Shown here one piece after another: positions 1 to 64,000 of a stretch of DNA of 64,000 nucleotides. A program made the position numbers and the translations under genes. Location: positions 1 to 64,000 of the IMG/VR virus record IMGVR_UViG_3300006037_000005, one strand, 5' to 3'. Under the pieces are notes generated by a model that saw nothing but the letters and a program-made list of their open reading frames with translations, was not told the DNA's origin and did no database searches. Position 1 is the first letter of the stretch. Every line of letters starts with the position of its first letter. Source of the stretch: a virus.

Positions 1-2388
1 TGTGATGAAGTTTACAACTATATTGAAAAATTTGGATCTAAAGAACAAAAATCTAAACTAAAGGTTTACAACAAGAAAGTTGAAGAATCTTTAGATGGTG
101 AAAAAGATAAAGATGCTGATATAAGAACAGAAAATTTCAACAAAATCAAATCTTTATTTGGTAAACAAAATTCATATTCTTCTGCTGGATGGGGTGGTAT
201 ATCAGTCTGGGCATTAAAAGATAACAATTCTACTGGAATATTTCTTGTCGTTGATGACAATGACAATGTTGCTATTGTTGAAAGAACCTTCAATGAAGAG
301 AGAGATGAAAATGAAGATGAAGATATAATGTTGGTTTCTATTGATGATGATATAGATGGAATACTTGATAAAGCGATGTCTATCAAATCTGGAAAAATAG
401 TTGAATCAAAAGGTTTTGATATAGAAGATGTTGCAAGTATTCTGTATGATTTGAGATCTTTCGGACTTGTTGATCAAGAAAAAAATTATCAAAAACTACT
501 CGATTATCTTGAATCGAAAGATGATAAATTGGGAATTCCTAAAGATTCTGTTGGTTTTGGTAATTTCGTTTTCGATTTATATGAAAGATTTGGACTGGGT
601 GTATCACCAGGAGATGATGAAGTAAAAGAAGCTATATCAGATAGGATAAAGGAGATGATAGAGATTGGTGAATCTAAAAAACCAAATTCTGAATCTCCCA
701 TGGATGAATACAAAAGAAAAGCCAAGGAAAGATTTTCAAAAGCAATGGGTAAATCTAAAACCATGCTCGGCTACAAATCTGGAAACGGTGAATTTGAATA
801 TTCGGTATCAGATAAAGCATCTAAACAGAACCAAAAGAATTTTTCAACAAAAGGTGGTTCTTTGATGGATGAATATAAAAAAGATGCTAAGAAAAGATTT
901 GATAAAGCTTTTTCCAAAGTTAAGGAATCCAAATCTGATAATCTTGACATTTCTGTTTCAATAATGGAAGATATCCTGCTTTCTAAACATTTAACAAAAC
1001 TTGGTATAGAATTTGAAAGAAACAAGGCAGATAATATACCAAACGGTATCAGATATGAAATTTCTTGTTCTGCCAAAGAAAGAACATCTCTGGAAGATTA
1101 TTTAGAAAAAGTTGGTTACAAAATTAAAATCAATGAATCAAGAATAAAAGAAGATAACTCTAAAGCATATCGAAAATCTGGACACAAAGACTTTGTTAAA
1201 CTTCTTTCTAAATACAAACTTTCACCAGAAATGGGCAAGGTTACTGGTGAAGAATCTCAAGAATATTTCTTTCCAGACAATGCTGAAAAAGAACTTGAGA
1301 AATTTGGTTATTCAAGACTTAAAAAAGATAAAGTTACTGATAAGGGTGATAAAAATTTCGGAAAATCTGGATATTTTGTTACTTATAATTGGGTTAATGA
1401 GTCTATTTATCGTGATCCATTGAAACAAAGTTCGTTGGAACACATCGCAGATATGATAAAAAGGTCAATAAAACGCAACGGAGGTGAATTATCACAAAGT
1501 ACAATTTTAGACGAGATAGATTATGATGATGGTGATTATCAAATTAGACGAGATGAGGATTTGGATTCAAATGATATACATTTCATAGAAAAATATTTAT
1601 TAGGAGAAATAAATGAGTCTATTTATTTCGAATCTTCAGAAGATATTATAACAATAGATCATGATCAAAATTGTTCGTTTGTTGGACAAATAGGCGGTTC
1701 TTGTTTTTTAACTGCTGGTACAAAAGTTAAAGTATTATCAAATGATGGTTTATCAAAAACTGTTAAAATACTTGATGGATCTTTCAAAGGTGATGTTTGT
1801 ACAATATCTTCAATAACAAATGAATCAAAATCTTTAAATTTCAGAAAACCAATAATCCTTGGTGTCAGTCATTTCATAAATGAAGCCAAAATCAAAAAAG
1901 ATTACATGCTTGAAATCACTAAAAAAGATGGTTTCGACAGAGAATATTTTGAAGATATTAATGATATGAATGATGCTCTTGAATCTTTATCTGAAGAAGA
2001 GGCTAAAAATTATAAAACCTATAAAAGAGATAATAAAGGCCAATATAAGCCAATCACTGAATCAAAAGATTTAAAATTGTCGTATATTGGCAAAGATTCT
2101 TGGGGTAGAAAAACATATAAAGGATCTGATGACAGAAACTATGTTGGGGTAGATGATGAAATCTATTCCACAACAACACAAGGAGAACCGTCATATCCAA
2201 TAACAAATTATACAATAATTTTTCCAATCACTGAATCAAAAGATGATTTCGATGCTCAATTATTGAAAGTTAAAAACTGGTTCGATTCAAAATATGACAG
2301 TTCCCATGATTTCGCCTTCGATGGAAATCTTATTCAAGTATACAACGGGAAGAAACTTGTTGAAAGTCTTGATATTACAACAATATAA
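1..2388 (+). CDS. Large modular virion/internal-head polyprotein (5'-truncated by window edge)
   Basis: Frame is open from base 1 (tgt gat gaa gtt...), so the ORF-track start at 328 is not the true start. More than 10 [ILV]-x-E-[SA] motifs (KIVES, IGES, KINES, WVNES, EINES, ITNES, FINEA, PITES twice, KLVES) resemble T4 gp21 cleavage sites. Confidence 0.6.
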   Translation, partial: CDEVYNYIEKFGSKEQKSKLKVYNKKVEESLDGEKDKDADIRTENFNKIKSLFGKQNSYSSAGWGGISVWALKDNNSTGIFLVVDDNDNVAIVERTFNEERDENEDEDIMLVSIDDDIDGILDKAMSIKSGKIVESKGFDIEDVASILYDLRSFGLVDQEKNYQKLLDYLESKDDKLGIPKDSVGFGNFVFDLYERFGLGVSPGDDEVKEAISDRIKEMIEIGESKKPNSESPMDEYKRKAKERFSKAMGKSKTMLGYKSGNGEFEYSVSDKASKQNQKNFSTKGGSLMDEYKKDAKKRFDKAFSKVKESKSDNLDISVSIMEDILLSKHLTKLGIEFERNKADNIPNGIRYEISCSAKERTSLEDYLEKVGYKIKINESRIKEDNSKAYRKSGHKDFVKLLSKYKLSPEMGKVTGEESQEYFFPDNAEKELEKFGYSRLKKDKVTDKGDKNFGKSGYFVTYNWVNESIYRDPLKQSSLEHIADMIKRSIKRNGGELSQSTILDEIDYDDGDYQIRRDEDLDSNDIHFIEKYLLGEINESIYFESSEDIITIDHDQNCSFVGQIGGSCFLTAGTKVKVLSNDGLSKTVKILDGSFKGDVCTISSITNESKSLNFRKPIILGVSHFINEAKIKKDYMLEITKKDGFDREYFEDINDMNDALESLSEEEAKNYKTYKRDNKGQYKPITESKDLKLSYIGKDSWGRKTYKGSDDRNYVGVDDEIYSTTTQGEPSYPITNYTIIFPITESKDDFDAQLLKVKNWFDSKYDSSHDFAFDGNLIQVYNGKKLVESLDITTI

Positions 2389-2401
2389 AACCATAAAAAT
2401 T

Positions 2402-2429
2402 AAAGGGCAACAAATATTTGTTGCCCTTT
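2402..2429. terminator. Bidirectional intrinsic terminator (perfect 28-bp palindrome)
   Basis: AAAGGGCAACAAAT|ATTTGTTGCCCTTT lies between convergent genes. Confidence 0.8.
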
Positions 2430-2436
2430 TCTATAT

Positions 2437-4344
2437 CTAAACAAGACCATCAAATTCTGATGTATCAAGTTCTCTTTCTTCATCCTCTTCCAAATCTTCA
2501 CCCCCATTAAGTAAAAATGAATACATATCAGAATTTTTACCATCTGATTCTTTGAAATCAATACCTGAACCATCCATTTTGGCTGATATTTCTTTTGAAA
2601 ATTCTATATTTTTCTCCTTGGACCAACCATCCATGATAGCATATATCTGCTCAAGATACATTCTTGCCTCCATATATTTTGCTTGGTTTATGAGGGTAGC
2701 ACAAGTATCATCATGCCCTGTATTCGAAGCATATGATCCAGATTTTGTCTTGGCATATGACATAAGTTCGTTAACAGTATTTTGTTCGAGTATTATAAGC
2801 TGTTTATTTTTTGCTTTAACTTTAAATTTATTAGTTGCATCTATTTTTATGTTCACATTTGTTTTAACACCAATTTTTTCGGTCTTTCCGTCTATTCTGT
2901 GTAGAAATTTAACAAAAAGATCTTGTATTGATATTCTATTGTTGTCACCATAAAGTTTTTGTAATTCTGAAAGGAAATAATTTCCCTCAAAATTTACTTC
3001 AAGTATAGCCTTTATATTATCATTAAAAAGATCAATTATAATGTGGTAGAACATTCTTGCTTGCTCTGGTATTTCCACATTGTTACATCTCCACATTGCA
3101 ATTTGTACAGATTTAAAAAATCCAGATTCATTACCATAATAATCAAGATTCAAGATTTCATCTTTAGACATTGGTAAAATCTTGAAAATATTGAAAACAG
3201 TATAATCACCAAGACCATCCTCTCCACCTCCGATGTCCATTATGATCGTATATTGATTATTTTTGTTTTTGAATTCTGAAATATCAATTTTATTGAAAAC
3301 ACAAAAATTATAATAAGGTAGATCAAGATTTTCCCAATTTTGTGGATATTTATTAACAAAATTTGATGCTTGTGATTTTATCTTTCTTAATTCATCGGAT
3401 TTCAATATCAAAGTTGACCCAGCTAAAAATTGACATGCATATTCTTGGTTGAAATCTTCTTCGTTACCGCCAAGATTAGCTATCTCATCTTTTTTCCATA
3501 ATTCATCTCTGTATGAAATCTCATTACCATTTTCATCAACCTTGGTAGGAACTTCATACCAATAGGTAACCATTGGATGGAAACCATTTTTAGAATTTAT
3601 AGCAAGATTCCAAATTTCCCAAAATTTGTTGAATCCTCTTGGTGTTGATGTTAAAATAAGCTTGTGGCTTGGTATAGATGAGATTGTTGGTAATGCTGTT
3701 CTCCAAAAATCGTCTATAAAATTTTTGTCGATCAGAGCAAATTCATCTATATAAAGAAAATCTGCAGTAAAAGATGCGCCAGATTTAGCAGTAGTAGTAA
3801 GACCAGTTATTTTCACTCCATTGTCAAAAACTTTGGTTTGAGTATTGTTTGTCACAATTCCAGGCTTTAACCAAAATGGTAGGTTTTTATAGATAGACAT
3901 TATTTTGTCTAATAGATCTTTAACTTTGTCACCATTTTGTGAAATTAGTACTATATTTTTATCAGTATTAGCTAGAATATACCAAACAATGTATATAGCA
4001 GTAACAATGGATTTGCCACATTGTCTACTTGCCATATAGATAATTTTTTGATAATTGATATAACCCTCTAAAACTCTTTTTTGGTATTTCCTTAATTTTA
4101 TAATTTTCTGACCATCATCAGTCTTAACTTTAGCATAGGTTTGTGTAAAATAATAAGGATTTGCACAGATCTTTGTATACTCATCTGCCTCCCATTGGTT
4201 ATATTCGAAATTTATGTTCTGATTTCGAAGTTCAGAATCCCCATCAAAAAAAGGTGTACTCTTTGGTTTTCTACCAGTAGTATTAATTTCCTTAATAAGT
4301 TTATCTATTGATATTGTTGACCATATACCAGATGAAACTTTCAT
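2437..4344 (-). CDS. terL: Terminase large subunit (T4 gp17-like)
   Basis: LRKYQ adenine-binding motif, Walker A ASRQCGKS, Walker B LYIDEFA, STPRG coupling motif, FNQEYACQF, nuclease acidic motifs MDIGGG and GHDD. Confidence 0.95.
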   Translation of the reverse strand: MKVSSGIWSTISIDKLIKEINTTGRKPKSTPFFDGDSELRNQNINFEYNQWEADEYTKICANPYYFTQTYAKVKTDDGQKIIKLRKYQKRVLEGYINYQKIIYMASRQCGKSIVTAIYIVWYILANTDKNIVLISQNGDKVKDLLDKIMSIYKNLPFWLKPGIVTNNTQTKVFDNGVKITGLTTTAKSGASFTADFLYIDEFALIDKNFIDDFWRTALPTISSIPSHKLILTSTPRGFNKFWEIWNLAINSKNGFHPMVTYWYEVPTKVDENGNEISYRDELWKKDEIANLGGNEEDFNQEYACQFLAGSTLILKSDELRKIKSQASNFVNKYPQNWENLDLPYYNFCVFNKIDISEFKNKNNQYTIIMDIGGGEDGLGDYTVFNIFKILPMSKDEILNLDYYGNESGFFKSVQIAMWRCNNVEIPEQARMFYHIIIDLFNDNIKAILEVNFEGNYFLSELQKLYGDNNRISIQDLFVKFLHRIDGKTEKIGVKTNVNIKIDATNKFKVKAKNKQLIILEQNTVNELMSYAKTKSGSYASNTGHDDTCATLINQAKYMEARMYLEQIYAIMDGWSKEKNIEFSKEISAKMDGSGIDFKESDGKNSDMYSFLLNGGEDLEEDEERELDTSEFDGLV

Positions 4345-4380
4345 AAAATATTAAAATAATTTTTATATATACTACTTTTA

Positions 4381-4734
4381 ATGCATACATATCACAAAAT
4401 AGGTGACAGAACATTTTATAGTTTCGAAAACACAAATACTGAACTCAAACCAAAAGAAAAAGCCAAATTTATATTCGATAAACTTGTTAAAAAAGAATAT
4501 AGCATGGCACAATTATCAAGTGCCATATCGGAAATCATAATATCAGAATCTTTTTGGTACACCAAAAATCCAGAGAGGGAAATATCAATAATAGTAAAAG
4601 CTTTGTTTATAGCAACAAAAGGTTTTATCACAGAGGATAATAGACTAAGGATTGTTAAATCAATGTCTGATGAAATACAGAAACTTGCTGATATAGCAAA
4701 AATAACAAATGAAAATAATAACAGAATAGAATAA
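4381..4734 (+). CDS. Hypothetical protein
   Basis: 117-aa ORF, co-oriented with the next gene. Confidence 0.6.
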   Translation: MHTYHKIGDRTFYSFENTNTELKPKEKAKFIFDKLVKKEYSMAQLSSAISEIIISESFWYTKNPEREISIIVKALFIATKGFITEDNRLRIVKSMSDEIQKLADIAKITNENNNRIE

Positions 4735-4742
4735 GATACAAT

Positions 4743-5306
4743 ATGAGCAAACATTTAGTTCTAGTAACAGAATTCAATACTTGTGGTGGTCGTGAAGTTA
4801 AAAAATTCACAGAAAGAACAGTACCATCTGTTGAAACAAGAGATTCCTCAATATCGTTAATTTTTGAAGAATTATCAGAATATGCTAAAGCCTCTGGTAG
4901 AAATACAAAATTTGCTGAATTTTGTAGGAAATACTACTTCGATAGTCTTGTTAAAACAGAAAATGGATTCGAATTGCCACCAAACACAGATAAATTTGAT
5001 GAAGCAGAAGTTCTCGATGCTTTAAATGATCTTGAGGTAACAGTCCTTGGTGGATACAATGTTTGTGGTTATACAGATATCGCAGATGAAAGTTTTCAAG
5101 ATGTTATGGAATCAAACATGTCAAAATTCCTTGATAATAAAGAGGACGCTATCGAAGCTTGTAAAGAAAATTCAGAACTGATGTTTGTCGAAATATCTCT
5201 TGAAAATAGAATTGTTTATGCTCTAAGGAGAATATCTGACAACAAAATCATGAAAGGGAAGAATTATAAGAAAGTTGATCACAAAGAAAAATATTTCTCG
5301 AAATAA
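4743..5306 (+). CDS. MazG-like / all-alpha NTP pyrophosphohydrolase
   Basis: LIFEELSEY...EVLDALNDL acidic helix pair, VMESNMSK, and C-terminal KIMKGKNY typical of phage PRA-PH/MazG-like proteins. Confidence 0.75.
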   Translation: MSKHLVLVTEFNTCGGREVKKFTERTVPSVETRDSSISLIFEELSEYAKASGRNTKFAEFCRKYYFDSLVKTENGFELPPNTDKFDEAEVLDALNDLEVTVLGGYNVCGYTDIADESFQDVMESNMSKFLDNKEDAIEACKENSELMFVEISLENRIVYALRRISDNKIMKGKNYKKVDHKEKYFSK

Positions 5307-5494
5307 AAATTTTTTGGTTTGCACAAAAATAAATATTGAGAATTATGCAAAATTCTTGATGCATAATGGTCTATTTGATGGTATTGATAAGGCAATGGTC
5401 GAATCCAAAAGATGCTATGGTGAATTTATAAGATTATCAATAGGTAATAATCTATTGTTTTGCAAAATATAAAAGAAATAGGTTGAGGTTCAGT

Positions 5495-5523
5495 AAAAGC
5501 CCAACAAATTTTGTTGGGCTTTT
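5495..5523. terminator. Bidirectional intrinsic terminator
   Basis: AAAAGCCCAACAAA/TTGTTGGGCTTTT inverted repeat between convergent genes. Confidence 0.8.
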
Positions 5524-5528
5524 CTTTA

Positions 5529-6410
5529 TTATTCTGCAAGAGTTAATATATCAGCCCAATCTTCTTTAGCCTTATTTAAATCAGAAAACCAATTTTCATT
5601 GAACAAATATATTCTATTACAAAGTTCGTCCTTTATCTCATCTTTGTAATTAGAATTCCTTATCTTGCTACAAACAGCATCGATATCAGAAGTCTTAACC
5701 TCTTGGTCTTCATCGGTTATTTTAGCCAAAAGTTCAGCAATCTCTTGGAAACATTCATTAACAACATCTTCTGAAATTATTTCTTTTTGCCATTCTTTCT
5801 GTTTGAAAGATTCTTTTATTTGAAAATAACACTCGTCTATATCAGTGTTAATGAAGGTCAATTCCAAATATTCCTTACATTTATCAAGTGCCAATTGCTT
5901 TACACCATCCTTAACTGATGGATCAACAAGAATATCAAGAAGTTTAGTCATAAGTTGAGTATCCTCCTCCCTCTTATTAATGAAATTTTTACCTTCTATG
6001 AGTTCAGTCAAAATTTCAGAATCAGTTTTTCCTGTAGATTCATCAGATTCAATCAATTTGGTTGTTATGATCTCTTTAAATTCATCCTCTGTTGGGTTTG
6101 TTAACAACAGATCACCGTTTTTGTATAATAAAATATCATTATCATAATTCAAATCGAATTTATCAACACCAATTTTAAAATCTATATTTTCACCATTGAC
6201 TGATGACGATGCTCCATGTGGTACAACAGAAAGATATCCATATTTGATGTTATTCTTTTTTAATAAATCAGAAAAAACATCAAATTTATCATCATTTGAC
6301 AATTTTTCCGACTCAGAGGCTTTATCTATAGATTCTGAGATTTTTGATTCAATAATCTTTTTTTTATTTTTAAGAAAATCACTAAAAGAGATTCTATTTA
6401 TTTTTTCCAT
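5529..6410 (-). CDS. Acidic hypothetical protein, probable head protein
   Basis: ATG at 6410 (MEKINRISF) is the likelier start; contains KIIES, KISES, KLIES protease-type motifs. Confidence 0.5.
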   Translation of the reverse strand: MEKINRISFSDFLKNKKKIIESKISESIDKASESEKLSNDDKFDVFSDLLKKNNIKYGYLSVVPHGASSSVNGENIDFKIGVDKFDLNYDNDILLYKNGDLLLTNPTEDEFKEIITTKLIESDESTGKTDSEILTELIEGKNFINKREEDTQLMTKLLDILVDPSVKDGVKQLALDKCKEYLELTFINTDIDECYFQIKESFKQKEWQKEIISEDVVNECFQEIAELLAKITDEDQEVKTSDIDAVCSKIRNSNYKDEIKDELCNRIYLFNENWFSDLNKAKEDWADILTLAE

Positions 6411-6455
6411 ACTAATTTTTATTGTATATAATATTCCTTTGACCATTACCGACAA

Positions 6456-6461
6456 TAAATA
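6456..6461 (+). promoter_or_regulatory. Candidate T4-like late promoter core TAAATA
   Basis: TAAATA also occurs at 9594, 16539 and 18633, 16-35 nt upstream of sheath, tube, protease and capsid genes; resembles T4 TATAAATA. Weak in such AT-rich DNA. Confidence 0.4.
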
Positions 6462-6482
6462 TTTAAAATAAATTACGTAATC

Positions 6483-9400
6483 ATGGCAATAATTTCTGGA
6501 ATAGATCTTTCAAAATTTAGTTCGTCTGGAGCAGGTGTATATACAGTATACAATGATGATACCCAACAACCAAATCAAATCGGCAACCAAGTTGTTAAAT
6601 TGGTGGTTGGTTTTTCTAAAACTGGTCCATTCAACACTTTAACCTTTATAAATACGAGAGATAAAAAAACTGCACAATCGATATATGGTTCTATAGATAA
6701 ATCCTTGGAAAGAAAAGGCTCTTTTTTCCATAGATCTCTTGATATTGCATTGGAATCTGGTCCAGTTTTGGCCTTAAACTTATTGAAATTAAACAATGAA
6801 ACTGTATACGGAGTACCAACAGCAAACGCTGATACAACTCAATATAGGTCATTTTCTCTGGATATCGTTGATCCAAATGGTGTAAATAGATCAAAATTAC
6901 TGTCTTCTTTCTATAACAAAGAAAGACTTTGGAGAGCAGACAGAAATTATTTGCTTGCTACAAGAGATGTTGTTGATAATAAAAAATTATTCAATATAGT
7001 GAATTTATCACAATCGCCTTGCTCTATCATATTGAGAAAATCATCTGCTACTGGGTATGATGTTACAGCAAAGGAATGGTATGGTTCTAAAGATATACCG
7101 AGTTTCGTAAAGGAGGGGGATTTCATTTCAGATTATTTCATCGATGTCTATGTTATTGATGGTAAATTTGATTCATCAAAATATCTGCAATTATCAACTG
7201 ATCCTGTTATGGGTAAGTATTTTGATGTGAATGGTTTAATAGTTTCAAATCTAACAGAATTTTTGAATCTACCAGAGGTTAGTGTGAGATCACAATTTAC
7301 TGGTTGTATCATACCGAATTTCAAAGATAAAAACAATGTTTCTCAATTTATTGAAGATATCATAAATCGTGATACTTCGAGAACAGGTCTACTTTGTGCC
7401 ATTGATAGAAAAGAACTTGATGCTTATGATACTGAAACCAATACAAGTTTCGTTGATCTAATAGGACATAGATTGCTTTCTAATCCAATAACAGATGTTA
7501 ATTTCTTATCTTATAAGAAAAGAATTGTAAGCAATTTTGCATATGTTAGACAATCTAATGTTACACAATCATACACAGCAACTTCTTACACTGGTGTTAC
7601 GATAGCTAGTTTACCAAACAAGATAACTGTCACTATCACTAATGCAAACCCTGGATTCGCTAATTTTACTTCCAATAATTTCAGTTTAAAAAGTCATGTA
7701 ATTGGATTAACAACAGCGGCAGGTTTATCTGCTGGTATCACGAATCCATCTCCTGTCTTAACAATCACTAGATTACAAAAATCAGCAACTCAAATAGTTT
7801 TTGATTTAACATCACCACTAAAAGCCACAGAAAATACTTATTCTGGATCTTTTGTTGACATAAACGGTGTATCAACCACACAATTGACTTATACATATAA
7901 TCATACAGAATTCGAAATTGATGGTACAGATACATTCTATGTGGCTAAACCAGATTCTGCATTTGCTGTTGATTATTTGGCTGGTAAAATTGTTGATGGT
8001 GATAAAATTTTTGATGGTATTGCTACTCAATATATCAAAATTGATAAAATTTATGATGATTCAACTTTCTATAATGATTATAGTCCAATATTCAAAGTTA
8101 GTCTATTCTCAGATCAGGATTTAACAGTGCCAATATCGACTGGTCAGGCTATTGGATTTGGTCAAAGTTTCGATTCATCTGGATTTGCTATAACAAATAT
8201 TAACACCATTAATATTATTTCTTATTTAGATTCTTTAAACAAAAGATATCAGGCTATAAGAATTTCATCGAATATTGTCATTGTTCCAATAGCTAATCAA
8301 TCAGAGATAGCTTATGGTGATTACCTTATTGGTCTAGATTCTGATGGTAATGAGGTCTTGACAAAGATACTCTCTATAAAGAAATATAATTATCCAAGCA
8401 ATTCACCATCACCAACACATATTGCACTTGAAACCTATTATCCAGCCAAATTGATAATAGATCCATCTGGTGATACTTATGTTGAAAGATATAAACCAAT
8501 CCAGAATTTCTTTGATAGATTTGATTTGACTTATCTTCCTGGCTTCTCAATAAAAACTACCGCCTTGCCTAACAACACGACTCAGAGGGTAAATGAGATC
8601 TATGGTGTTCTTGAATCAACAAATCTTTTCAATACTTTGATTGATCCAGAGATGGTTAATTTCAGATATATTGTTGATACTTTCAATGGTGGTCTTGAGA
8701 CAAATTCGAAAAGGCTATTATCAAGACTTGCCAAATTCAGATCTAAAGCATTGGGTTTGTTGAACACACCATCTGTGCAAGAATTCTTGAATTCAACAGA
8801 TCCAAGATTTACTAATACACCAACACCATCCGACCCTCTGCCAGTTCTTAATGTGGCACACATATTTGATGGTGGTAACTTGGCTGAAGCACCATCTTTT
8901 AGATACACCCTACCAGAAGAAATAGATGGAGCGTCTTATGTTGGTTTCTTTACACCAAATATTGTCATAAACGACGATGGTGAAGTTTCTGTTCCACCAG
9001 CAGCTTATGTTTCTAACAATTTTGTTGAAAAATTTACATCTGGTAATCCTTACAAACCAACTGCTGGTAAAAGAAGAGGTTCTATTGTTGGGGCGAACAT
9101 ATTGAGATTGGAAAGAGATTTTGATATAAAAGAAAGAGGTTTACTTGAAGCAAAAGGTATAAACCCCATCAAACAATCATCTGATGGTTCTATGCAAATC
9201 TATGGTAATACTACTTCTTTCAAAAAATATAGTTCTACTTTGAATGATTTACATGCAAGAGATACCTTAATTCAAATCGAAATCGAAACGGAAAATATTC
9301 TTAACAATTATGTTTTTGAATATAATGATGATCCAACAAGAATTGAAGTTAAGGGTTTATTGAAAAATTATCTGAATACTTTACAAACTGGTTTCAAAGC

Positions 9401-9578
9401 AATAACCTTTAATGATGTTATATTTGATTCTAAAAATAATCCAGATGCGATCATAAGAGAGAATATCGGTCTTGTTGATATTGTTGTTCAAATACCAAAT
9501 GTGCTTAGAGTTTTTGTTAATAGAATTACTATAACTAGAACAGGTGGAGCATCATCTGGAGGTTTCATACCAGCATAA
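6483..9578 (+). CDS. Tail sheath protein (gp18-like) with large central insertion
   Basis: N-terminal GVYTV..LVVGFSKTGPFN; C-terminal VPPAAYVS, AGKRRG, GINPI, IYGNTT sheath motifs; followed by tube gene. Confidence 0.9.
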   Translation: MAIISGIDLSKFSSSGAGVYTVYNDDTQQPNQIGNQVVKLVVGFSKTGPFNTLTFINTRDKKTAQSIYGSIDKSLERKGSFFHRSLDIALESGPVLALNLLKLNNETVYGVPTANADTTQYRSFSLDIVDPNGVNRSKLLSSFYNKERLWRADRNYLLATRDVVDNKKLFNIVNLSQSPCSIILRKSSATGYDVTAKEWYGSKDIPSFVKEGDFISDYFIDVYVIDGKFDSSKYLQLSTDPVMGKYFDVNGLIVSNLTEFLNLPEVSVRSQFTGCIIPNFKDKNNVSQFIEDIINRDTSRTGLLCAIDRKELDAYDTETNTSFVDLIGHRLLSNPITDVNFLSYKKRIVSNFAYVRQSNVTQSYTATSYTGVTIASLPNKITVTITNANPGFANFTSNNFSLKSHVIGLTTAAGLSAGITNPSPVLTITRLQKSATQIVFDLTSPLKATENTYSGSFVDINGVSTTQLTYTYNHTEFEIDGTDTFYVAKPDSAFAVDYLAGKIVDGDKIFDGIATQYIKIDKIYDDSTFYNDYSPIFKVSLFSDQDLTVPISTGQAIGFGQSFDSSGFAITNINTINIISYLDSLNKRYQAIRISSNIVIVPIANQSEIAYGDYLIGLDSDGNEVLTKILSIKKYNYPSNSPSPTHIALETYYPAKLIIDPSGDTYVERYKPIQNFFDRFDLTYLPGFSIKTTALPNNTTQRVNEIYGVLESTNLFNTLIDPEMVNFRYIVDTFNGGLETNSKRLLSRLAKFRSKALGLLNTPSVQEFLNSTDPRFTNTPTPSDPLPVLNVAHIFDGGNLAEAPSFRYTLPEEIDGASYVGFFTPNIVINDDGEVSVPPAAYVSNNFVEKFTSGNPYKPTAGKRRGSIVGANILRLERDFDIKERGLLEAKGINPIKQSSDGSMQIYGNTTSFKKYSSTLNDLHARDTLIQIEIETENILNNYVFEYNDDPTRIEVKGLLKNYLNTLQTGFKAITFNDVIFDSKNNPDAIIRENIGLVDIVVQIPNVLRVFVNRITITRTGGASSGGFIPA

Positions 9579-9614
9579 TAAAATATAATTTGTTAAATAT
9601 TAAAAGAATAAAAT

Positions 9615-10166
9615 ATGTACGATTATAAAAGCAGTAGAACATCTACTTCAAAAGACGAACCAGTTTACCAGACCAAATTCAGAGCCTTGTTCACATTACC
9701 TGCTCCACTTAGAAATGTGTATGGGACAGAGATTTTAACAGAACAGCTGAAAAAAATTGATGGTTTGGATACATATAGAGTACCAGAAGCAGTTGAACAA
9801 GAATATAGATTCGTAAAAAGATCTTTTGCTGGTTCTACACCGAATACTGTTTATGAACTTGAAATGGAGTTCGAAGTAAACGTTGACACGAATGGTGTTC
9901 AATATCCATTCAATGTTTTCAGAGATTGGAGTAAAATCATTTATGATAAACAATCTGGATTTCAGGCTTTAAAGAAAGACTATTGTGGCTCTGTTTTCAT
10001 AGAAATGCACAGAAAGGATGGGTTGGTTTTGGAAAATTGGACTTTCAATACAATATTCATAATGGAACCTATTACGCCAAAAACCCTTGAATATGTCGAA
10101 GACAATTTATACAAGGTTACCGTTAAATTCAGATGTGATCCAGATTTCGATAACCAAGGCTATTAA
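9615..10166 (+). CDS. Tail tube protein (gp19-like)
   Basis: Position after sheath; 183 aa; FRDW..IYD..SG...LKKDY pattern. Confidence 0.85.
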   Translation: MYDYKSSRTSTSKDEPVYQTKFRALFTLPAPLRNVYGTEILTEQLKKIDGLDTYRVPEAVEQEYRFVKRSFAGSTPNTVYELEMEFEVNVDTNGVQYPFNVFRDWSKIIYDKQSGFQALKKDYCGSVFIEMHRKDGLVLENWTFNTIFIMEPITPKTLEYVEDNLYKVTVKFRCDPDFDNQGY

Positions 10167-10176
10167 TTAATAACAA

Positions 10177-10776
10177 ATGGATATTAATAAATTAAAAGGT
10201 TCTATACCGCAATCTGTTTTAAACGAACTACCATCGGTTATTGATAAATTTAATATCAACACACCACTCAGATTGTCGCATTTTCTTGCTAATGCCTCCC
10301 ATGAAAGTGGGGGCTTTACCAAAGTTTTTGAAAATCTTAATTATAGTGCTGGCCGTTTGATGCAAATATTCCCAAGATATTTCCCAACACTGAAATTTGC
10401 TAAAACCTATGAACGCAAACAGGAACTTATCGCAAACAGGGTGTATGGTGGTAGAATGGGTAACGGAGATGAATTGTCTGGTGATGGATGGAAACACAGA
10501 GGTAGAGGATATTTCCAATTAACTGGTGCTGATAAATATAAGGATTTCGATAAATTCGTTAATGATGATATCTCCAAAAATCCAGATCTTGTTGCTACAA
10601 AATATCCTTTGTTATCTGCTGGGTGGTTTTGGAACAGAGCAAATCTCAATATTAGGGCAGACAAAGGTGATTCAAATGCTGTCTGTGAGAGTGTAAGGAG
10701 ATCAATAAATGGCGGAACAATAGGTTTGGAAGATACAACTAAGCTTTTTGGTGTATATTACAAACTTTTACGATAA
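10177..10776 (+). CDS. Endolysin, glycoside hydrolase family 19
   Basis: RLSHFLA..HESGG, ENLNYS, IANRVYG.RMGNG, GDGWKHRGRGYFQLTG, SAGWFW, INGGTIGL. Confidence 0.92.
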   Translation: MDINKLKGSIPQSVLNELPSVIDKFNINTPLRLSHFLANASHESGGFTKVFENLNYSAGRLMQIFPRYFPTLKFAKTYERKQELIANRVYGGRMGNGDELSGDGWKHRGRGYFQLTGADKYKDFDKFVNDDISKNPDLVATKYPLLSAGWFWNRANLNIRADKGDSNAVCESVRRSINGGTIGLEDTTKLFGVYYKLLR

Positions 10777-10801
10777 ATATTAATTTAATTTCTTGAATAC
10801 T

Positions 10802-10830
10802 AAAAAAGGCTACCAATGGTAGCCTTTTTT
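10802..10830. terminator. Bidirectional intrinsic terminator
   Basis: AAAAAAGGCTACCA-A-TGGTAGCCTTTTTT between convergent genes. Confidence 0.85.
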
Positions 10831-10833
10831 GTT

Positions 10834-11283
10834 TTAATCCTCTGTGTCAACAAGTTTGATACTTGTAGTATCAATATCTTTCAAGGCTTTTTCGTTACCT
10901 AGAACATTTAGATGTTCCTTTAAATTTATGAGACAATCTATTTTACCTAAAACAAGACCTCTTTTATAATCAAAATCTTCAGACTGTGTTGATGGATCAA
11001 TTTTATCGAGTTCCATTAATTCCATTCTATATTCACCAATGAATTTGTTTGAGGATATCGATGTTTTTTGATCGATGTAGTTTATAATGTTCGCAATCTC
11101 TATTTGGCTATCTAATAATTTTGATTCTATAAAAAGAATTTCGGAGAATTCACCATCCATTTTACCAGACAAGAATTGTTTCTCTCTGTTGTTGGATTCT
11201 GATTCATTCAAATTTGATCTTCTTGTTTGAATATCTTTTGTAAATTCCCTTAGTTTTCCAAATATACTATCTCTTTCTAACAT
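10834..11283 (-). CDS. Hypothetical protein
   Basis: 149-aa ORF with an N-terminal NLNES motif. Confidence 0.55.
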   Translation of the reverse strand: MLERDSIFGKLREFTKDIQTRRSNLNESESNNREKQFLSGKMDGEFSEILFIESKLLDSQIEIANIINYIDQKTSISSNKFIGEYRMELMELDKIDPSTQSEDFDYKRGLVLGKIDCLINLKEHLNVLGNEKALKDIDTTSIKLVDTED

Positions 11284-11369
11284 GTTTTTCTTTTTTATAG
11301 TTTATATACTAATGATATTGAAGTTTCGCAATATATAAAAAAAAGAAATTAAATTAAATTATATTAAAT

Positions 11370-11786
11370 ATGGCTCAAGAGGAAATACTTGAAAAAATTC
11401 TGAAAAATATTGTATTTACACCATCTGATATAAAAGATTTTACAATAAATCTATCTAAAATTATAACAGATACGGGCTTGGATATAGGAAATTACAAAAA
11501 TTCCGACAAACTTTCTTGGGATGTTGCTAAATCTCTTCTCTCTAAACACAAACTTGATATACAATACAAGAACGATATTAAAAATGAGATCAAAACAAAA
11601 ATCATGACTGAAAATATAGATGATACTATATTGAAATCTATCATTGAAGATGAATTCATGTCTAAAAATGAGAAAATAAAAAAACTTTTAGACAATGGTA
11701 TGTCAATATCTGCTATATCGAAATCTCTTGAAATAGGATATCAAAGAACAAAAAATGTTTTCAAAAAATATATTAAAAATGACTAA
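11370..11786 (+). CDS. Putative DNA-binding protein with C-terminal helix-turn-helix
   Basis: KIKKLLDNGMSISAISKSLEIGYQRTKNV fits an HTH pattern. Confidence 0.55.
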   Translation: MAQEEILEKILKNIVFTPSDIKDFTINLSKIITDTGLDIGNYKNSDKLSWDVAKSLLSKHKLDIQYKNDIKNEIKTKIMTENIDDTILKSIIEDEFMSKNEKIKKLLDNGMSISAISKSLEIGYQRTKNVFKKYIKND

Positions 11787-12705
11787 TATGGTAGACAAAC
11801 TTTACATAGGTATAGATATTTCTTTAAACTCAACTGGTATTTGTTTTAATTATAAAGGTAATACTGAATTTATATCAGTTTCATCAAAACTCTGCTATAC
11901 AACTTCAAAAAAGAAGACAACAGAAGAAATAATAAAAGGTTCAGATATTCTAAATTCTCTTTCGAATTCTTCCGATGTTACACTTGTAGTAGTAAGCAGA
12001 GATAAAACCACAAAATCAGATGATTTCATGTGCAACCAAAGAGATCAACTTGAAAAATCTGTATTATCAGCGGATATAATCTTTGCTTCAATACAAAAAT
12101 TGTTTCTTGAGAAATATTCAGAAATAAATAGAAAGGATATTGTTGTCGGCATAGAATCTTATTCCTATGGTAGCATAGGTGACCAACTTGTACAGATCGT
12201 GGAATTATCAACTCTAATAAAATATAAAGTCATCAAATATCTTTTGAATGATAATTATGAAAATTTTTATAGTATACCTGGACCAAGAATAAAATCTTTT
12301 GCTGGTGGTGGTAATTTCGATAAATACCAAATGTATAAATCTTATCTTGAAAATACATCAAACAAAAAATCAGAATTTTTTACATTTCTTTTGGAAAATG
12401 AACTTCTTCTAACAGAATCGTCAATAAAACCTTTAAAGAGTAGCATGACAATTTCAACAAACGAAAATCTGTATTACAATTCTGGAACGGTTTTAAATGA
12501 AATTACAGTTATTGGTATTAATGATAAACCAAAGAAAACAGAGAAGAAATTCACAATTTCTGAAAAAGGAAAAATTTGGTATGCCAACAAACCAGAACTT
12601 GTTGCTATGAAATTGAAGAAAAAAATTACACTTATGAAAACACCAATATCTGATTTGGTTGATGCATATTGGATATCAAAATGTGTTGAATCTATAATAA
12701 AATAA
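11755..12705 (+). CDS. RuvC-like Holliday junction resolvase
   Basis: YIGIDISLNSTG, VGIESYSYGS, IKSFAGG.GNFDKYQM, SDLVDAYWI catalytic motifs; true start is probably ATG at 11779 or 11788. Confidence 0.8.
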   Translation: MFSKNILKMTNMVDKLYIGIDISLNSTGICFNYKGNTEFISVSSKLCYTTSKKKTTEEIIKGSDILNSLSNSSDVTLVVVSRDKTTKSDDFMCNQRDQLEKSVLSADIIFASIQKLFLEKYSEINRKDIVVGIESYSYGSIGDQLVQIVELSTLIKYKVIKYLLNDNYENFYSIPGPRIKSFAGGGNFDKYQMYKSYLENTSNKKSEFFTFLLENELLLTESSIKPLKSSMTISTNENLYYNSGTVLNEITVIGINDKPKKTEKKFTISEKGKIWYANKPELVAMKLKKKITLMKTPISDLVDAYWISKCVESIIK

Positions 12706-12707
12706 TA

Positions 12708-12741
12708 TTTTGGTGGATTCTAAGGATAGAATCCACCAAAA
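12708..12741. terminator. Inverted repeat / terminator between convergent genes
   Basis: TTTTGGTGGATTCTA-AGGA-TAGAATCCACCAAAA. Confidence 0.7.
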
Positions 12742-13085
12742 CTAATCCCATTTACCAATGACTTTCACATTTTTAGAATTCAATATCATATTTTTACCAC
12801 TATCTAAATAAACCATCATTTTGCCATAATCTGGTTTATCTTCATTTTTAGTTTTGCCCTTGCCGTAATTTGTTTCAACGATTTTTCCTGCCATAAAATT
12901 TTTATATTGGATTAATAACAGAGTTTCCAAGATGTAAATCAATATACCCCGTATGATATTGATCGGCAGAATTATACTCGAATTCTCTCCAATATTTTAT
13001 TTTTTCTTCATCTGCCATACCAACAGATTCAACACCACATATATCATAGAAATCCATTTTTACGATTTCCTCGTCTGTCATGATT

Positions 13086-13514
13086 TTATTCATAATTTTT
13101 AGATTCTTTTTTCATCAAAGATTCAGTTTTCTTTAACTCATCTATTAATCCTTGTGGATCTATTTTTGATAAAAATCCCATATCATTTTCATCAAAATCC
13201 TTATCATAGATAAACCTTTTTAAAACATCTTTATTTTCAAGGGCTTTATCGGAATTTTCCTTCTTGGGTTTTGCTGTCTTGGTATAAATCCATGGTGGAA
13301 TATTCCCGTTGTAAAGTTTTACCATCATAACATTCCAATATTTTGCAATGGCAACTTCATCAGCACCAATTTCTGACATCAAACAAGCCTGTATTGGATA
13401 TTTAATCGACATGAATCTGAGTGTCATGAAAGAATGTTTTTTAATAATATTGTTTGGAACATTTTCTAAACCATCTCTTTTGAATAACAATTTTACGTAG
13501 TCTATTAAATCCAT
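13086..13514 (-). CDS. Putative clamp loader small subunit (gp62-like)
   Basis: FMTLRFMS..YP...W.YTK pattern recalls gp62; lies near a gp44-like gene. Confidence 0.45.
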   Translation of the reverse strand: MDLIDYVKLLFKRDGLENVPNNIIKKHSFMTLRFMSIKYPIQACLMSEIGADEVAIAKYWNVMMVKLYNGNIPPWIYTKTAKPKKENSDKALENKDVLKRFIYDKDFDENDMGFLSKIDPQGLIDELKKTESLMKKESKNYE

Positions 13515-13516
13515 TA

Positions 13517-14638
13517 TTATATTGTTCTGTTATAATTGTCAGTACTATTGATATAACTTTTATATTCAAATTCAGTTCCTATGAAATAATCTGAAAAATT
13601 TTTAATATTAAAATTATGGTTGGTTTTGTGGTTAACTATCCTATTGAAACATTCTGTAATTTGAAAATCTGTCAGATATCTGTCATAAACACTCCTGTTG
13701 AGCCATATCAAATCCATATTTCTTATTATATTTTTTGATATGTCTTTCTTATTTGAAATATCTGTTTTCGTTAAATTCGTTATGGATTCGGCTATTTTTA
13801 ATCTAAAATCTGAATCCAAATATAAATCTGTAACAAATTTAGAATCAATTTTACCAAATTCTCCTAACAATTGTTTTGCTCTCAGATCTGTAAAGGATAT
13901 CATGGTTTTACCTTTTTGGTAATGATAGCATGATGGTATATTGTCAGATTTTTTATCACCACTCAATATTTTTATCATGAGTGCTTCTTTCGGATTTATG
14001 AATTTTGAATCTGAATTGATAGTAGACACTATGCCATTAAAATTGAGACCACCAAGCAAATCTGAAGCATTCATATCAAATAAAGATTCAGTTATATCAA
14101 ATGATTCTGTCTTATCTTTAATTGGACTTTCACCAAAATAAAGTTTTGTGAAAGGATCATAACAGACTATAAAAGAATCATCGGTGTTTATTATATTCTG
14201 TCTCAAATCAGAATCACCGCTCATAATGATGAGGTTTCTTTTCTGATTGGCTTTTATGACAGATATGAAATAGATCAAATCATCACCTTCTAAATCCTTG
14301 TATGATATCGGATTCAAAATATCCCTTGTGATATCACCAAAATTAACCATGCATTTTTCTAGATCAGAATATCTGAAAACCTTATCTTTTTGTCTATTTC
14401 CTTTATATTCACCATATAAAGATTTTCTAAAAGAAATACCAGAATCAAAAACAAAATAAACTTCACCAATAGATCCTTTGAATCTTTGGAAAGTGTTAGA
14501 TAGCATATGTATAGTAGCATAAATTAAAAATCTTTTATCTTCCTCTGATTCAAGGAAGATAAAAGATTTGCTACTGTTTGATTGTGCATATGCGAATCTA
14601 TTGAAAATGTAATTACCATCTATGACAATATCAACCAT
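13517..14638 (-). CDS. rnh: RNase H / 5'-3' flap exonuclease (T4 rnh-like)
   Basis: IVIDGN, FVFDS, YKGNR, EGDDLI, SGDSDL, KILSGD..DNIP motifs. Confidence 0.9.
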   Translation of the reverse strand: MVDIVIDGNYIFNRFAYAQSNSSKSFIFLESEEDKRFLIYATIHMLSNTFQRFKGSIGEVYFVFDSGISFRKSLYGEYKGNRQKDKVFRYSDLEKCMVNFGDITRDILNPISYKDLEGDDLIYFISVIKANQKRNLIIMSGDSDLRQNIINTDDSFIVCYDPFTKLYFGESPIKDKTESFDITESLFDMNASDLLGGLNFNGIVSTINSDSKFINPKEALMIKILSGDKKSDNIPSCYHYQKGKTMISFTDLRAKQLLGEFGKIDSKFVTDLYLDSDFRLKIAESITNLTKTDISNKKDISKNIIRNMDLIWLNRSVYDRYLTDFQITECFNRIVNHKTNHNFNIKNFSDYFIGTEFEYKSYINSTDNYNRTI

Positions 14639-14910
14639 CAGCGATCCGTATTAATTTTAACAGAAGTTCCAATATTGTGCAAAAATAATTTCGGTTCAGA
14701 ACCTTCTTCTATCAATTTGGTTTCACCATTTCCAAATTTTACGACAGTCAAATATTTGGTACTCATAGTGCTATTATCAAAAACAACATAATGTGATTCT
14801 ACTATACCAGTTCTATATTCTACTGATTTTTCATTATCATTAGATTGGTATACCATAATAGACAATATTACTATCATCATACAAGCAGGTACTATTAGGG
14901 CTTTCATCAT
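14638..14910 (-). CDS. Small membrane-anchored hypothetical protein
   Basis: N-terminal hydrophobic segment. Confidence 0.55.
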   Translation of the reverse strand: MMKALIVPACMMIVILSIMVYQSNDNEKSVEYRTGIVESHYVVFDNSTMSTKYLTVVKFGNGETKLIEEGSEPKLFLHNIGTSVKINTDR

Positions 14911-15872
14911 TTTTGATTATTTTTGAGCATTATATTTATTTCAAAAAGACAAGCCTTCATGACAAGTGCATTATCGACTCTTGGTAGCATTGAAAGGTAC
15001 TTTGCTATCAGTATGGTTATGTTCGGTACGATATTCATATGATTTTTGTGATTCTTAATTATGAAGGTACAGAAATCTTGACCAATTGAATTTAAAACAT
15101 CCAAAGATTTCATTCCATACTCTCCAATCAAAACTGTGTGTAATTGCTCAGAAGTTGTACTTGGATCTATCATGATTTTGTATAAATCCATGAAGTTATA
15201 GGTTGCAATGTCTAGATCTTCCTTGGTTGGATTTACAGTTCCATTTTCATAAAGTTGTTGAAAAATTTGAAGAGGCTTCCTGAAATCTGGGTAGTTCTCT
15301 CTCATTATGATATTAAAGAGATCCTCCTGTATGGAAAGTTTCATCTGACTTAAACTAGATATTTTTTTAAATCTAGTACAATATAACTCATATAATTCAG
15401 CATCTTCATCAGAAGAGATTGGATCAAAATTTATGACTTTGAATCTTGATTTCAAAGGATCTGGTATCTTGCTAATATAATTCAGAGTTGCAACAAATCT
15501 GACATTCGTATCTTCGAATTCATCCATAAAACCCCTTAATCCATCAAAGAAAGATTCTGATGCTTTATCAAGTTCCTCTAGCTGAATTACCTTGTATGTA
15601 GTATCCTTCTCAAATTCCAATCTAACAGTGGAGCAAAATTCCAAGATATCGTTTCTAAGAGCATCTATTCTACCATCGATGGAAGCATTGATTTTCATTG
15701 AAACATATTTGTTCCCATATATTCTGCTAACGGTTGATTTGCCCATACCAGGCCTACCATGGAGAAGAACATGTTTTGTTGGTGCTTCCCCTATATCAGA
15801 TTTCAATCTTTTTGTTAGAACCAAATCGGATATCTTTTTTGGTTCAAATGTTTTTGTGAATAATGCTTTCAT
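14907..15872 (-). CDS. Clamp loader AAA+ subunit (gp44/RFC-like)
   Basis: HGRPGMGKS Walker A, INAS, LEELD Walker B, PLKSRF sensor, YPDFR. Confidence 0.9.
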   Translation of the reverse strand: MKALFTKTFEPKKISDLVLTKRLKSDIGEAPTKHVLLHGRPGMGKSTVSRIYGNKYVSMKINASIDGRIDALRNDILEFCSTVRLEFEKDTTYKVIQLEELDKASESFFDGLRGFMDEFEDTNVRFVATLNYISKIPDPLKSRFKVINFDPISSDEDAELYELYCTRFKKISSLSQMKLSIQEDLFNIIMRENYPDFRKPLQIFQQLYENGTVNPTKEDLDIATYNFMDLYKIMIDPSTTSEQLHTVLIGEYGMKSLDVLNSIGQDFCTFIIKNHKNHMNIVPNITILIAKYLSMLPRVDNALVMKACLFEINIMLKNNQK

Positions 15873-15873
15873 T

Positions 15874-16473
15874 TTATGATAGTGAACACTGTGTTAAATC
15901 ATTAACTTCGATTTTGTAATATTCTCTTAAAATATACACCAATTTATAGTGCAGTTTCACGAATTCACGATATGCAGTATTTTCATCCATTATAGAAACA
16001 GAATGGTTGGTATTTAACATGGCTGTCATTTCATCTTGGGCGAGATTTTTATCCATAATCTTGATCTCTCTAGGGAAAGGGTACTCAAAACCATAGTGTC
16101 TTGCTATTGTTTCCTCTAGCTTATTTTCGTGGATCTTCAAACTTTCACCTAATATGGCTTTAACTGGACCAGGTATATCACCGAAACCCATAGCTTCTGT
16201 AAAACTTTCATGGTGCAAAAAAATGTATGCCAAATATGGTTTACCAGTAAGCATAAAAGCTTCTGCCCCACGAATACAATGCTGTGCAACCGACATTGGT
16301 GAATTCCCACAATATCTTTTCAATCTAGACAATGCTGTTGCTATTTTCTCTGGTGTAATATATGAAAATTCCTTGAAATCAAGAAGATTCACAACAACAC
16401 CATCTTGTGCAACTGATGCACCTTTTATATTAGCTTTTTCAGTTTCGGACTGATAACCTTTTAGAATATCCAT
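15874..16473 (-). CDS. HD-superfamily 5'-deoxynucleotidase-like phosphohydrolase
   Basis: ALSRLKRYCG, SVAQH, LHHE..EA, GDIPGPVK, IK.MD motifs of the YfbR/YfdR-like family. Confidence 0.75.
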   Translation of the reverse strand: MDILKGYQSETEKANIKGASVAQDGVVVNLLDFKEFSYITPEKIATALSRLKRYCGNSPMSVAQHCIRGAEAFMLTGKPYLAYIFLHHESFTEAMGFGDIPGPVKAILGESLKIHENKLEETIARHYGFEYPFPREIKIMDKNLAQDEMTAMLNTNHSVSIMDENTAYREFVKLHYKLVYILREYYKIEVNDLTQCSLS

Positions 16474-16571
16474 TTGTTAAATATTTCTATTGGTAGATAG
16501 GTTTCAATATATATAAGCATTAATATTTTAGAATTTAATAAATACTAAAAATAATTAAGTTTAATTTATTA

Positions 16572-18620
16572 ATGGCTAACGAGATTAAAGAATCGCTAAA
16601 ATTTTTTGACAGATCATTATCAAACATGGTTGTTGAATCAATAACCAATGTTGGTAAGGACAAGGTTTATCGTTTGCGTGGTATGTGTGCCGATTTCAGC
16701 GGAGAACTTAATGAAAACGGTAGATATTATGTTCCAGAAAATTATCTTCCTTTAGTAGAAAATTTGCAACCATTAATACAAAAGAATAAACTTGTTGGTG
16801 AAACAGAGCATCCAAAATCTGATGAAGAATATGATCTTGATCTGAAAAAGGAACTTTCTCACATCATAACTAAACTTTGGTATGATGAAGTTAAAAAACA
16901 GGTTTGGATAGAAGTTGAATTGTTGCCAACACAATCTGGTAAGAACATAATGACTTATGTTGATAGAGGAATTCCGATTTCCATATCATCAAGAGCAGAG
17001 GGTTTTGTTGGTAAAGATGGGAAAACGATACTTGATAGAATTATAACTTTTGATATAGTATGGGAACCAGGTTTCAAAGATGCAAAACTTGAAATCATCT
17101 GTGAACACCTTACTAAAAAGAATCAATTAACAATCTGCAGAGAAAAAAATAATATGGAAAATAATAAAACACCATTGCAAATCCTTGAAGAAAAATTCAC
17201 AAATCAGTTACAAGAAATAAAAAGTCAAGTATCTGAAATGAAAATGACTTCTATTAAACATACCAAAAATTTAGCTGAAGTTAAAACTGCTATAAACTCT
17301 ACCCAAAAGAAAATTAGCAAAATATCCAAATTCAGAAAAATATCAGAAGGTCTTGAAAAAATAGAAATTCTGAAAAATTCTGAAGGTAAAGAAATTTCTT
17401 TCTTTGAAGATAAGCTTTCAGTTAATGATGTTTTCTCTATAGATGGAGTTAACTATATCATAAGAGAAGTCGAAGATGCAAAGGAAGAAGACAATAATGG
17501 TACAGATGAACCTATTGTTTACAGATACAAAACTAATGATGGTGAAAATGATGTAGTATTTTTATCAAATGCAAAAGGTGAAGTTTTCAAAACTGATGGA
17601 GAAACTGTCGAAAAAGAGGAAGAAAAAGAAGGCATAACTGAAGCCTTGGAATCAAATCCAATTTTTGCTAAACTGTTTGCTCACATAGATTCTGTTACGG
17701 AATCTCACAATAAAATGGTTGATGAAGTTAATGGTCAATCAGAGAAAATACAAGGTATTCTTGACTATTGTAACCACCAAGATGAAATTCTATCTTCATT
17801 GTCTGATGATACTGAATCTTTATCAGATGTCGTTAACAAATTGGTTGGTCATATAGAGAATGATATAAGAGAGTTTATCAATGAATTGGCTGATCAAAAC
17901 GATCAGATTGTTGATTTTGTTAATGATTTAGCCGACAAATCTGATGAAATAGTTGATTTTAACAATGATCTAGCTGATGATGCTGACAAGAAAACAGATT
18001 TTGTTAATGATATAGCAGAATATCTAGACAAGGGTACAGAAGAAATTAATCCAATCCTTGGCAAAAAGGAAGAAATAAAAGAAAATAAAGAGAATATTTT
18101 ATCTCTTACAAAGAAATTTAGTGACAAAATTGCAAATATTGGAGAATCAGTTAAAAAACAGAGAGCTGATAGAGAAGAGATTTCAATTGCCACTAAATAC
18201 GCAACCTATGATTCAATGGGTGAAGAATTGAAATCAAGATTTAAAAGCCTTGGCGGTGATCAAAGATCACTTGTTAATGAAAGTATTTCTAAATTAAGAT
18301 TCATCACACCAGAAAAAATCGAGGAAATATTTGTTGATGCGGAAAAATCACAAAAGAACACGAAATTCTTGGTTGGAGTTTCAGAATCTCATAGAAAGAT
18401 ATGGGAATCTTTAGATCCAAACAGTAAAAGAAATATAGTTTCTTTGGTTTCATTGAGGAATATTAACAATGATGCTGAAATAGAGACTATTATTGAACAA
18501 TACAACACAGGTGGTTCAAGAATTTCAGAATCTTTCAATGGTGTAAATAACAACCAAGCAGAGGATTTTGATGGCCTAGGATATACTGATGCTGATATTG
18601 ATCGTGCTTTGGGGTTATAA
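16572..18620 (+). CDS. Prohead protease (gp21-like) fused to scaffold (gp22-like)
   Basis: NENGRYY, GETEHP, SHII, ISSRAEG, TFDIVWEPGF protease motifs in the first ~180 aa, then ~500 acidic coiled-coil residues. Confidence 0.9.
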   Translation: MANEIKESLKFFDRSLSNMVVESITNVGKDKVYRLRGMCADFSGELNENGRYYVPENYLPLVENLQPLIQKNKLVGETEHPKSDEEYDLDLKKELSHIITKLWYDEVKKQVWIEVELLPTQSGKNIMTYVDRGIPISISSRAEGFVGKDGKTILDRIITFDIVWEPGFKDAKLEIICEHLTKKNQLTICREKNNMENNKTPLQILEEKFTNQLQEIKSQVSEMKMTSIKHTKNLAEVKTAINSTQKKISKISKFRKISEGLEKIEILKNSEGKEISFFEDKLSVNDVFSIDGVNYIIREVEDAKEEDNNGTDEPIVYRYKTNDGENDVVFLSNAKGEVFKTDGETVEKEEEKEGITEALESNPIFAKLFAHIDSVTESHNKMVDEVNGQSEKIQGILDYCNHQDEILSSLSDDTESLSDVVNKLVGHIENDIREFINELADQNDQIVDFVNDLADKSDEIVDFNNDLADDADKKTDFVNDIAEYLDKGTEEINPILGKKEEIKENKENILSLTKKFSDKIANIGESVKKQRADREEISIATKYATYDSMGEELKSRFKSLGGDQRSLVNESISKLRFITPEKIEEIFVDAEKSQKNTKFLVGVSESHRKIWESLDPNSKRNIVSLVSLRNINNDAEIETIIEQYNTGGSRISESFNGVNNNQAEDFDGLGYTDADIDRALGL

Positions 18621-18672
18621 AAAAACAACAAATAAATAAATTTTAAATTCAACAAATCGAAAAAAGACAAAA

Positions 18673-20364
18673 ATGGCTAAAAATTTAGTTACGGAAAAAT
18701 TGGTCGAGAAATGGTCTGATAAGATCAGAAAAGTTCTCGATAGCGAATCGAAATTCAAAAGGATTTCAGAATCAAAATTGAGTAAAATCGCAGAAATGTG
18801 TAATACTCGTATGTTAAGTACAAGGGTACAAGAAAGTTCTGGTGCTTACGGAATGGCACAAGTTGGTGGTATCCCAGGTAAAGGTGCTTTTGCTTTTGGT
18901 AACAATCCATCTGCAGGCAGTGCAGGATTTTATTCTACAAAAGGATCTGGCGAAGCAATGGGCAATTTGTTCGGTGTATTCATCGAAGTTGTTGCAAATA
19001 CAATCGGTTTCGATCTATTGCCTATGGTCCCTATGACCAAATCTTCTGGAACAATCTATATTGCTGAGCCAATCTACGCTGATGGTAAGATGGATTCTTC
19101 TACTAATAAACCACTTGTTATCCAAGTAGCTGGTACTGCAGTTGGTACTGCACCAAACCTAGTAAATGGTACTGCATATGACCTAGTTAATACTGCTGGT
19201 GCACAAATCGCTTCAGTTACTTTTGTCGGTAAAGAAAGATTAAGAGGAAATCTTGTATTCAGAATTGGTGCAGTAGATCCAGCTTATTCTACTGCTACAA
19301 CGCCAGATTTGTTTGATACAGCAGTTAATGGTTCACGTATTGGTACTTTTACTAATGCTATGACATTTACTGCCGCTTCGGTTGATTATGTTGCTGGTTT
19401 CACTAACTTTATCGCTGGATATTCTGGAGCAGGTTTAAATGACGCTGATGCTTGGACATTAAACAGAGGTAATGGTGCACAATATGGTAAGGCAATGTCA
19501 AGACAAACTGGTGAAGGTACTTACTACCGTTCTTTGGGTGTAAAAAACTGGTCTAGAAATTACTCTGCTGAAACGGTTCATGTTGATATCGAGTATACTA
19601 CCGAACAAATCCAAGATATGAAAATGGATATGGGAGAGGATGCTATTGCGTTTGGTGATTCAATTTTGCAAAACGAATTAACTCAACATATCAACGAACA
19701 CATTCTTGGTAGAATTTTCGCACTGGGATGGCAGAACCATTATGACATGTATAAAGCTAATGGCTTTAATTTGAATACTCTATTAGATGTAAATACTAAT
19801 ACTGGTGCTTCTAAATCTTATTTGGGTGCTTCTGATTCATTGCTTACAATTCCTGGACAAGGTGGTGTGTTACCATCTACTGGTGCAATCTCTGAAAATT
19901 TAAGTACTATACAGAGAAGGATCATAACTCGTATGATGTATGCTTCTGGTGTGATCAACAACAGATCAAGAAGAGGTCGTGGTGATAAGGCAGTTATGAA
20001 CACACACTTCGCTTCAGCAGTAAAAGATGTTAGAGGTTATTCATATGCCCCATTCCCCAATGATTTGAATGATGGTAATTTGGCTCATATTGGTAGTTTA
20101 TACAATATTGATATTTATGAAGATCCTATGATGGATTTGAATGATGGCAGATTATCAGTATTCAGAAAAGGTAATGAAAAAGATCCAGGTGCTAAATTCT
20201 GTCCTTTCATACTTGCTGAAAAAATTGATACTATTGCTGAATTAACAATGGCCCCTAAATCAGCATTGAAATCAAGATATTCAATCGTTGAGGCTGGTAG
20301 TCAACCACAATTGAATTATTTGACAATGGAGATCCAAGAAGCTAATGGCTATTCAGTTGTTTAA
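18673..20364 (+). CDS. Major capsid protein (gp23-like)
   Basis: Follows the protease; LVEKW N-terminus, IGFDLLPMVPM, EQIQDMK, NELTQHINEHI, FCPFI, MAPK..LKSRY. Confidence 0.93.
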   Translation: MAKNLVTEKLVEKWSDKIRKVLDSESKFKRISESKLSKIAEMCNTRMLSTRVQESSGAYGMAQVGGIPGKGAFAFGNNPSAGSAGFYSTKGSGEAMGNLFGVFIEVVANTIGFDLLPMVPMTKSSGTIYIAEPIYADGKMDSSTNKPLVIQVAGTAVGTAPNLVNGTAYDLVNTAGAQIASVTFVGKERLRGNLVFRIGAVDPAYSTATTPDLFDTAVNGSRIGTFTNAMTFTAASVDYVAGFTNFIAGYSGAGLNDADAWTLNRGNGAQYGKAMSRQTGEGTYYRSLGVKNWSRNYSAETVHVDIEYTTEQIQDMKMDMGEDAIAFGDSILQNELTQHINEHILGRIFALGWQNHYDMYKANGFNLNTLLDVNTNTGASKSYLGASDSLLTIPGQGGVLPSTGAISENLSTIQRRIITRMMYASGVINNRSRRGRGDKAVMNTHFASAVKDVRGYSYAPFPNDLNDGNLAHIGSLYNIDIYEDPMMDLNDGRLSVFRKGNEKDPGAKFCPFILAEKIDTIAELTMAPKSALKSRYSIVEAGSQPQLNYLTMEIQEANGYSVV

Positions 20365-20387
20365 TAGAAATTTATAATAAACCTTAT

Positions 20388-20417
20388 AAAAAGGCTAACC
20401 AATTGGTTAGCCTTTTT
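20388..20417. terminator. Intrinsic terminator after capsid gene (perfect palindrome)
   Basis: AAAAAGGCTAACCAATTGGTTAGCCTTTTT. Confidence 0.85.
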
Positions 20418-20463
20418 TGTTTTTTATAAAAGATCAGATAGAACTATAATAAATCCAAAAATT

Positions 20464-21072
20464 ATGAAAATCTCAATTATATTTCTGTTTCTGCTATGTG
20501 CACAAACTTTAGCACAACAATCGGATACAATTTTTTCAACCAAGATTTTGAAATGTATATATGATACAAAATTGAAATATCCAAGATTTATTCAATACAA
20601 ACTATATAAAGGTGGTGGTGATTGTGATAGATCCAAATTTAGATTCTTGTCTTGTGATTGGACTGCTTCAAATTCTGATTATATTAATTCTGGTTATGAT
20701 AGAGGACATTTGGCTAATGCTGAGGATTTTGCTTCTGACTGTGGAAAAGAATCTCTAACTTTCTGGTATTATAATGTTGTACCACAGACACACATTTTCA
20801 ATGCTGGCATATTTAAAAAACATGAAACTTTGGTAAGGTATGATTCACAAAATGATTCACTTTTAATAATCTATATAAATACACCTTCGGAAGATATCAT
20901 AGGTAGAGGTGTTCATAAAATAAAAAATACTTATAAAATCGTGCAGTCGCTTTCCACAAAGAAAATTTTATATTGTATAAGATTCACAGATGAACCAAAT
21001 CCAAAACAAGAAGATTGCGACATCGGAACTATCACTAAAGAATCTGGAGTTGGATTTGATATTAAAAGATAA
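20464..21072 (+). CDS. DNA/RNA non-specific endonuclease (NucA-type) with signal peptide
   Basis: DYINSGYDRGHLA catalytic motif, N.VPQ...FNAG; N-terminal MKISIIFLFLLCAQTLA. Confidence 0.88.
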   Translation: MKISIIFLFLLCAQTLAQQSDTIFSTKILKCIYDTKLKYPRFIQYKLYKGGGDCDRSKFRFLSCDWTASNSDYINSGYDRGHLANAEDFASDCGKESLTFWYYNVVPQTHIFNAGIFKKHETLVRYDSQNDSLLIIYINTPSEDIIGRGVHKIKNTYKIVQSLSTKKILYCIRFTDEPNPKQEDCDIGTITKESGVGFDIKR

Positions 21073-21076
21073 TAAT

Positions 21077-21661
21077 TTATCTTATTATCTTTAAGTGTAA
21101 TCCGTGTGATTCACACACTACATCACCTATTCTTGGCTCAACATTATCAAGTGTTATATGATCTTCCGTAATATAACATTCAAAAGATTTTTCATAAAAA
21201 TATCCATTTATCGGTTTATTTTTGTTTATAATAACAAACCAATCATCATACTTTCTATTATGATGGAATTTGGCTTTAATCAATGGTTTAATGAATTGAT
21301 TAGGTATTTTCCAATATCCACTAAGTGGTGTGCCATATAAACTTCTGCAATCATCTATAATAGTTGTCACAAATTTAGAAGTAACAATTCTATTATTCGG
21401 TAATTTGTATCTCTTTCTTGACAATATACAGATTGATAAGTCGTTACCAAGTGCATCAACCAAAAAAGGTTCACCATGTTGTATAATTTTCTCTTTCTCG
21501 GTTTTCCTAGATGTACCAAAGTATTCAATATCAAAAACAGAATGGCCTTCAAACAACTTTGGATTTTGTGGTTTCGCCCAGTTCCTTTCTATTTGATCTT
21601 CTTTTAAGGATTTTAGATATTCTTCTAGACCTTTATAATCAATCCAATATTTTAATTTCAT
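21077..21661 (-). CDS. Hypothetical protein
   Basis: 194-aa ORF at the end of the minus-strand operon. Confidence 0.6.
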   Translation of the reverse strand: MKLKYWIDYKGLEEYLKSLKEDQIERNWAKPQNPKLFEGHSVFDIEYFGTSRKTEKEKIIQHGEPFLVDALGNDLSICILSRKRYKLPNNRIVTSKFVTTIIDDCRSLYGTPLSGYWKIPNQFIKPLIKAKFHHNRKYDDWFVIINKNKPINGYFYEKSFECYITEDHITLDNVEPRIGDVVCESHGLHLKIIR

Positions 21662-22274
21662 GGCTCTCTGTTTTTACTATTTCAATTAATTTTTTAAGAC
21701 AAGCTAGTTCTGCTTCTTTATAAATATCATACTCACATGAATCAGCAATACATTTCTTGCCATTCCCATTGTATTGATTTATTTTCCATTTATACCATAC
21801 AAAATCTTCTGCCTGTTGGGTAATACCTTCCAATTTGTACACATCTCTAAACCAATCAAAAACCTGTTGATATAAGGGTGCTGTACAAACCCACATATGA
21901 TCACTATTTCTGTCTGAATTTTTAATACCTCTATTTTTTGTATAAATATTAAAAGAATTTACATAATGAACCGCTAGGCAAGGTTCATCAAATCCTAACT
22001 CTTTTAATTTCAAGGCTGTGTCATAAGGGATAAATAGTTCTTCGAGGTATGTTTTTTGTTGTGGTAATGAAAAATGTATCTTGGTTACATTTTTACCATC
22101 GTGTTCAATATACCAGTCATTACTAACTATATGTTCGATGCCATCCATGGTAATGAATTTGTATTTTGAATATTCAAGTTTACCCCAACAATCGTGACCA
22201 TCCTCTATTGCACCAATTCTAACAAGAGCACAATCCTTTACAGATTCTATTATAATATCTTTCATAATTTCCAT
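21639..22274 (-). CDS. Hypothetical protein, paralog family A
   Basis: TALKLKELGFDEPC...PLYQQVFDWFR...YKEAELACLKKLIE; related to 28475-28939 and 49869-50249. Confidence 0.7.
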   Translation of the reverse strand: MEIMKDIIIESVKDCALVRIGAIEDGHDCWGKLEYSKYKFITMDGIEHIVSNDWYIEHDGKNVTKIHFSLPQQKTYLEELFIPYDTALKLKELGFDEPCLAVHYVNSFNIYTKNRGIKNSDRNSDHMWVCTAPLYQQVFDWFRDVYKLEGITQQAEDFVWYKWKINQYNGNGKKCIADSCEYDIYKEAELACLKKLIEIVKTESHEIKILD

Positions 22275-22747
22275 CCACTGTGCTTATCTTGACAACATTT
22301 CTTGTATTTCAAATTTGAACCACAAAGACACTTGTCATTTCTTTTGGTATTAGAAAATTTTTGAAGTTCAAGAATTCTTTCCTTTCTAATATTTGATTGT
22401 ATCTCCGCCTCGATTCTGATTTCCTCCTCAAGACCTGCATCAGATTCTATTATCTCTTGGTATTCTTGTGGTTTCAGAATTTCGTGCAATGATTTGTGGA
22501 GAGATCCTCTGTTGATGAAATTGAAATTACCATAAAATCTTTTAAAATTTTCGGTTCTATATTTTGCATAACGAAGTCTCTGCTCCTGTATTTTATTCCT
22601 ATCCACGGAGGAATAATCAATATTAGGGTTATGCTGTGTACCACAAACATTGCAAGTTTTATCCTTGTTATTGGTACGTTCAAATATCTCGAAGTCATCA
22701 CAATTTGAACAATATTCCCTATAAAATATCTTATTTCTTATTGGCAT
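22262..22747 (-). CDS. Zn-ribbon and SEC-C motif protein
   Basis: N-terminal CxxC..CxxC; C-terminal RNDKCLCGSNLKYKKCC. Confidence 0.8.
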   Translation of the reverse strand: MPIRNKIFYREYCSNCDDFEIFERTNNKDKTCNVCGTQHNPNIDYSSVDRNKIQEQRLRYAKYRTENFKRFYGNFNFINRGSLHKSLHEILKPQEYQEIIESDAGLEEEIRIEAEIQSNIRKERILELQKFSNTKRNDKCLCGSNLKYKKCCQDKHSGWKL

Positions 22748-22782
22748 AATATTTTCTTTTTAATATACATTCAAATTCGATT

Positions 22783-23475
22783 CTAGAAATTTTCGTTTGT
22801 TACAATTAGATCAAATTCAGATTTGTGTAATAGACCTAAATCTATTTCGTCTTGCTTAAATCTTCTTGTAGCAGAATCAGCATCCAATCTTTCTTCTAAT
22901 CTCTTTAATCTAACTTTTGGATCTATATCAAGCAATATACAGAAACATTTATCTTTGATTCCCTGTGGTAGAGATCTGAAAGATTTTGGTGAAAATATAA
23001 ATAAATTCGAATTTTCGAAATTTTCTTTTGTTAAACCATATTTCCAGCCATTATGTTCTTGTTGTTCAAGGAATTCTAAGGAATCAAATTCCTCGCTTGA
23101 TATGAAATTGTAGTCTTTACCATCAATTTCTAAATCCCTCTTTGGTCTTGTGGTGTGGTTTATACCAAAGACATAATTTTTGGATTCATATCTTTCTCTC
23201 AATGTGTCTTTTCCAGATGCACCACCACCAACGATTATGATCTTCTGTCTGGATTTTACAGAATTCGCCATTATTACACCAGCATAGAACATTTGCTTTA
23301 GATTCGTTAAAAAACTCTGATCTGGTGTATCCTGTATTAAATCTGAGGCAACTTCTCCTATTAGTGACATGGTTTCTTCTTTCGTTATATCAAATACCTT
23401 CTCCCCATGAAGATATTCTATTCTATCGACTATGGTTTGTATTATTGAATTAGTCTTTCCCATTGTTTTATTCAT
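22783..23475 (-). CDS. gmk: Guanylate kinase-like protein with N-terminal extension
   Basis: GGGASGKD P-loop, HTTRPKR..EIDGKDYNFIS, NGWKYG. Confidence 0.85.
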   Translation of the reverse strand: MNKTMGKTNSIIQTIVDRIEYLHGEKVFDITKEETMSLIGEVASDLIQDTPDQSFLTNLKQMFYAGVIMANSVKSRQKIIIVGGGASGKDTLRERYESKNYVFGINHTTRPKRDLEIDGKDYNFISSEEFDSLEFLEQQEHNGWKYGLTKENFENSNLFIFSPKSFRSLPQGIKDKCFCILLDIDPKVRLKRLEERLDADSATRRFKQDEIDLGLLHKSEFDLIVTNENF

Positions 23476-24013
23476 TAAGTATCCTCTCTTTTAATATTTT
23501 CAATTTTTATGATGGTAGTATCCGTAAATATGCTAACCGACTGTTTAGACTGTATTTCATGGAAATTGAACCCATGGTTGTTAGTCATCAAATTAATAGC
23601 TATATGTAGATTATCAGATATTAAAAAACCATCTTTCATTGTTTCCTCTATACAGATTCTAAATATCTCCTCGAATTCTTCGAAAGTAAATTCTTTTTCG
23701 TGAGTTAAGAATAGGTAACTATTGCTTTCGTATCCTTGATAATGAATTCTGTATATGTTCATTTATTGAAAGTTTTTCTGTTAAGAATATAGTCTGTTGG
23801 TGTCTTATAGTAATAATTGTTTTTACCTGATATATGAAATTCTTCATATAATGTTAGTTTAACAATATCTTTATATTCTTCTAATACGACTTTATCCAAA
23901 TCCCATATGTATATCAACAGATGACATATTCCGACAAACAATACAACCAATATTAAAGAGAATATAACAAACATAGTTCTTAGAATTGGAATTACTATGT
24001 ATTTCATATATAA

Positions 24014-25057
24014 TTATTTCTTTTTGAATCGTTTAAACCATTTTTCAAATCCGTGGAATATATATACCCCTGAGTGGTGACAAGCTTGGTGTATTAAATG
24101 TTTAACCTCCTCCTCGCTATAGCTTCTTTCTTGTTGCCACTTAGCACCAAATTCAGCACATTTTAACATTCTATTGGCTTGAGTTTTAGTTTCTAAAGAA
24201 TTAAATGAAAACTTCATTGTATTTTCAATATAATCTTTACTAGCTTCTTCAAGTGTTTGTTGTTTAGACCCAGTTTGTTGACTCATAGTGTCCCAGTCAT
24301 TAGACATTTCTTCAATTTCTGAATCAACCCTTTTGATTGAATCTTCAAAAGTTTTACCAGTATGAGTAATTGTAATTCCCCTTTCAAGTTCTTCTTTCGG
24401 ATTTTGCCTTATAGCAGTGCTTCTGGATAGCCTTAAATTATATTCTCCATATGTTATCTTTTCTTCAAACCAAGAATATTGAAAATTTTTCCTATCCCAA
24501 CCATCTGGATCTAACACTGTGACTTGTGAATATTGTTTCTGCCATTCTTCAGATGTTTTTAATTCTTCTTTTTGGATAATTGTTTTGTAAATACTTCTAC
24601 AAAGAATTGTATTATACCAAGCTCTATCCGTAACATCTTTTACTTTTTGAACTTCAACAAATTCAAGTTGTGAATTATCACAAAACCATTTTAGAAACTC
24701 ATCTGATATAGGCTGTACACCATCTTTGATTAAGTCTTCATTGTTTGTTAGAATGATTTTCTGAGTCCATTGGGGAGTTACACTATATAATTTCAATGTT
24801 TTGGGGCATTTAGCGAATTTATTTTCTTTTGGCAAATAATACCAATCCCCTTCTTTAATTTCTTCATTGGAAGTGATATAGATGTTTCTTGCAAATATTC
24901 TTTTTCCAGATCCTTTTGGTTTATCATATAAAATCCATTTGGATCTATCAACATTCAAGGATTTATTATGGTGGTCATAATCATCTGGTGCTTTTAATGT
25001 GACATGTAACCTACTTGGTTTGTCTGTTGATAATACAAAAATGTTTTTCTCCATCAT
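24014..25057 (-). CDS. Hypothetical mosaic protein, paralog family B
   Basis: TDKPSRL, NIYITSNEEIKEGDW, KIILT; related to 53643-54269 and 27267-27776. Confidence 0.7.
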   Translation of the reverse strand: MMEKNIFVLSTDKPSRLHVTLKAPDDYDHHNKSLNVDRSKWILYDKPKGSGKRIFARNIYITSNEEIKEGDWYYLPKENKFAKCPKTLKLYSVTPQWTQKIILTNNEDLIKDGVQPISDEFLKWFCDNSQLEFVEVQKVKDVTDRAWYNTILCRSIYKTIIQKEELKTSEEWQKQYSQVTVLDPDGWDRKNFQYSWFEEKITYGEYNLRLSRSTAIRQNPKEELERGITITHTGKTFEDSIKRVDSEIEEMSNDWDTMSQQTGSKQQTLEEASKDYIENTMKFSFNSLETKTQANRMLKCAEFGAKWQQERSYSEEEVKHLIHQACHHSGVYIFHGFEKWFKRFKKK

Positions 25058-25635
25058 CTATCTTGATTTAATAAAAATTTCATTTCCTCGAACATTGGTT
25101 TGTAAATTTCCACAAAATCTTTCAACTTGTCAACAAAAATTGGATATTCTTTTCTGTACATTTCCAATTTTGAATTATCTGAACTAATCAAAGCGGAATA
25201 TTTGATATTGGCAAGTCTATCACACAATTTAACAAAAACTGCACCTTTTGTTTCAATCATACCTTTATAGTATGCTTCATCCTCTCTTTCTTTTCTATTT
25301 CTGCCTTTAGAATTTGTGACAGCAAATATAACCTCGGCGACATTTATGTCTTCATATGATCCGCTTCCAAATCTTCTTACAAGATCACTGTAGTTTGTGG
25401 TTGTATCTTCTAACAAATCATGTCCGAAACAAGCTACTACATAACTGTTGATGTATGCTTGAGCATCTATTTTTTGTTGCAGATAAAAGTATTTTTTACA
25501 AATATTAGCTACCAACCTCAAATGGAATTCATAAGGTAGACAACCATCATATTTGTGATTCGCCTTTTCATATTGGTGTATACACCATGCAATATCATCA
25601 TCCTCTGTGGTGGATACAAATCTGTTTATCTTCAT
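25054..25635 (-). CDS. HD-domain hydrolase, SpoT/MESH1-like
   Basis: PYEFHL, GHDLLEDT, AVT, VKLCDRLAN motifs. Confidence 0.8.
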   Translation of the reverse strand: MKINRFVSTTEDDDIAWCIHQYEKANHKYDGCLPYEFHLRLVANICKKYFYLQQKIDAQAYINSYVVACFGHDLLEDTTTNYSDLVRRFGSGSYEDINVAEVIFAVTNSKGRNRKEREDEAYYKGMIETKGAVFVKLCDRLANIKYSALISSDNSKLEMYRKEYPIFVDKLKDFVEIYKPMFEEMKFLLNQDR

Positions 25636-25819
25636 CTGTTTAGAATTTTCTCAATCTCTTTTATTGGTATTGTAAATTTCATGATAAGAGGCCTTATGAA
25701 GAATTTATTATTCTCCTCTCTGAAAGTTACAAGGCCAGCACCAATTGATCTGATTTCATCATATTGAGATTTGGTTACCTCTACTAAAACATTATATTTC
25801 AATTTAATATTTACCATTG

Positions 25820-26161
25820 TTATATTCTTTTTATTTTGAAATTTTTGAAATTCTCTATATCAACTCTGATGTCATATCCTTTTGGATCTACCAGATTTTT
25901 TGTTACACCAATGTCACCAAATCTTGAAACCATCCAAATCCTGACTTCGTCACCTTGGTTTATATCGCTGATTTGATGACAACAAACTGCAGTTATCTCG
26001 AATCTGAACCAAATTCCACCATAGCATCTCTTTAGTTCCTCTGTATTTTTTATTGGATACATTAAATTAAAGAGTTCATCCCATGTAAGAATTTCCATTT
26101 CTAGTATCTGGCCTTGCTCCAAGGAGATACAATCTTTAACAAATTTACAGTCCTGTTCCAT
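25820..26161 (-). CDS. Hypothetical phage protein
   Basis: 113-aa ORF containing VRIWMVSRFGDIGVT. Confidence 0.6.
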   Translation of the reverse strand: MEQDCKFVKDCISLEQGQILEMEILTWDELFNLMYPIKNTEELKRCYGGIWFRFEITAVCCHQISDINQGDEVRIWMVSRFGDIGVTKNLVDPKGYDIRVDIENFKNFKIKRI

Positions 26162-26954
26162 TGAATTTCACCATAAGTAATTCTTTCAAAGCAAGTTCTT
26201 TAGTCTTTACTATACCGCCTGTAATGGAGAAGGGATCTATACGTTTAACATTATAACTCCAAGTCCAATCACCAAATCTTCCTATGGCTAATACCTGTCC
26301 TATTCTTATATCATTGACAGCGATAAAGAATGCTTGTTCGTATGGTTCTATTTTCTCCTCTGTTATATCTTGTTTGAGCATCATTTTTAAATTTAGTGTT
26401 TATTTCATTATACCTTCCTTGTGATCGTTGCATTTTTGTAAATACAGTTCGTTAAATGCAAGTTTAAACCAACCTCACCCAACCGAATGAAATTAAATCG
26501 TTAATCGAATATTCCATAAAAGGTGTAGCATAACCCTCAGCTCTATATTGGTCTATTCCCATATTTATTTTTGTAGGCCAAATCATATCGTATTTATAAC
26601 CATCTTCATTTAAAGCAATATCATTAATTTCATATTGTTTTCTTATTTTCATTCCTGAATAACCATGTTCTTTATGGGTGTATTCTTTAAAAAACTCCCA
26701 TCCATATGGAATTTTATATTCTGTATCATTTAGAATTGGTTTTAATTCTAAATGATAATTTTCTAATTTCCCTATTAATAAAACGGTTGTAGTGTTAATA
26801 GTAGGTGAATTTGGATATTTTGTTTCTTTAGCGATTATTTGTTCTAAATATTGGCCAAAAAACCTGCATTTAACAGCTAGTTTTGCTTTGGTGCTTTTTC
26901 AACTTTTGTTTCTTTGTTTTTGTTGGATTTTCAAAATGTTATTATATAAATTAT

Positions 26955-26970
26955 TGCAAAAATCGTGCCA
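26955..26970 (-). promoter_or_regulatory. Sigma-54-type promoter 1
   Basis: Minus strand TGGCACGATTTTTGCA matches TGGCAC-N5-TTGC(A/T); TGACA/TGTCA boxes at 26980-27002. Confidence 0.8.
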
Positions 26971-26994
26971 AATTCATTATGACATGACAAATCG

Positions 26995-27270
26995 TCATGT
27001 CATATTATTTGCTTTATTTTCAAACTCATCTAGCAATATTTTAACTTCTTTTGCTCTTTCATAATTTTCTTGGTCGATATAAGTATTGTAAATGCTTTTG
27101 AGATTATAGATGAGTACTTCATCAGTGCGTTTATGGTTCTCCAAAATATATTCTCTTATTTGGTTCGTTGTTTTGCGTTCTATATAAAAATAGAAACACA
27201 TAAAAATTATCTGAATGATCCCAATGATGACCATTAACATTATCATCTGATCCAAATATTGTGGCTTCAT
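26995..27270 (-). CDS. Membrane protein with C-terminal UvrB/C-like motif
   Basis: N-terminal hydrophobic helix; QENYERAKEVK. Confidence 0.55.
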   Translation of the reverse strand: MKPQYLDQMIMLMVIIGIIQIIFMCFYFYIERKTTNQIREYILENHKRTDEVLIYNLKSIYNTYIDQENYERAKEVKILLDEFENKANNMT

Positions 27271-27776
27271 CTATAATAAATTTTAGTTGGTAATGTTGAT
27301 TTAAATTGTTGAAGTGATTTTTCATAAGATACAATATCGGTGTCAATTGCATATTTTGCAAACATAATAACCTCTTCATCACCCAAACTGTGGGTTTCGG
27401 AGTGCTGTTGATAACCTTTTACAAATCCTTGCTTTCTATCTCCTTCTAAATCAAAAGGGTTACTACTTCTGTAGGAATCTATTTCCGTTCCATAATGAGA
27501 TTCCGCTAAATATTCTGCATAATTAACCACTTGTGGACATTGTAGTGATGTGTCGGTGGTAGCTAACACAGGTCTACCAAGATAACCATCTGAAATATGT
27601 TTGGTATATTTAACAATTCTTCTGGAGTTTTCTTCAACCGAATAATACACCTCATCAGTATCCATATATAAATCTTCGTGTGTGTAATAATCCTCACCAT
27701 CAATCGTAATTTTTTCACACATTTCAAATTTATTGGTGTCTATGTGTATTAGTTTATACTGTTTTGTTGTTCCCAT
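27267..27776 (-). CDS. Hypothetical protein (family B-related)
   Basis: VLATTD, GFVKGYQ motifs. Confidence 0.6.
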   Translation of the reverse strand: MGTTKQYKLIHIDTNKFEMCEKITIDGEDYYTHEDLYMDTDEVYYSVEENSRRIVKYTKHISDGYLGRPVLATTDTSLQCPQVVNYAEYLAESHYGTEIDSYRSSNPFDLEGDRKQGFVKGYQQHSETHSLGDEEVIMFAKYAIDTDIVSYEKSLQQFKSTLPTKIYYR

Positions 27777-28330
27777 AATATAATTTCAACGTTATTATTA
27801 ATTTCCAAGGCTCTTGACCATTTACTAACATCATTACAATAACCAATTATTTTATGGTCAGGATTTGTGTGTTTACAAAGTTTTTCGAACCACCCAAAAT
27901 CTGTGAAAGTGGTGGAAAATGTAATATATTTTGCTCTATTGAAATATTCTGAAATTTCAATATCGCTTCTGAGAAAGAAATTGCTGATAACAGTTATATC
28001 TTGGTTTCCGAATCTTTCTTCTAGATATTTTACCCAATTTGGATCTGCTTTCTTGTCATTCTCACAAATGACTATTTCTGAGAATTTATCTATTGGGAAA
28101 TGCACACCATATTTTTCAACAATATTATTGTAATCGAGATTGTGGCAACCAATCAATTTGGCTCTGTACAATAGATCACCTTTATCTACAACAGCGTGTA
28201 GACCACCTTGAACCTCGTTGTGAAACAGAGTTTCTTTCATTCTTTTGTTGAATTCATCTGATATTGGTGAGTCCTTGGTGCAAACCAAAAACCAATTACC
28301 ATGTCCAGCAATTTTTATGTATCTGTTCAT
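27749..28330 (-). CDS. Hypothetical protein
   Basis: 193-aa ORF. Confidence 0.6.
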   Translation of the reverse strand: MNRYIKIAGHGNWFLVCTKDSPISDEFNKRMKETLFHNEVQGGLHAVVDKGDLLYRAKLIGCHNLDYNNIVEKYGVHFPIDKFSEIVICENDKKADPNWVKYLEERFGNQDITVISNFFLRSDIEISEYFNRAKYITFSTTFTDFGWFEKLCKHTNPDHKIIGYCNDVSKWSRALEINNNVEIILWEQQNSIN

Positions 28331-28474
28331 AATTTTCTCTTTGTATTATTTTTAAGATATCTTTTTTCCATTTTTGCTTAGTTATAACAGAAAGGTTTAT
28401 CAATATAATATCTACAAAAATATATTACATCTATTCTAGCCACATATATGCGTATTTTTTCTTTATGTAAATAT

Positions 28475-28939
28475 TTAGGACTTTTGTTGTGGTGCTTTTC
28501 CATTTGGTATTAATTTTAAAGCCTCATACAAGCCATCCTCTAATGCTTCTTCATATATTTCTTTCGCTACACAAATCTTCAATTTTCTTTCACCATAATA
28601 AACAAGAGAAATATATTTTATCCCATCTTGTTTGATACATTCTACATCAATATTATGAATTTCTCTTAACCATTTTTGAAGCAGAGATTGAGTTGACCTT
28701 GTGATATAATGACCAAGATCCATATTGTTATTAGTTCTATTATAATATCTTCTGAAGTAGACCAATGCCTTATCACTATGACCAGTCTCACAATCCTTAG
28801 AATATTCCAAACATGCTTTTTTATAAAAATCCATCTCGATATTGTTGTTATACAGATCAAAGACAACATTACAAGGCAAATTAAATCCTTTTTCTTGAGC
28901 CAATTCAGCAGTCTGAAAATTTATGCGAGTATCTTCCAT
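28475..28939 (-). CDS. Hypothetical protein, paralog family A
   Basis: TAELAQEKGF, TQSLLQKWLRE, YEEALEDGL. Confidence 0.7.
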   Translation of the reverse strand: MEDTRINFQTAELAQEKGFNLPCNVVFDLYNNNIEMDFYKKACLEYSKDCETGHSDKALVYFRRYYNRTNNNMDLGHYITRSTQSLLQKWLREIHNIDVECIKQDGIKYISLVYYGERKLKICVAKEIYEEALEDGLYEALKLIPNGKAPQQKS

Positions 28940-28951
28940 GTTTTTAAAATT

Positions 28952-29239
28952 CTATATCTCCGTTACAAAATCGTCAAAATCACCGTCTCTTGGTTGTATT
29001 CTATCTAAAATATAAAAAGAAGCTACTGCTAGACCATCATCATCTTGACTATCCCAATTACATATCTCTAAATAATAATTTTCTGTCAAAATATATTCTG
29101 TTGGATCAAAATCTGTGTGAACAAATGTTACTCTGGCTAAATATTCGCCAAATCCACCAGAATATTCGAAGGAAGTAGCACCTCCGAATTCGTAAGATAG
29201 TTTTTCCTCTATTTCTTTTTTATTAATGTTGTTTTCCAT
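28952..29239 (-). CDS. Acidic hypothetical protein
   Basis: 95-aa ORF. Confidence 0.55.
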   Translation of the reverse strand: MENNINKKEIEEKLSYEFGGATSFEYSGGFGEYLARVTFVHTDFDPTEYILTENYYLEICNWDSQDDDGLAVASFYILDRIQPRDGDFDDFVTEI

Positions 29240-29289
29240 TATTTTCCTAATATTCTTAAATCAAAAATCGAATTTTACATCAAAAAATC

Positions 29290-29374
29290 CTCTTCCCAAA
29301 TAAGTTTGCTAGACATATCTTCATAAAAGTCTCTTCCCAAATAAGTTTGCTAGACATATCTTCATAAAAGTCTC
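29290..29374. repeat. Exact 41-bp tandem duplication
   Basis: ctcttcccaaataagtttgctagacatatcttcataaaagt at 29290-29330 and 29331-29371. Confidence 0.95.
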
Positions 29375-29556
29375 CACCAGGAAAGAATTCTTTAAATCTA
29401 GTAGGTATCCGTAATCTCTCGTCTTTCGGTGGAATCTTATAATGTTTTTGAGATTGCCTCAATTCCTCTTGTAATTCAAAAATCTCTTTTCCAATTATCT
29501 CTGGTCTTCTAACTGTTTGTGTTGAATCCATATTTTGTTTTTAAATATTATTTTAA

Positions 29557-29835
29557 TTACCATTCAGTGACAACTTTCAATTCTTTCATGAATTCAAGAA
29601 TAGCTTTATCTTTTACACCATCTGTTAATGGCACGTCAGACAATTTTATTTTTGAAGATTTGTGGAGAGATCCTCTGTTGTAAAATGCATCGTTTGTTGC
29701 ATACCAAACTTTTGTTGATTTGGATTTTCTATATTGGCTTGAATATTCTTCCAATATTATACGAAATCCATGTACTGAAAACGAAAAAAACTCTCTTGTT
29801 AAATCCCCTGTTGATATTATTACTTCTATTCTCAT
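29557..29835 (-). CDS. Hypothetical protein, first gene after sigma-54 promoter 2
   Basis: 92-aa ORF; ATG 35 nt downstream of the -12 element. Confidence 0.65.
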   Translation of the reverse strand: MRIEVIISTGDLTREFFSFSVHGFRIILEEYSSQYRKSKSTKVWYATNDAFYNRGSLHKSSKIKLSDVPLTDGVKDKAILEFMKELKVVTEW

Positions 29836-29869
29836 AACTTTGTTTTTAAAATGTTCTTATAATAAATAT

Positions 29870-29885
29870 TGCAAAAATCGTGCCA
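29870..29885 (-). promoter_or_regulatory. Sigma-54-type promoter 2
   Basis: Minus strand TGGCACGATTTTTGCA; five TGTCA boxes at 29895-29934. Confidence 0.85.
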
Positions 29886-29931
29886 AATTTATTTTGTCAT
29901 ATTCTAAATGTCAGTCTGTCATGTCATAGTG

Positions 29932-30561
29932 TCATGGTATGTAAAGTATTGTTGGATTATCCTTGTGGAAATCAATATTATCAAATAAGGCATCTCTTCT
30001 GAATTCCAACAGATTGAATGGTTTCGAAATCAAATGGTAACCATTTTTAGTCTCGATTATTGCTATATCTTTCTTACCAACTGGCTCTACACTTTCTATA
30101 TGCTTTTTGATAATTTCAACAAATTCTAGATTCTTTTCATCGATATCAATTATCCATTTTTTGTTAGATTCATTTGAATAAGTACCACAAACACTTTCAT
30201 AAGCCTTTCTTATTGACTTAAAATCTTTATTCATGATCTGATCTGTAATTTTTCTCAAGGTGTGGAAACCAATTTTCTCGAAAGATCTTTTATTAAGATT
30301 TATGCATGCTCTTGCATTATGAAAATCGCAAAGAGATTTTATTTCTGGGAATTTTAGATTCAGATATTCAATAGAACTTACATAGTAGGTTTTTATACAA
30401 GCAGAATTTGAACCAAGATCTTTGTGTTCTTTCTTGCGTTTTATGATTTGAAGATGGTAAAAATCATCTTCTGATTCGAAATTCAACAAATCTGATATTT
30501 GTTCTAAATTGTTTACCATATTTTCTATATTACAAAGTGGTTGTATTGTTTCATAAATCAA
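29932..30561 (-). CDS. Hypothetical protein, possible AEP/PrimPol-like fold
   Basis: WIIDID and ETKNGYHLI resemble AEP motifs I and II; fold assignment is inference. Confidence 0.5.
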   Translation of the reverse strand: MIYETIQPLCNIENMVNNLEQISDLLNFESEDDFYHLQIIKRKKEHKDLGSNSACIKTYYVSSIEYLNLKFPEIKSLCDFHNARACINLNKRSFEKIGFHTLRKITDQIMNKDFKSIRKAYESVCGTYSNESNKKWIIDIDEKNLEFVEIIKKHIESVEPVGKKDIAIIETKNGYHLISKPFNLLEFRRDALFDNIDFHKDNPTILYIP

Positions 30562-30570
30562 TCAAAAACA

Positions 30571-30604
30571 GTTTTGGCATCACATATATATGTGATGCCA
30601 AAAC
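30571..30604. terminator. Perfect 34-bp palindrome, probable terminator
   Basis: GTTTTGGCATCACATATATATGTGATGCCAAAAC, followed by a T-run on the minus strand. Confidence 0.7.
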
Positions 30605-30638
30605 TCTATAAATTATTTCAAGATGCCTATTTAGATAT

Positions 30639-31040
30639 CTATGAATCCAAAGCCTTTAATTGCTCATCTATTTCAGCTAAAGACAATTTTCCAATTTCTT
30701 CTGTCTGTTTTTTGGCTCTAAGAGCAAGTAATTCCTGTCTTTTTTCTTCTTTGTTTGCTTTTTCTTTTTGTTTTTTCTCGTTTTCTTCTATTTCATCGAG
30801 TAAAGAAGAAATTATATTTAAACGAAGTTCAACCAGTTTTTGTTCTGAAGATTTTGATTCAGTCTGTCTTCTTGTTGATTTACCAAAAGAATCTTTCTGA
30901 ATAGTAAGATTCTCTTCATAAGAGATTAATTCTTCCTTTAGAGATTGTGAGATTCTCATAGAATATAATTGCTCTATGGATATCTGACCTCTAAAATCAA
31001 ATCTTAATTGCTGACGTACAGCTTGTTCGAAATTATTCAT
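30639..31040 (-). CDS. Coiled-coil phage protein, partner of the upstream large gene
   Basis: FEQAVRQQLRF..RGQISIEQLY N-terminus and a charged helical C-terminus. Confidence 0.7.
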   Translation of the reverse strand: MNNFEQAVRQQLRFDFRGQISIEQLYSMRISQSLKEELISYEENLTIQKDSFGKSTRRQTESKSSEQKLVELRLNIISSLLDEIEENEKKQKEKANKEEKRQELLALRAKKQTEEIGKLSLAEIDEQLKALDS

Positions 31041-31058
31041 TTTATTGGAAATTTATTG

Positions 31059-33164
31059 TTAAAAATTTATTTTCAAAATTCTTTGGTGAGATCCTTTAAC
31101 TTTTACTATTAAAGAATCTCTCACCGTACAATTGAATCCTATATCAGATAATTGTTTATCTGATGGTTCTACCATTTTGTAATTACCAAGCATATCGATG
31201 GCTTTTCTACTACCCATCAATTCACTATTTAATTGGTCAATATGGAATGCTCTCATTGGATCTTGAGACTTGCAATCTTGTATCATAAAGAAATATTCTT
31301 TAGTTCCAATATTGTTGTCACCCCAATGGTTTGGTGAAGAACATACCAAATTAACTTTATGGAATTGATTTGTTTCTATATTCCACAGATTTTTACTAGA
31401 ATTTGTGGTGCATGGCAATTTGTGTTCTATGTTAAATTTACCGTTTTTGAGTGTTATGTCTGCCACTGGTATTTTACCAACCACTGGCTTATTATATTCA
31501 TAGCAGAACAATTCACCTTCGAACTCTATTTCAAATTTGAAACCTTTCGACGAATTGCGACCACTGAATTGATTGACATAAAAAGAATAAACACCATCCT
31601 TCATTTCATTGATACTTCTGAAATATATGTTCTCAACAGCCAATTTTCCTTTTGGGTTTGTGTTATCTAAATCAAGTTGTCCTCCACAATTAGAAAAAAG
31701 ATTACTAGAATCTTTTCTAAAACCAGTATTGTATCCAATAAATTGATTGGTTGATTGTTTGCACCATACATCAAGATCAGAAGAATCAGAACCAGATTCA
31801 TTCCATATCATTGATGCTCTTAGTACACCGTCTATGTTACCACCAGCGGTTTTTACAGCCTCTTTTATCATAGATTTTCCACTGAGATTACCATTGTAGG
31901 TCCAACTGAAAGTGTTATCCCATTTAAACAGATTTTTGGCTGTTTTATTTTTCGCTGTAAACAATGATACTAGATTACCTTCAAATCTATTCTCCATGAA
32001 GACCTCAATAGAGTTTGCCACAGGAAGAATGTCTGATAAAAATTTGTCTATATGGATTTCTTCCACTTTGTCAAATTCTGAACGTTTGTGTCTATTGTTT
32101 GATGATGTCACCACACCTGCCTTGCCAAATAATCCAACTGGTTTTTCTTTTGAAGCATCAATATTGGAATGTTTAATCTCTGAAACATCTATATCGTCTA
32201 TATTAGCAAATATTCTTTCAAAAGAATCTCCATAACCAAGATCTGTGATGGTTTTCTCTGCCTCCTCTATCATAGATTTTGTTACTGGTGATTTTGCTTT
32301 ATTGTAGTTGGCCGGATCAACCCTTATATTGAAGTCTTTGCAAACTTTATTAAGTTCTTTACCTTCAACCAATTCTATACAAGTAGTACCTATGAGTTCA
32401 TTAGCAAAACGGGCAAAAGGTGTCGATTTAAAATTGTTCCACAACCAATTACCTTGCTGATTTACAGATATTTTATTGAACTCTTTTTTGAGTTTTATTA
32501 CATCTAATACTTTGTTTAGGTACATATCTCCTTTCAACAAAGATCCTTGTTGTATCAAATCTCTCACAAGTTCCAAAGTATCAAGAGGAATCCCCATTGT
32601 TTTTCCGAACAACTGTCTTGTGGTGTTTAATTCACCAATGATAGATTCACAACTTTCTCTTTTGAAATTTATGAAATTGTTCGGTATGAACACATGGAAA
32701 TGGTTAAAGGTATAAGAATAATCTATCTTTTTACCTTTGGCTTCCTCCTCTGTTCTATAAATTTTAAATGTTTTCTCTTTACCCAAACAATAGACACCAG
32801 TATTTGTCTTATGTAGATCGATTGGAGATTCTACATAAACTGAATCTATTTCTGAATTTTTTATTCTTTCACGAACATTAATTATTGAATTTTTATATTC
32901 ACAATCTGAAATATCAAAATCAAACATTGTTACGATCTCATTGTCAACTATGGCTACAATATTAGCATATCTTTCAAAGAAATGCCTATCATTGTCACAA
33001 TTGTGTACAGAATTCACTCTCCATAAAGGATGAATATCAAAAGAATTCATGTAAATTTCCCACAAATACCCCCCAGGAACATCAGTCTTAAACAGATTCC
33101 CTGTCTTTGTGAGTACGTGGAATTGCTCCTGCATTAGTCTATTTAACTCTAAAAAATTGCTCAT
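31059..33164 (-). CDS. Large phage protein with a YfaP/DUF2135-like beta domain
   Basis: SDLDVW, GQLDLDNT, VENIYF, GVYSFYVNQF motifs; 701 aa. Confidence 0.6.
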   Translation of the reverse strand: MSNFLELNRLMQEQFHVLTKTGNLFKTDVPGGYLWEIYMNSFDIHPLWRVNSVHNCDNDRHFFERYANIVAIVDNEIVTMFDFDISDCEYKNSIINVRERIKNSEIDSVYVESPIDLHKTNTGVYCLGKEKTFKIYRTEEEAKGKKIDYSYTFNHFHVFIPNNFINFKRESCESIIGELNTTRQLFGKTMGIPLDTLELVRDLIQQGSLLKGDMYLNKVLDVIKLKKEFNKISVNQQGNWLWNNFKSTPFARFANELIGTTCIELVEGKELNKVCKDFNIRVDPANYNKAKSPVTKSMIEEAEKTITDLGYGDSFERIFANIDDIDVSEIKHSNIDASKEKPVGLFGKAGVVTSSNNRHKRSEFDKVEEIHIDKFLSDILPVANSIEVFMENRFEGNLVSLFTAKNKTAKNLFKWDNTFSWTYNGNLSGKSMIKEAVKTAGGNIDGVLRASMIWNESGSDSSDLDVWCKQSTNQFIGYNTGFRKDSSNLFSNCGGQLDLDNTNPKGKLAVENIYFRSINEMKDGVYSFYVNQFSGRNSSKGFKFEIEFEGELFCYEYNKPVVGKIPVADITLKNGKFNIEHKLPCTTNSSKNLWNIETNQFHKVNLVCSSPNHWGDNNIGTKEYFFMIQDCKSQDPMRAFHIDQLNSELMGSRKAIDMLGNYKMVEPSDKQLSDIGFNCTVRDSLIVKVKGSHQRILKINF

Positions 33165-33616
33165 CTTTCATCTCTTTTTATATTTTATTTTGTTATGATT
33201 CTCTGGTTTCCAAATTTACCCCAGTGGATATTTGATGTGTACCAAACAAAGAGAAATAGGGCGAGAAGAATCTTGGTGGTTTTATAATTTTGTTATATTT
33301 TAAAATATAACAAACAGTGTCGATTATAGAGAATATAGCGTAGAATTAATTGAAAATATATCAGTTAATACATATATGTATCCATAATTCTGTGTGTGGT
33401 TTTAAAAATCTCTTCGGAGATCACAAACGAAGTGACCATTATCTTACCTTTTAGAATTTTGATCACAGAATCGTCTTGATATATTTCATCTCCTCTTAAT
33501 AATCTTTTATATTCGATAAGATAAAAGAAACCGTTCTGTTCTTTATTGAAAAATTTCGTTATGGAAGTTCTTTTGTTTTTAGATTTTATGGTTCTAGTGA
33601 TTGCTTCCATTGTTTT

Positions 33617-34477
33617 TCAAATTTTGTGTAAATTTAAAAATTCTGAACTCTTTAGCCATTTCTTATGTTCAAGACTATACACTTCTTTCTGACTTTCTAT
33701 AAGCGGTACACAATGGGTAGATATAAAAATTTGACAATCATTTGAAACAGCTTTATTTAAAACCTCTATTAATTTAAACTGATTCCTTGGTGACAGAGCC
33801 GATTCTGGTTCATCTAGAAATATTATACAGTCTTGTGCTTTCGACAAAACACCAACCGTGAAATCAACGAGGGTTTCTCCATGTGATCTAAAATGTGACA
33901 TCAAAGCATTGCCCACACCATATCCCTTTGATCCCCCACCTGGCGTTGTATAATTATCAATGCTTGTTGTTCTTGGATTCATTTTCTCTGTATCAAAATA
34001 GAAAGTGTTTATTTCCATTTTGGAGTATTCATCCTTTATCTTAACATCTAGAAATTCTTGGTGTTTTTGCAATCCTAATAACAGTGTTGATTTACCACAA
34101 CCTTGATCTCCAACAATGAGATTTATACCAGATTTTGGTTTTATCACGAATTTTTTATTGAAACATATACCTTTGGATACTGTTATTGATTCAATGTATG
34201 ATACACCAATAGAATCTTCCCTTGATAATCCAGATTCTATTCTTGATATTTTTTCGTCATAAGTTTCTTTCATAATCACAAATTTGACATTATTTTTTAA
34301 AAATTCTTCTCTTACCCATCTTGGTAAATTCTCTTTCGATCCAGATTTTATTTGGATCTGGAGTTGAGATAATGTTTTTCTATATCTAGCACAATGATCC
34401 CAAACAATTTGGTGGGCTTTTTGTGTTTTTGTCATTGGTTTATCTGACCACCATGTTCCGCAACTCGATTTACACAT
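33617..34477 (-). CDS. ABC/AAA-type ATPase (start uncertain)
   Basis: IVGDQGCGKST Walker A, SHGE signature, IFLDEPESALS Walker B, ISTH. Confidence 0.85.
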   Translation of the reverse strand: MCKSSCGTWWSDKPMTKTQKAHQIVWDHCARYRKTLSQLQIQIKSGSKENLPRWVREEFLKNNVKFVIMKETYDEKISRIESGLSREDSIGVSYIESITVSKGICFNKKFVIKPKSGINLIVGDQGCGKSTLLLGLQKHQEFLDVKIKDEYSKMEINTFYFDTEKMNPRTTSIDNYTTPGGGSKGYGVGNALMSHFRSHGETLVDFTVGVLSKAQDCIIFLDEPESALSPRNQFKLIEVLNKAVSNDCQIFISTHCVPLIESQKEVYSLEHKKWLKSSEFLNLHKI

Positions 34478-35031
34478 AACGTAAGCAATAATTGCACCAG
34501 ATCCATCTTCATATTGTAATAGATGAAAATCTTATTATTTCACAAGTTATTAGATTTTCATCTATTATACATTCAACCAATGCACCTATTCTGTATGGAT
34601 TGGGATTATTATTGTGTTGTGGTATTTCTATATTACCAAAAATGGGTTCTTAAATTTGGTAATTTTGTATGTTTTAGATGGTTTATTTTTGAATATAAAT
34701 TCTTCTTTCTCTTTGTCTGTCAATCCAGAAGAGACAATATCATGTATCAATTGATCAATGTGGCTTGTTTTATCTCTTGATACAACAATTAACATCTTGG
34801 TGTTACCCTCTTCTTTCATCTGATGCTCCATAATTTTGTATTAATTTTTAACAATATTATATTTTGACTTCAAGATCTTGATATCTCCATTTACATATTG
34901 GAAAATAACCATGTGTGCCATTTTGATTTTTGATATGGTTTCTAGATCAAAACAATCAATATTAACATCTTGTATTTGATTTTGTACATCTGTTAAATCA
35001 GCGGTTTCGAGTATTAAAATATCTGAATTTT

Positions 35032-35301
35032 TCATTTATCATGAAGATTTTTAAATTGTAATTTTTCATGATAGGATTTCCTCTTCTCGGTATTTGCCTG
35101 TCTATTGAATTTCCTTCTATAAAGTTCAATAACACTATATTTTGGTAAGACAGCTTCAACCATTGATTTTACGGCAGAACCAAGGGATCTGTGTTCTGAA
35201 TATTCTTCATTAAGCCTGTCCAAAACAGTAAATCCAAATAATCCAGACTGTTTTTTAACAATAAATCTTTTCCTTATTTTTCTTAACAATTTGACTTTCA
35301 T
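35032..35301 (-). CDS. Basic hypothetical protein
   Basis: Start set at ATG 35301 (MKVKLL) because the longer call overlaps the tRNA. Confidence 0.6.
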   Translation of the reverse strand: MKVKLLRKIRKRFIVKKQSGLFGFTVLDRLNEEYSEHRSLGSAVKSMVEAVLPKYSVIELYRRKFNRQANTEKRKSYHEKLQFKNLHDK

Positions 35302-35315
35302 TTTATCTCTTGTTG

Positions 35316-35389
35316 TGGGGCTTGTAGGATTCGAACCTACCACCTACTGATTATGAGTCAGTTGCTCTAACCTAATGAGCTAAAACCCC
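35316..35389 (-). tRNA. tRNA with CAU anticodon, Ile2 (lysidine) type
   Basis: GGGGTTT acceptor, TAGCTCA..GGTTAGAGCA D arm, ACTGA-CTCATAA-TCAGT anticodon arm, GTAGG-TTCGAAT-CCTAC T arm, A73; CCA not encoded. Confidence 0.9.
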
Positions 35390-35565
35390 CTATTTTAAAA
35401 TGTATTTCTTGCTTGTCACATTATCTATATAATAAGCATTAAGTACAGTTTCATCAATTGAATCCAAATATGGCTTCAATTCAGCCATTGATTTGAAATC
35501 TTCTTTTATATCAGAATTTTTAGAGAACCAACCCTTCGATGGGAATTTTATGAATATTGTGTATC

Positions 35566-36003
35566 TCATACCCAACCCTTTTCTCGGTTTCTCCAGAATT
35601 TACCAAATTTACTATACATACAATAACACAAAAATTGTTTCTCTATTGTTATGGTATCTAAAGTTCTTATAAATATATTGAAATTATCAGCCCATGAGGC
35701 AAATCCTGCAACATTTTTGTTATTCATGATCCCTGATATATCCTCAAATCTTGGTATCCATTTTATAAGTTCTTTCTGTTCTTCAAGAACAAAGATTTTG
35801 ATTTCATCACAATCCTCTGTTAAAAAAGTACCAATGAAATTATTTGAATCATTTGATAAAGAATAACTTGTTACAATATAGACTTCATCTGACCCATTAA
35901 GCCCAATATTTATGAATTTATCACCAAGATAGTATCTTGTTTTCAGATCCTGTATTTCCTGTGCCTTTAAGCACATTTCAATATATTCTTTGTCAACAGC
36001 CAT
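35566..36003 (-). CDS. Hypothetical protein
   Basis: 145-aa ORF (EYIEMC.KA.EIQ, WIPR). Confidence 0.6.
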   Translation of the reverse strand: MAVDKEYIEMCLKAQEIQDLKTRYYLGDKFINIGLNGSDEVYIVTSYSLSNDSNNFIGTFLTEDCDEIKIFVLEEQKELIKWIPRFEDISGIMNNKNVAGFASWADNFNIFIRTLDTITIEKQFLCYCMYSKFGKFWRNREKGWV

Positions 36004-36185
36004 ATATTTTTATCAATTTAAACAACCGAGGTTACAATTTTTGTTGTAAATATTTGATTTTAGACCAATAAAATAATGGAGTTGTGATTCTGCAGAATCA
36101 AGTATGATGGCTTTCCTTTCTTCTGATGCTTTTGTATCTGAAATTATATTTAAAATTTCATTTTCCTGTTCCTTTATTCTTGCCT

Positions 36186-36692
36186 CTATGAAATCGATGT
36201 CTGTTGTTGGATCGTACATTTTCTTTCCATTTTTATTGTTAAAAATTTATTTAATCTGATTTCCATTGATTCCATTTTAACACCACTGTGTTTCATTGAT
36301 ATACCACAACCATTTTGTAATTTTGTGATGGGATGAAAGACATGGGATATCATAGATTTGTGGGCTTTTACAAATCGATATAGAGTTGATTTTGTTATGG
36401 GCATATCTTTTAGGTTCAAATATCTGATTTTGTCACGTATTTCACGTATTATGAGATTCAAATATTCTTGTGGTAAATCAAGCCTAAGATTAACGATATT
36501 TGAATCCTCCTTTATACAAGGGTCAAAAATATAATAACCGTTTGATTCAGATATGATACCAACAAATTTCCTATCAATATAGCATTCTGAAGTTTTTACA
36601 AAATACTCAATATTGAATTCCACCAGAAAATCTGATAACATCTTGTTCCTATCCATTATGGTGTGTGGAATAAAAGATCTAATTCTTCTCAT
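36186..36692 (-). CDS. Hypothetical protein
   Basis: 168-aa ORF. Confidence 0.5.
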   Translation of the reverse strand: MRRIRSFIPHTIMDRNKMLSDFLVEFNIEYFVKTSECYIDRKFVGIISESNGYYIFDPCIKEDSNIVNLRLDLPQEYLNLIIREIRDKIRYLNLKDMPITKSTLYRFVKAHKSMISHVFHPITKLQNGCGISMKHSGVKMESMEIRLNKFLTIKMERKCTIQQQTSIS

Positions 36693-36694
36693 TT

Positions 36695-37225
36695 TTAATC
36701 AAATGATTTTATTAATCCAGTATTATCAATACCCATATTTCCATACCCTATATCTGAATCTACCCCAGCTTTACTGATGAGGCTTTGATATTCATCAAAC
36801 ATAAACAGCAGATTGCTATTAAAGTTATCATATTTTATTTTCTTTCTGTTTAAAAATAGATTGTATATTGGATCAAAATCAGGATCTTTTTCTATATCTA
36901 AAGAATCGATATATGCATCTATATCATATTTGATTTTATCTGATATTGGATTTAGATATTCTTTTATACTGTAATCATAGCCAAATAAAGTTCCACAATC
37001 TATTACTTTGGCTATACATCTGTAATCTTTGTGTATACTAATCTCGTCCATCTTTTTGAAGGAGGTTTCAAAATTCTTGTGAACTGAGATTTTGATCACT
37101 AAGCCACCATATCTATAAGCAATACCCTCAGCACCATGCCCAATCTCTATCGCACCAGAGAATTTTAACCCATCTAAAATTCTCTGGTGCGATAACTTTA
37201 TATTAGCATTATTATAATTTTTCAT
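36695..37225 (-). CDS. Minimal Ser/Thr protein kinase-like protein
   Basis: IGHGAEGIAY glycine loop, VIK lysine, DIGYGNMG catalytic loop, C-terminal KSFD. Confidence 0.7.
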   Translation of the reverse strand: MKNYNNANIKLSHQRILDGLKFSGAIEIGHGAEGIAYRYGGLVIKISVHKNFETSFKKMDEISIHKDYRCIAKVIDCGTLFGYDYSIKEYLNPISDKIKYDIDAYIDSLDIEKDPDFDPIYNLFLNRKKIKYDNFNSNLLFMFDEYQSLISKAGVDSDIGYGNMGIDNTGLIKSFD

Positions 37226-38074
37226 CGCAATATATTTTGTTATGTACCATTTTTAGGCATTCTGATAGATAATACAAAAATTTGATTTATTCATTCTAGA
37301 TGTGAGAATACCATATTATAAATTTCCATTTAAAATAATATATTGAAAATCCACAATTCCCATAATACATACTGTACATGAGAAAAAACAGAACACTAAA
37401 AGTATCACCATGATAAGGAAATCTTTTAGTAATCTATTCATTATTATAGATCTTTGTGACATTATCATTTATCTCTATTGATCTTCTAACAAGGCTTAGT
37501 ATTGATTCTTTTGAGATTATGATATGTTTCAAAATTTGTGTGTGGTAAGAACCATTATGCTCTCTAATAATTGGCATTTTTGTTCTATTTCCATTACCAC
37601 CAATTTTATGTTTTTTCATTATTTTATATTATTTAAATCATAAGCATTCAGAATTGAGTTTTCATCGATTGAGGCATCAAGATAACTTCCTCCGTTTCCA
37701 GATTTATATATCTTGGCTTTTTTACTAGCTTGTACTAAAGCTTCTCGGGTATGTGATTTTGTGAACACAACCAAAGCCTCCTTAAAATCCTCTTTATCCA
37801 TGAGATACTCTGAATCACCTTCTTCAAAACTACATAAGATAGAGTATCTATCAAACAGTTCATCTATTGTTGGTATTTTGTCCATCTTGCTTTGCTTTAT
37901 GATATATCACAAAAATTAATATAAATATTGACAAAAATAGAAATATCATCAGAATGGGCAACCATAAAATACAATAAATGGTTGTTGTGATAATTTCTTG
38001 GATGTCATACCCACATTTGAATTCATTAAACAGAAATCCTGCTATAAATGAATATATAGCAACTATTAAAATTA

Positions 38075-39001
38075 TTAGCATAATGATTTTGCTTTTCTTG
38101 AAATACCTACAACTTTGGATTTTTCAACAAATGATTCTGAAACTGTATTATGTGTACCACCAGACCAATCACCTTTCAATAGGAATCCTCTGTTTGAAAT
38201 ACCAACAATTTCGAATTCAGAATTATTATAATCCAAATGTTTCACATAATCACCAATTTCTATCTTGCTCAATGATGACAATTCATTATATGCTGTCATC
38301 ATATTGCATACAACACCTTTGTAGAAATAGAAAATATCATCATTCTTCAACGCATCTCTCAATCCATCGATATTGTTGGCTATATATTCGATTGGTAATA
38401 TTTGTCTTTCTTTTAAATAAGATCCTAGCAATTTTTTGTCTACCAATACCAATTGTTCCTTTGGTCTTTCTAGCGGATCACCAACATGCTGAAGGGTATA
38501 TGATACTCTGTCTGAATCAGCAATTTTGAATAGACCTTGTATGTTATGGAAATCTCTGTGGTGGTTTTCACCAAATTTAACATATCTTCCAATATTATCA
38601 TCTTTGATGGAAGCTGAGCCATTTCTGTCTGTAAGTTCCGATATGGAAACAATTATTGCTCCATTACCATAGGAATTGGTTTGACTGCTCATTAAACCAT
38701 TGTTAAATCCAACTAAATTACAATCTGTGTTATTAAAAAATTTTGAAATTTTGAAATTTATACCATGTGGTACACCTATTTTTGGTTGGAAATCCTGCCA
38801 ATATATGACATTGTTATTTTCCTCAAAAACATATGACATAGACAGATAAGATTCAATGTCTATGTTTTCTTCTGTGTTATCCTCTTTCGCAATTTCTGTG
38901 GTTTGAACAGATTTCTCCTCTTGGGGAGATGATAAAGATGTAGATCCTCTCTGTATACCACCTGGATGTTTTTTATTACCACCAATTTTGTGTTTCCTCA
39001 T
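38075..39001 (-). CDS. Hypothetical protein
   Basis: 308-aa ORF sharing its N-terminal peptide with 37434-37619. Confidence 0.65.
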   Translation of the reverse strand: MRKHKIGGNKKHPGGIQRGSTSLSSPQEEKSVQTTEIAKEDNTEENIDIESYLSMSYVFEENNNVIYWQDFQPKIGVPHGINFKISKFFNNTDCNLVGFNNGLMSSQTNSYGNGAIIVSISELTDRNGSASIKDDNIGRYVKFGENHHRDFHNIQGLFKIADSDRVSYTLQHVGDPLERPKEQLVLVDKKLLGSYLKERQILPIEYIANNIDGLRDALKNDDIFYFYKGVVCNMMTAYNELSSLSKIEIGDYVKHLDYNNSEFEIVGISNRGFLLKGDWSGGTHNTVSESFVEKSKVVGISRKAKSLC

Positions 39002-39119
39002 AATTTTTATTTATCAATTTTTATCGAAATTAGAAAACTATTATATCTGGCTTCTTTATTATCCAATGAAACAAATTTATCACCAAACAGACTTTTGATG
39101 TAATAAATTTCAGATAATT

Positions 39120-39212
39120 CCAGATTTGATCTATTGTATAATCCAGATTTGATCTATTGTATAATCCAGATTTGATCTATTGTATAATCCAGATTTGATC
39201 TATTGTATAATC
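39120..39212. repeat. Four exact tandem copies of a 23-bp unit
   Basis: CCAGATTTGATCTATTGTATAAT at 39120, 39143, 39166 and 39189. Confidence 0.97.
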
Positions 39213-39511
39213 TGAATATTATTGTAATATTCTAAAATATCTCTACTTACATATTTCAATATCTTATCTATGAATAAATTCAGAGTTTTGAGTGATTGTG
39301 GATATTCTTCGAAGATTTTTACTTCGTTGGTATCATCATCCATTTTATGGCATCCACAACAATAATGTTTGCCGTTCAATTCAAACCAACCACTGTCAAT
39401 AGAATTTTCTATAGCTGAATTCTTATCATCCCAAAAGGAATGTTCACCATCTTGGTATAATTCACCACAACGATTACATTTTACACCATAAAAAACTTCT
39501 GTTGTTACCAT
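39200..39511 (-). CDS. Zn-finger-like protein, probably truncated by the 23-bp repeat
   Basis: CNRC...HYCCGC; its stop codon lies inside a repeat unit. Confidence 0.6.
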   Translation of the reverse strand: MVTTEVFYGVKCNRCGELYQDGEHSFWDDKNSAIENSIDSGWFELNGKHYCCGCHKMDDDTNEVKIFEEYPQSLKTLNLFIDKILKYVSRDILEYYNNIQIIQ

Positions 39512-39966
39512 TATTTCATGCTTTTACCAAATGTTTCACCATTTGAAAATTTCAAGATTTTATATGCCTCATCATATGATAGTTTCAAACCACCAACAAA
39601 TACACCGAACTCATCAAAGCCAGTTATCATGTGTTCTGCTGATATGGTTTTTGATCCTCGACCTGTCGCCACTACCCATTCCCCTTTAAAAAGATTTGAA
39701 TCTGAATTTGTAAAAGGTATTGTTACTGTTGGGTTCAAAGATTCAATTTCGAAATAAAATATAGGTTTTTTAACAAAATTCGGGAATTCAATACCAATCA
39801 TATCACCATATGAAATATCCACAACAACTCCAATCTTACCCACTGTTTCATCCATGGATGAATCCCAAGATATAAAATTTTCAGATCTTTTGTGTATGAT
39901 TATGCTACTACCAACTGATATTTTATTTGAAATCAAAAATTTCTTGGTTGCTTCTTGTCTTGTCAT
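39511..39966 (-). CDS. Hypothetical protein
   Basis: 151-aa ORF. Confidence 0.6.
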   Translation of the reverse strand: MTRQEATKKFLISNKISVGSSIIIHKRSENFISWDSSMDETVGKIGVVVDISYGDMIGIEFPNFVKKPIFYFEIESLNPTVTIPFTNSDSNLFKGEWVVATGRGSKTISAEHMITGFDEFGVFVGGLKLSYDEAYKILKFSNGETFGKSMK

Positions 39967-40442
39967 TCTGAAATTTTATTTAGCATAATATTTATTCAAT
40001 CATTTTTAAAATTCTACACCATTCCTCGGTTTTGATTTCCATATCCTTAATATACTCTTTTTCTCTGCTGATATCTTTTATGCTTTTACAATTGGTTAAT
40101 GTGGTCCATATTATATCCAATCTATCTTTTGGTATGATAAGATTACCATCACAGTTTTGCTCACAATCATACAATTGGCGATATCTGCTATCTGACTAAA
40201 CACTTCTGAAAGATATAGAAAATGCCAAATCACAATATCTTTCAGAAGTATCGATTGTATCTTCAGAATTTTATTTTCTTCCATTTTCGATCCTGCTTAA
40301 AACATCTTTTATTTCTTTGTGCATGGGCTGTGGTTCGTCACAGCCAGATTCTATATCGGATAATCCTTGATCGAAATACTTCAAAATTAGTAATATTTCA
40401 ATTAGAAGATCTTCATCTATCTTTACACTCTTTTTTGCCATA

Positions 40443-42056
40443 TTAATCAGAATCTTTGTTTATGTATACATAACCCTCAATATCCTTTAGCATATCTAAG
40501 TCTATTGGTTGATCACCATAATATTTTTTGACAAGTTTACAGATATTTTTAATAGATCTACCTGTAATGTTTTTGAAATGTTCTGTTATCAATGGTAATT
40601 GACCATTTTTTATCTCAATATCATAATTATCCAATAAAACATTCCATAACTTTGTGAGTTCTTCATCTTTGGGAACACCATATTCAACAATTGCTGTTGC
40701 TCTTGATAAAATCGCATCATCAACCGAACTTGCTCTGTTGGTGGTCATAAACAATAGACCATTGTAATATTCAAGTGTTCTAAGAAATGTACAGACTACA
40801 GCATTTCTGTGCAGATCTTGATCTCTTGATTGTATATAAACATCGGCTTCATCAATAAGTAAGACAGCACCCCATCTTGATGCTCTTTTTAGAACTGCTT
40901 CAAGATTTTTCTCAAGATCATCTATCTTGATACCAAGCTGATCTGATTGTACTTTATATAGAGGTTTTTCCATTATTTCAGAATAGATTTCTGCAGATAA
41001 TGTTTTACCAGTACCAGGTATACCTTTACAGATGATAATAGTTCCACCTGTTTTACCAGACACAATATCTTCGAAATTATCTTTTGTGTTCAAAGTTAAT
41101 ATCTCTATTAACTTATTGATGTTTGGTGGTAAAACAAGTTTTTCTTTTAACTTTGGGTTATAGACATATTCTTCAAGAGATTCAGTGTGTATCCAAAAAT
41201 CTCTGTGTTTGCTCAAAGAAAACATATAAACAAAAGGATGAGTTGGAACTATATGATCTACATCTGTCTCAATGTCTTTATCCCAAAATACTGAATTAAC
41301 ATAATTGTTCGGTATTTTGTTTGTGATAGTATCCATATTGTTAACAAAATTCATATAAGAACCATCACCAACTGTTTTGTTTATACCACCCCATCTATCA
41401 TATTGTATTATAATTTTGGATTTATATTGTTTACCTATGGATTCAACTATATTCTTATATTTTCCATATTGATTAAAGAAAATCTTTCGGATTTCGGGGT
41501 TTTCTTTATAATAACCTTTTGATTCCAAAATTTCTGATACTGTTTTACCAGATACAATATCAGAAGAATAAAATGTGATATCAGTCTTTCTCTCCTCCAC
41601 GCAAGCAATATGTCTCAATGATATTTGAACATATGCTGGACTTTCTTTTTCCGCTGGTTTGTATATTATGCTATTTACATAATAAGGAAGTGGTATGTCT
41701 ACATCATTTATGTTTTGGATTTTATATAGATAATAGTCCAAAGAATCATTTTTAATATATTGTCTTAACGCATCTCTTAACGCATCAAGTCTTTTGGGTA
41801 CTACCTTATCTACATTTGATTTAATGGACTTCAACATTGATATCTGTTGTAATATTGAATTGAATCCAGATTCGGTAGCAACATTGGCTTTTGCCATTTC
41901 CTGCAATGCATCCATAAAATCATCATCGAGTTTATCAGAATTGATAGATACTACATTGCTATCATTGTTCCATGATATACAGCCATCTAAATATCTTGAT
42001 TGAAATCCTTTTGATTTCAATTCTTTTATAGTCTTTATTGTCAATTTTAATTCCAT
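40443..42056 (-). CDS. AAA+ ATPase with long N-terminal domain
   Basis: GIPGTGKT, VLLIDEAD, FLRTLEYY, MTTNR, DDAILSR. Confidence 0.9.
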   Translation of the reverse strand: MELKLTIKTIKELKSKGFQSRYLDGCISWNNDSNVVSINSDKLDDDFMDALQEMAKANVATESGFNSILQQISMLKSIKSNVDKVVPKRLDALRDALRQYIKNDSLDYYLYKIQNINDVDIPLPYYVNSIIYKPAEKESPAYVQISLRHIACVEERKTDITFYSSDIVSGKTVSEILESKGYYKENPEIRKIFFNQYGKYKNIVESIGKQYKSKIIIQYDRWGGINKTVGDGSYMNFVNNMDTITNKIPNNYVNSVFWDKDIETDVDHIVPTHPFVYMFSLSKHRDFWIHTESLEEYVYNPKLKEKLVLPPNINKLIEILTLNTKDNFEDIVSGKTGGTIIICKGIPGTGKTLSAEIYSEIMEKPLYKVQSDQLGIKIDDLEKNLEAVLKRASRWGAVLLIDEADVYIQSRDQDLHRNAVVCTFLRTLEYYNGLLFMTTNRASSVDDAILSRATAIVEYGVPKDEELTKLWNVLLDNYDIEIKNGQLPLITEHFKNITGRSIKNICKLVKKYYGDQPIDLDMLKDIEGYVYINKDSD

Positions 42057-42062
42057 CTTTAT

Positions 42063-42536
42063 TTAAATTATTCTTTTAGTTTTACAATTGAATACTGGTG
42101 CTGTATTTTTAATATTGGTCCAAACACCAGTGAATTCACCATTTCTGAAATATAATAGTTGAATTCTCGGATAATAATTTCCAGTGATATGTGTATAATA
42201 TAGTCTGCCTCTGTACATAACAATGAAACAATGGGGGATATTATTAACAGTACGAGTTGGAATATTTCTACCTACGATATATTTTTCTTTTTCATCACCG
42301 AAATTATCAAGTTTTTTATATTCTACATCCTCAAAAACCCATTTATATTTGTTGTTTCTGAACCATTTATTGAGTTCTTCTGAATATTGATTCTTCTTTA
42401 TCCTTATTGGATTGGAAAAATTGAAACTTTCTTCAGATAAGATTTCAAGGTTGTAGCTTGATTTTAAAACGAAACCGCATCGATTTTTGATGACAACACC
42501 AATGTCTGTAATGAAATATTCCACTCTGTTTTCCAT
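42063..42536 (-). CDS. Hypothetical protein, first gene after sigma-54 promoter 3
   Basis: 157-aa ORF. Confidence 0.65.
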   Translation of the reverse strand: MENRVEYFITDIGVVIKNRCGFVLKSSYNLEILSEESFNFSNPIRIKKNQYSEELNKWFRNNKYKWVFEDVEYKKLDNFGDEKEKYIVGRNIPTRTVNNIPHCFIVMYRGRLYYTHITGNYYPRIQLLYFRNGEFTGVWTNIKNTAPVFNCKTKRII

Positions 42537-42569
42537 AATTTTATTTTAAAATGTTCCTATAACAAGTAT

Positions 42570-42585
42570 AGCAAAAACCGTGCCA
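42570..42585 (-). promoter_or_regulatory. Sigma-54-type promoter 3
   Basis: Minus strand TGGCACGGTTTTTGCT; TGACA at 42604-42608. Confidence 0.8.
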
Positions 42586-42610
42586 TATCAAAATTTGGTA
42601 TTATGACATA

Positions 42611-44752
42611 TCATATGTTTATTTTAATATTATCTTTTTTAATAGAGTGTATATTTGCACAATTGTGGCATATATAAAACCCATAAGTTATCCCGTTCGG
42701 GCGTTCCTCAGATAATGGATCATACAATCTAAGATATGGGTGTATCTGATCAAGAAGACTATTTCCACTATATGCTTTATGTCCATAATATTTGTAGTTT
42801 TGATAATATGGTGGTAATTGTTTCCTATCAGTAAGATCAAGAAGCCACATAAAACCAGCATAATGCCTTATATTGATTTGGTATGTATGTTTGGCTTTAT
42901 TCTTTCCACAACACTCACATATATCAGCATCCATAAAGTTGTCTGATTTTCCAATACCAACGCCTCTATAAATATCCACACCTTCTTTTTTAGTTCTTCT
43001 ATTTATGATTATGGTCTCGCAATAATCACCATTAATACCATGTGGTGATATTAAATTTGTTACTGATTTGCATATCGAATTAAGTATCTTGTTGTATACA
43101 GTTTTTGAAGAAAATATCATTTTTTCGAATTCTTTTGTATCAGCATAGCTTCTGTTCTTTAGTTGCAATAGCAGTGGTTCTATTGTGTCTACAAATCTGT
43201 TATCTAAAATCAACCATTCAGACAATGATTCAAGATTATCATTTGTGGCAAGCCAATTGGCATCATACATGGGGTTAGACATAATTTCATTATACGATGC
43301 TTTTTCAAGAGATTTATAATTTTTGTTTAAATCGAGACTATTGAGTGTTTCCATAATCTCGTTGAATCTATTTTTATTTTTATCGTTCCAATATTCCATC
43401 TTTGTATTATCATTAAGTAGGATGTTTTCACCAGACAACAATTTGTTGTTAATAAATTTCTTTGCTGTGGTCATTCCTGTTGATATATTGTTATTATCTA
43501 TCGATAAGAAATTTATGATTTCATTTGATAATAACAATATGAAAGCTTTGTTGCTATCGGATAGGGAATTTATATCATACTTAATAAAAATTGGATTTAT
43601 AAAGATAAATTCATCTTTATCCCATCTTACTATAACCTCCCCATTTTTCTTTATTGTACCATAATTTGGTGTATCACTATCAAAGAAATATCTTTCTTTC
43701 CTATCAACATGTATTGATGAGAAATCAACACCTAAAGATGTCAGATATTCTGAGATTTTCTTTTTTGTTATAATTTCAGATGTCTTATGATAAGTCCCAC
43801 TTTTGTGGTTTTTTCTATATAAATCAAATTCTTCCCTAACTTCTTTTAAGATATCATATTTTATAATCTTATTCTTTATTATTTGATTTTGTTGTATTGC
43901 CAATTCTTCTATATTTTCAAATATTTCATATGGCAAATCACAATTTTCTATTTTATCATCGTAATTTCTCCATATTGAAGCCCTCTCCATCCTAAGATGT
44001 GGTTGTCTAGGATTATCAAAATGTATTTGGTCTGATACTATCCATATTGTATCACCTTTATGAATAGTGAACACGAAACTCGATAGTATCGGATTTATAT
44101 TTGACAATTTACCAAATAATGTTATAAATATTTTATCAGAATCGGCTTTTTTAATGAATTCTTTTTGTTTAGACAAAAAATCGAGCCAGCTGTTTATATC
44201 AGATGATATACCTATCTCTGGATAGAAAACATATTTGTCTGATATAAATATTTTGTCTTGACCACCATGGTGCAAATATGTTTTAAAGAATTGTTTAGAA
44301 AAAACCATTTTATTCAATTTTAGAATATCTTGTGGTTTAAACGAAAAATTATCATCAAAATTGAACCCCATGGATTTTATCTGATTCATCCTTGGTATAA
44401 AATAAAACAATTCCCATTCACTATACAAATCTATTATTCCAGAGATTGTGTCTATTAATAGTTTGACCGATTCTATACTTTGTTTTGTGAAATCTTTTTT
44501 ATGTGGTAGGTTTATATAATCTGATAGACAATTATAATAAGAATTGGTTTTAAAGCAAATAGAATGGAGCTTTATTATGCAGATATCCGAATCAAATTCA
44601 TAAGAATTTTTAATATCAAACACTGTTTTTTTGATATTATCAGATGGTAAGATTCTCACAGATTTTGATTTATCTTCAGGAAAAGCATCTGTAAAATCAA
44701 ACTCAAATACCTGTTCTAGATTAGAAACAATCGATATTATTTTATCTTTCAT
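42611..44752 (-). CDS. Large hypothetical protein with C-terminal Cys motifs
   Basis: 713 aa; CECCG and CHNC near the C-terminus. Confidence 0.7.
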   Translation of the reverse strand: MKDKIISIVSNLEQVFEFDFTDAFPEDKSKSVRILPSDNIKKTVFDIKNSYEFDSDICIIKLHSICFKTNSYYNCLSDYINLPHKKDFTKQSIESVKLLIDTISGIIDLYSEWELFYFIPRMNQIKSMGFNFDDNFSFKPQDILKLNKMVFSKQFFKTYLHHGGQDKIFISDKYVFYPEIGISSDINSWLDFLSKQKEFIKKADSDKIFITLFGKLSNINPILSSFVFTIHKGDTIWIVSDQIHFDNPRQPHLRMERASIWRNYDDKIENCDLPYEIFENIEELAIQQNQIIKNKIIKYDILKEVREEFDLYRKNHKSGTYHKTSEIITKKKISEYLTSLGVDFSSIHVDRKERYFFDSDTPNYGTIKKNGEVIVRWDKDEFIFINPIFIKYDINSLSDSNKAFILLLSNEIINFLSIDNNNISTGMTTAKKFINNKLLSGENILLNDNTKMEYWNDKNKNRFNEIMETLNSLDLNKNYKSLEKASYNEIMSNPMYDANWLATNDNLESLSEWLILDNRFVDTIEPLLLQLKNRSYADTKEFEKMIFSSKTVYNKILNSICKSVTNLISPHGINGDYCETIIINRRTKKEGVDIYRGVGIGKSDNFMDADICECCGKNKAKHTYQINIRHYAGFMWLLDLTDRKQLPPYYQNYKYYGHKAYSGNSLLDQIHPYLRLYDPLSEERPNGITYGFYICHNCANIHSIKKDNIKINI

Positions 44753-45177
44753 ATTTTTATTTTGTAGATGTCCCCTTCGAGTTCCTCTATCTGTGTTTTT
44801 GTTTTGTTGAAGTATGATTGTTTCACATCATGTTGATATTTCATTCTAAAAATATCAGATTTTTTGTAAAAATCTTCATTAATTCTTTCTATCAGAAATT
44901 CCACTATACCATCGAATTTACACAGATTTTCAAAATAGGCATCATTGTTTGGAATCTCTGTTTGCATCTCTGGCACAGATTTGTATGTTCTTTCCTTTAG
45001 TACTTTCATGTTCCAAATGAAAGATGTCGATAATATACCCAAAAGATATGAATCTTCTTTTGAAATTTTATTAATATTTTCCTTATGATATTGAGAAAAA
45101 TAATAGATTAAGATGTCTATTTCTTGCGAACAAAATGCAAGTAGAGGTTTTATGGTATCTTTGATCCTATTCTCCAT
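44749..45177 (-). CDS. Hypothetical protein
   Basis: 142-aa ORF. Confidence 0.55.
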   Translation of the reverse strand: MENRIKDTIKPLLAFCSQEIDILIYYFSQYHKENINKISKEDSYLLGILSTSFIWNMKVLKERTYKSVPEMQTEIPNNDAYFENLCKFDGIVEFLIERINEDFYKKSDIFRMKYQHDVKQSYFNKTKTQIEELEGDIYKIKI

Positions 45178-45181
45178 ATTG

Positions 45182-45505
45182 TTATGGTATTATTATTTCT
45201 CCAAACACTGATTCTGCAAATTCTGGTGTCATAGAATGCATAAACAATTTTAATGCATCTCTTTTAATTTCATAGCCTTCAGATTTAAATGGTTCTGTTT
45301 CATTTACCCTATTTATGAAAGAAATAGATTTTAGTTCCATCTCTTTAAATACTGCAATAACGGATTCATTAGTTGTTGCTTTTCTTTGTGAGATTATATC
45401 TTTTGCCTCAATAACCATACCACTCAAAGCTATCAACAATCTTTGCTCTGCAGATTTATCTTGATCTTCCTCCTGATAAATTCTAAAATATTCTCTGGCT
45501 TTCAA
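45182..45505 (-). CDS. Hypothetical protein
   Basis: 107-aa ORF. Confidence 0.6.
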   Translation of the reverse strand: MKAREYFRIYQEEDQDKSAEQRLLIALSGMVIEAKDIISQRKATTNESVIAVFKEMELKSISFINRVNETEPFKSEGYEIKRDALKLFMHSMTPEFAESVFGEIIIP

Positions 45506-45785
45506 TTTATATGTATTAAAGATTGTATGATATTTTCGTCTTTATTGAACATCATGCCTGTGATAAATTTATCACAGGCATTTTCAACTTTATTCCAGTC
45601 AATGAATTTTGTTGGCATATTACACAAATGTTTATAACCAAGATTAACATCTTCTCTAGATCCTATAATTTCATATGTGTTATCTTTATGCATTGCTATC
45701 ACAAATAAACCATATCCGAAGAAAATTGGTGTATCCTCTTTTTTGGGATCGAATGCTACTAATATAAAAAGATTTTTCATATCTA

Positions 45786-46253
45786 TTAAAAACTTGGATC
45801 CCAGTATTCTTCTTGCATACCAAAAACTATATTTATCTTTGGATAGCTAGTTACAATTTTAGTAATACCATCTATTAATTTCAAGAAACCATTTTCATCA
45901 AAATGATCTGGATTATAAACATTTTCTTTTCCACAGAATTGTATAGATCTTGAGATTTGTCTCCAACAGCCTTGTCTGAATACCAATTCCACAGACTGTT
46001 CTTCAAGTTCCGAATAATCATATTGTTGACCACTATCAGTTAAACCAAGATTATCTATTCTTTTTGCTCTACATCTTCTGATGGTACATTTGGTTTGGTC
46101 TTTTGAAACTTCAACAACTTGATAAGCATGTCTATCTGTCCAAAATAGAACTGTTGCACCTTTACCAACTTCTGGCTTTGCTTGAGACCCAGACATCATA
46201 TGGTTCATTAAACTTCCTGTTTGTGAACCCAATTTTAGCATTGTATTTTTCAT
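45786..46253 (-). CDS. Phage hypothetical protein, first gene after sigma-54 promoter 4
   Basis: PEVGKGAT..WTDRHAY..V and C-terminal EEYWDPSF. Confidence 0.7.
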   Translation of the reverse strand: MKNTMLKLGSQTGSLMNHMMSGSQAKPEVGKGATVLFWTDRHAYQVVEVSKDQTKCTIRRCRAKRIDNLGLTDSGQQYDYSELEEQSVELVFRQGCWRQISRSIQFCGKENVYNPDHFDENGFLKLIDGITKIVTSYPKINIVFGMQEEYWDPSF

Positions 46254-46289
46254 AATTTTTTATTTTTAAAATGTTCTTATATAAATTAT

Positions 46290-46305
46290 TGCAAAAATCG
46301 TGCCA
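46290..46305 (-). promoter_or_regulatory. Sigma-54-type promoter 4
   Basis: Minus strand TGGCACGATTTTTGCA; TGACA boxes at 46326, 46331, 46348, 46356, 46361. Confidence 0.85.
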
Positions 46306-46311
46306 AATTTT

Positions 46312-46611
46312 TCAGATGGATTTTGTGACATGACAATTTGGCAGACATGACACCGTGACATGACAATTTTTAATATGATTATAAAGTTTCTTTGTTCCAA
46401 CAAGACCCCATTGTTTATGTTTTGATATCAAAGCATTAAAGACAAGAAGTTTATCAATGGAATTCTGATCTTTTTGTTTCATTTCGCAATATTTGAAGAC
46501 TGGTGTTCTGTATAGACCATGTATCAATTCAAAATTATCTTTGATTAAAGTTATGTGTTCTTCTGTTAATTCAGATAGCTGTTTTTGGATTTCTTTTGTT
46601 GAATTTGCCAT
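46312..46611 (-). CDS. Hypothetical protein, first gene after sigma-54 promoter 5
   Basis: 99-aa ORF whose 3' end runs through the TGACA boxes of promoter 4. Confidence 0.55.
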   Translation of the reverse strand: MANSTKEIQKQLSELTEEHITLIKDNFELIHGLYRTPVFKYCEMKQKDQNSIDKLLVFNALISKHKQWGLVGTKKLYNHIKNCHVTVSCLPNCHVTKSI

Positions 46612-46649
46612 AATTTTTGATTTTAAAAATGTTCTTATATAAAAATTAT

Positions 46650-46665
46650 TACAAAAATCGTACCA
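46650..46665 (-). promoter_or_regulatory. Sigma-54-type promoter 5 (variant)
   Basis: Minus strand TGGTACGATTTTTGTA with the same leader; TGACA at 46689 and 46697. Confidence 0.7.
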
Positions 46666-46785
46666 AAATTTAGGTGTGCTTCATCGGATGACAATCTGAC
46701 ATGGTTTGTTTCAGTACAGAAGATAGTAGTTCTGAAATAACCTTATTAAACGAGATAGTTTTGATAAATTCTGTATGCTATGGTA

Positions 46786-47202
46786 TTAAACACACAAATG
46801 GTTAGGATTATCATATGGAAGATGTGGTATTATTGAAATGTCTATATAATATTGAGGATCTGTATGTTCTGTTTGTTGAATCACAAGCCCACTATATTTT
46901 AATTTGATACTCCTATTTATGTTTATCACATATGCTTCTCTACCATGGTGTGATTGTTTGAATCTATTAAAATTCTCTTCATCTTCATTGAGTATACTAC
47001 CACCAATAGTGTTTGCTATCTCATCAAGCATTAGAATTTTGTCTCCTATGGTTTTTTGCCAGGGTATAGCTATGAGATCCAAATCTCTGTTCATAGACCC
47101 ATGTAGAACTATATTATATCCATACCTTAATCCTATCTCTTTTATGATCTCGAAATAAAATGCATATAGACTTGGCTTTGCGTGTATTGGTTTATTATTC
47201 AT
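46786..47202 (-). CDS. Putative minimal nucleotidyltransferase-fold protein
   Basis: VLHGSMNRDLDLIAIPW resembles the GS..DxD motif. Confidence 0.55.
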   Translation of the reverse strand: MNNKPIHAKPSLYAFYFEIIKEIGLRYGYNIVLHGSMNRDLDLIAIPWQKTIGDKILMLDEIANTIGGSILNEDEENFNRFKQSHHGREAYVININRSIKLKYSGLVIQQTEHTDPQYYIDISIIPHLPYDNPNHLCV

Positions 47203-47204
47203 TA

Positions 47205-47603
47205 TTATATTAAATTTACAACCATATCAAGATATATGAATCTTTTAATTATAACCTTATTTTGATCTGATATAATAGCTTCAAAAACAGGCTTAAATTT
47301 TATGTATTCCTTGTGTATATTGTATATTTCTTCTGATTCTTTTGTTAGTAGTGTGATATCTGCAAACAATGTTCTATCTTCAACATAAATAGTAGATTCA
47401 AAATGAATAAAATCGTGGTGCGATTCATCCCTATAAATATGATCTATTATATTTCTTATTCTGCCATATATTTTGGTTTTATCTCGCATCATTGACAACA
47501 AGATATCATTCGTCTCATATGGATATATTCTACCAGAATCCAGGATTTCATCAAATCTGAGAATTTGAATCTTTTTAATAATCATTTTATAATCCTCCCA
47601 CAT
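47205..47603 (-). CDS. Degenerate prohead-protease-like paralog
   Basis: DSGRIYP, YGRI, H..., LFADITLL resemble the gp21-fold N-terminus. Confidence 0.4.
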   Translation of the reverse strand: MWEDYKMIIKKIQILRFDEILDSGRIYPYETNDILLSMMRDKTKIYGRIRNIIDHIYRDESHHDFIHFESTIYVEDRTLFADITLLTKESEEIYNIHKEYIKFKPVFEAIISDQNKVIIKRFIYLDMVVNLI

Positions 47604-47847
47604 TCGTAACAGTTATCAAAATTTATGTGGTTCATATGCCCACAGTCACATTTGTTTGTACTTAAAATAATATCTGACGATCTGTGTGTTGCAGAAAGAT
47701 CGTGGTGATCTATGAACATTATAACATCAGATAGACCAGGTTTTTTGGGTAAAGATGCTCTGTTTTTATTTAGATATTTTAAAGTATTAATGAATAGATT
47801 AAAATACCTTTCATTGAAAATTATCAATAATATGATATGAATCTTTC

Positions 47848-48249
47848 TCATGATAAAATAAGAAATAATATGAAAATTTTAGGAAAATAGAATATGATAT
47901 TAAAAAACCAAAATTCAGTATCATTATTATATTGGAAATATTTAATAATAAAAAATCTAAAAATTTCAATGGTCGAATTCAAAAGACTTAAATATAAAGA
48001 GTACATATAAATATTCTGCCATTTATCTTCAATACCAATAATATACAATAATAAGGTATAGAAAACCCACCAAAATGATGTATATATAGCCAATGAATCT
48101 GGGAATTTATTTATATCTGTGTGTGAACCATATAAATCTGATATAAAAATTGTAAGAATTTCAAAAAGAATCACAGACAGAAACAGTATTTCTATTTTAC
48201 TAGTCATTTTTTCTTTTGATGAAATTTTCAACAATATGATCGATGTCAC
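47848..48249 (-). CDS. Multi-pass membrane protein
   Basis: Several hydrophobic stretches. Confidence 0.55.
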   Translation of the reverse strand: MTSIILLKISSKEKMTSKIEILFLSVILFEILTIFISDLYGSHTDINKFPDSLAIYTSFWWVFYTLLLYIIGIEDKWQNIYMYSLYLSLLNSTIEIFRFFIIKYFQYNNDTEFWFFNIIFYFPKIFILFLILS

Positions 48250-48634
48250 TACTATCAGAATTCATAGATTTAGCTAATTCAAAGAGATCAGATCTAGAAT
48301 AAAGCTTAGAATCATCATTATTGCACATAATACCCAAATCCAAAATTTGCTCTTCTATATTAGATTTTAAATCGAGTTTTATTGATTTAAAACCACAGTT
48401 AGAAAGTATATCAGATTCTGCTTTAGATAAATAATATTTATATGATATAGGTGAATTTGAAGCGAAGATTTTCTTGTTGAAAAAACCAGAATCTTGGTTT
48501 GTTTGTGATACTTGTACTCTACCTATTGATAAATCGAGATAAATCTCAGATTTTTTAATAAGATACATTTGATATAGAAGATAAACCGAAGCACCTATTA
48601 TTTGTATTTGCAATTCTTTTATATCTTGTTCCAT
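48200..48634 (-). CDS. Hypothetical protein
   Basis: 144-aa ORF. Confidence 0.55.
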   Translation of the reverse strand: MEQDIKELQIQIIGASVYLLYQMYLIKKSEIYLDLSIGRVQVSQTNQDSGFFNKKIFASNSPISYKYYLSKAESDILSNCGFKSIKLDLKSNIEEQILDLGIMCNNDDSKLYSRSDLFELAKSMNSDSSDIDHIVENFIKRKND

Positions 48635-48724
48635 TTTGTTTTTATTAACAAAATTAGCTATGGTTACAAAATTTCTAATTTAGAATAATTATATCCAATA
48701 TCTCTGATATTGTTATAGAATATA

Positions 48725-49189
48725 TTATATTACCAAGTTATCAATATTAAGAACCCATTGTTTATCATGGATTTCTGATGTATGAATATCAAAGATTGTG
48801 TTATCACCTTTTGATATTGGAGTTATTATAATTTTTGGTGGTATTGGTGAACTAAAAGGTTTAAAGTGTTCTTTCTCAGGAAAACCAAGTTTCTGAAATT
48901 TTCGCATAATCTCTATAGAAAGTAAATGTGCCTCTCTATCAAGGGGTAAATTGTAATTTTCATAAAAATGAACTTGTTCTTGATCATAGACAAAATCAAA
49001 ATCGAATCTTTGTATAGTATCAATTATATTGAACCCCCAAGAATACATTCTGAGATGTAAAACATCAGTTGATATTGAGCGACTACCACCCAATTTTGAT
49101 ATAAGATCTGATCCAAGATTGAAATATTTCTCTATTATCTCTTGTGTTATGAATTGTTTATTTTTAGTGATGTTCACGTTTGAATCCAT
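48725..49189 (-). CDS. Hypothetical protein
   Basis: 154-aa ORF. Confidence 0.55.
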   Translation of the reverse strand: MDSNVNITKNKQFITQEIIEKYFNLGSDLISKLGGSRSISTDVLHLRMYSWGFNIIDTIQRFDFDFVYDQEQVHFYENYNLPLDREAHLLSIEIMRKFQKLGFPEKEHFKPFSSPIPPKIIITPISKGDNTIFDIHTSEIHDKQWVLNIDNLVI

Positions 49190-49425
49190 TTTTCTCCAAC
49201 ATTTTATCGACTCTATTTAGATCTTTTTTCGATTCATAATTATCCCAAAAACCGTCACTAACAGCAGAAAAAGTATCAAGAATTGATACCAAAGATATCA
49301 ATTCTAAATCTGTTAATTCCAATTTGTGTTTTTTTCGTGCCATAGCATATTTATTATTTAAAACATATTAAGTTACATTAAATTAGTGGTGTGATCCACA
49401 CTAACCACACCAAAATAACGATTGC

Positions 49426-49872
49426 TTAAAAAGGAAATTCCGACTTGTTCATCTCTATACCATTTTTTCGTGTGGGTATTTCTTTTATGTCTTTGTTTTC
49501 ATAGAAATTCTTCAATATGATTCTAATTGCTTCACTAAAAGTACACCCATGGTACATCTGCAAAAAAGATATTGGTGTTGAACCAGAATTTCCACATCTG
49601 TAGCATTTATATCTATCAAGACGTTTAGATACTCTCATGATAGTTCTTGATGAAAAATCTTTACATTTTGGGCAAAAACATTGGAAATTAGAACCTTTTT
49701 TTGTTAACACCAAATATTTAGATAGCACTTCGAATGTTCGGGCGTTTTTTAAAACAATATTTATATCTTCCTGTTTGAAATAAAAATTATCTTTTATCCT
49801 AGATTTTAGACGAGGTTTTCGATTCTTTTGAAAAATTTTAAATTCAGATGTATCAAAAACAGAATTTTTCAT
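49426..49872 (-). CDS. Stand-alone DnaG-type (CHC2-like) zinc-finger protein
   Basis: LTKKGSNFQCFCPKC...YKCYRCGNSG..ISFLQ...TFSEAI. Confidence 0.75.
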   Translation of the reverse strand: MKNSVFDTSEFKIFQKNRKPRLKSRIKDNFYFKQEDINIVLKNARTFEVLSKYLVLTKKGSNFQCFCPKCKDFSSRTIMRVSKRLDRYKCYRCGNSGSTPISFLQMYHGCTFSEAIRIILKNFYENKDIKEIPTRKNGIEMNKSEFPF

Positions 49873-50249
49873 TTTATTAATTCAAATCCTTTTTCTATAG
49901 CACGATTGAGTGCTGTATGATAGTTATACCATTTCTTGTCTGAACTATGCAAAATGACACCATTTTTGAATATAACAAAATCAAAAATATTTCTAAACCC
50001 TTTATCATCATTGATAGTTTTTATTTTTCTTGGTGATATATCGATTTTATGTTTTGTTCTGAACCAATCTATTGCATCTTGATATGTTGGTACTGGTAAA
50101 AGATTTTTCGGATCTTCTGCCTTGCCATATATTGGTTTTTCACCATCATAATACATGGTAAAATCAGCTTTAAAATGTTTAGTTTTAAAGATTTCAGCTA
50201 TGTTTCTATTCACAAATACAGTTTTCATACTTTTGTTATTTTGCACCAA
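49869..50249 (-). CDS. Hypothetical protein, paralog family A
   Basis: PTYQDAIDWFR.KH.I, YHTALNRAIEKGFELI. Confidence 0.65.
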   Translation of the reverse strand: MVQNNKSMKTVFVNRNIAEIFKTKHFKADFTMYYDGEKPIYGKAEDPKNLLPVPTYQDAIDWFRTKHKIDISPRKIKTINDDKGFRNIFDFVIFKNGVILHSSDKKWYNYHTALNRAIEKGFELIK

Positions 50250-50836
50250 TCTTTGCCGTCACCATCGATATTATTAATAAAAAAGAATACCCCATCGCAA
50301 TTAGTTGCGTAAATTTTATATCCAATTCTGTGATGCTGTTGAAGAATATTCATATCAAACTCTAACTCTCTATGATCATTAACATCAAAATTAACTGCTA
50401 CTATTTTGATGTTTTCTTTGCTAATATAAACCCTTTTGCTCTCGATCATTATTAAAACAAATCTTTCTCTATGAACCAAAAATTTTTTAATTGCCCTTTA
50501 GCAGAATTTGGTGCAAGCAATAAGATGTAAGATACAGATCTAACTATTTTTGAAAGAAAATAAAGAATAATACCAATAGAGAATATAAATATGATATAAA
50601 GTATGAAAATTACAAGTCTGAAGTATTTTTGAATTCTGTCTTTCATGTTGGATCATATTGTTGTATTTCTGATTCTGATATGTAATCTATGGTATATCTA
50701 ACATCTGGAACACAAATTGGAGTTCCAAGATATATCCTTGTTTTACCACCAATAGTAACAACTTGTGCTATTGTTGTGTTTTGATTGTAAGTCTTTATTT
50801 TTGCACCTTCTACCAATTTCATAACATATTATTTTG

Positions 50837-59830: not shown

Positions 59831-60187
59831 CTAATATTTTTTTAATTCTAATATTTCTTTTGATATTGTTTTAAAAATTATTTTTGATAAAGACAAGAGG
59901 TGAGATCCCTTATTTTTATTATAAATAGATCTTTTTCTCTTTGAAAATTCCTTCATAAAATTCAATACATCACACTGACTCTTATTTTTTAGATAGTTAG
60001 CTTTAAACTCCAAAAAATCATAATGTAATAATATTGCTTTATAGAAGGATAATTGTGGTTTTTCTAAATTTAGAACAAATTCATCAAATTTTATTGAAAA
60101 TTCTTCATCTACCAAATCTTTATACTTGGTGTGAAGAATTTTCAAATAATCATAATTCAAAGTTTTATATATACGTGTTGTTGACAT
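59831..60187 (-). CDS. Hypothetical protein
   Basis: 118-aa ORF. Confidence 0.5.
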   Translation of the reverse strand: MSTTRIYKTLNYDYLKILHTKYKDLVDEEFSIKFDEFVLNLEKPQLSFYKAILLHYDFLEFKANYLKNKSQCDVLNFMKEFSKRKRSIYNKNKGSHLLSLSKIIFKTISKEILELKKY

Positions 60188-60209
60188 TAAAAAATTTATA
60201 TCTAGAATC

Positions 60210-62606
60210 TTACAAAGTTTCTATATTGATATCTGAGAAATTGCCGTCGTTTGTTACCGAAAGTTTGTAATCGAAATGGTGGCTTGGTATTTCTGAGTGG
60301 TTACAGATAAAAGTATGCATTTTAAGTTCATCACAACATATCTGTTTTATTGTTCCTATAATGTGATCTCTTGATTCGACATCTATAGAAGATAAAACTT
60401 CATCCAAAAATATGACATTGATATCATTATATTTGGATTTTATGGTTTTTATGATTGATATTAAAGTACAGATGTCCATTTTGGCTCTTGTACCATCAGA
60501 AAAACTATCAAAATCAACTGTTATACCATTTCTATAAAATGTTGGTTTGAATTCCGCATTGAATGCTATATTGCCATTGACATCAAATTTCGGTAGATTT
60601 CTAGATACTTCATTGTTTATGGCTGGTATAATTTGTTGTAATATAAACGCTTTTATACCAGAATCAGAAACAATATCCAATAAAATTGAATCTTCGTATT
60701 TTTCAATCAATAATTTGTTTATAGCCTCTTTTTTGGTTGAAATATTGAGTTCTTGGACACTTGAGATTTTTGTCAAATCTTCTACTGCTTTATTTATATC
60801 TGAAATGTCTTCTAAAACAGATATCTTTGAATTCAGATGTGTGATTTCTTTTTGATAAAGATTTTGGGTTGCTAAAGAGGATTCCAGAGTTTGATTTATA
60901 TATTTCAGAGAATTTTGTATATCTATCAATTTCAAGGGATCAACATCTGATTCCAAATTTTTATCCTTTGTTTTATCAGAAAGTATGGATTTCTTTGAAA
61001 CCATACTTGATAATTCAGATCTTTTAATGGTTATTGTTTTTGAAATAGATTCAGAAGCATTTTTTATCTCTGATATATTCGTTTTGATATCAGATTCCAA
61101 AATCTGTTCTGGTAAGGAGGATTTTGATTTTTGGATCAGAATTTCTGTTTGGGAGAAATCAAAATCAGTTGTTGTACCAAGATTGTTGTAGAAATCAAGG
61201 AGATTAGTAGAAATTTCTTCGAAATCAGTTATAGTATCAAGCAAATTTTTGATATCTGAAATCTTGCCTCTCATGTCACGAAGTTTCTCTGAATTCTGTG
61301 ATGATATAAGATATGAATTCTCCTTATCTTTTATCTTGGCTTCCATAAAGTAGTTAACATAAACCAATTTGTCTTCATCTTCTTTTATTGAAAGTTCAAG
61401 ATTTTCTAAATAAGATGTATTTAAACCCGAATGTAAATCCGAATTACAAGTTGGGCATTTATCATTTTTTTCATAAACCTCTTTATATTTCTTGTTTGAA
61501 AATAAACGATTTTTTATGTCAGAGACAGTAGCTAAATTGTTCGCAATGTCTGTATTATAATCTTCAACAAGTTTCGAATGAATTTCAATATTTGATTTTA
61601 TTGCACCGATCGTATTCTGAATAAATTTAGAATAAGCTACAATTTGTTCAAATTTATCAAGTTTAGCTTTAAGAATTTTATTTGATTCGGCAGAAATGAG
61701 TTCCTGATACAACAATTCAATATCTGCCGTATTTTTATTTACAATAGATTCATTTAACTGAATATCTCTTTCAATATTGTGAATCAATTGGTCTATATCA
61801 GAAAGTTCTTTCTTATTAAGAAATAACTCTATATCAAGCAAATCATTTGATAATTTTAAACGATCAGCTTCTTTTGAAAGTGCTTCAGATTTTAAATTCT
61901 CTAATTCCAGACTATATTTATCCACATATGCTTTACATTCAGAGATCTCTAAATTTCTCTTAGAAAGCATATCGGTTCTGATCTCCTCAATTTTTGCTTT
62001 ATTGGATTCAACACTATGCTCTAGACCAGATATTTCATCATTCAATATATCAATATTGTCTGATTTCTCTTTATAAGATAGCTTAATTTTAGTAAGCATC
62101 AAATTCAAAACATAGAAATTGAAAAGTCTATCTCTAATTTGTCTTGCATCCTCTGGCTTCATAGACAAGAAAGATTTGAAAGATCTTATATTTAGAGATA
62201 TTGTGTTTCTGAATATGTGGATAGGTATGTCTGAAACTTGATTTTTGATGAAATCCTTTAATGAATCAAGAGAACCCAGATCTTCAGCCTCTTGGGAATC
62301 ATTTTTATATAATTTTATGAAATCTGGAGAATAACCCATATGGATTCTCCATTTCGTATTGTTGGATACGATCTGGATATCAATTTCAGCACCTTTCTTG
62401 TTGATTTCGTTTACAATCTGTTTTTTTGTTTTACCACCAAGATCAAAATATAATACTATTTTTAAAATATCAAGTATGGTGGTTTTACCAGTTCCGTTTC
62501 TTCCTTTTAGTAGCCATAGACCAGTTGGTAATGCTTTGAAGTCTATCTCTTGCCATTTGTCACCATAGATTTTAATATTCTTGAATCTTAAACTCTCAAT
62601 TACCAT
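60210..62606 (-). CDS. SbcC/Rad50-like recombination ATPase (gp46-like)
   Basis: GRNGTGKT Walker A, long coiled coil with CPTC zinc hook, FSDG signature, IFLDE Walker B, ICNH. Confidence 0.93.
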   Translation of the reverse strand: MVIESLRFKNIKIYGDKWQEIDFKALPTGLWLLKGRNGTGKTTILDILKIVLYFDLGGKTKKQIVNEINKKGAEIDIQIVSNNTKWRIHMGYSPDFIKLYKNDSQEAEDLGSLDSLKDFIKNQVSDIPIHIFRNTISLNIRSFKSFLSMKPEDARQIRDRLFNFYVLNLMLTKIKLSYKEKSDNIDILNDEISGLEHSVESNKAKIEEIRTDMLSKRNLEISECKAYVDKYSLELENLKSEALSKEADRLKLSNDLLDIELFLNKKELSDIDQLIHNIERDIQLNESIVNKNTADIELLYQELISAESNKILKAKLDKFEQIVAYSKFIQNTIGAIKSNIEIHSKLVEDYNTDIANNLATVSDIKNRLFSNKKYKEVYEKNDKCPTCNSDLHSGLNTSYLENLELSIKEDEDKLVYVNYFMEAKIKDKENSYLISSQNSEKLRDMRGKISDIKNLLDTITDFEEISTNLLDFYNNLGTTTDFDFSQTEILIQKSKSSLPEQILESDIKTNISEIKNASESISKTITIKRSELSSMVSKKSILSDKTKDKNLESDVDPLKLIDIQNSLKYINQTLESSLATQNLYQKEITHLNSKISVLEDISDINKAVEDLTKISSVQELNISTKKEAINKLLIEKYEDSILLDIVSDSGIKAFILQQIIPAINNEVSRNLPKFDVNGNIAFNAEFKPTFYRNGITVDFDSFSDGTRAKMDICTLISIIKTIKSKYNDINVIFLDEVLSSIDVESRDHIIGTIKQICCDELKMHTFICNHSEIPSHHFDYKLSVTNDGNFSDINIETL

Positions 62607-62980
62607 CTGATTTTCTTTTGTATATTCCTTGGTTTTTCTGTGTTTGATTTGGATATAAGTTCCACTTTATCATACAATCTTGTTGCACAGATTTGTTGGA
62701 AATCTTTGAATATCTTATCTTTAAAATCACTAAAAATATCAAAATAAGAACAGAAACCATAACCATAAATTTCACCCACCTGATTAAAAATATAAACTGC
62801 CACATTATTATCTCTCAATTTAACAAAAACAAATAGGTGAAAATTGGCAAAAAGTACTCCTTGCTCATAGAAAATCTCGTCAAGGATTTTATGTTGTTCT
62901 ATAGAATGTATCTCTCCCATGTTGGTGATGATATCAAGATTGTAATGAAGTCGTGACTTTTTCTGCAATCTTATCTGCAA
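62600..62980 (-). CDS. Hypothetical protein (start uncertain)
   Basis: 126-aa ORF between gp46-like and gp47-like genes. Confidence 0.5.
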   Translation of the reverse strand: MQIRLQKKSRLHYNLDIITNMGEIHSIEQHKILDEIFYEQGVLFANFHLFVFVKLRDNNVAVYIFNQVGEIYGYGFCSYFDIFSDFKDKIFKDFQQICATRLYDKVELISKSNTEKPRNIQKKIRW

Positions 62981-63260
62981 ATTCTTCTATTTTCTTACCA
63001 ATTTTTTCAGAAACCATTTTCTCGATCTTATTTTGGGTTTCAAAACTAAATACTGCTTTGTTTACAATCTTGGCAAGTTCTAATTTGGTTGCTTCACGAA
63101 CAGATTGAACGAAATTATCACCCTCACACAAATCATTTAAGGCAAGTTCAATCCCTTTACCAATTTGTTCCTCAATAGTTCCGTGATGTAATTGAACCTC
63201 CTGGATAAATTTTTGTGCGTTGATTCCTAACTCTAGTCTAATTGTTGCTAATTCTCCCAT
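62934..63260 (-). CDS. Hypothetical protein
   Basis: 108-aa helical ORF. Confidence 0.65.
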   Translation of the reverse strand: MGELATIRLELGINAQKFIQEVQLHHGTIEEQIGKGIELALNDLCEGDNFVQSVREATKLELAKIVNKAVFSFETQNKIEKMVSEKIGKKIEEFADKIAEKVTTSLQS

Positions 63261-63262
63261 CT

Positions 63263-64000
63263 CTATAAGTTAATCTCATTTTGTTTAAGTTCCATTTTGC
63301 ATTCATCATACAAAATTTTTAACCTATCAATAATTTTTGGTTTCAAATCGTTCTCTATCAAAGATTGGTTTACATATGCTGGTATTGTAAATTCTACATC
63401 GACATTTGAATTGAATTCTATATCCTTGTTGGAAATTGTGATTTCTTGTGTTTCTGTATCAATTCTAACAAATTCAAGTTTGATGTATCCAACAAGAAGT
63501 TCCTTTATTAGATTCAAATTGAATTTTTCAAAAATATAACCCTCAACATAAATTTGAACAAAAGAATTTCTGACGTATTCATTAGCTTTTTCTTGATTGA
63601 ATTCTATAAATTCTTTCAATTTTATCTGTTTGAAATCGAAAGAATAAGGGTTTCTAAAAAACGTTTCAGATTCATCGGCAAAATCTAAAAGAACAATACC
63701 TCTATCCTCTGTATTAGCATCGGTGAAATTGAGTTTATTATATGCACCAACAAATCTTATATTGGCTTTTTCTTGTGGATTATGAATATGACCAGATAAA
63801 ACCCTTTTGAATTTTTTAAAATCTTCTATATCGTTGGCTTTCTTTTTTGTATTGGGTATATGTTTTGGATTGTACTGGCCATTGTACCAGAATCCATACA
63901 TAAAAGTATGACAAAACAAAAAAGAATCTTCTTTGAATTTATCAATAACAGAAATTTCAAGTTCTGCAGAATGATTCCAAGGCATCAAAGATAATGTTTG
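63263..64000 (-). CDS. SbcD/Mre11-like nuclease (gp47-like), 5'-truncated by window edge
   Basis: PW, FCH, VLSGHIH, FVGA..LNFTD metallophosphoesterase motifs; upstream of the gp46-like gene. Confidence 0.88.
   Translation of the reverse strand, partial: QTLSLMPWNHSAELEISVIDKFKEDSFLFCHTFMYGFWYNGQYNPKHIPNTKKKANDIEDFKKFKRVLSGHIHNPQEKANIRFVGAYNKLNFTDANTEDRGIVLLDFADESETFFRNPYSFDFKQIKLKEFIEFNQEKANEYVRNSFVQIYVEGYIFEKFNLNLIKELLVGYIKLEFVRIDTETQEITISNKDIEFNSNVDVEFTIPAYVNQSLIENDLKPKIIDRLKILYDECKMELKQNEINL

Follow-up and report, generated by a model that had tools for sequence, protein, structure and literature searches.

Cassettes of the window and the full record

The window, i.e. the whole 64,000-nt stretch of viral DNA that was analysed, contains exactly five matches to the pattern TGGYACGRTTTTTGYW, at 26955, 29870, 42570, 46290 and 46650, all of them on the minus strand (Table 1), and no match was found in 100 shuffles of the window (chance expectation 0). 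Positions and quoted sequences agree exactly with the original prediction. Alignment of the five sites revealed a conserved block of ∼55 nt, leader included, and thus a unit longer than a sigma-54 core alone; as had been predicted, the core is followed at all five sites by an AT-rich stretch and the shared leader AACATTTT. The next start codon lies 34, 33, 36 and 38 nt past the 3' end of the core at four sites, which confirms the claimed distance of ∼35–40 nt past the −12 element, and at site 26955 no ORF of ≥45 aa begins until 302 nt past the core 3' end. No Shine-Dalgarno sequence was present in the cassette leaders.

Table 1. Cores, box arrays and downstream stretches of the five cassettes in the window.
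Feature	Position	Strand	Remarks
Site 1, core TGGCACGATTTTTGCA	26955..26970	−	Exact pattern match
Site 1, box array	26978..27004	−	Perfect inverted repeat, two double boxes flanking a 5-nt centre; 14–32 nt upstream of TGG
Site 1, stretch behind	26653..26954	−	Lacks ORFs of ≥45 aa; includes TATATAAT plus the AACATTTT leader
Site 2, core TGGCACGATTTTTGCA	29870..29885	−	Exact pattern match
Site 2, box array	29895..29934	−	Five TGACA boxes, spacing 5 and 8 nt
Site 2, leader and seven small ORFs	26995..29869	−	92, 83, 95, 154, 193, 169, 91 aa; no family assigned
Site 3, core TGGCACGGTTTTTGCT	42570..42585	−	Exact pattern match
Site 3, single TGTCA box	42604..42608	−	23 nt upstream of TGG; weakest enhancer in the set
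Site 3, leader and two ORFs	40443..42569	−	157 aa; 537-aa classical-clade AAA+ ATPase
Site 4, core TGGCACGATTTTTGCA	46290..46305	−	Exact pattern match
Site 4, box array	46326..46365	−	Five TGTCA boxes including three double boxes
Site 4, leader and five ORFs	42611..46289	−	155, 92, 78, 142, 713 aa; no family assigned
Site 5, degenerate core TGGTACGATTTTTGTA	46650..46665	−	Exact pattern match
Site 5, two TGTCA boxes	46689..46701	−	N3 spacing
Site 5, leader and 99-aa ORF	46312..46649	−	ORF

The motif scan of the whole genome, which had been proposed together with the prediction, was performed on the 126,598-bp full record and yielded two further strict sites (93698 and 108387) and one degenerate site (99727, reading TGGAAC...TTGTA). 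All eight cores of the record, seven strict and one degenerate, lie on the minus strand. None is present on the forward strand of the 126.6-kb record, and the reversed-pattern control likewise gave none. The eight cores are intergenic and co-oriented with the genes, and at seven of them a start codon is located 26–67 nt past the core. The predicted fit to the RpoN consensus also held, with six of the eight cores matching the extended consensus TGGCACG-N4-TTGCW at every specified position. Furthermore, the spacing from TGG to TTTTTG is constant in all eight, even in the most diverged site, whose downstream sequence differs.

The boxes TGACA/TGTCA are depleted genome-wide (257 observed versus 373 ± 18 in shuffles of the 126.6-kb record); clusters of at least three boxes occur seven times in the 126.6 kb (1.07 expected), six of them directly upstream of a core. 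The five window sites carry, in ascending order of position, 3, 5, 1, 5 and 2 boxes with their 5' ends 14–60 nt upstream of TGG, in agreement with the predicted one to five boxes at 10–60 nt. Two of the box arrays are perfect palindromes, and the array of site 4 runs into the 3' end of the 99-aa ORF located upstream. The motif, its arrangement and its non-random distribution are shown by these data.

The phage genes served by the cassettes are not chaperones; apart from one classical-clade AAA+ ATPase (537 aa, behind site 3), whose ATPase domain is Msp1/p97-like, they are of unknown kind, and the look-alikes of the 155-aa protein behind site 4 are solely viral hypothetical proteins. The stretch behind site 1 (fold z = −3.68) might represent either an extended leader or a small RNA.

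Judged by TerL, the closest named phages are jumbo myoviruses of Bacteroidota with ∼30% identity, the named neighbours including Flavobacterium, Tenacibaculum and Chryseobacterium phages. The record represents an uncultured large phage that is only distantly T4-like. A Bacteroidota host is likely, based on the TerL relatives, the leaders without Shine-Dalgarno sequence and the type of ECF sigma factor, although the exact host remains unidentified. This sigma factor (148 aa, positions 83093–83539 of the full record; TIGR02937 58.5 bits, Sigma70_r2 44.6 bits) is nearest to Bacteroidota-type families.

Other readings of the repeated cassettes

As a TATA-like element is found at a fixed offset past TGGCAC in seven of the eight record sites and the phage encodes an ECF sigma of its own, a −35/−10 reading is not excluded by spacing. 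In this reading, the phage sigma factor would recognize TGGCAC as −35 and the TATA-like element 16–18 nt further on as −10, and the likeness to sigma-54 promoters would be coincidental. GG.AC resembles the −35 motifs of the GGAAC type that ECF factors use, site 99727 reads TGGAAC, and TATATA is the most enriched upstream word of the phage (29 observed versus 4.5 expected). However, the would-be spacer retains TTTTTG at the exact −12 position in all eight sites, the motif agrees with the RpoN consensus at each of its 12 specified positions, and the same core with boxes is present at chaperone genes of hosts, which have no phage sigma. Site 99727 lacks TATA at that offset, and TATATAA, a late-like element, precedes structural genes without any TGGCAC. 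In addition, CGT is the −10 box of the flavobacterial ECF motif (PMC9723704), and the region upstream of the phage sigma gene is devoid of the motif. We therefore regard the ECF reading as very unlikely.

A still lower standing is given to ordinary housekeeping promoters, either of the sigma-70-like form TTGGCA-N17-TATATA or of the Bacteroidota sigma-A type. Four sites allow a reading as TTGGCA and TATATA 17 nt apart, and a consensus scan flags one site (29886). Against this, the sigma-70-type scan returned 137 sites versus 136.1 ± 11.4 in shuffles, just one of the five loci was among its 60 best sites, the −10 candidates either lack the final T or require spacers of 19–21 nt, and the Bacteroidota −7 motif TAnnTTTG is missing from the cassettes.

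Alternatively, the cassettes might mainly serve as recombination or shuffling modules, repeats bordering blocks of accessory genes that mediate modular exchange as do the PeSL cassettes of T4-type phages, or as decoys that soak up the host activator, rather than as working promoters. The entire ∼55-nt cassette is repeated with its leader, assembly contigs break at the cassette repeats, and in a second DNA sample there are contigs in which the exact upstream edge of core 29885 is linked to two other places (29887 with 31045 and 29887 with 37438). There is precedent in PeSLs (PMC2839356, PMC4122927), which likewise are repeated promoter-bearing cassettes bordering variable blocks of small ORFs, and, as in the PeSL setting, breakpoints between related phage strains fall at the cassette edge. 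PeSLs differ in carrying early promoters of the sigma-70 type and terminator stem-loops instead of sigma-54 cores and enhancer arrays. Shuffling is compatible with promoter function, PeSLs being promoters as well, and function is favoured by the consensus fit together with the strict orientation and the placement ahead of start codons; a decoy role is purely speculative. As the main role of the cassettes, either possibility appears highly improbable.

Boxes and cores at chaperone genes of Bacteroidota

Whether host sigma-54 promoters carry the same boxes had been raised with the prediction, and such boxes were found: in Flavobacteriales and Bacteroidales genomes, TGACA/TGTCA boxes precede the sigma-54-type cores of groES, dnaK, htpG and grpE. 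Among groES upstream regions of Flavobacteriales, which like those of dnaK were picked without use of the motif, 25 of 30 contained at least three boxes (3/297 control windows), 24 of 30 N3-spaced box pairs (1/297) and 19 of 30 a TGGCA[CT]-N5-nTG[AC] core (0/297). Likewise, at least three boxes were present in 24 of 30 dnaK upstream regions (4/462 control windows) and a core in 18 of 30 (1/462). When 101 genomes were scanned without bias for a core with two boxes, 39 matches were obtained versus 1 in the reversed control, and the first downstream ORF was a chaperone in 22 of 28 cases (DnaK 13, HtpG 5, GroES 3, GrpE 1); these promoters are partly identical to those counted above. In a collection of 185,579 species, 27 matches were obtained overall, about the number expected by chance (∼34, hand estimate), and only the Bacteroidota subset stands out: at least three boxes were found in all six Bacteroidota matches versus 6 of 21 others (Fisher p = 0.003), and the Bacteroidota matches precede groES-groEL (twice), dnaK and a Usp gene.

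These parallels, which are shown, fit with earlier work. In F. psychrophilum, groES-groEL, lon, dnaK, grpE-dnaJ and htpG are transcribed from −24/−12 promoters whose 5' ends have been mapped (PMC9723704), and Bacteroidota, above all Flavobacteriia, show an enrichment of sigma-54 promoters upstream of chaperone genes (PMC12316311). No description of TGACA/TGTCA boxes at chaperone promoters was found in the open-access literature searched. The phage cassettes share with the Bacteroidota sigma-54 chaperone promoters (e.g. motif SM4 of Flavobacterium psychrophilum; PMC9723704, PMC12316311) the −24/−12 core with boxes within ∼100 nt upstream, N3-spaced and inverted box pairs and short leaders without Shine-Dalgarno sequence. 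In contrast, the phage has the canonical TTGC at −12, whereas TTGA or GTGA prevails in the sampled hosts; adjacent double boxes (5-nt period) are common in the phage but were found in 0 of 30 host groES regions; and the phage cassettes are near-identical repeats serving small genes of unknown kind. When the genome was scored with a weight matrix of 52 host chaperone cores, six of the eight phage sites ranked within the top 14. Their scores were only 11–15 bits, compared with a median of 21.7 in the hosts, and similar scores were reached by some coding-region matches in the phage that have no boxes.

Proposed activation by a host enhancer-binding protein

Taken as a whole, the eight cassettes, five of them in the window, are likely to be enhancer-dependent sigma-54 promoters that use a chaperone-type enhancer of the host, and they would serve at least eight blocks of phage genes. 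No transcript 5' ends or mutants are available, and hence the predicted sigma-54 dependence is supported by comparison but not itself shown; which activator is used, what the stress signal is and when the blocks are transcribed are likewise inferred from comparison, not from experiment. Host RNA polymerase with sigma-54 would bind TGGCACG-N4-TTGC(A/T) to form a closed complex, which would be opened, at the cost of ATP, by a host AAA+ activator that occupies the TGACA/TGTCA arrays 14–94 nt upstream. Transcription is expected to start ∼12 nt past GC, inside TATATAAG, and would thus give short A-rich leaders without Shine-Dalgarno sequence.

The machinery for such a mechanism is present in the sampled host genomes, all 31 of which contain rpoN and sigma-54 activators. 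In 26 of the 31, groES is preceded on its own strand, at a distance of 2.5–3.2 kb, by an activator gene; in one host genome (G001) its 413-aa product has an AAA+ domain from residue 14 and a C-terminal HTH_8, and no sensor domain was found in it. Its domain layout indicates a sensor-less PspF-type protein, whose DNA-site specificity is inferred. The reference for this type is PspF/PspA of E. coli. The groES-linked protein resembles PspF-type proteins in combining AAA+ and HTH without an N-terminal sensor domain, which implies control in trans by a partner protein; it differs in that no partner has been identified, and a link to chaperone titration is inferred. The phage arrays would be copies of the element upstream of the Bacteroidota sigma-54 chaperone promoters (groES-groEL, dnaK, htpG, grpE), and, since they copy this element, the host protein encoded beside groES would be the likeliest activator. 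As the phage boxes match the chaperone control sites of the likely hosts, the host's protein-stress alarm probably switches the phage genes on; the blocks would fire upon a protein-folding stress signal, with mass synthesis of phage proteins as its probable cause. Evidence against this reading is that site 42570 has a single box, that the host is unidentified, that the phage cores fit the host matrix modestly, that TTGC at −12 and the adjacent double boxes set the phage apart from most sampled hosts and that the genes served do not encode chaperones.

The original prediction had left open a host stress activator or a phage-encoded one, of which the former gains direct comparative support and the latter is not excluded. 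In the latter case, the cassettes would still be sigma-54 promoters, with boxes read by a phage-encoded protein and a partial or convergent resemblance to the host enhancer; the gene of the activator could lie in the ∼40% of the genome that is missing, or a host activator could be modulated by a DNA-binding protein of the phage. Since the record is only ∼60% complete, such a gene may have escaped detection. In favour are also the adjacent double boxes typical of the phage, the cores being more canonical than in the sampled hosts, and a weak C-terminal HTH (HTH_Cbp1 26.6 bits, DUF6115 24.9 bits) in the gene (107945–108331 of the full record) that directly follows the largest palindromic array. 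However, the stated absence of rpoN and of a GAFTGA activator gene from the window held, and extended to the 126.6-kb record: PF04552 (Sigma54_DBD) was not found in it, so no sigma-54 is encoded there, PF00158 (Sigma54_activat) did not exceed the cut-off, and the GAFTGA motif was absent from all six translated frames. Of other phage contigs, G107 has 11 cores within 17 kb, all on one strand (0 in the control), and G110 has 5, neither with an activator gene; in five core-bearing phage contigs besides the record, one of which is rated complete, PF00158 did not exceed the cut-off. Moreover, the host chaperone genes show the identical 5-mer, N3 spacing and position relative to the core. A phage-encoded reader is thus considered unlikely, and activation by the host protein remains the preferred reading.

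The virulent Pseudomonas phage YuA likewise runs part of its programme on host sigma-54 (Ceyssens et al. 2008, cited in PMC5053324, PMC10914365), but it infects a host of another phylum and has one named sigma-54-like promoter (P015), compared with eight cassettes here whose enhancer arrays are traceable to a named host regulon. The use of sigma-54 by a phage is rare but published, and the copied enhancer of a chaperone regulon would be the new part.

Cores and box arrays in the phage record

All five minus-strand −24/−12 sites that the original prediction had claimed in the window were confirmed at the positions listed in the table below, with the pattern TGGYACGRTTTTTGYW, which matched exactly five times in the window, always on the minus strand, and not once in any of 100 shuffles. 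The whole-genome core scan proposed with that claim was run over the 126,598 bp record (G000), which is rated ∼60% complete and of which the window is the first 64 kb, and gave seven strict matches, again all on the minus strand; the reversed-pattern control over the same record gave none. An eighth, weaker site (TGGAACTATTTTTGTA) with a cluster of three TGACA/TGTCA boxes upstream was also detected. Every specified position of TGGCACG-N4-TTGCW was met at six of the eight sites (chance expectation 0), and two degenerate cores, TGGTAC..TTGTA and TGGAAC..TTGTA, were present among the eight. Alignment of the five window sites revealed a cassette spanning ∼55 nt and ordered as TT, the 16 nt core, ATA, a TATA(T)AAG-like element 8–10 nt past the core, AACATTTT, an A-rich run and ATG. 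None of the eight sites falls inside a gene, and all lie on the coding strand ahead of ORFs, with core-to-start distances of 34, 33, 36, 38, 26, 55 and 67 nt and, for site 26955, 302 nt to the next ORF of at least 45 amino acids.

The TGACA/TGTCA boxes are scarce in the record as a whole (257 vs 373 ± 18 in shuffles); clusters of at least three boxes nevertheless occur seven times vs 1.07 expected, and of these clusters five precede strict cores and a sixth precedes the weak core. Arrays of two to six boxes, two of them perfect palindromes, were found at seven of the eight sites, with box 5′ ends 14–94 nt upstream of the TGG. We interpret the boxes as upstream activator sites of sigma-54-type promoters, an assignment in which binding is inferred from the sequence comparison.

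Coordinates of cassettes and other features of the phage record (G000), with related loci in other viral contigs
Feature	Location	Strand	Remark
Core	window 26955	-	
Core	window 29870	-	
Core	window 42570	-	
Core	window 46290	-	site 4
Core	window 46650	-	
Core	G000 93698	-	
Weak core	G000 99727-99742	-	
Core	G000 108387	-	largest palindromic array
Region behind site 26955	window 26653-26954	-	
499-aa protein behind site 93698	G000 92172-93671	-	
128-aa protein behind site 108387	G000 107945-108331	-	first gene behind site
TATATAA(A)	window 4364-4371		upstream-word enrichment
TATATAA(A)	window 11303-11337		upstream-word enrichment
TATATAA(A)	window 16508-16515		upstream-word enrichment
tRNA-Met (CAT)	window 35315-35389	-	small-ORF region
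tRNA-Cys (GCA)	window 50836-50912	-	small-ORF region
ECF-type sigma gene	G000 83093-83539	-	outside window
339-aa MORN-repeat protein	G000 76034-77053		
Region of the 2-aminoadenine speculation	G000 83916-85151		
Core series of jumbo-phage fragment G107	C1 1286-17295		one strand
Recurrent viral element	L165, L180, L181, L185, L191, L192, L199, L203, L205, L209-L211, L213, L219		

Shared boxes and sigma-54-type cores at Flavobacteriales chaperone promoters

The record carries a myovirus gene set (terminase, tail sheath, prohead protease, capsid protein and SbcC-like nuclease). Relatives of its large terminase (TerL) are all distant (<60% identity), the top named ones, at 26–30%, including Flavobacterium phage MaF61, Tenacibaculum phages PTm1, PTm5 and pT24, and Chryseobacterium phages; the phage leaders lack a Shine-Dalgarno sequence, and the NCBIfam families nearest to the phage ECF-type sigma include Bacteroidota-type ones. 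A Bacteroidota host is therefore indicated, though not proven. In MaF61, the nearest named phage, adenylosuccinate synthetase is annotated beside the terminase. It is conceivable, as speculation only, that the phage DNA holds 2-aminoadenine, in which case melting would be harder and ATP-driven opening perhaps helpful.

In Bacteroidota, sigma-54 promoters are enriched ahead of chaperone genes, most strongly in Flavobacteriia (PMC12316311). In F. psychrophilum, with its single sigma-54 and three PF00158 (Sigma54_activat) proteins, −24/−12 promoters were assigned from 5′-end data to groES-groEL, lon, dnaK, grpE-dnaJ and htpG, mutagenesis having confirmed one (PMC9723704). Whether host sigma-54 promoters share the phage boxes, a question raised with the original prediction, could be answered in the affirmative at groES and dnaK of Flavobacteriales and at other chaperone genes of sampled genomes. 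The groES and dnaK test loci were chosen without using the motif, those of groES being 30 loci out of 31 evenly drawn Flavobacteriales genomes. Boxes averaged 3.5 over the 260 nt upstream of groES vs 0.43 in control windows taken from these loci, with at least three boxes in 25/30 (controls 3/297), N3-spaced box pairs in 24/30 (1/297) and a TGGCA[CT]-N5-nTG[AC] core in 19/30 (0/297). Likewise, at least three boxes were found upstream of dnaK in 24/30 loci vs 4/462 control windows, and the core in 18/30 vs 1/462. At both genes the host boxes lie ∼15–97 nt upstream of the core.

When 101 genomes were searched for a core preceded by two boxes, 39 matches in 33 genomes were returned vs one in the reversed control; some of these promoters also belong to the groES and dnaK sets. 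A downstream ORF was present at 28 of the 30 loci fetched, encoding DnaK (13), HtpG (5), GroES (3), SecA (2), GrpE (1) and, once each, a subtilase, LemA, ParD and a product of no family. The exact phage core occurs at three promoters of one sampled genome, G021. Scanning of 185,579 species for a double box, a 9–39 nt gap and a core gave 27 matches across many phyla, which is about chance (∼34 expected by a hand calculation with equal base frequencies); the six Bacteroidota matches all had at least three boxes vs 6 of the 21 others (p = 0.003), and sit before groES-groEL (two genomes), dnaK, a universal stress protein gene, a SMODS gene and a transposase gene. With a matrix of 52 host chaperone cores, six of the eight phage sites fell within the top 14 of the phage genome, at 11–15 bits vs a host median of 21.7, which gives no more than moderate support and separation.

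The sigma-54 reading of the original prediction is supported by this comparison, and its observation is confirmed. Sigma-54 cassettes copying the Bacteroidota chaperone enhancer are, on comparative evidence, the likely and best explanation as a whole. We are more confident of one part of it, namely that the sites are sigma-54-type promoters, with transcription starts and dependence on rpoN and an activator being inferred. Phage use of sigma-54 is known and has been called rare: YuA is described as depending strictly on the sigma-54 of its host (PMC5053324), with a single sigma-54-like promoter mapped in that phage (PMC10914365). What would be new is the copied chaperone-regulon enhancer. The papers searched, which did not include the full promoter list of PMC9723704, did not describe the TGACA element, its activator or a Bacteroidota phage that uses this element.

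As a separate observation, the groES array TGTCA-N3-TGTCA-N7-9-TGACA (loci L074–L103) can equally be read as a hairpin, bordered by runs of A and T and with compensatory changes (gta/tac, gtg/cac, gg/cc) in its spacer, and could double as a terminator of the upstream gene.

Each of the 31 sampled genomes contains one rpoN and one to six activator genes. In 26/31 Flavobacteriales genomes groES is preceded, at a distance of 2.5–3.2 kb and in the same orientation, by an activator gene, in the conserved order MiaB-like gene, sensor-less sigma-54 activator, lptE and, downstream, groES-groEL (C18 of the Flavobacteriales genome G001 and 25 others). The G001 activator (413 amino acids) comprises an AAA+ domain from residue 14, a lid, a linker and a C-terminal HTH_8, and no sensor domain was found in it. 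An AAA+ domain plus HTH without a sensor is the PspF architecture and implies that a partner protein exerts control in trans. That the boxes are read by this groES-linked activator rests on synteny alone.

Rival promoter readings, missing regulators and the genes served

A phage ECF sigma might read TGGCAC as a −35 and TATA as a −10 element, which the spacing does not exclude; this reading is opposed by the conserved TTTTTGC block, by site 99727 and by the host parallel. The ECF-type sigma gene of the phage encodes 148 amino acids, its frame stopping at a TGA within the region-4 match. A doubtful second region-2 match lies within the MORN-repeat protein. The claim that the window contains no rpoN or GAFTGA-containing activator gene held and extends to the whole 126.6 kb record, in which no Sigma54_activat match exceeded the cut-off (the sole match, of 12–17 bits, is in an SMC/ABC-like ATPase), no Sigma54_DBD was found and no GAFTGA-like motif was present in six frames.

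Sigma-70 promoters at the cassettes received no support, as a consensus scan gave 137 sites vs 136.1 expected and flagged one of the five loci. TAnnTTTG, the sigma-A motif of Bacteroidota, occurred in few upstream regions and was absent from the cassettes. Among upstream words of the phage, TATATA showed the highest enrichment (29 vs 4.5 expected, in 23/77 upstream regions), and TATATAA(A), strongly enriched ahead of genes and present before structural genes, was found 13–67 nt ahead of TerL, protease and other genes lacking TGGCAC. It resembles a distinct promoter element of late type, which the phage sigma may read, and the cassettes may therefore carry two signals. The T4 late element TATAAATA is an analogue.

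It also remains possible that these are mobile regulatory cassettes at mosaic boundaries of strains, resembling the PeSL cassettes of T4-type phages. In favour of this, contigs of a second DNA sample join 29887, at the upstream edge of the core (29885), to 31045 and 37438, evidence from contigs only and for one cassette; furthermore, in the probable source sample the assembly contigs break at repeated cassettes, also at 26945–26971 and 46280–46305. Against it, the cassettes do not fulfil the PeSL criterion of a sigma-70-type early promoter plus terminator stem-loop, sigma-70-type sites being unenriched, only one of five loci flagged and the core of sigma-54 type. The three public runs examined provided contigs only, without starts, ends, strand or expression level, and the best-matching DNA sample is possibly the source sample and hence not independent. 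The RNA-library run (share 0.05; 15/30 bins thinly covered; relatives at 85–95% identity) permits no inference on expression or habitat.

The genes behind the sites are small unknowns and one classical-clade AAA+ ATPase. The first genes had no family in Pfam, PHROGs or NCBIfam, a protein atlas search returned viral hypotheticals only, the 713-aa protein behind site 4 had no PDB match and the 499-aa protein no Pfam or NCBIfam match at E ≤ 0.01. Chaperone families were not found among them; the cassettes would work like chaperone-regulon promoters but stand outside the host regulon, without chaperone or protease genes, a function that is inferred. The 128-aa protein showed a weak C-terminal helix-turn-helix and may be a phage DNA-binding regulator. 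The ∼300 nt behind site 26955 contain no ORF of at least 45 amino acids, only one of 26, and fold better than all 200 shuffles (z = −3.68), a 14 bp hairpin included; Rfam gave no match there and found a single tRNA in the window. A long structured leader or small RNA from a sigma-54 promoter is one possibility.

Occurrence in other phages and a proposed circuit

Scanned for the same architecture, viral contigs yielded 57 sites on 56 stretches; 34 of the sites have at least three boxes, and several recurrent families were seen; for want of a control the total was left uninterpreted, and only box counts, families and cores per record were used. The 116 kb jumbo-phage fragment G107 carries 11 strict cores within 17.3 kb (none in the control), near-identical, each ∼35–50 nt before a small ORF and with 0–7 boxes per site, and the 354 kb contig G110 carries five. 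No activator gene was found in any of the five core-bearing phage records checked. Comparison of the phage TerL with phage contigs G106–G110 gave no match, an uninformative result. No named phage matched a 7 kb megablast query, and no relatives were found among viral contigs by AAA+ or capsid protein. Eleven exact 19-mer matches in viral contigs were rejected as kin, being of varied GC and without box arrays. In MaF61, PTm1 and MA9V-2 the loose core pattern occurred five times vs five in the reversed control, with no PF00158, so that the motif is not a general feature of such Bacteroidota phages.

Another element recurs in many viral contigs of 37–49% GC, consisting of a TGTCA-N8-TGACA palindrome, ∼25 nt, TGGCACG-N4-TTGC and a GC-rich, apparently structured sequence without an ORF start, possibly a sigma-54-driven RNA.

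In the proposed mechanism, sigma-54 holoenzyme would be parked on the cassette cores, and a host activator on the box arrays would open the complexes, with transcription starting within TATATAAG; the stress signal is inferred to be, probably, titration of chaperones by phage proteins. A bolder reading, which we consider rather more doubtful than probable, takes folding stress caused by the phage as its clock: phage proteins would occupy chaperones, the PspF-type activator would be freed, and host chaperone genes would fire together with at least eight cassettes, while the many arrays on replicating genomes might compete for activator. It includes the same strategy in unrelated large phages, such as G107 with its 11 cores in 17 kb.

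In the textbook phage programmes it is sigma-70-type transcription that is taken over. Here, a large myovirus would place at least eight blocks of genes under promoters whose firing strictly requires an activator driven by ATP, and the upstream sites single out one circuit of the host, namely the sigma-54 chaperone regulon, which in Bacteroidota takes the place of sigma-32. Compact and probably stress-inducible promoter cassettes would become available for genetically difficult Bacteroidota. If the explanation is true, the phage reads the proteostasis alarm of its host. For host biology, the comparison itself yields testable candidates for an enhancer element and an activator of the Bacteroidota heat-shock response, which the bolder reading would name as the TGACA/TGTCA arrays and the activator gene beside groES.
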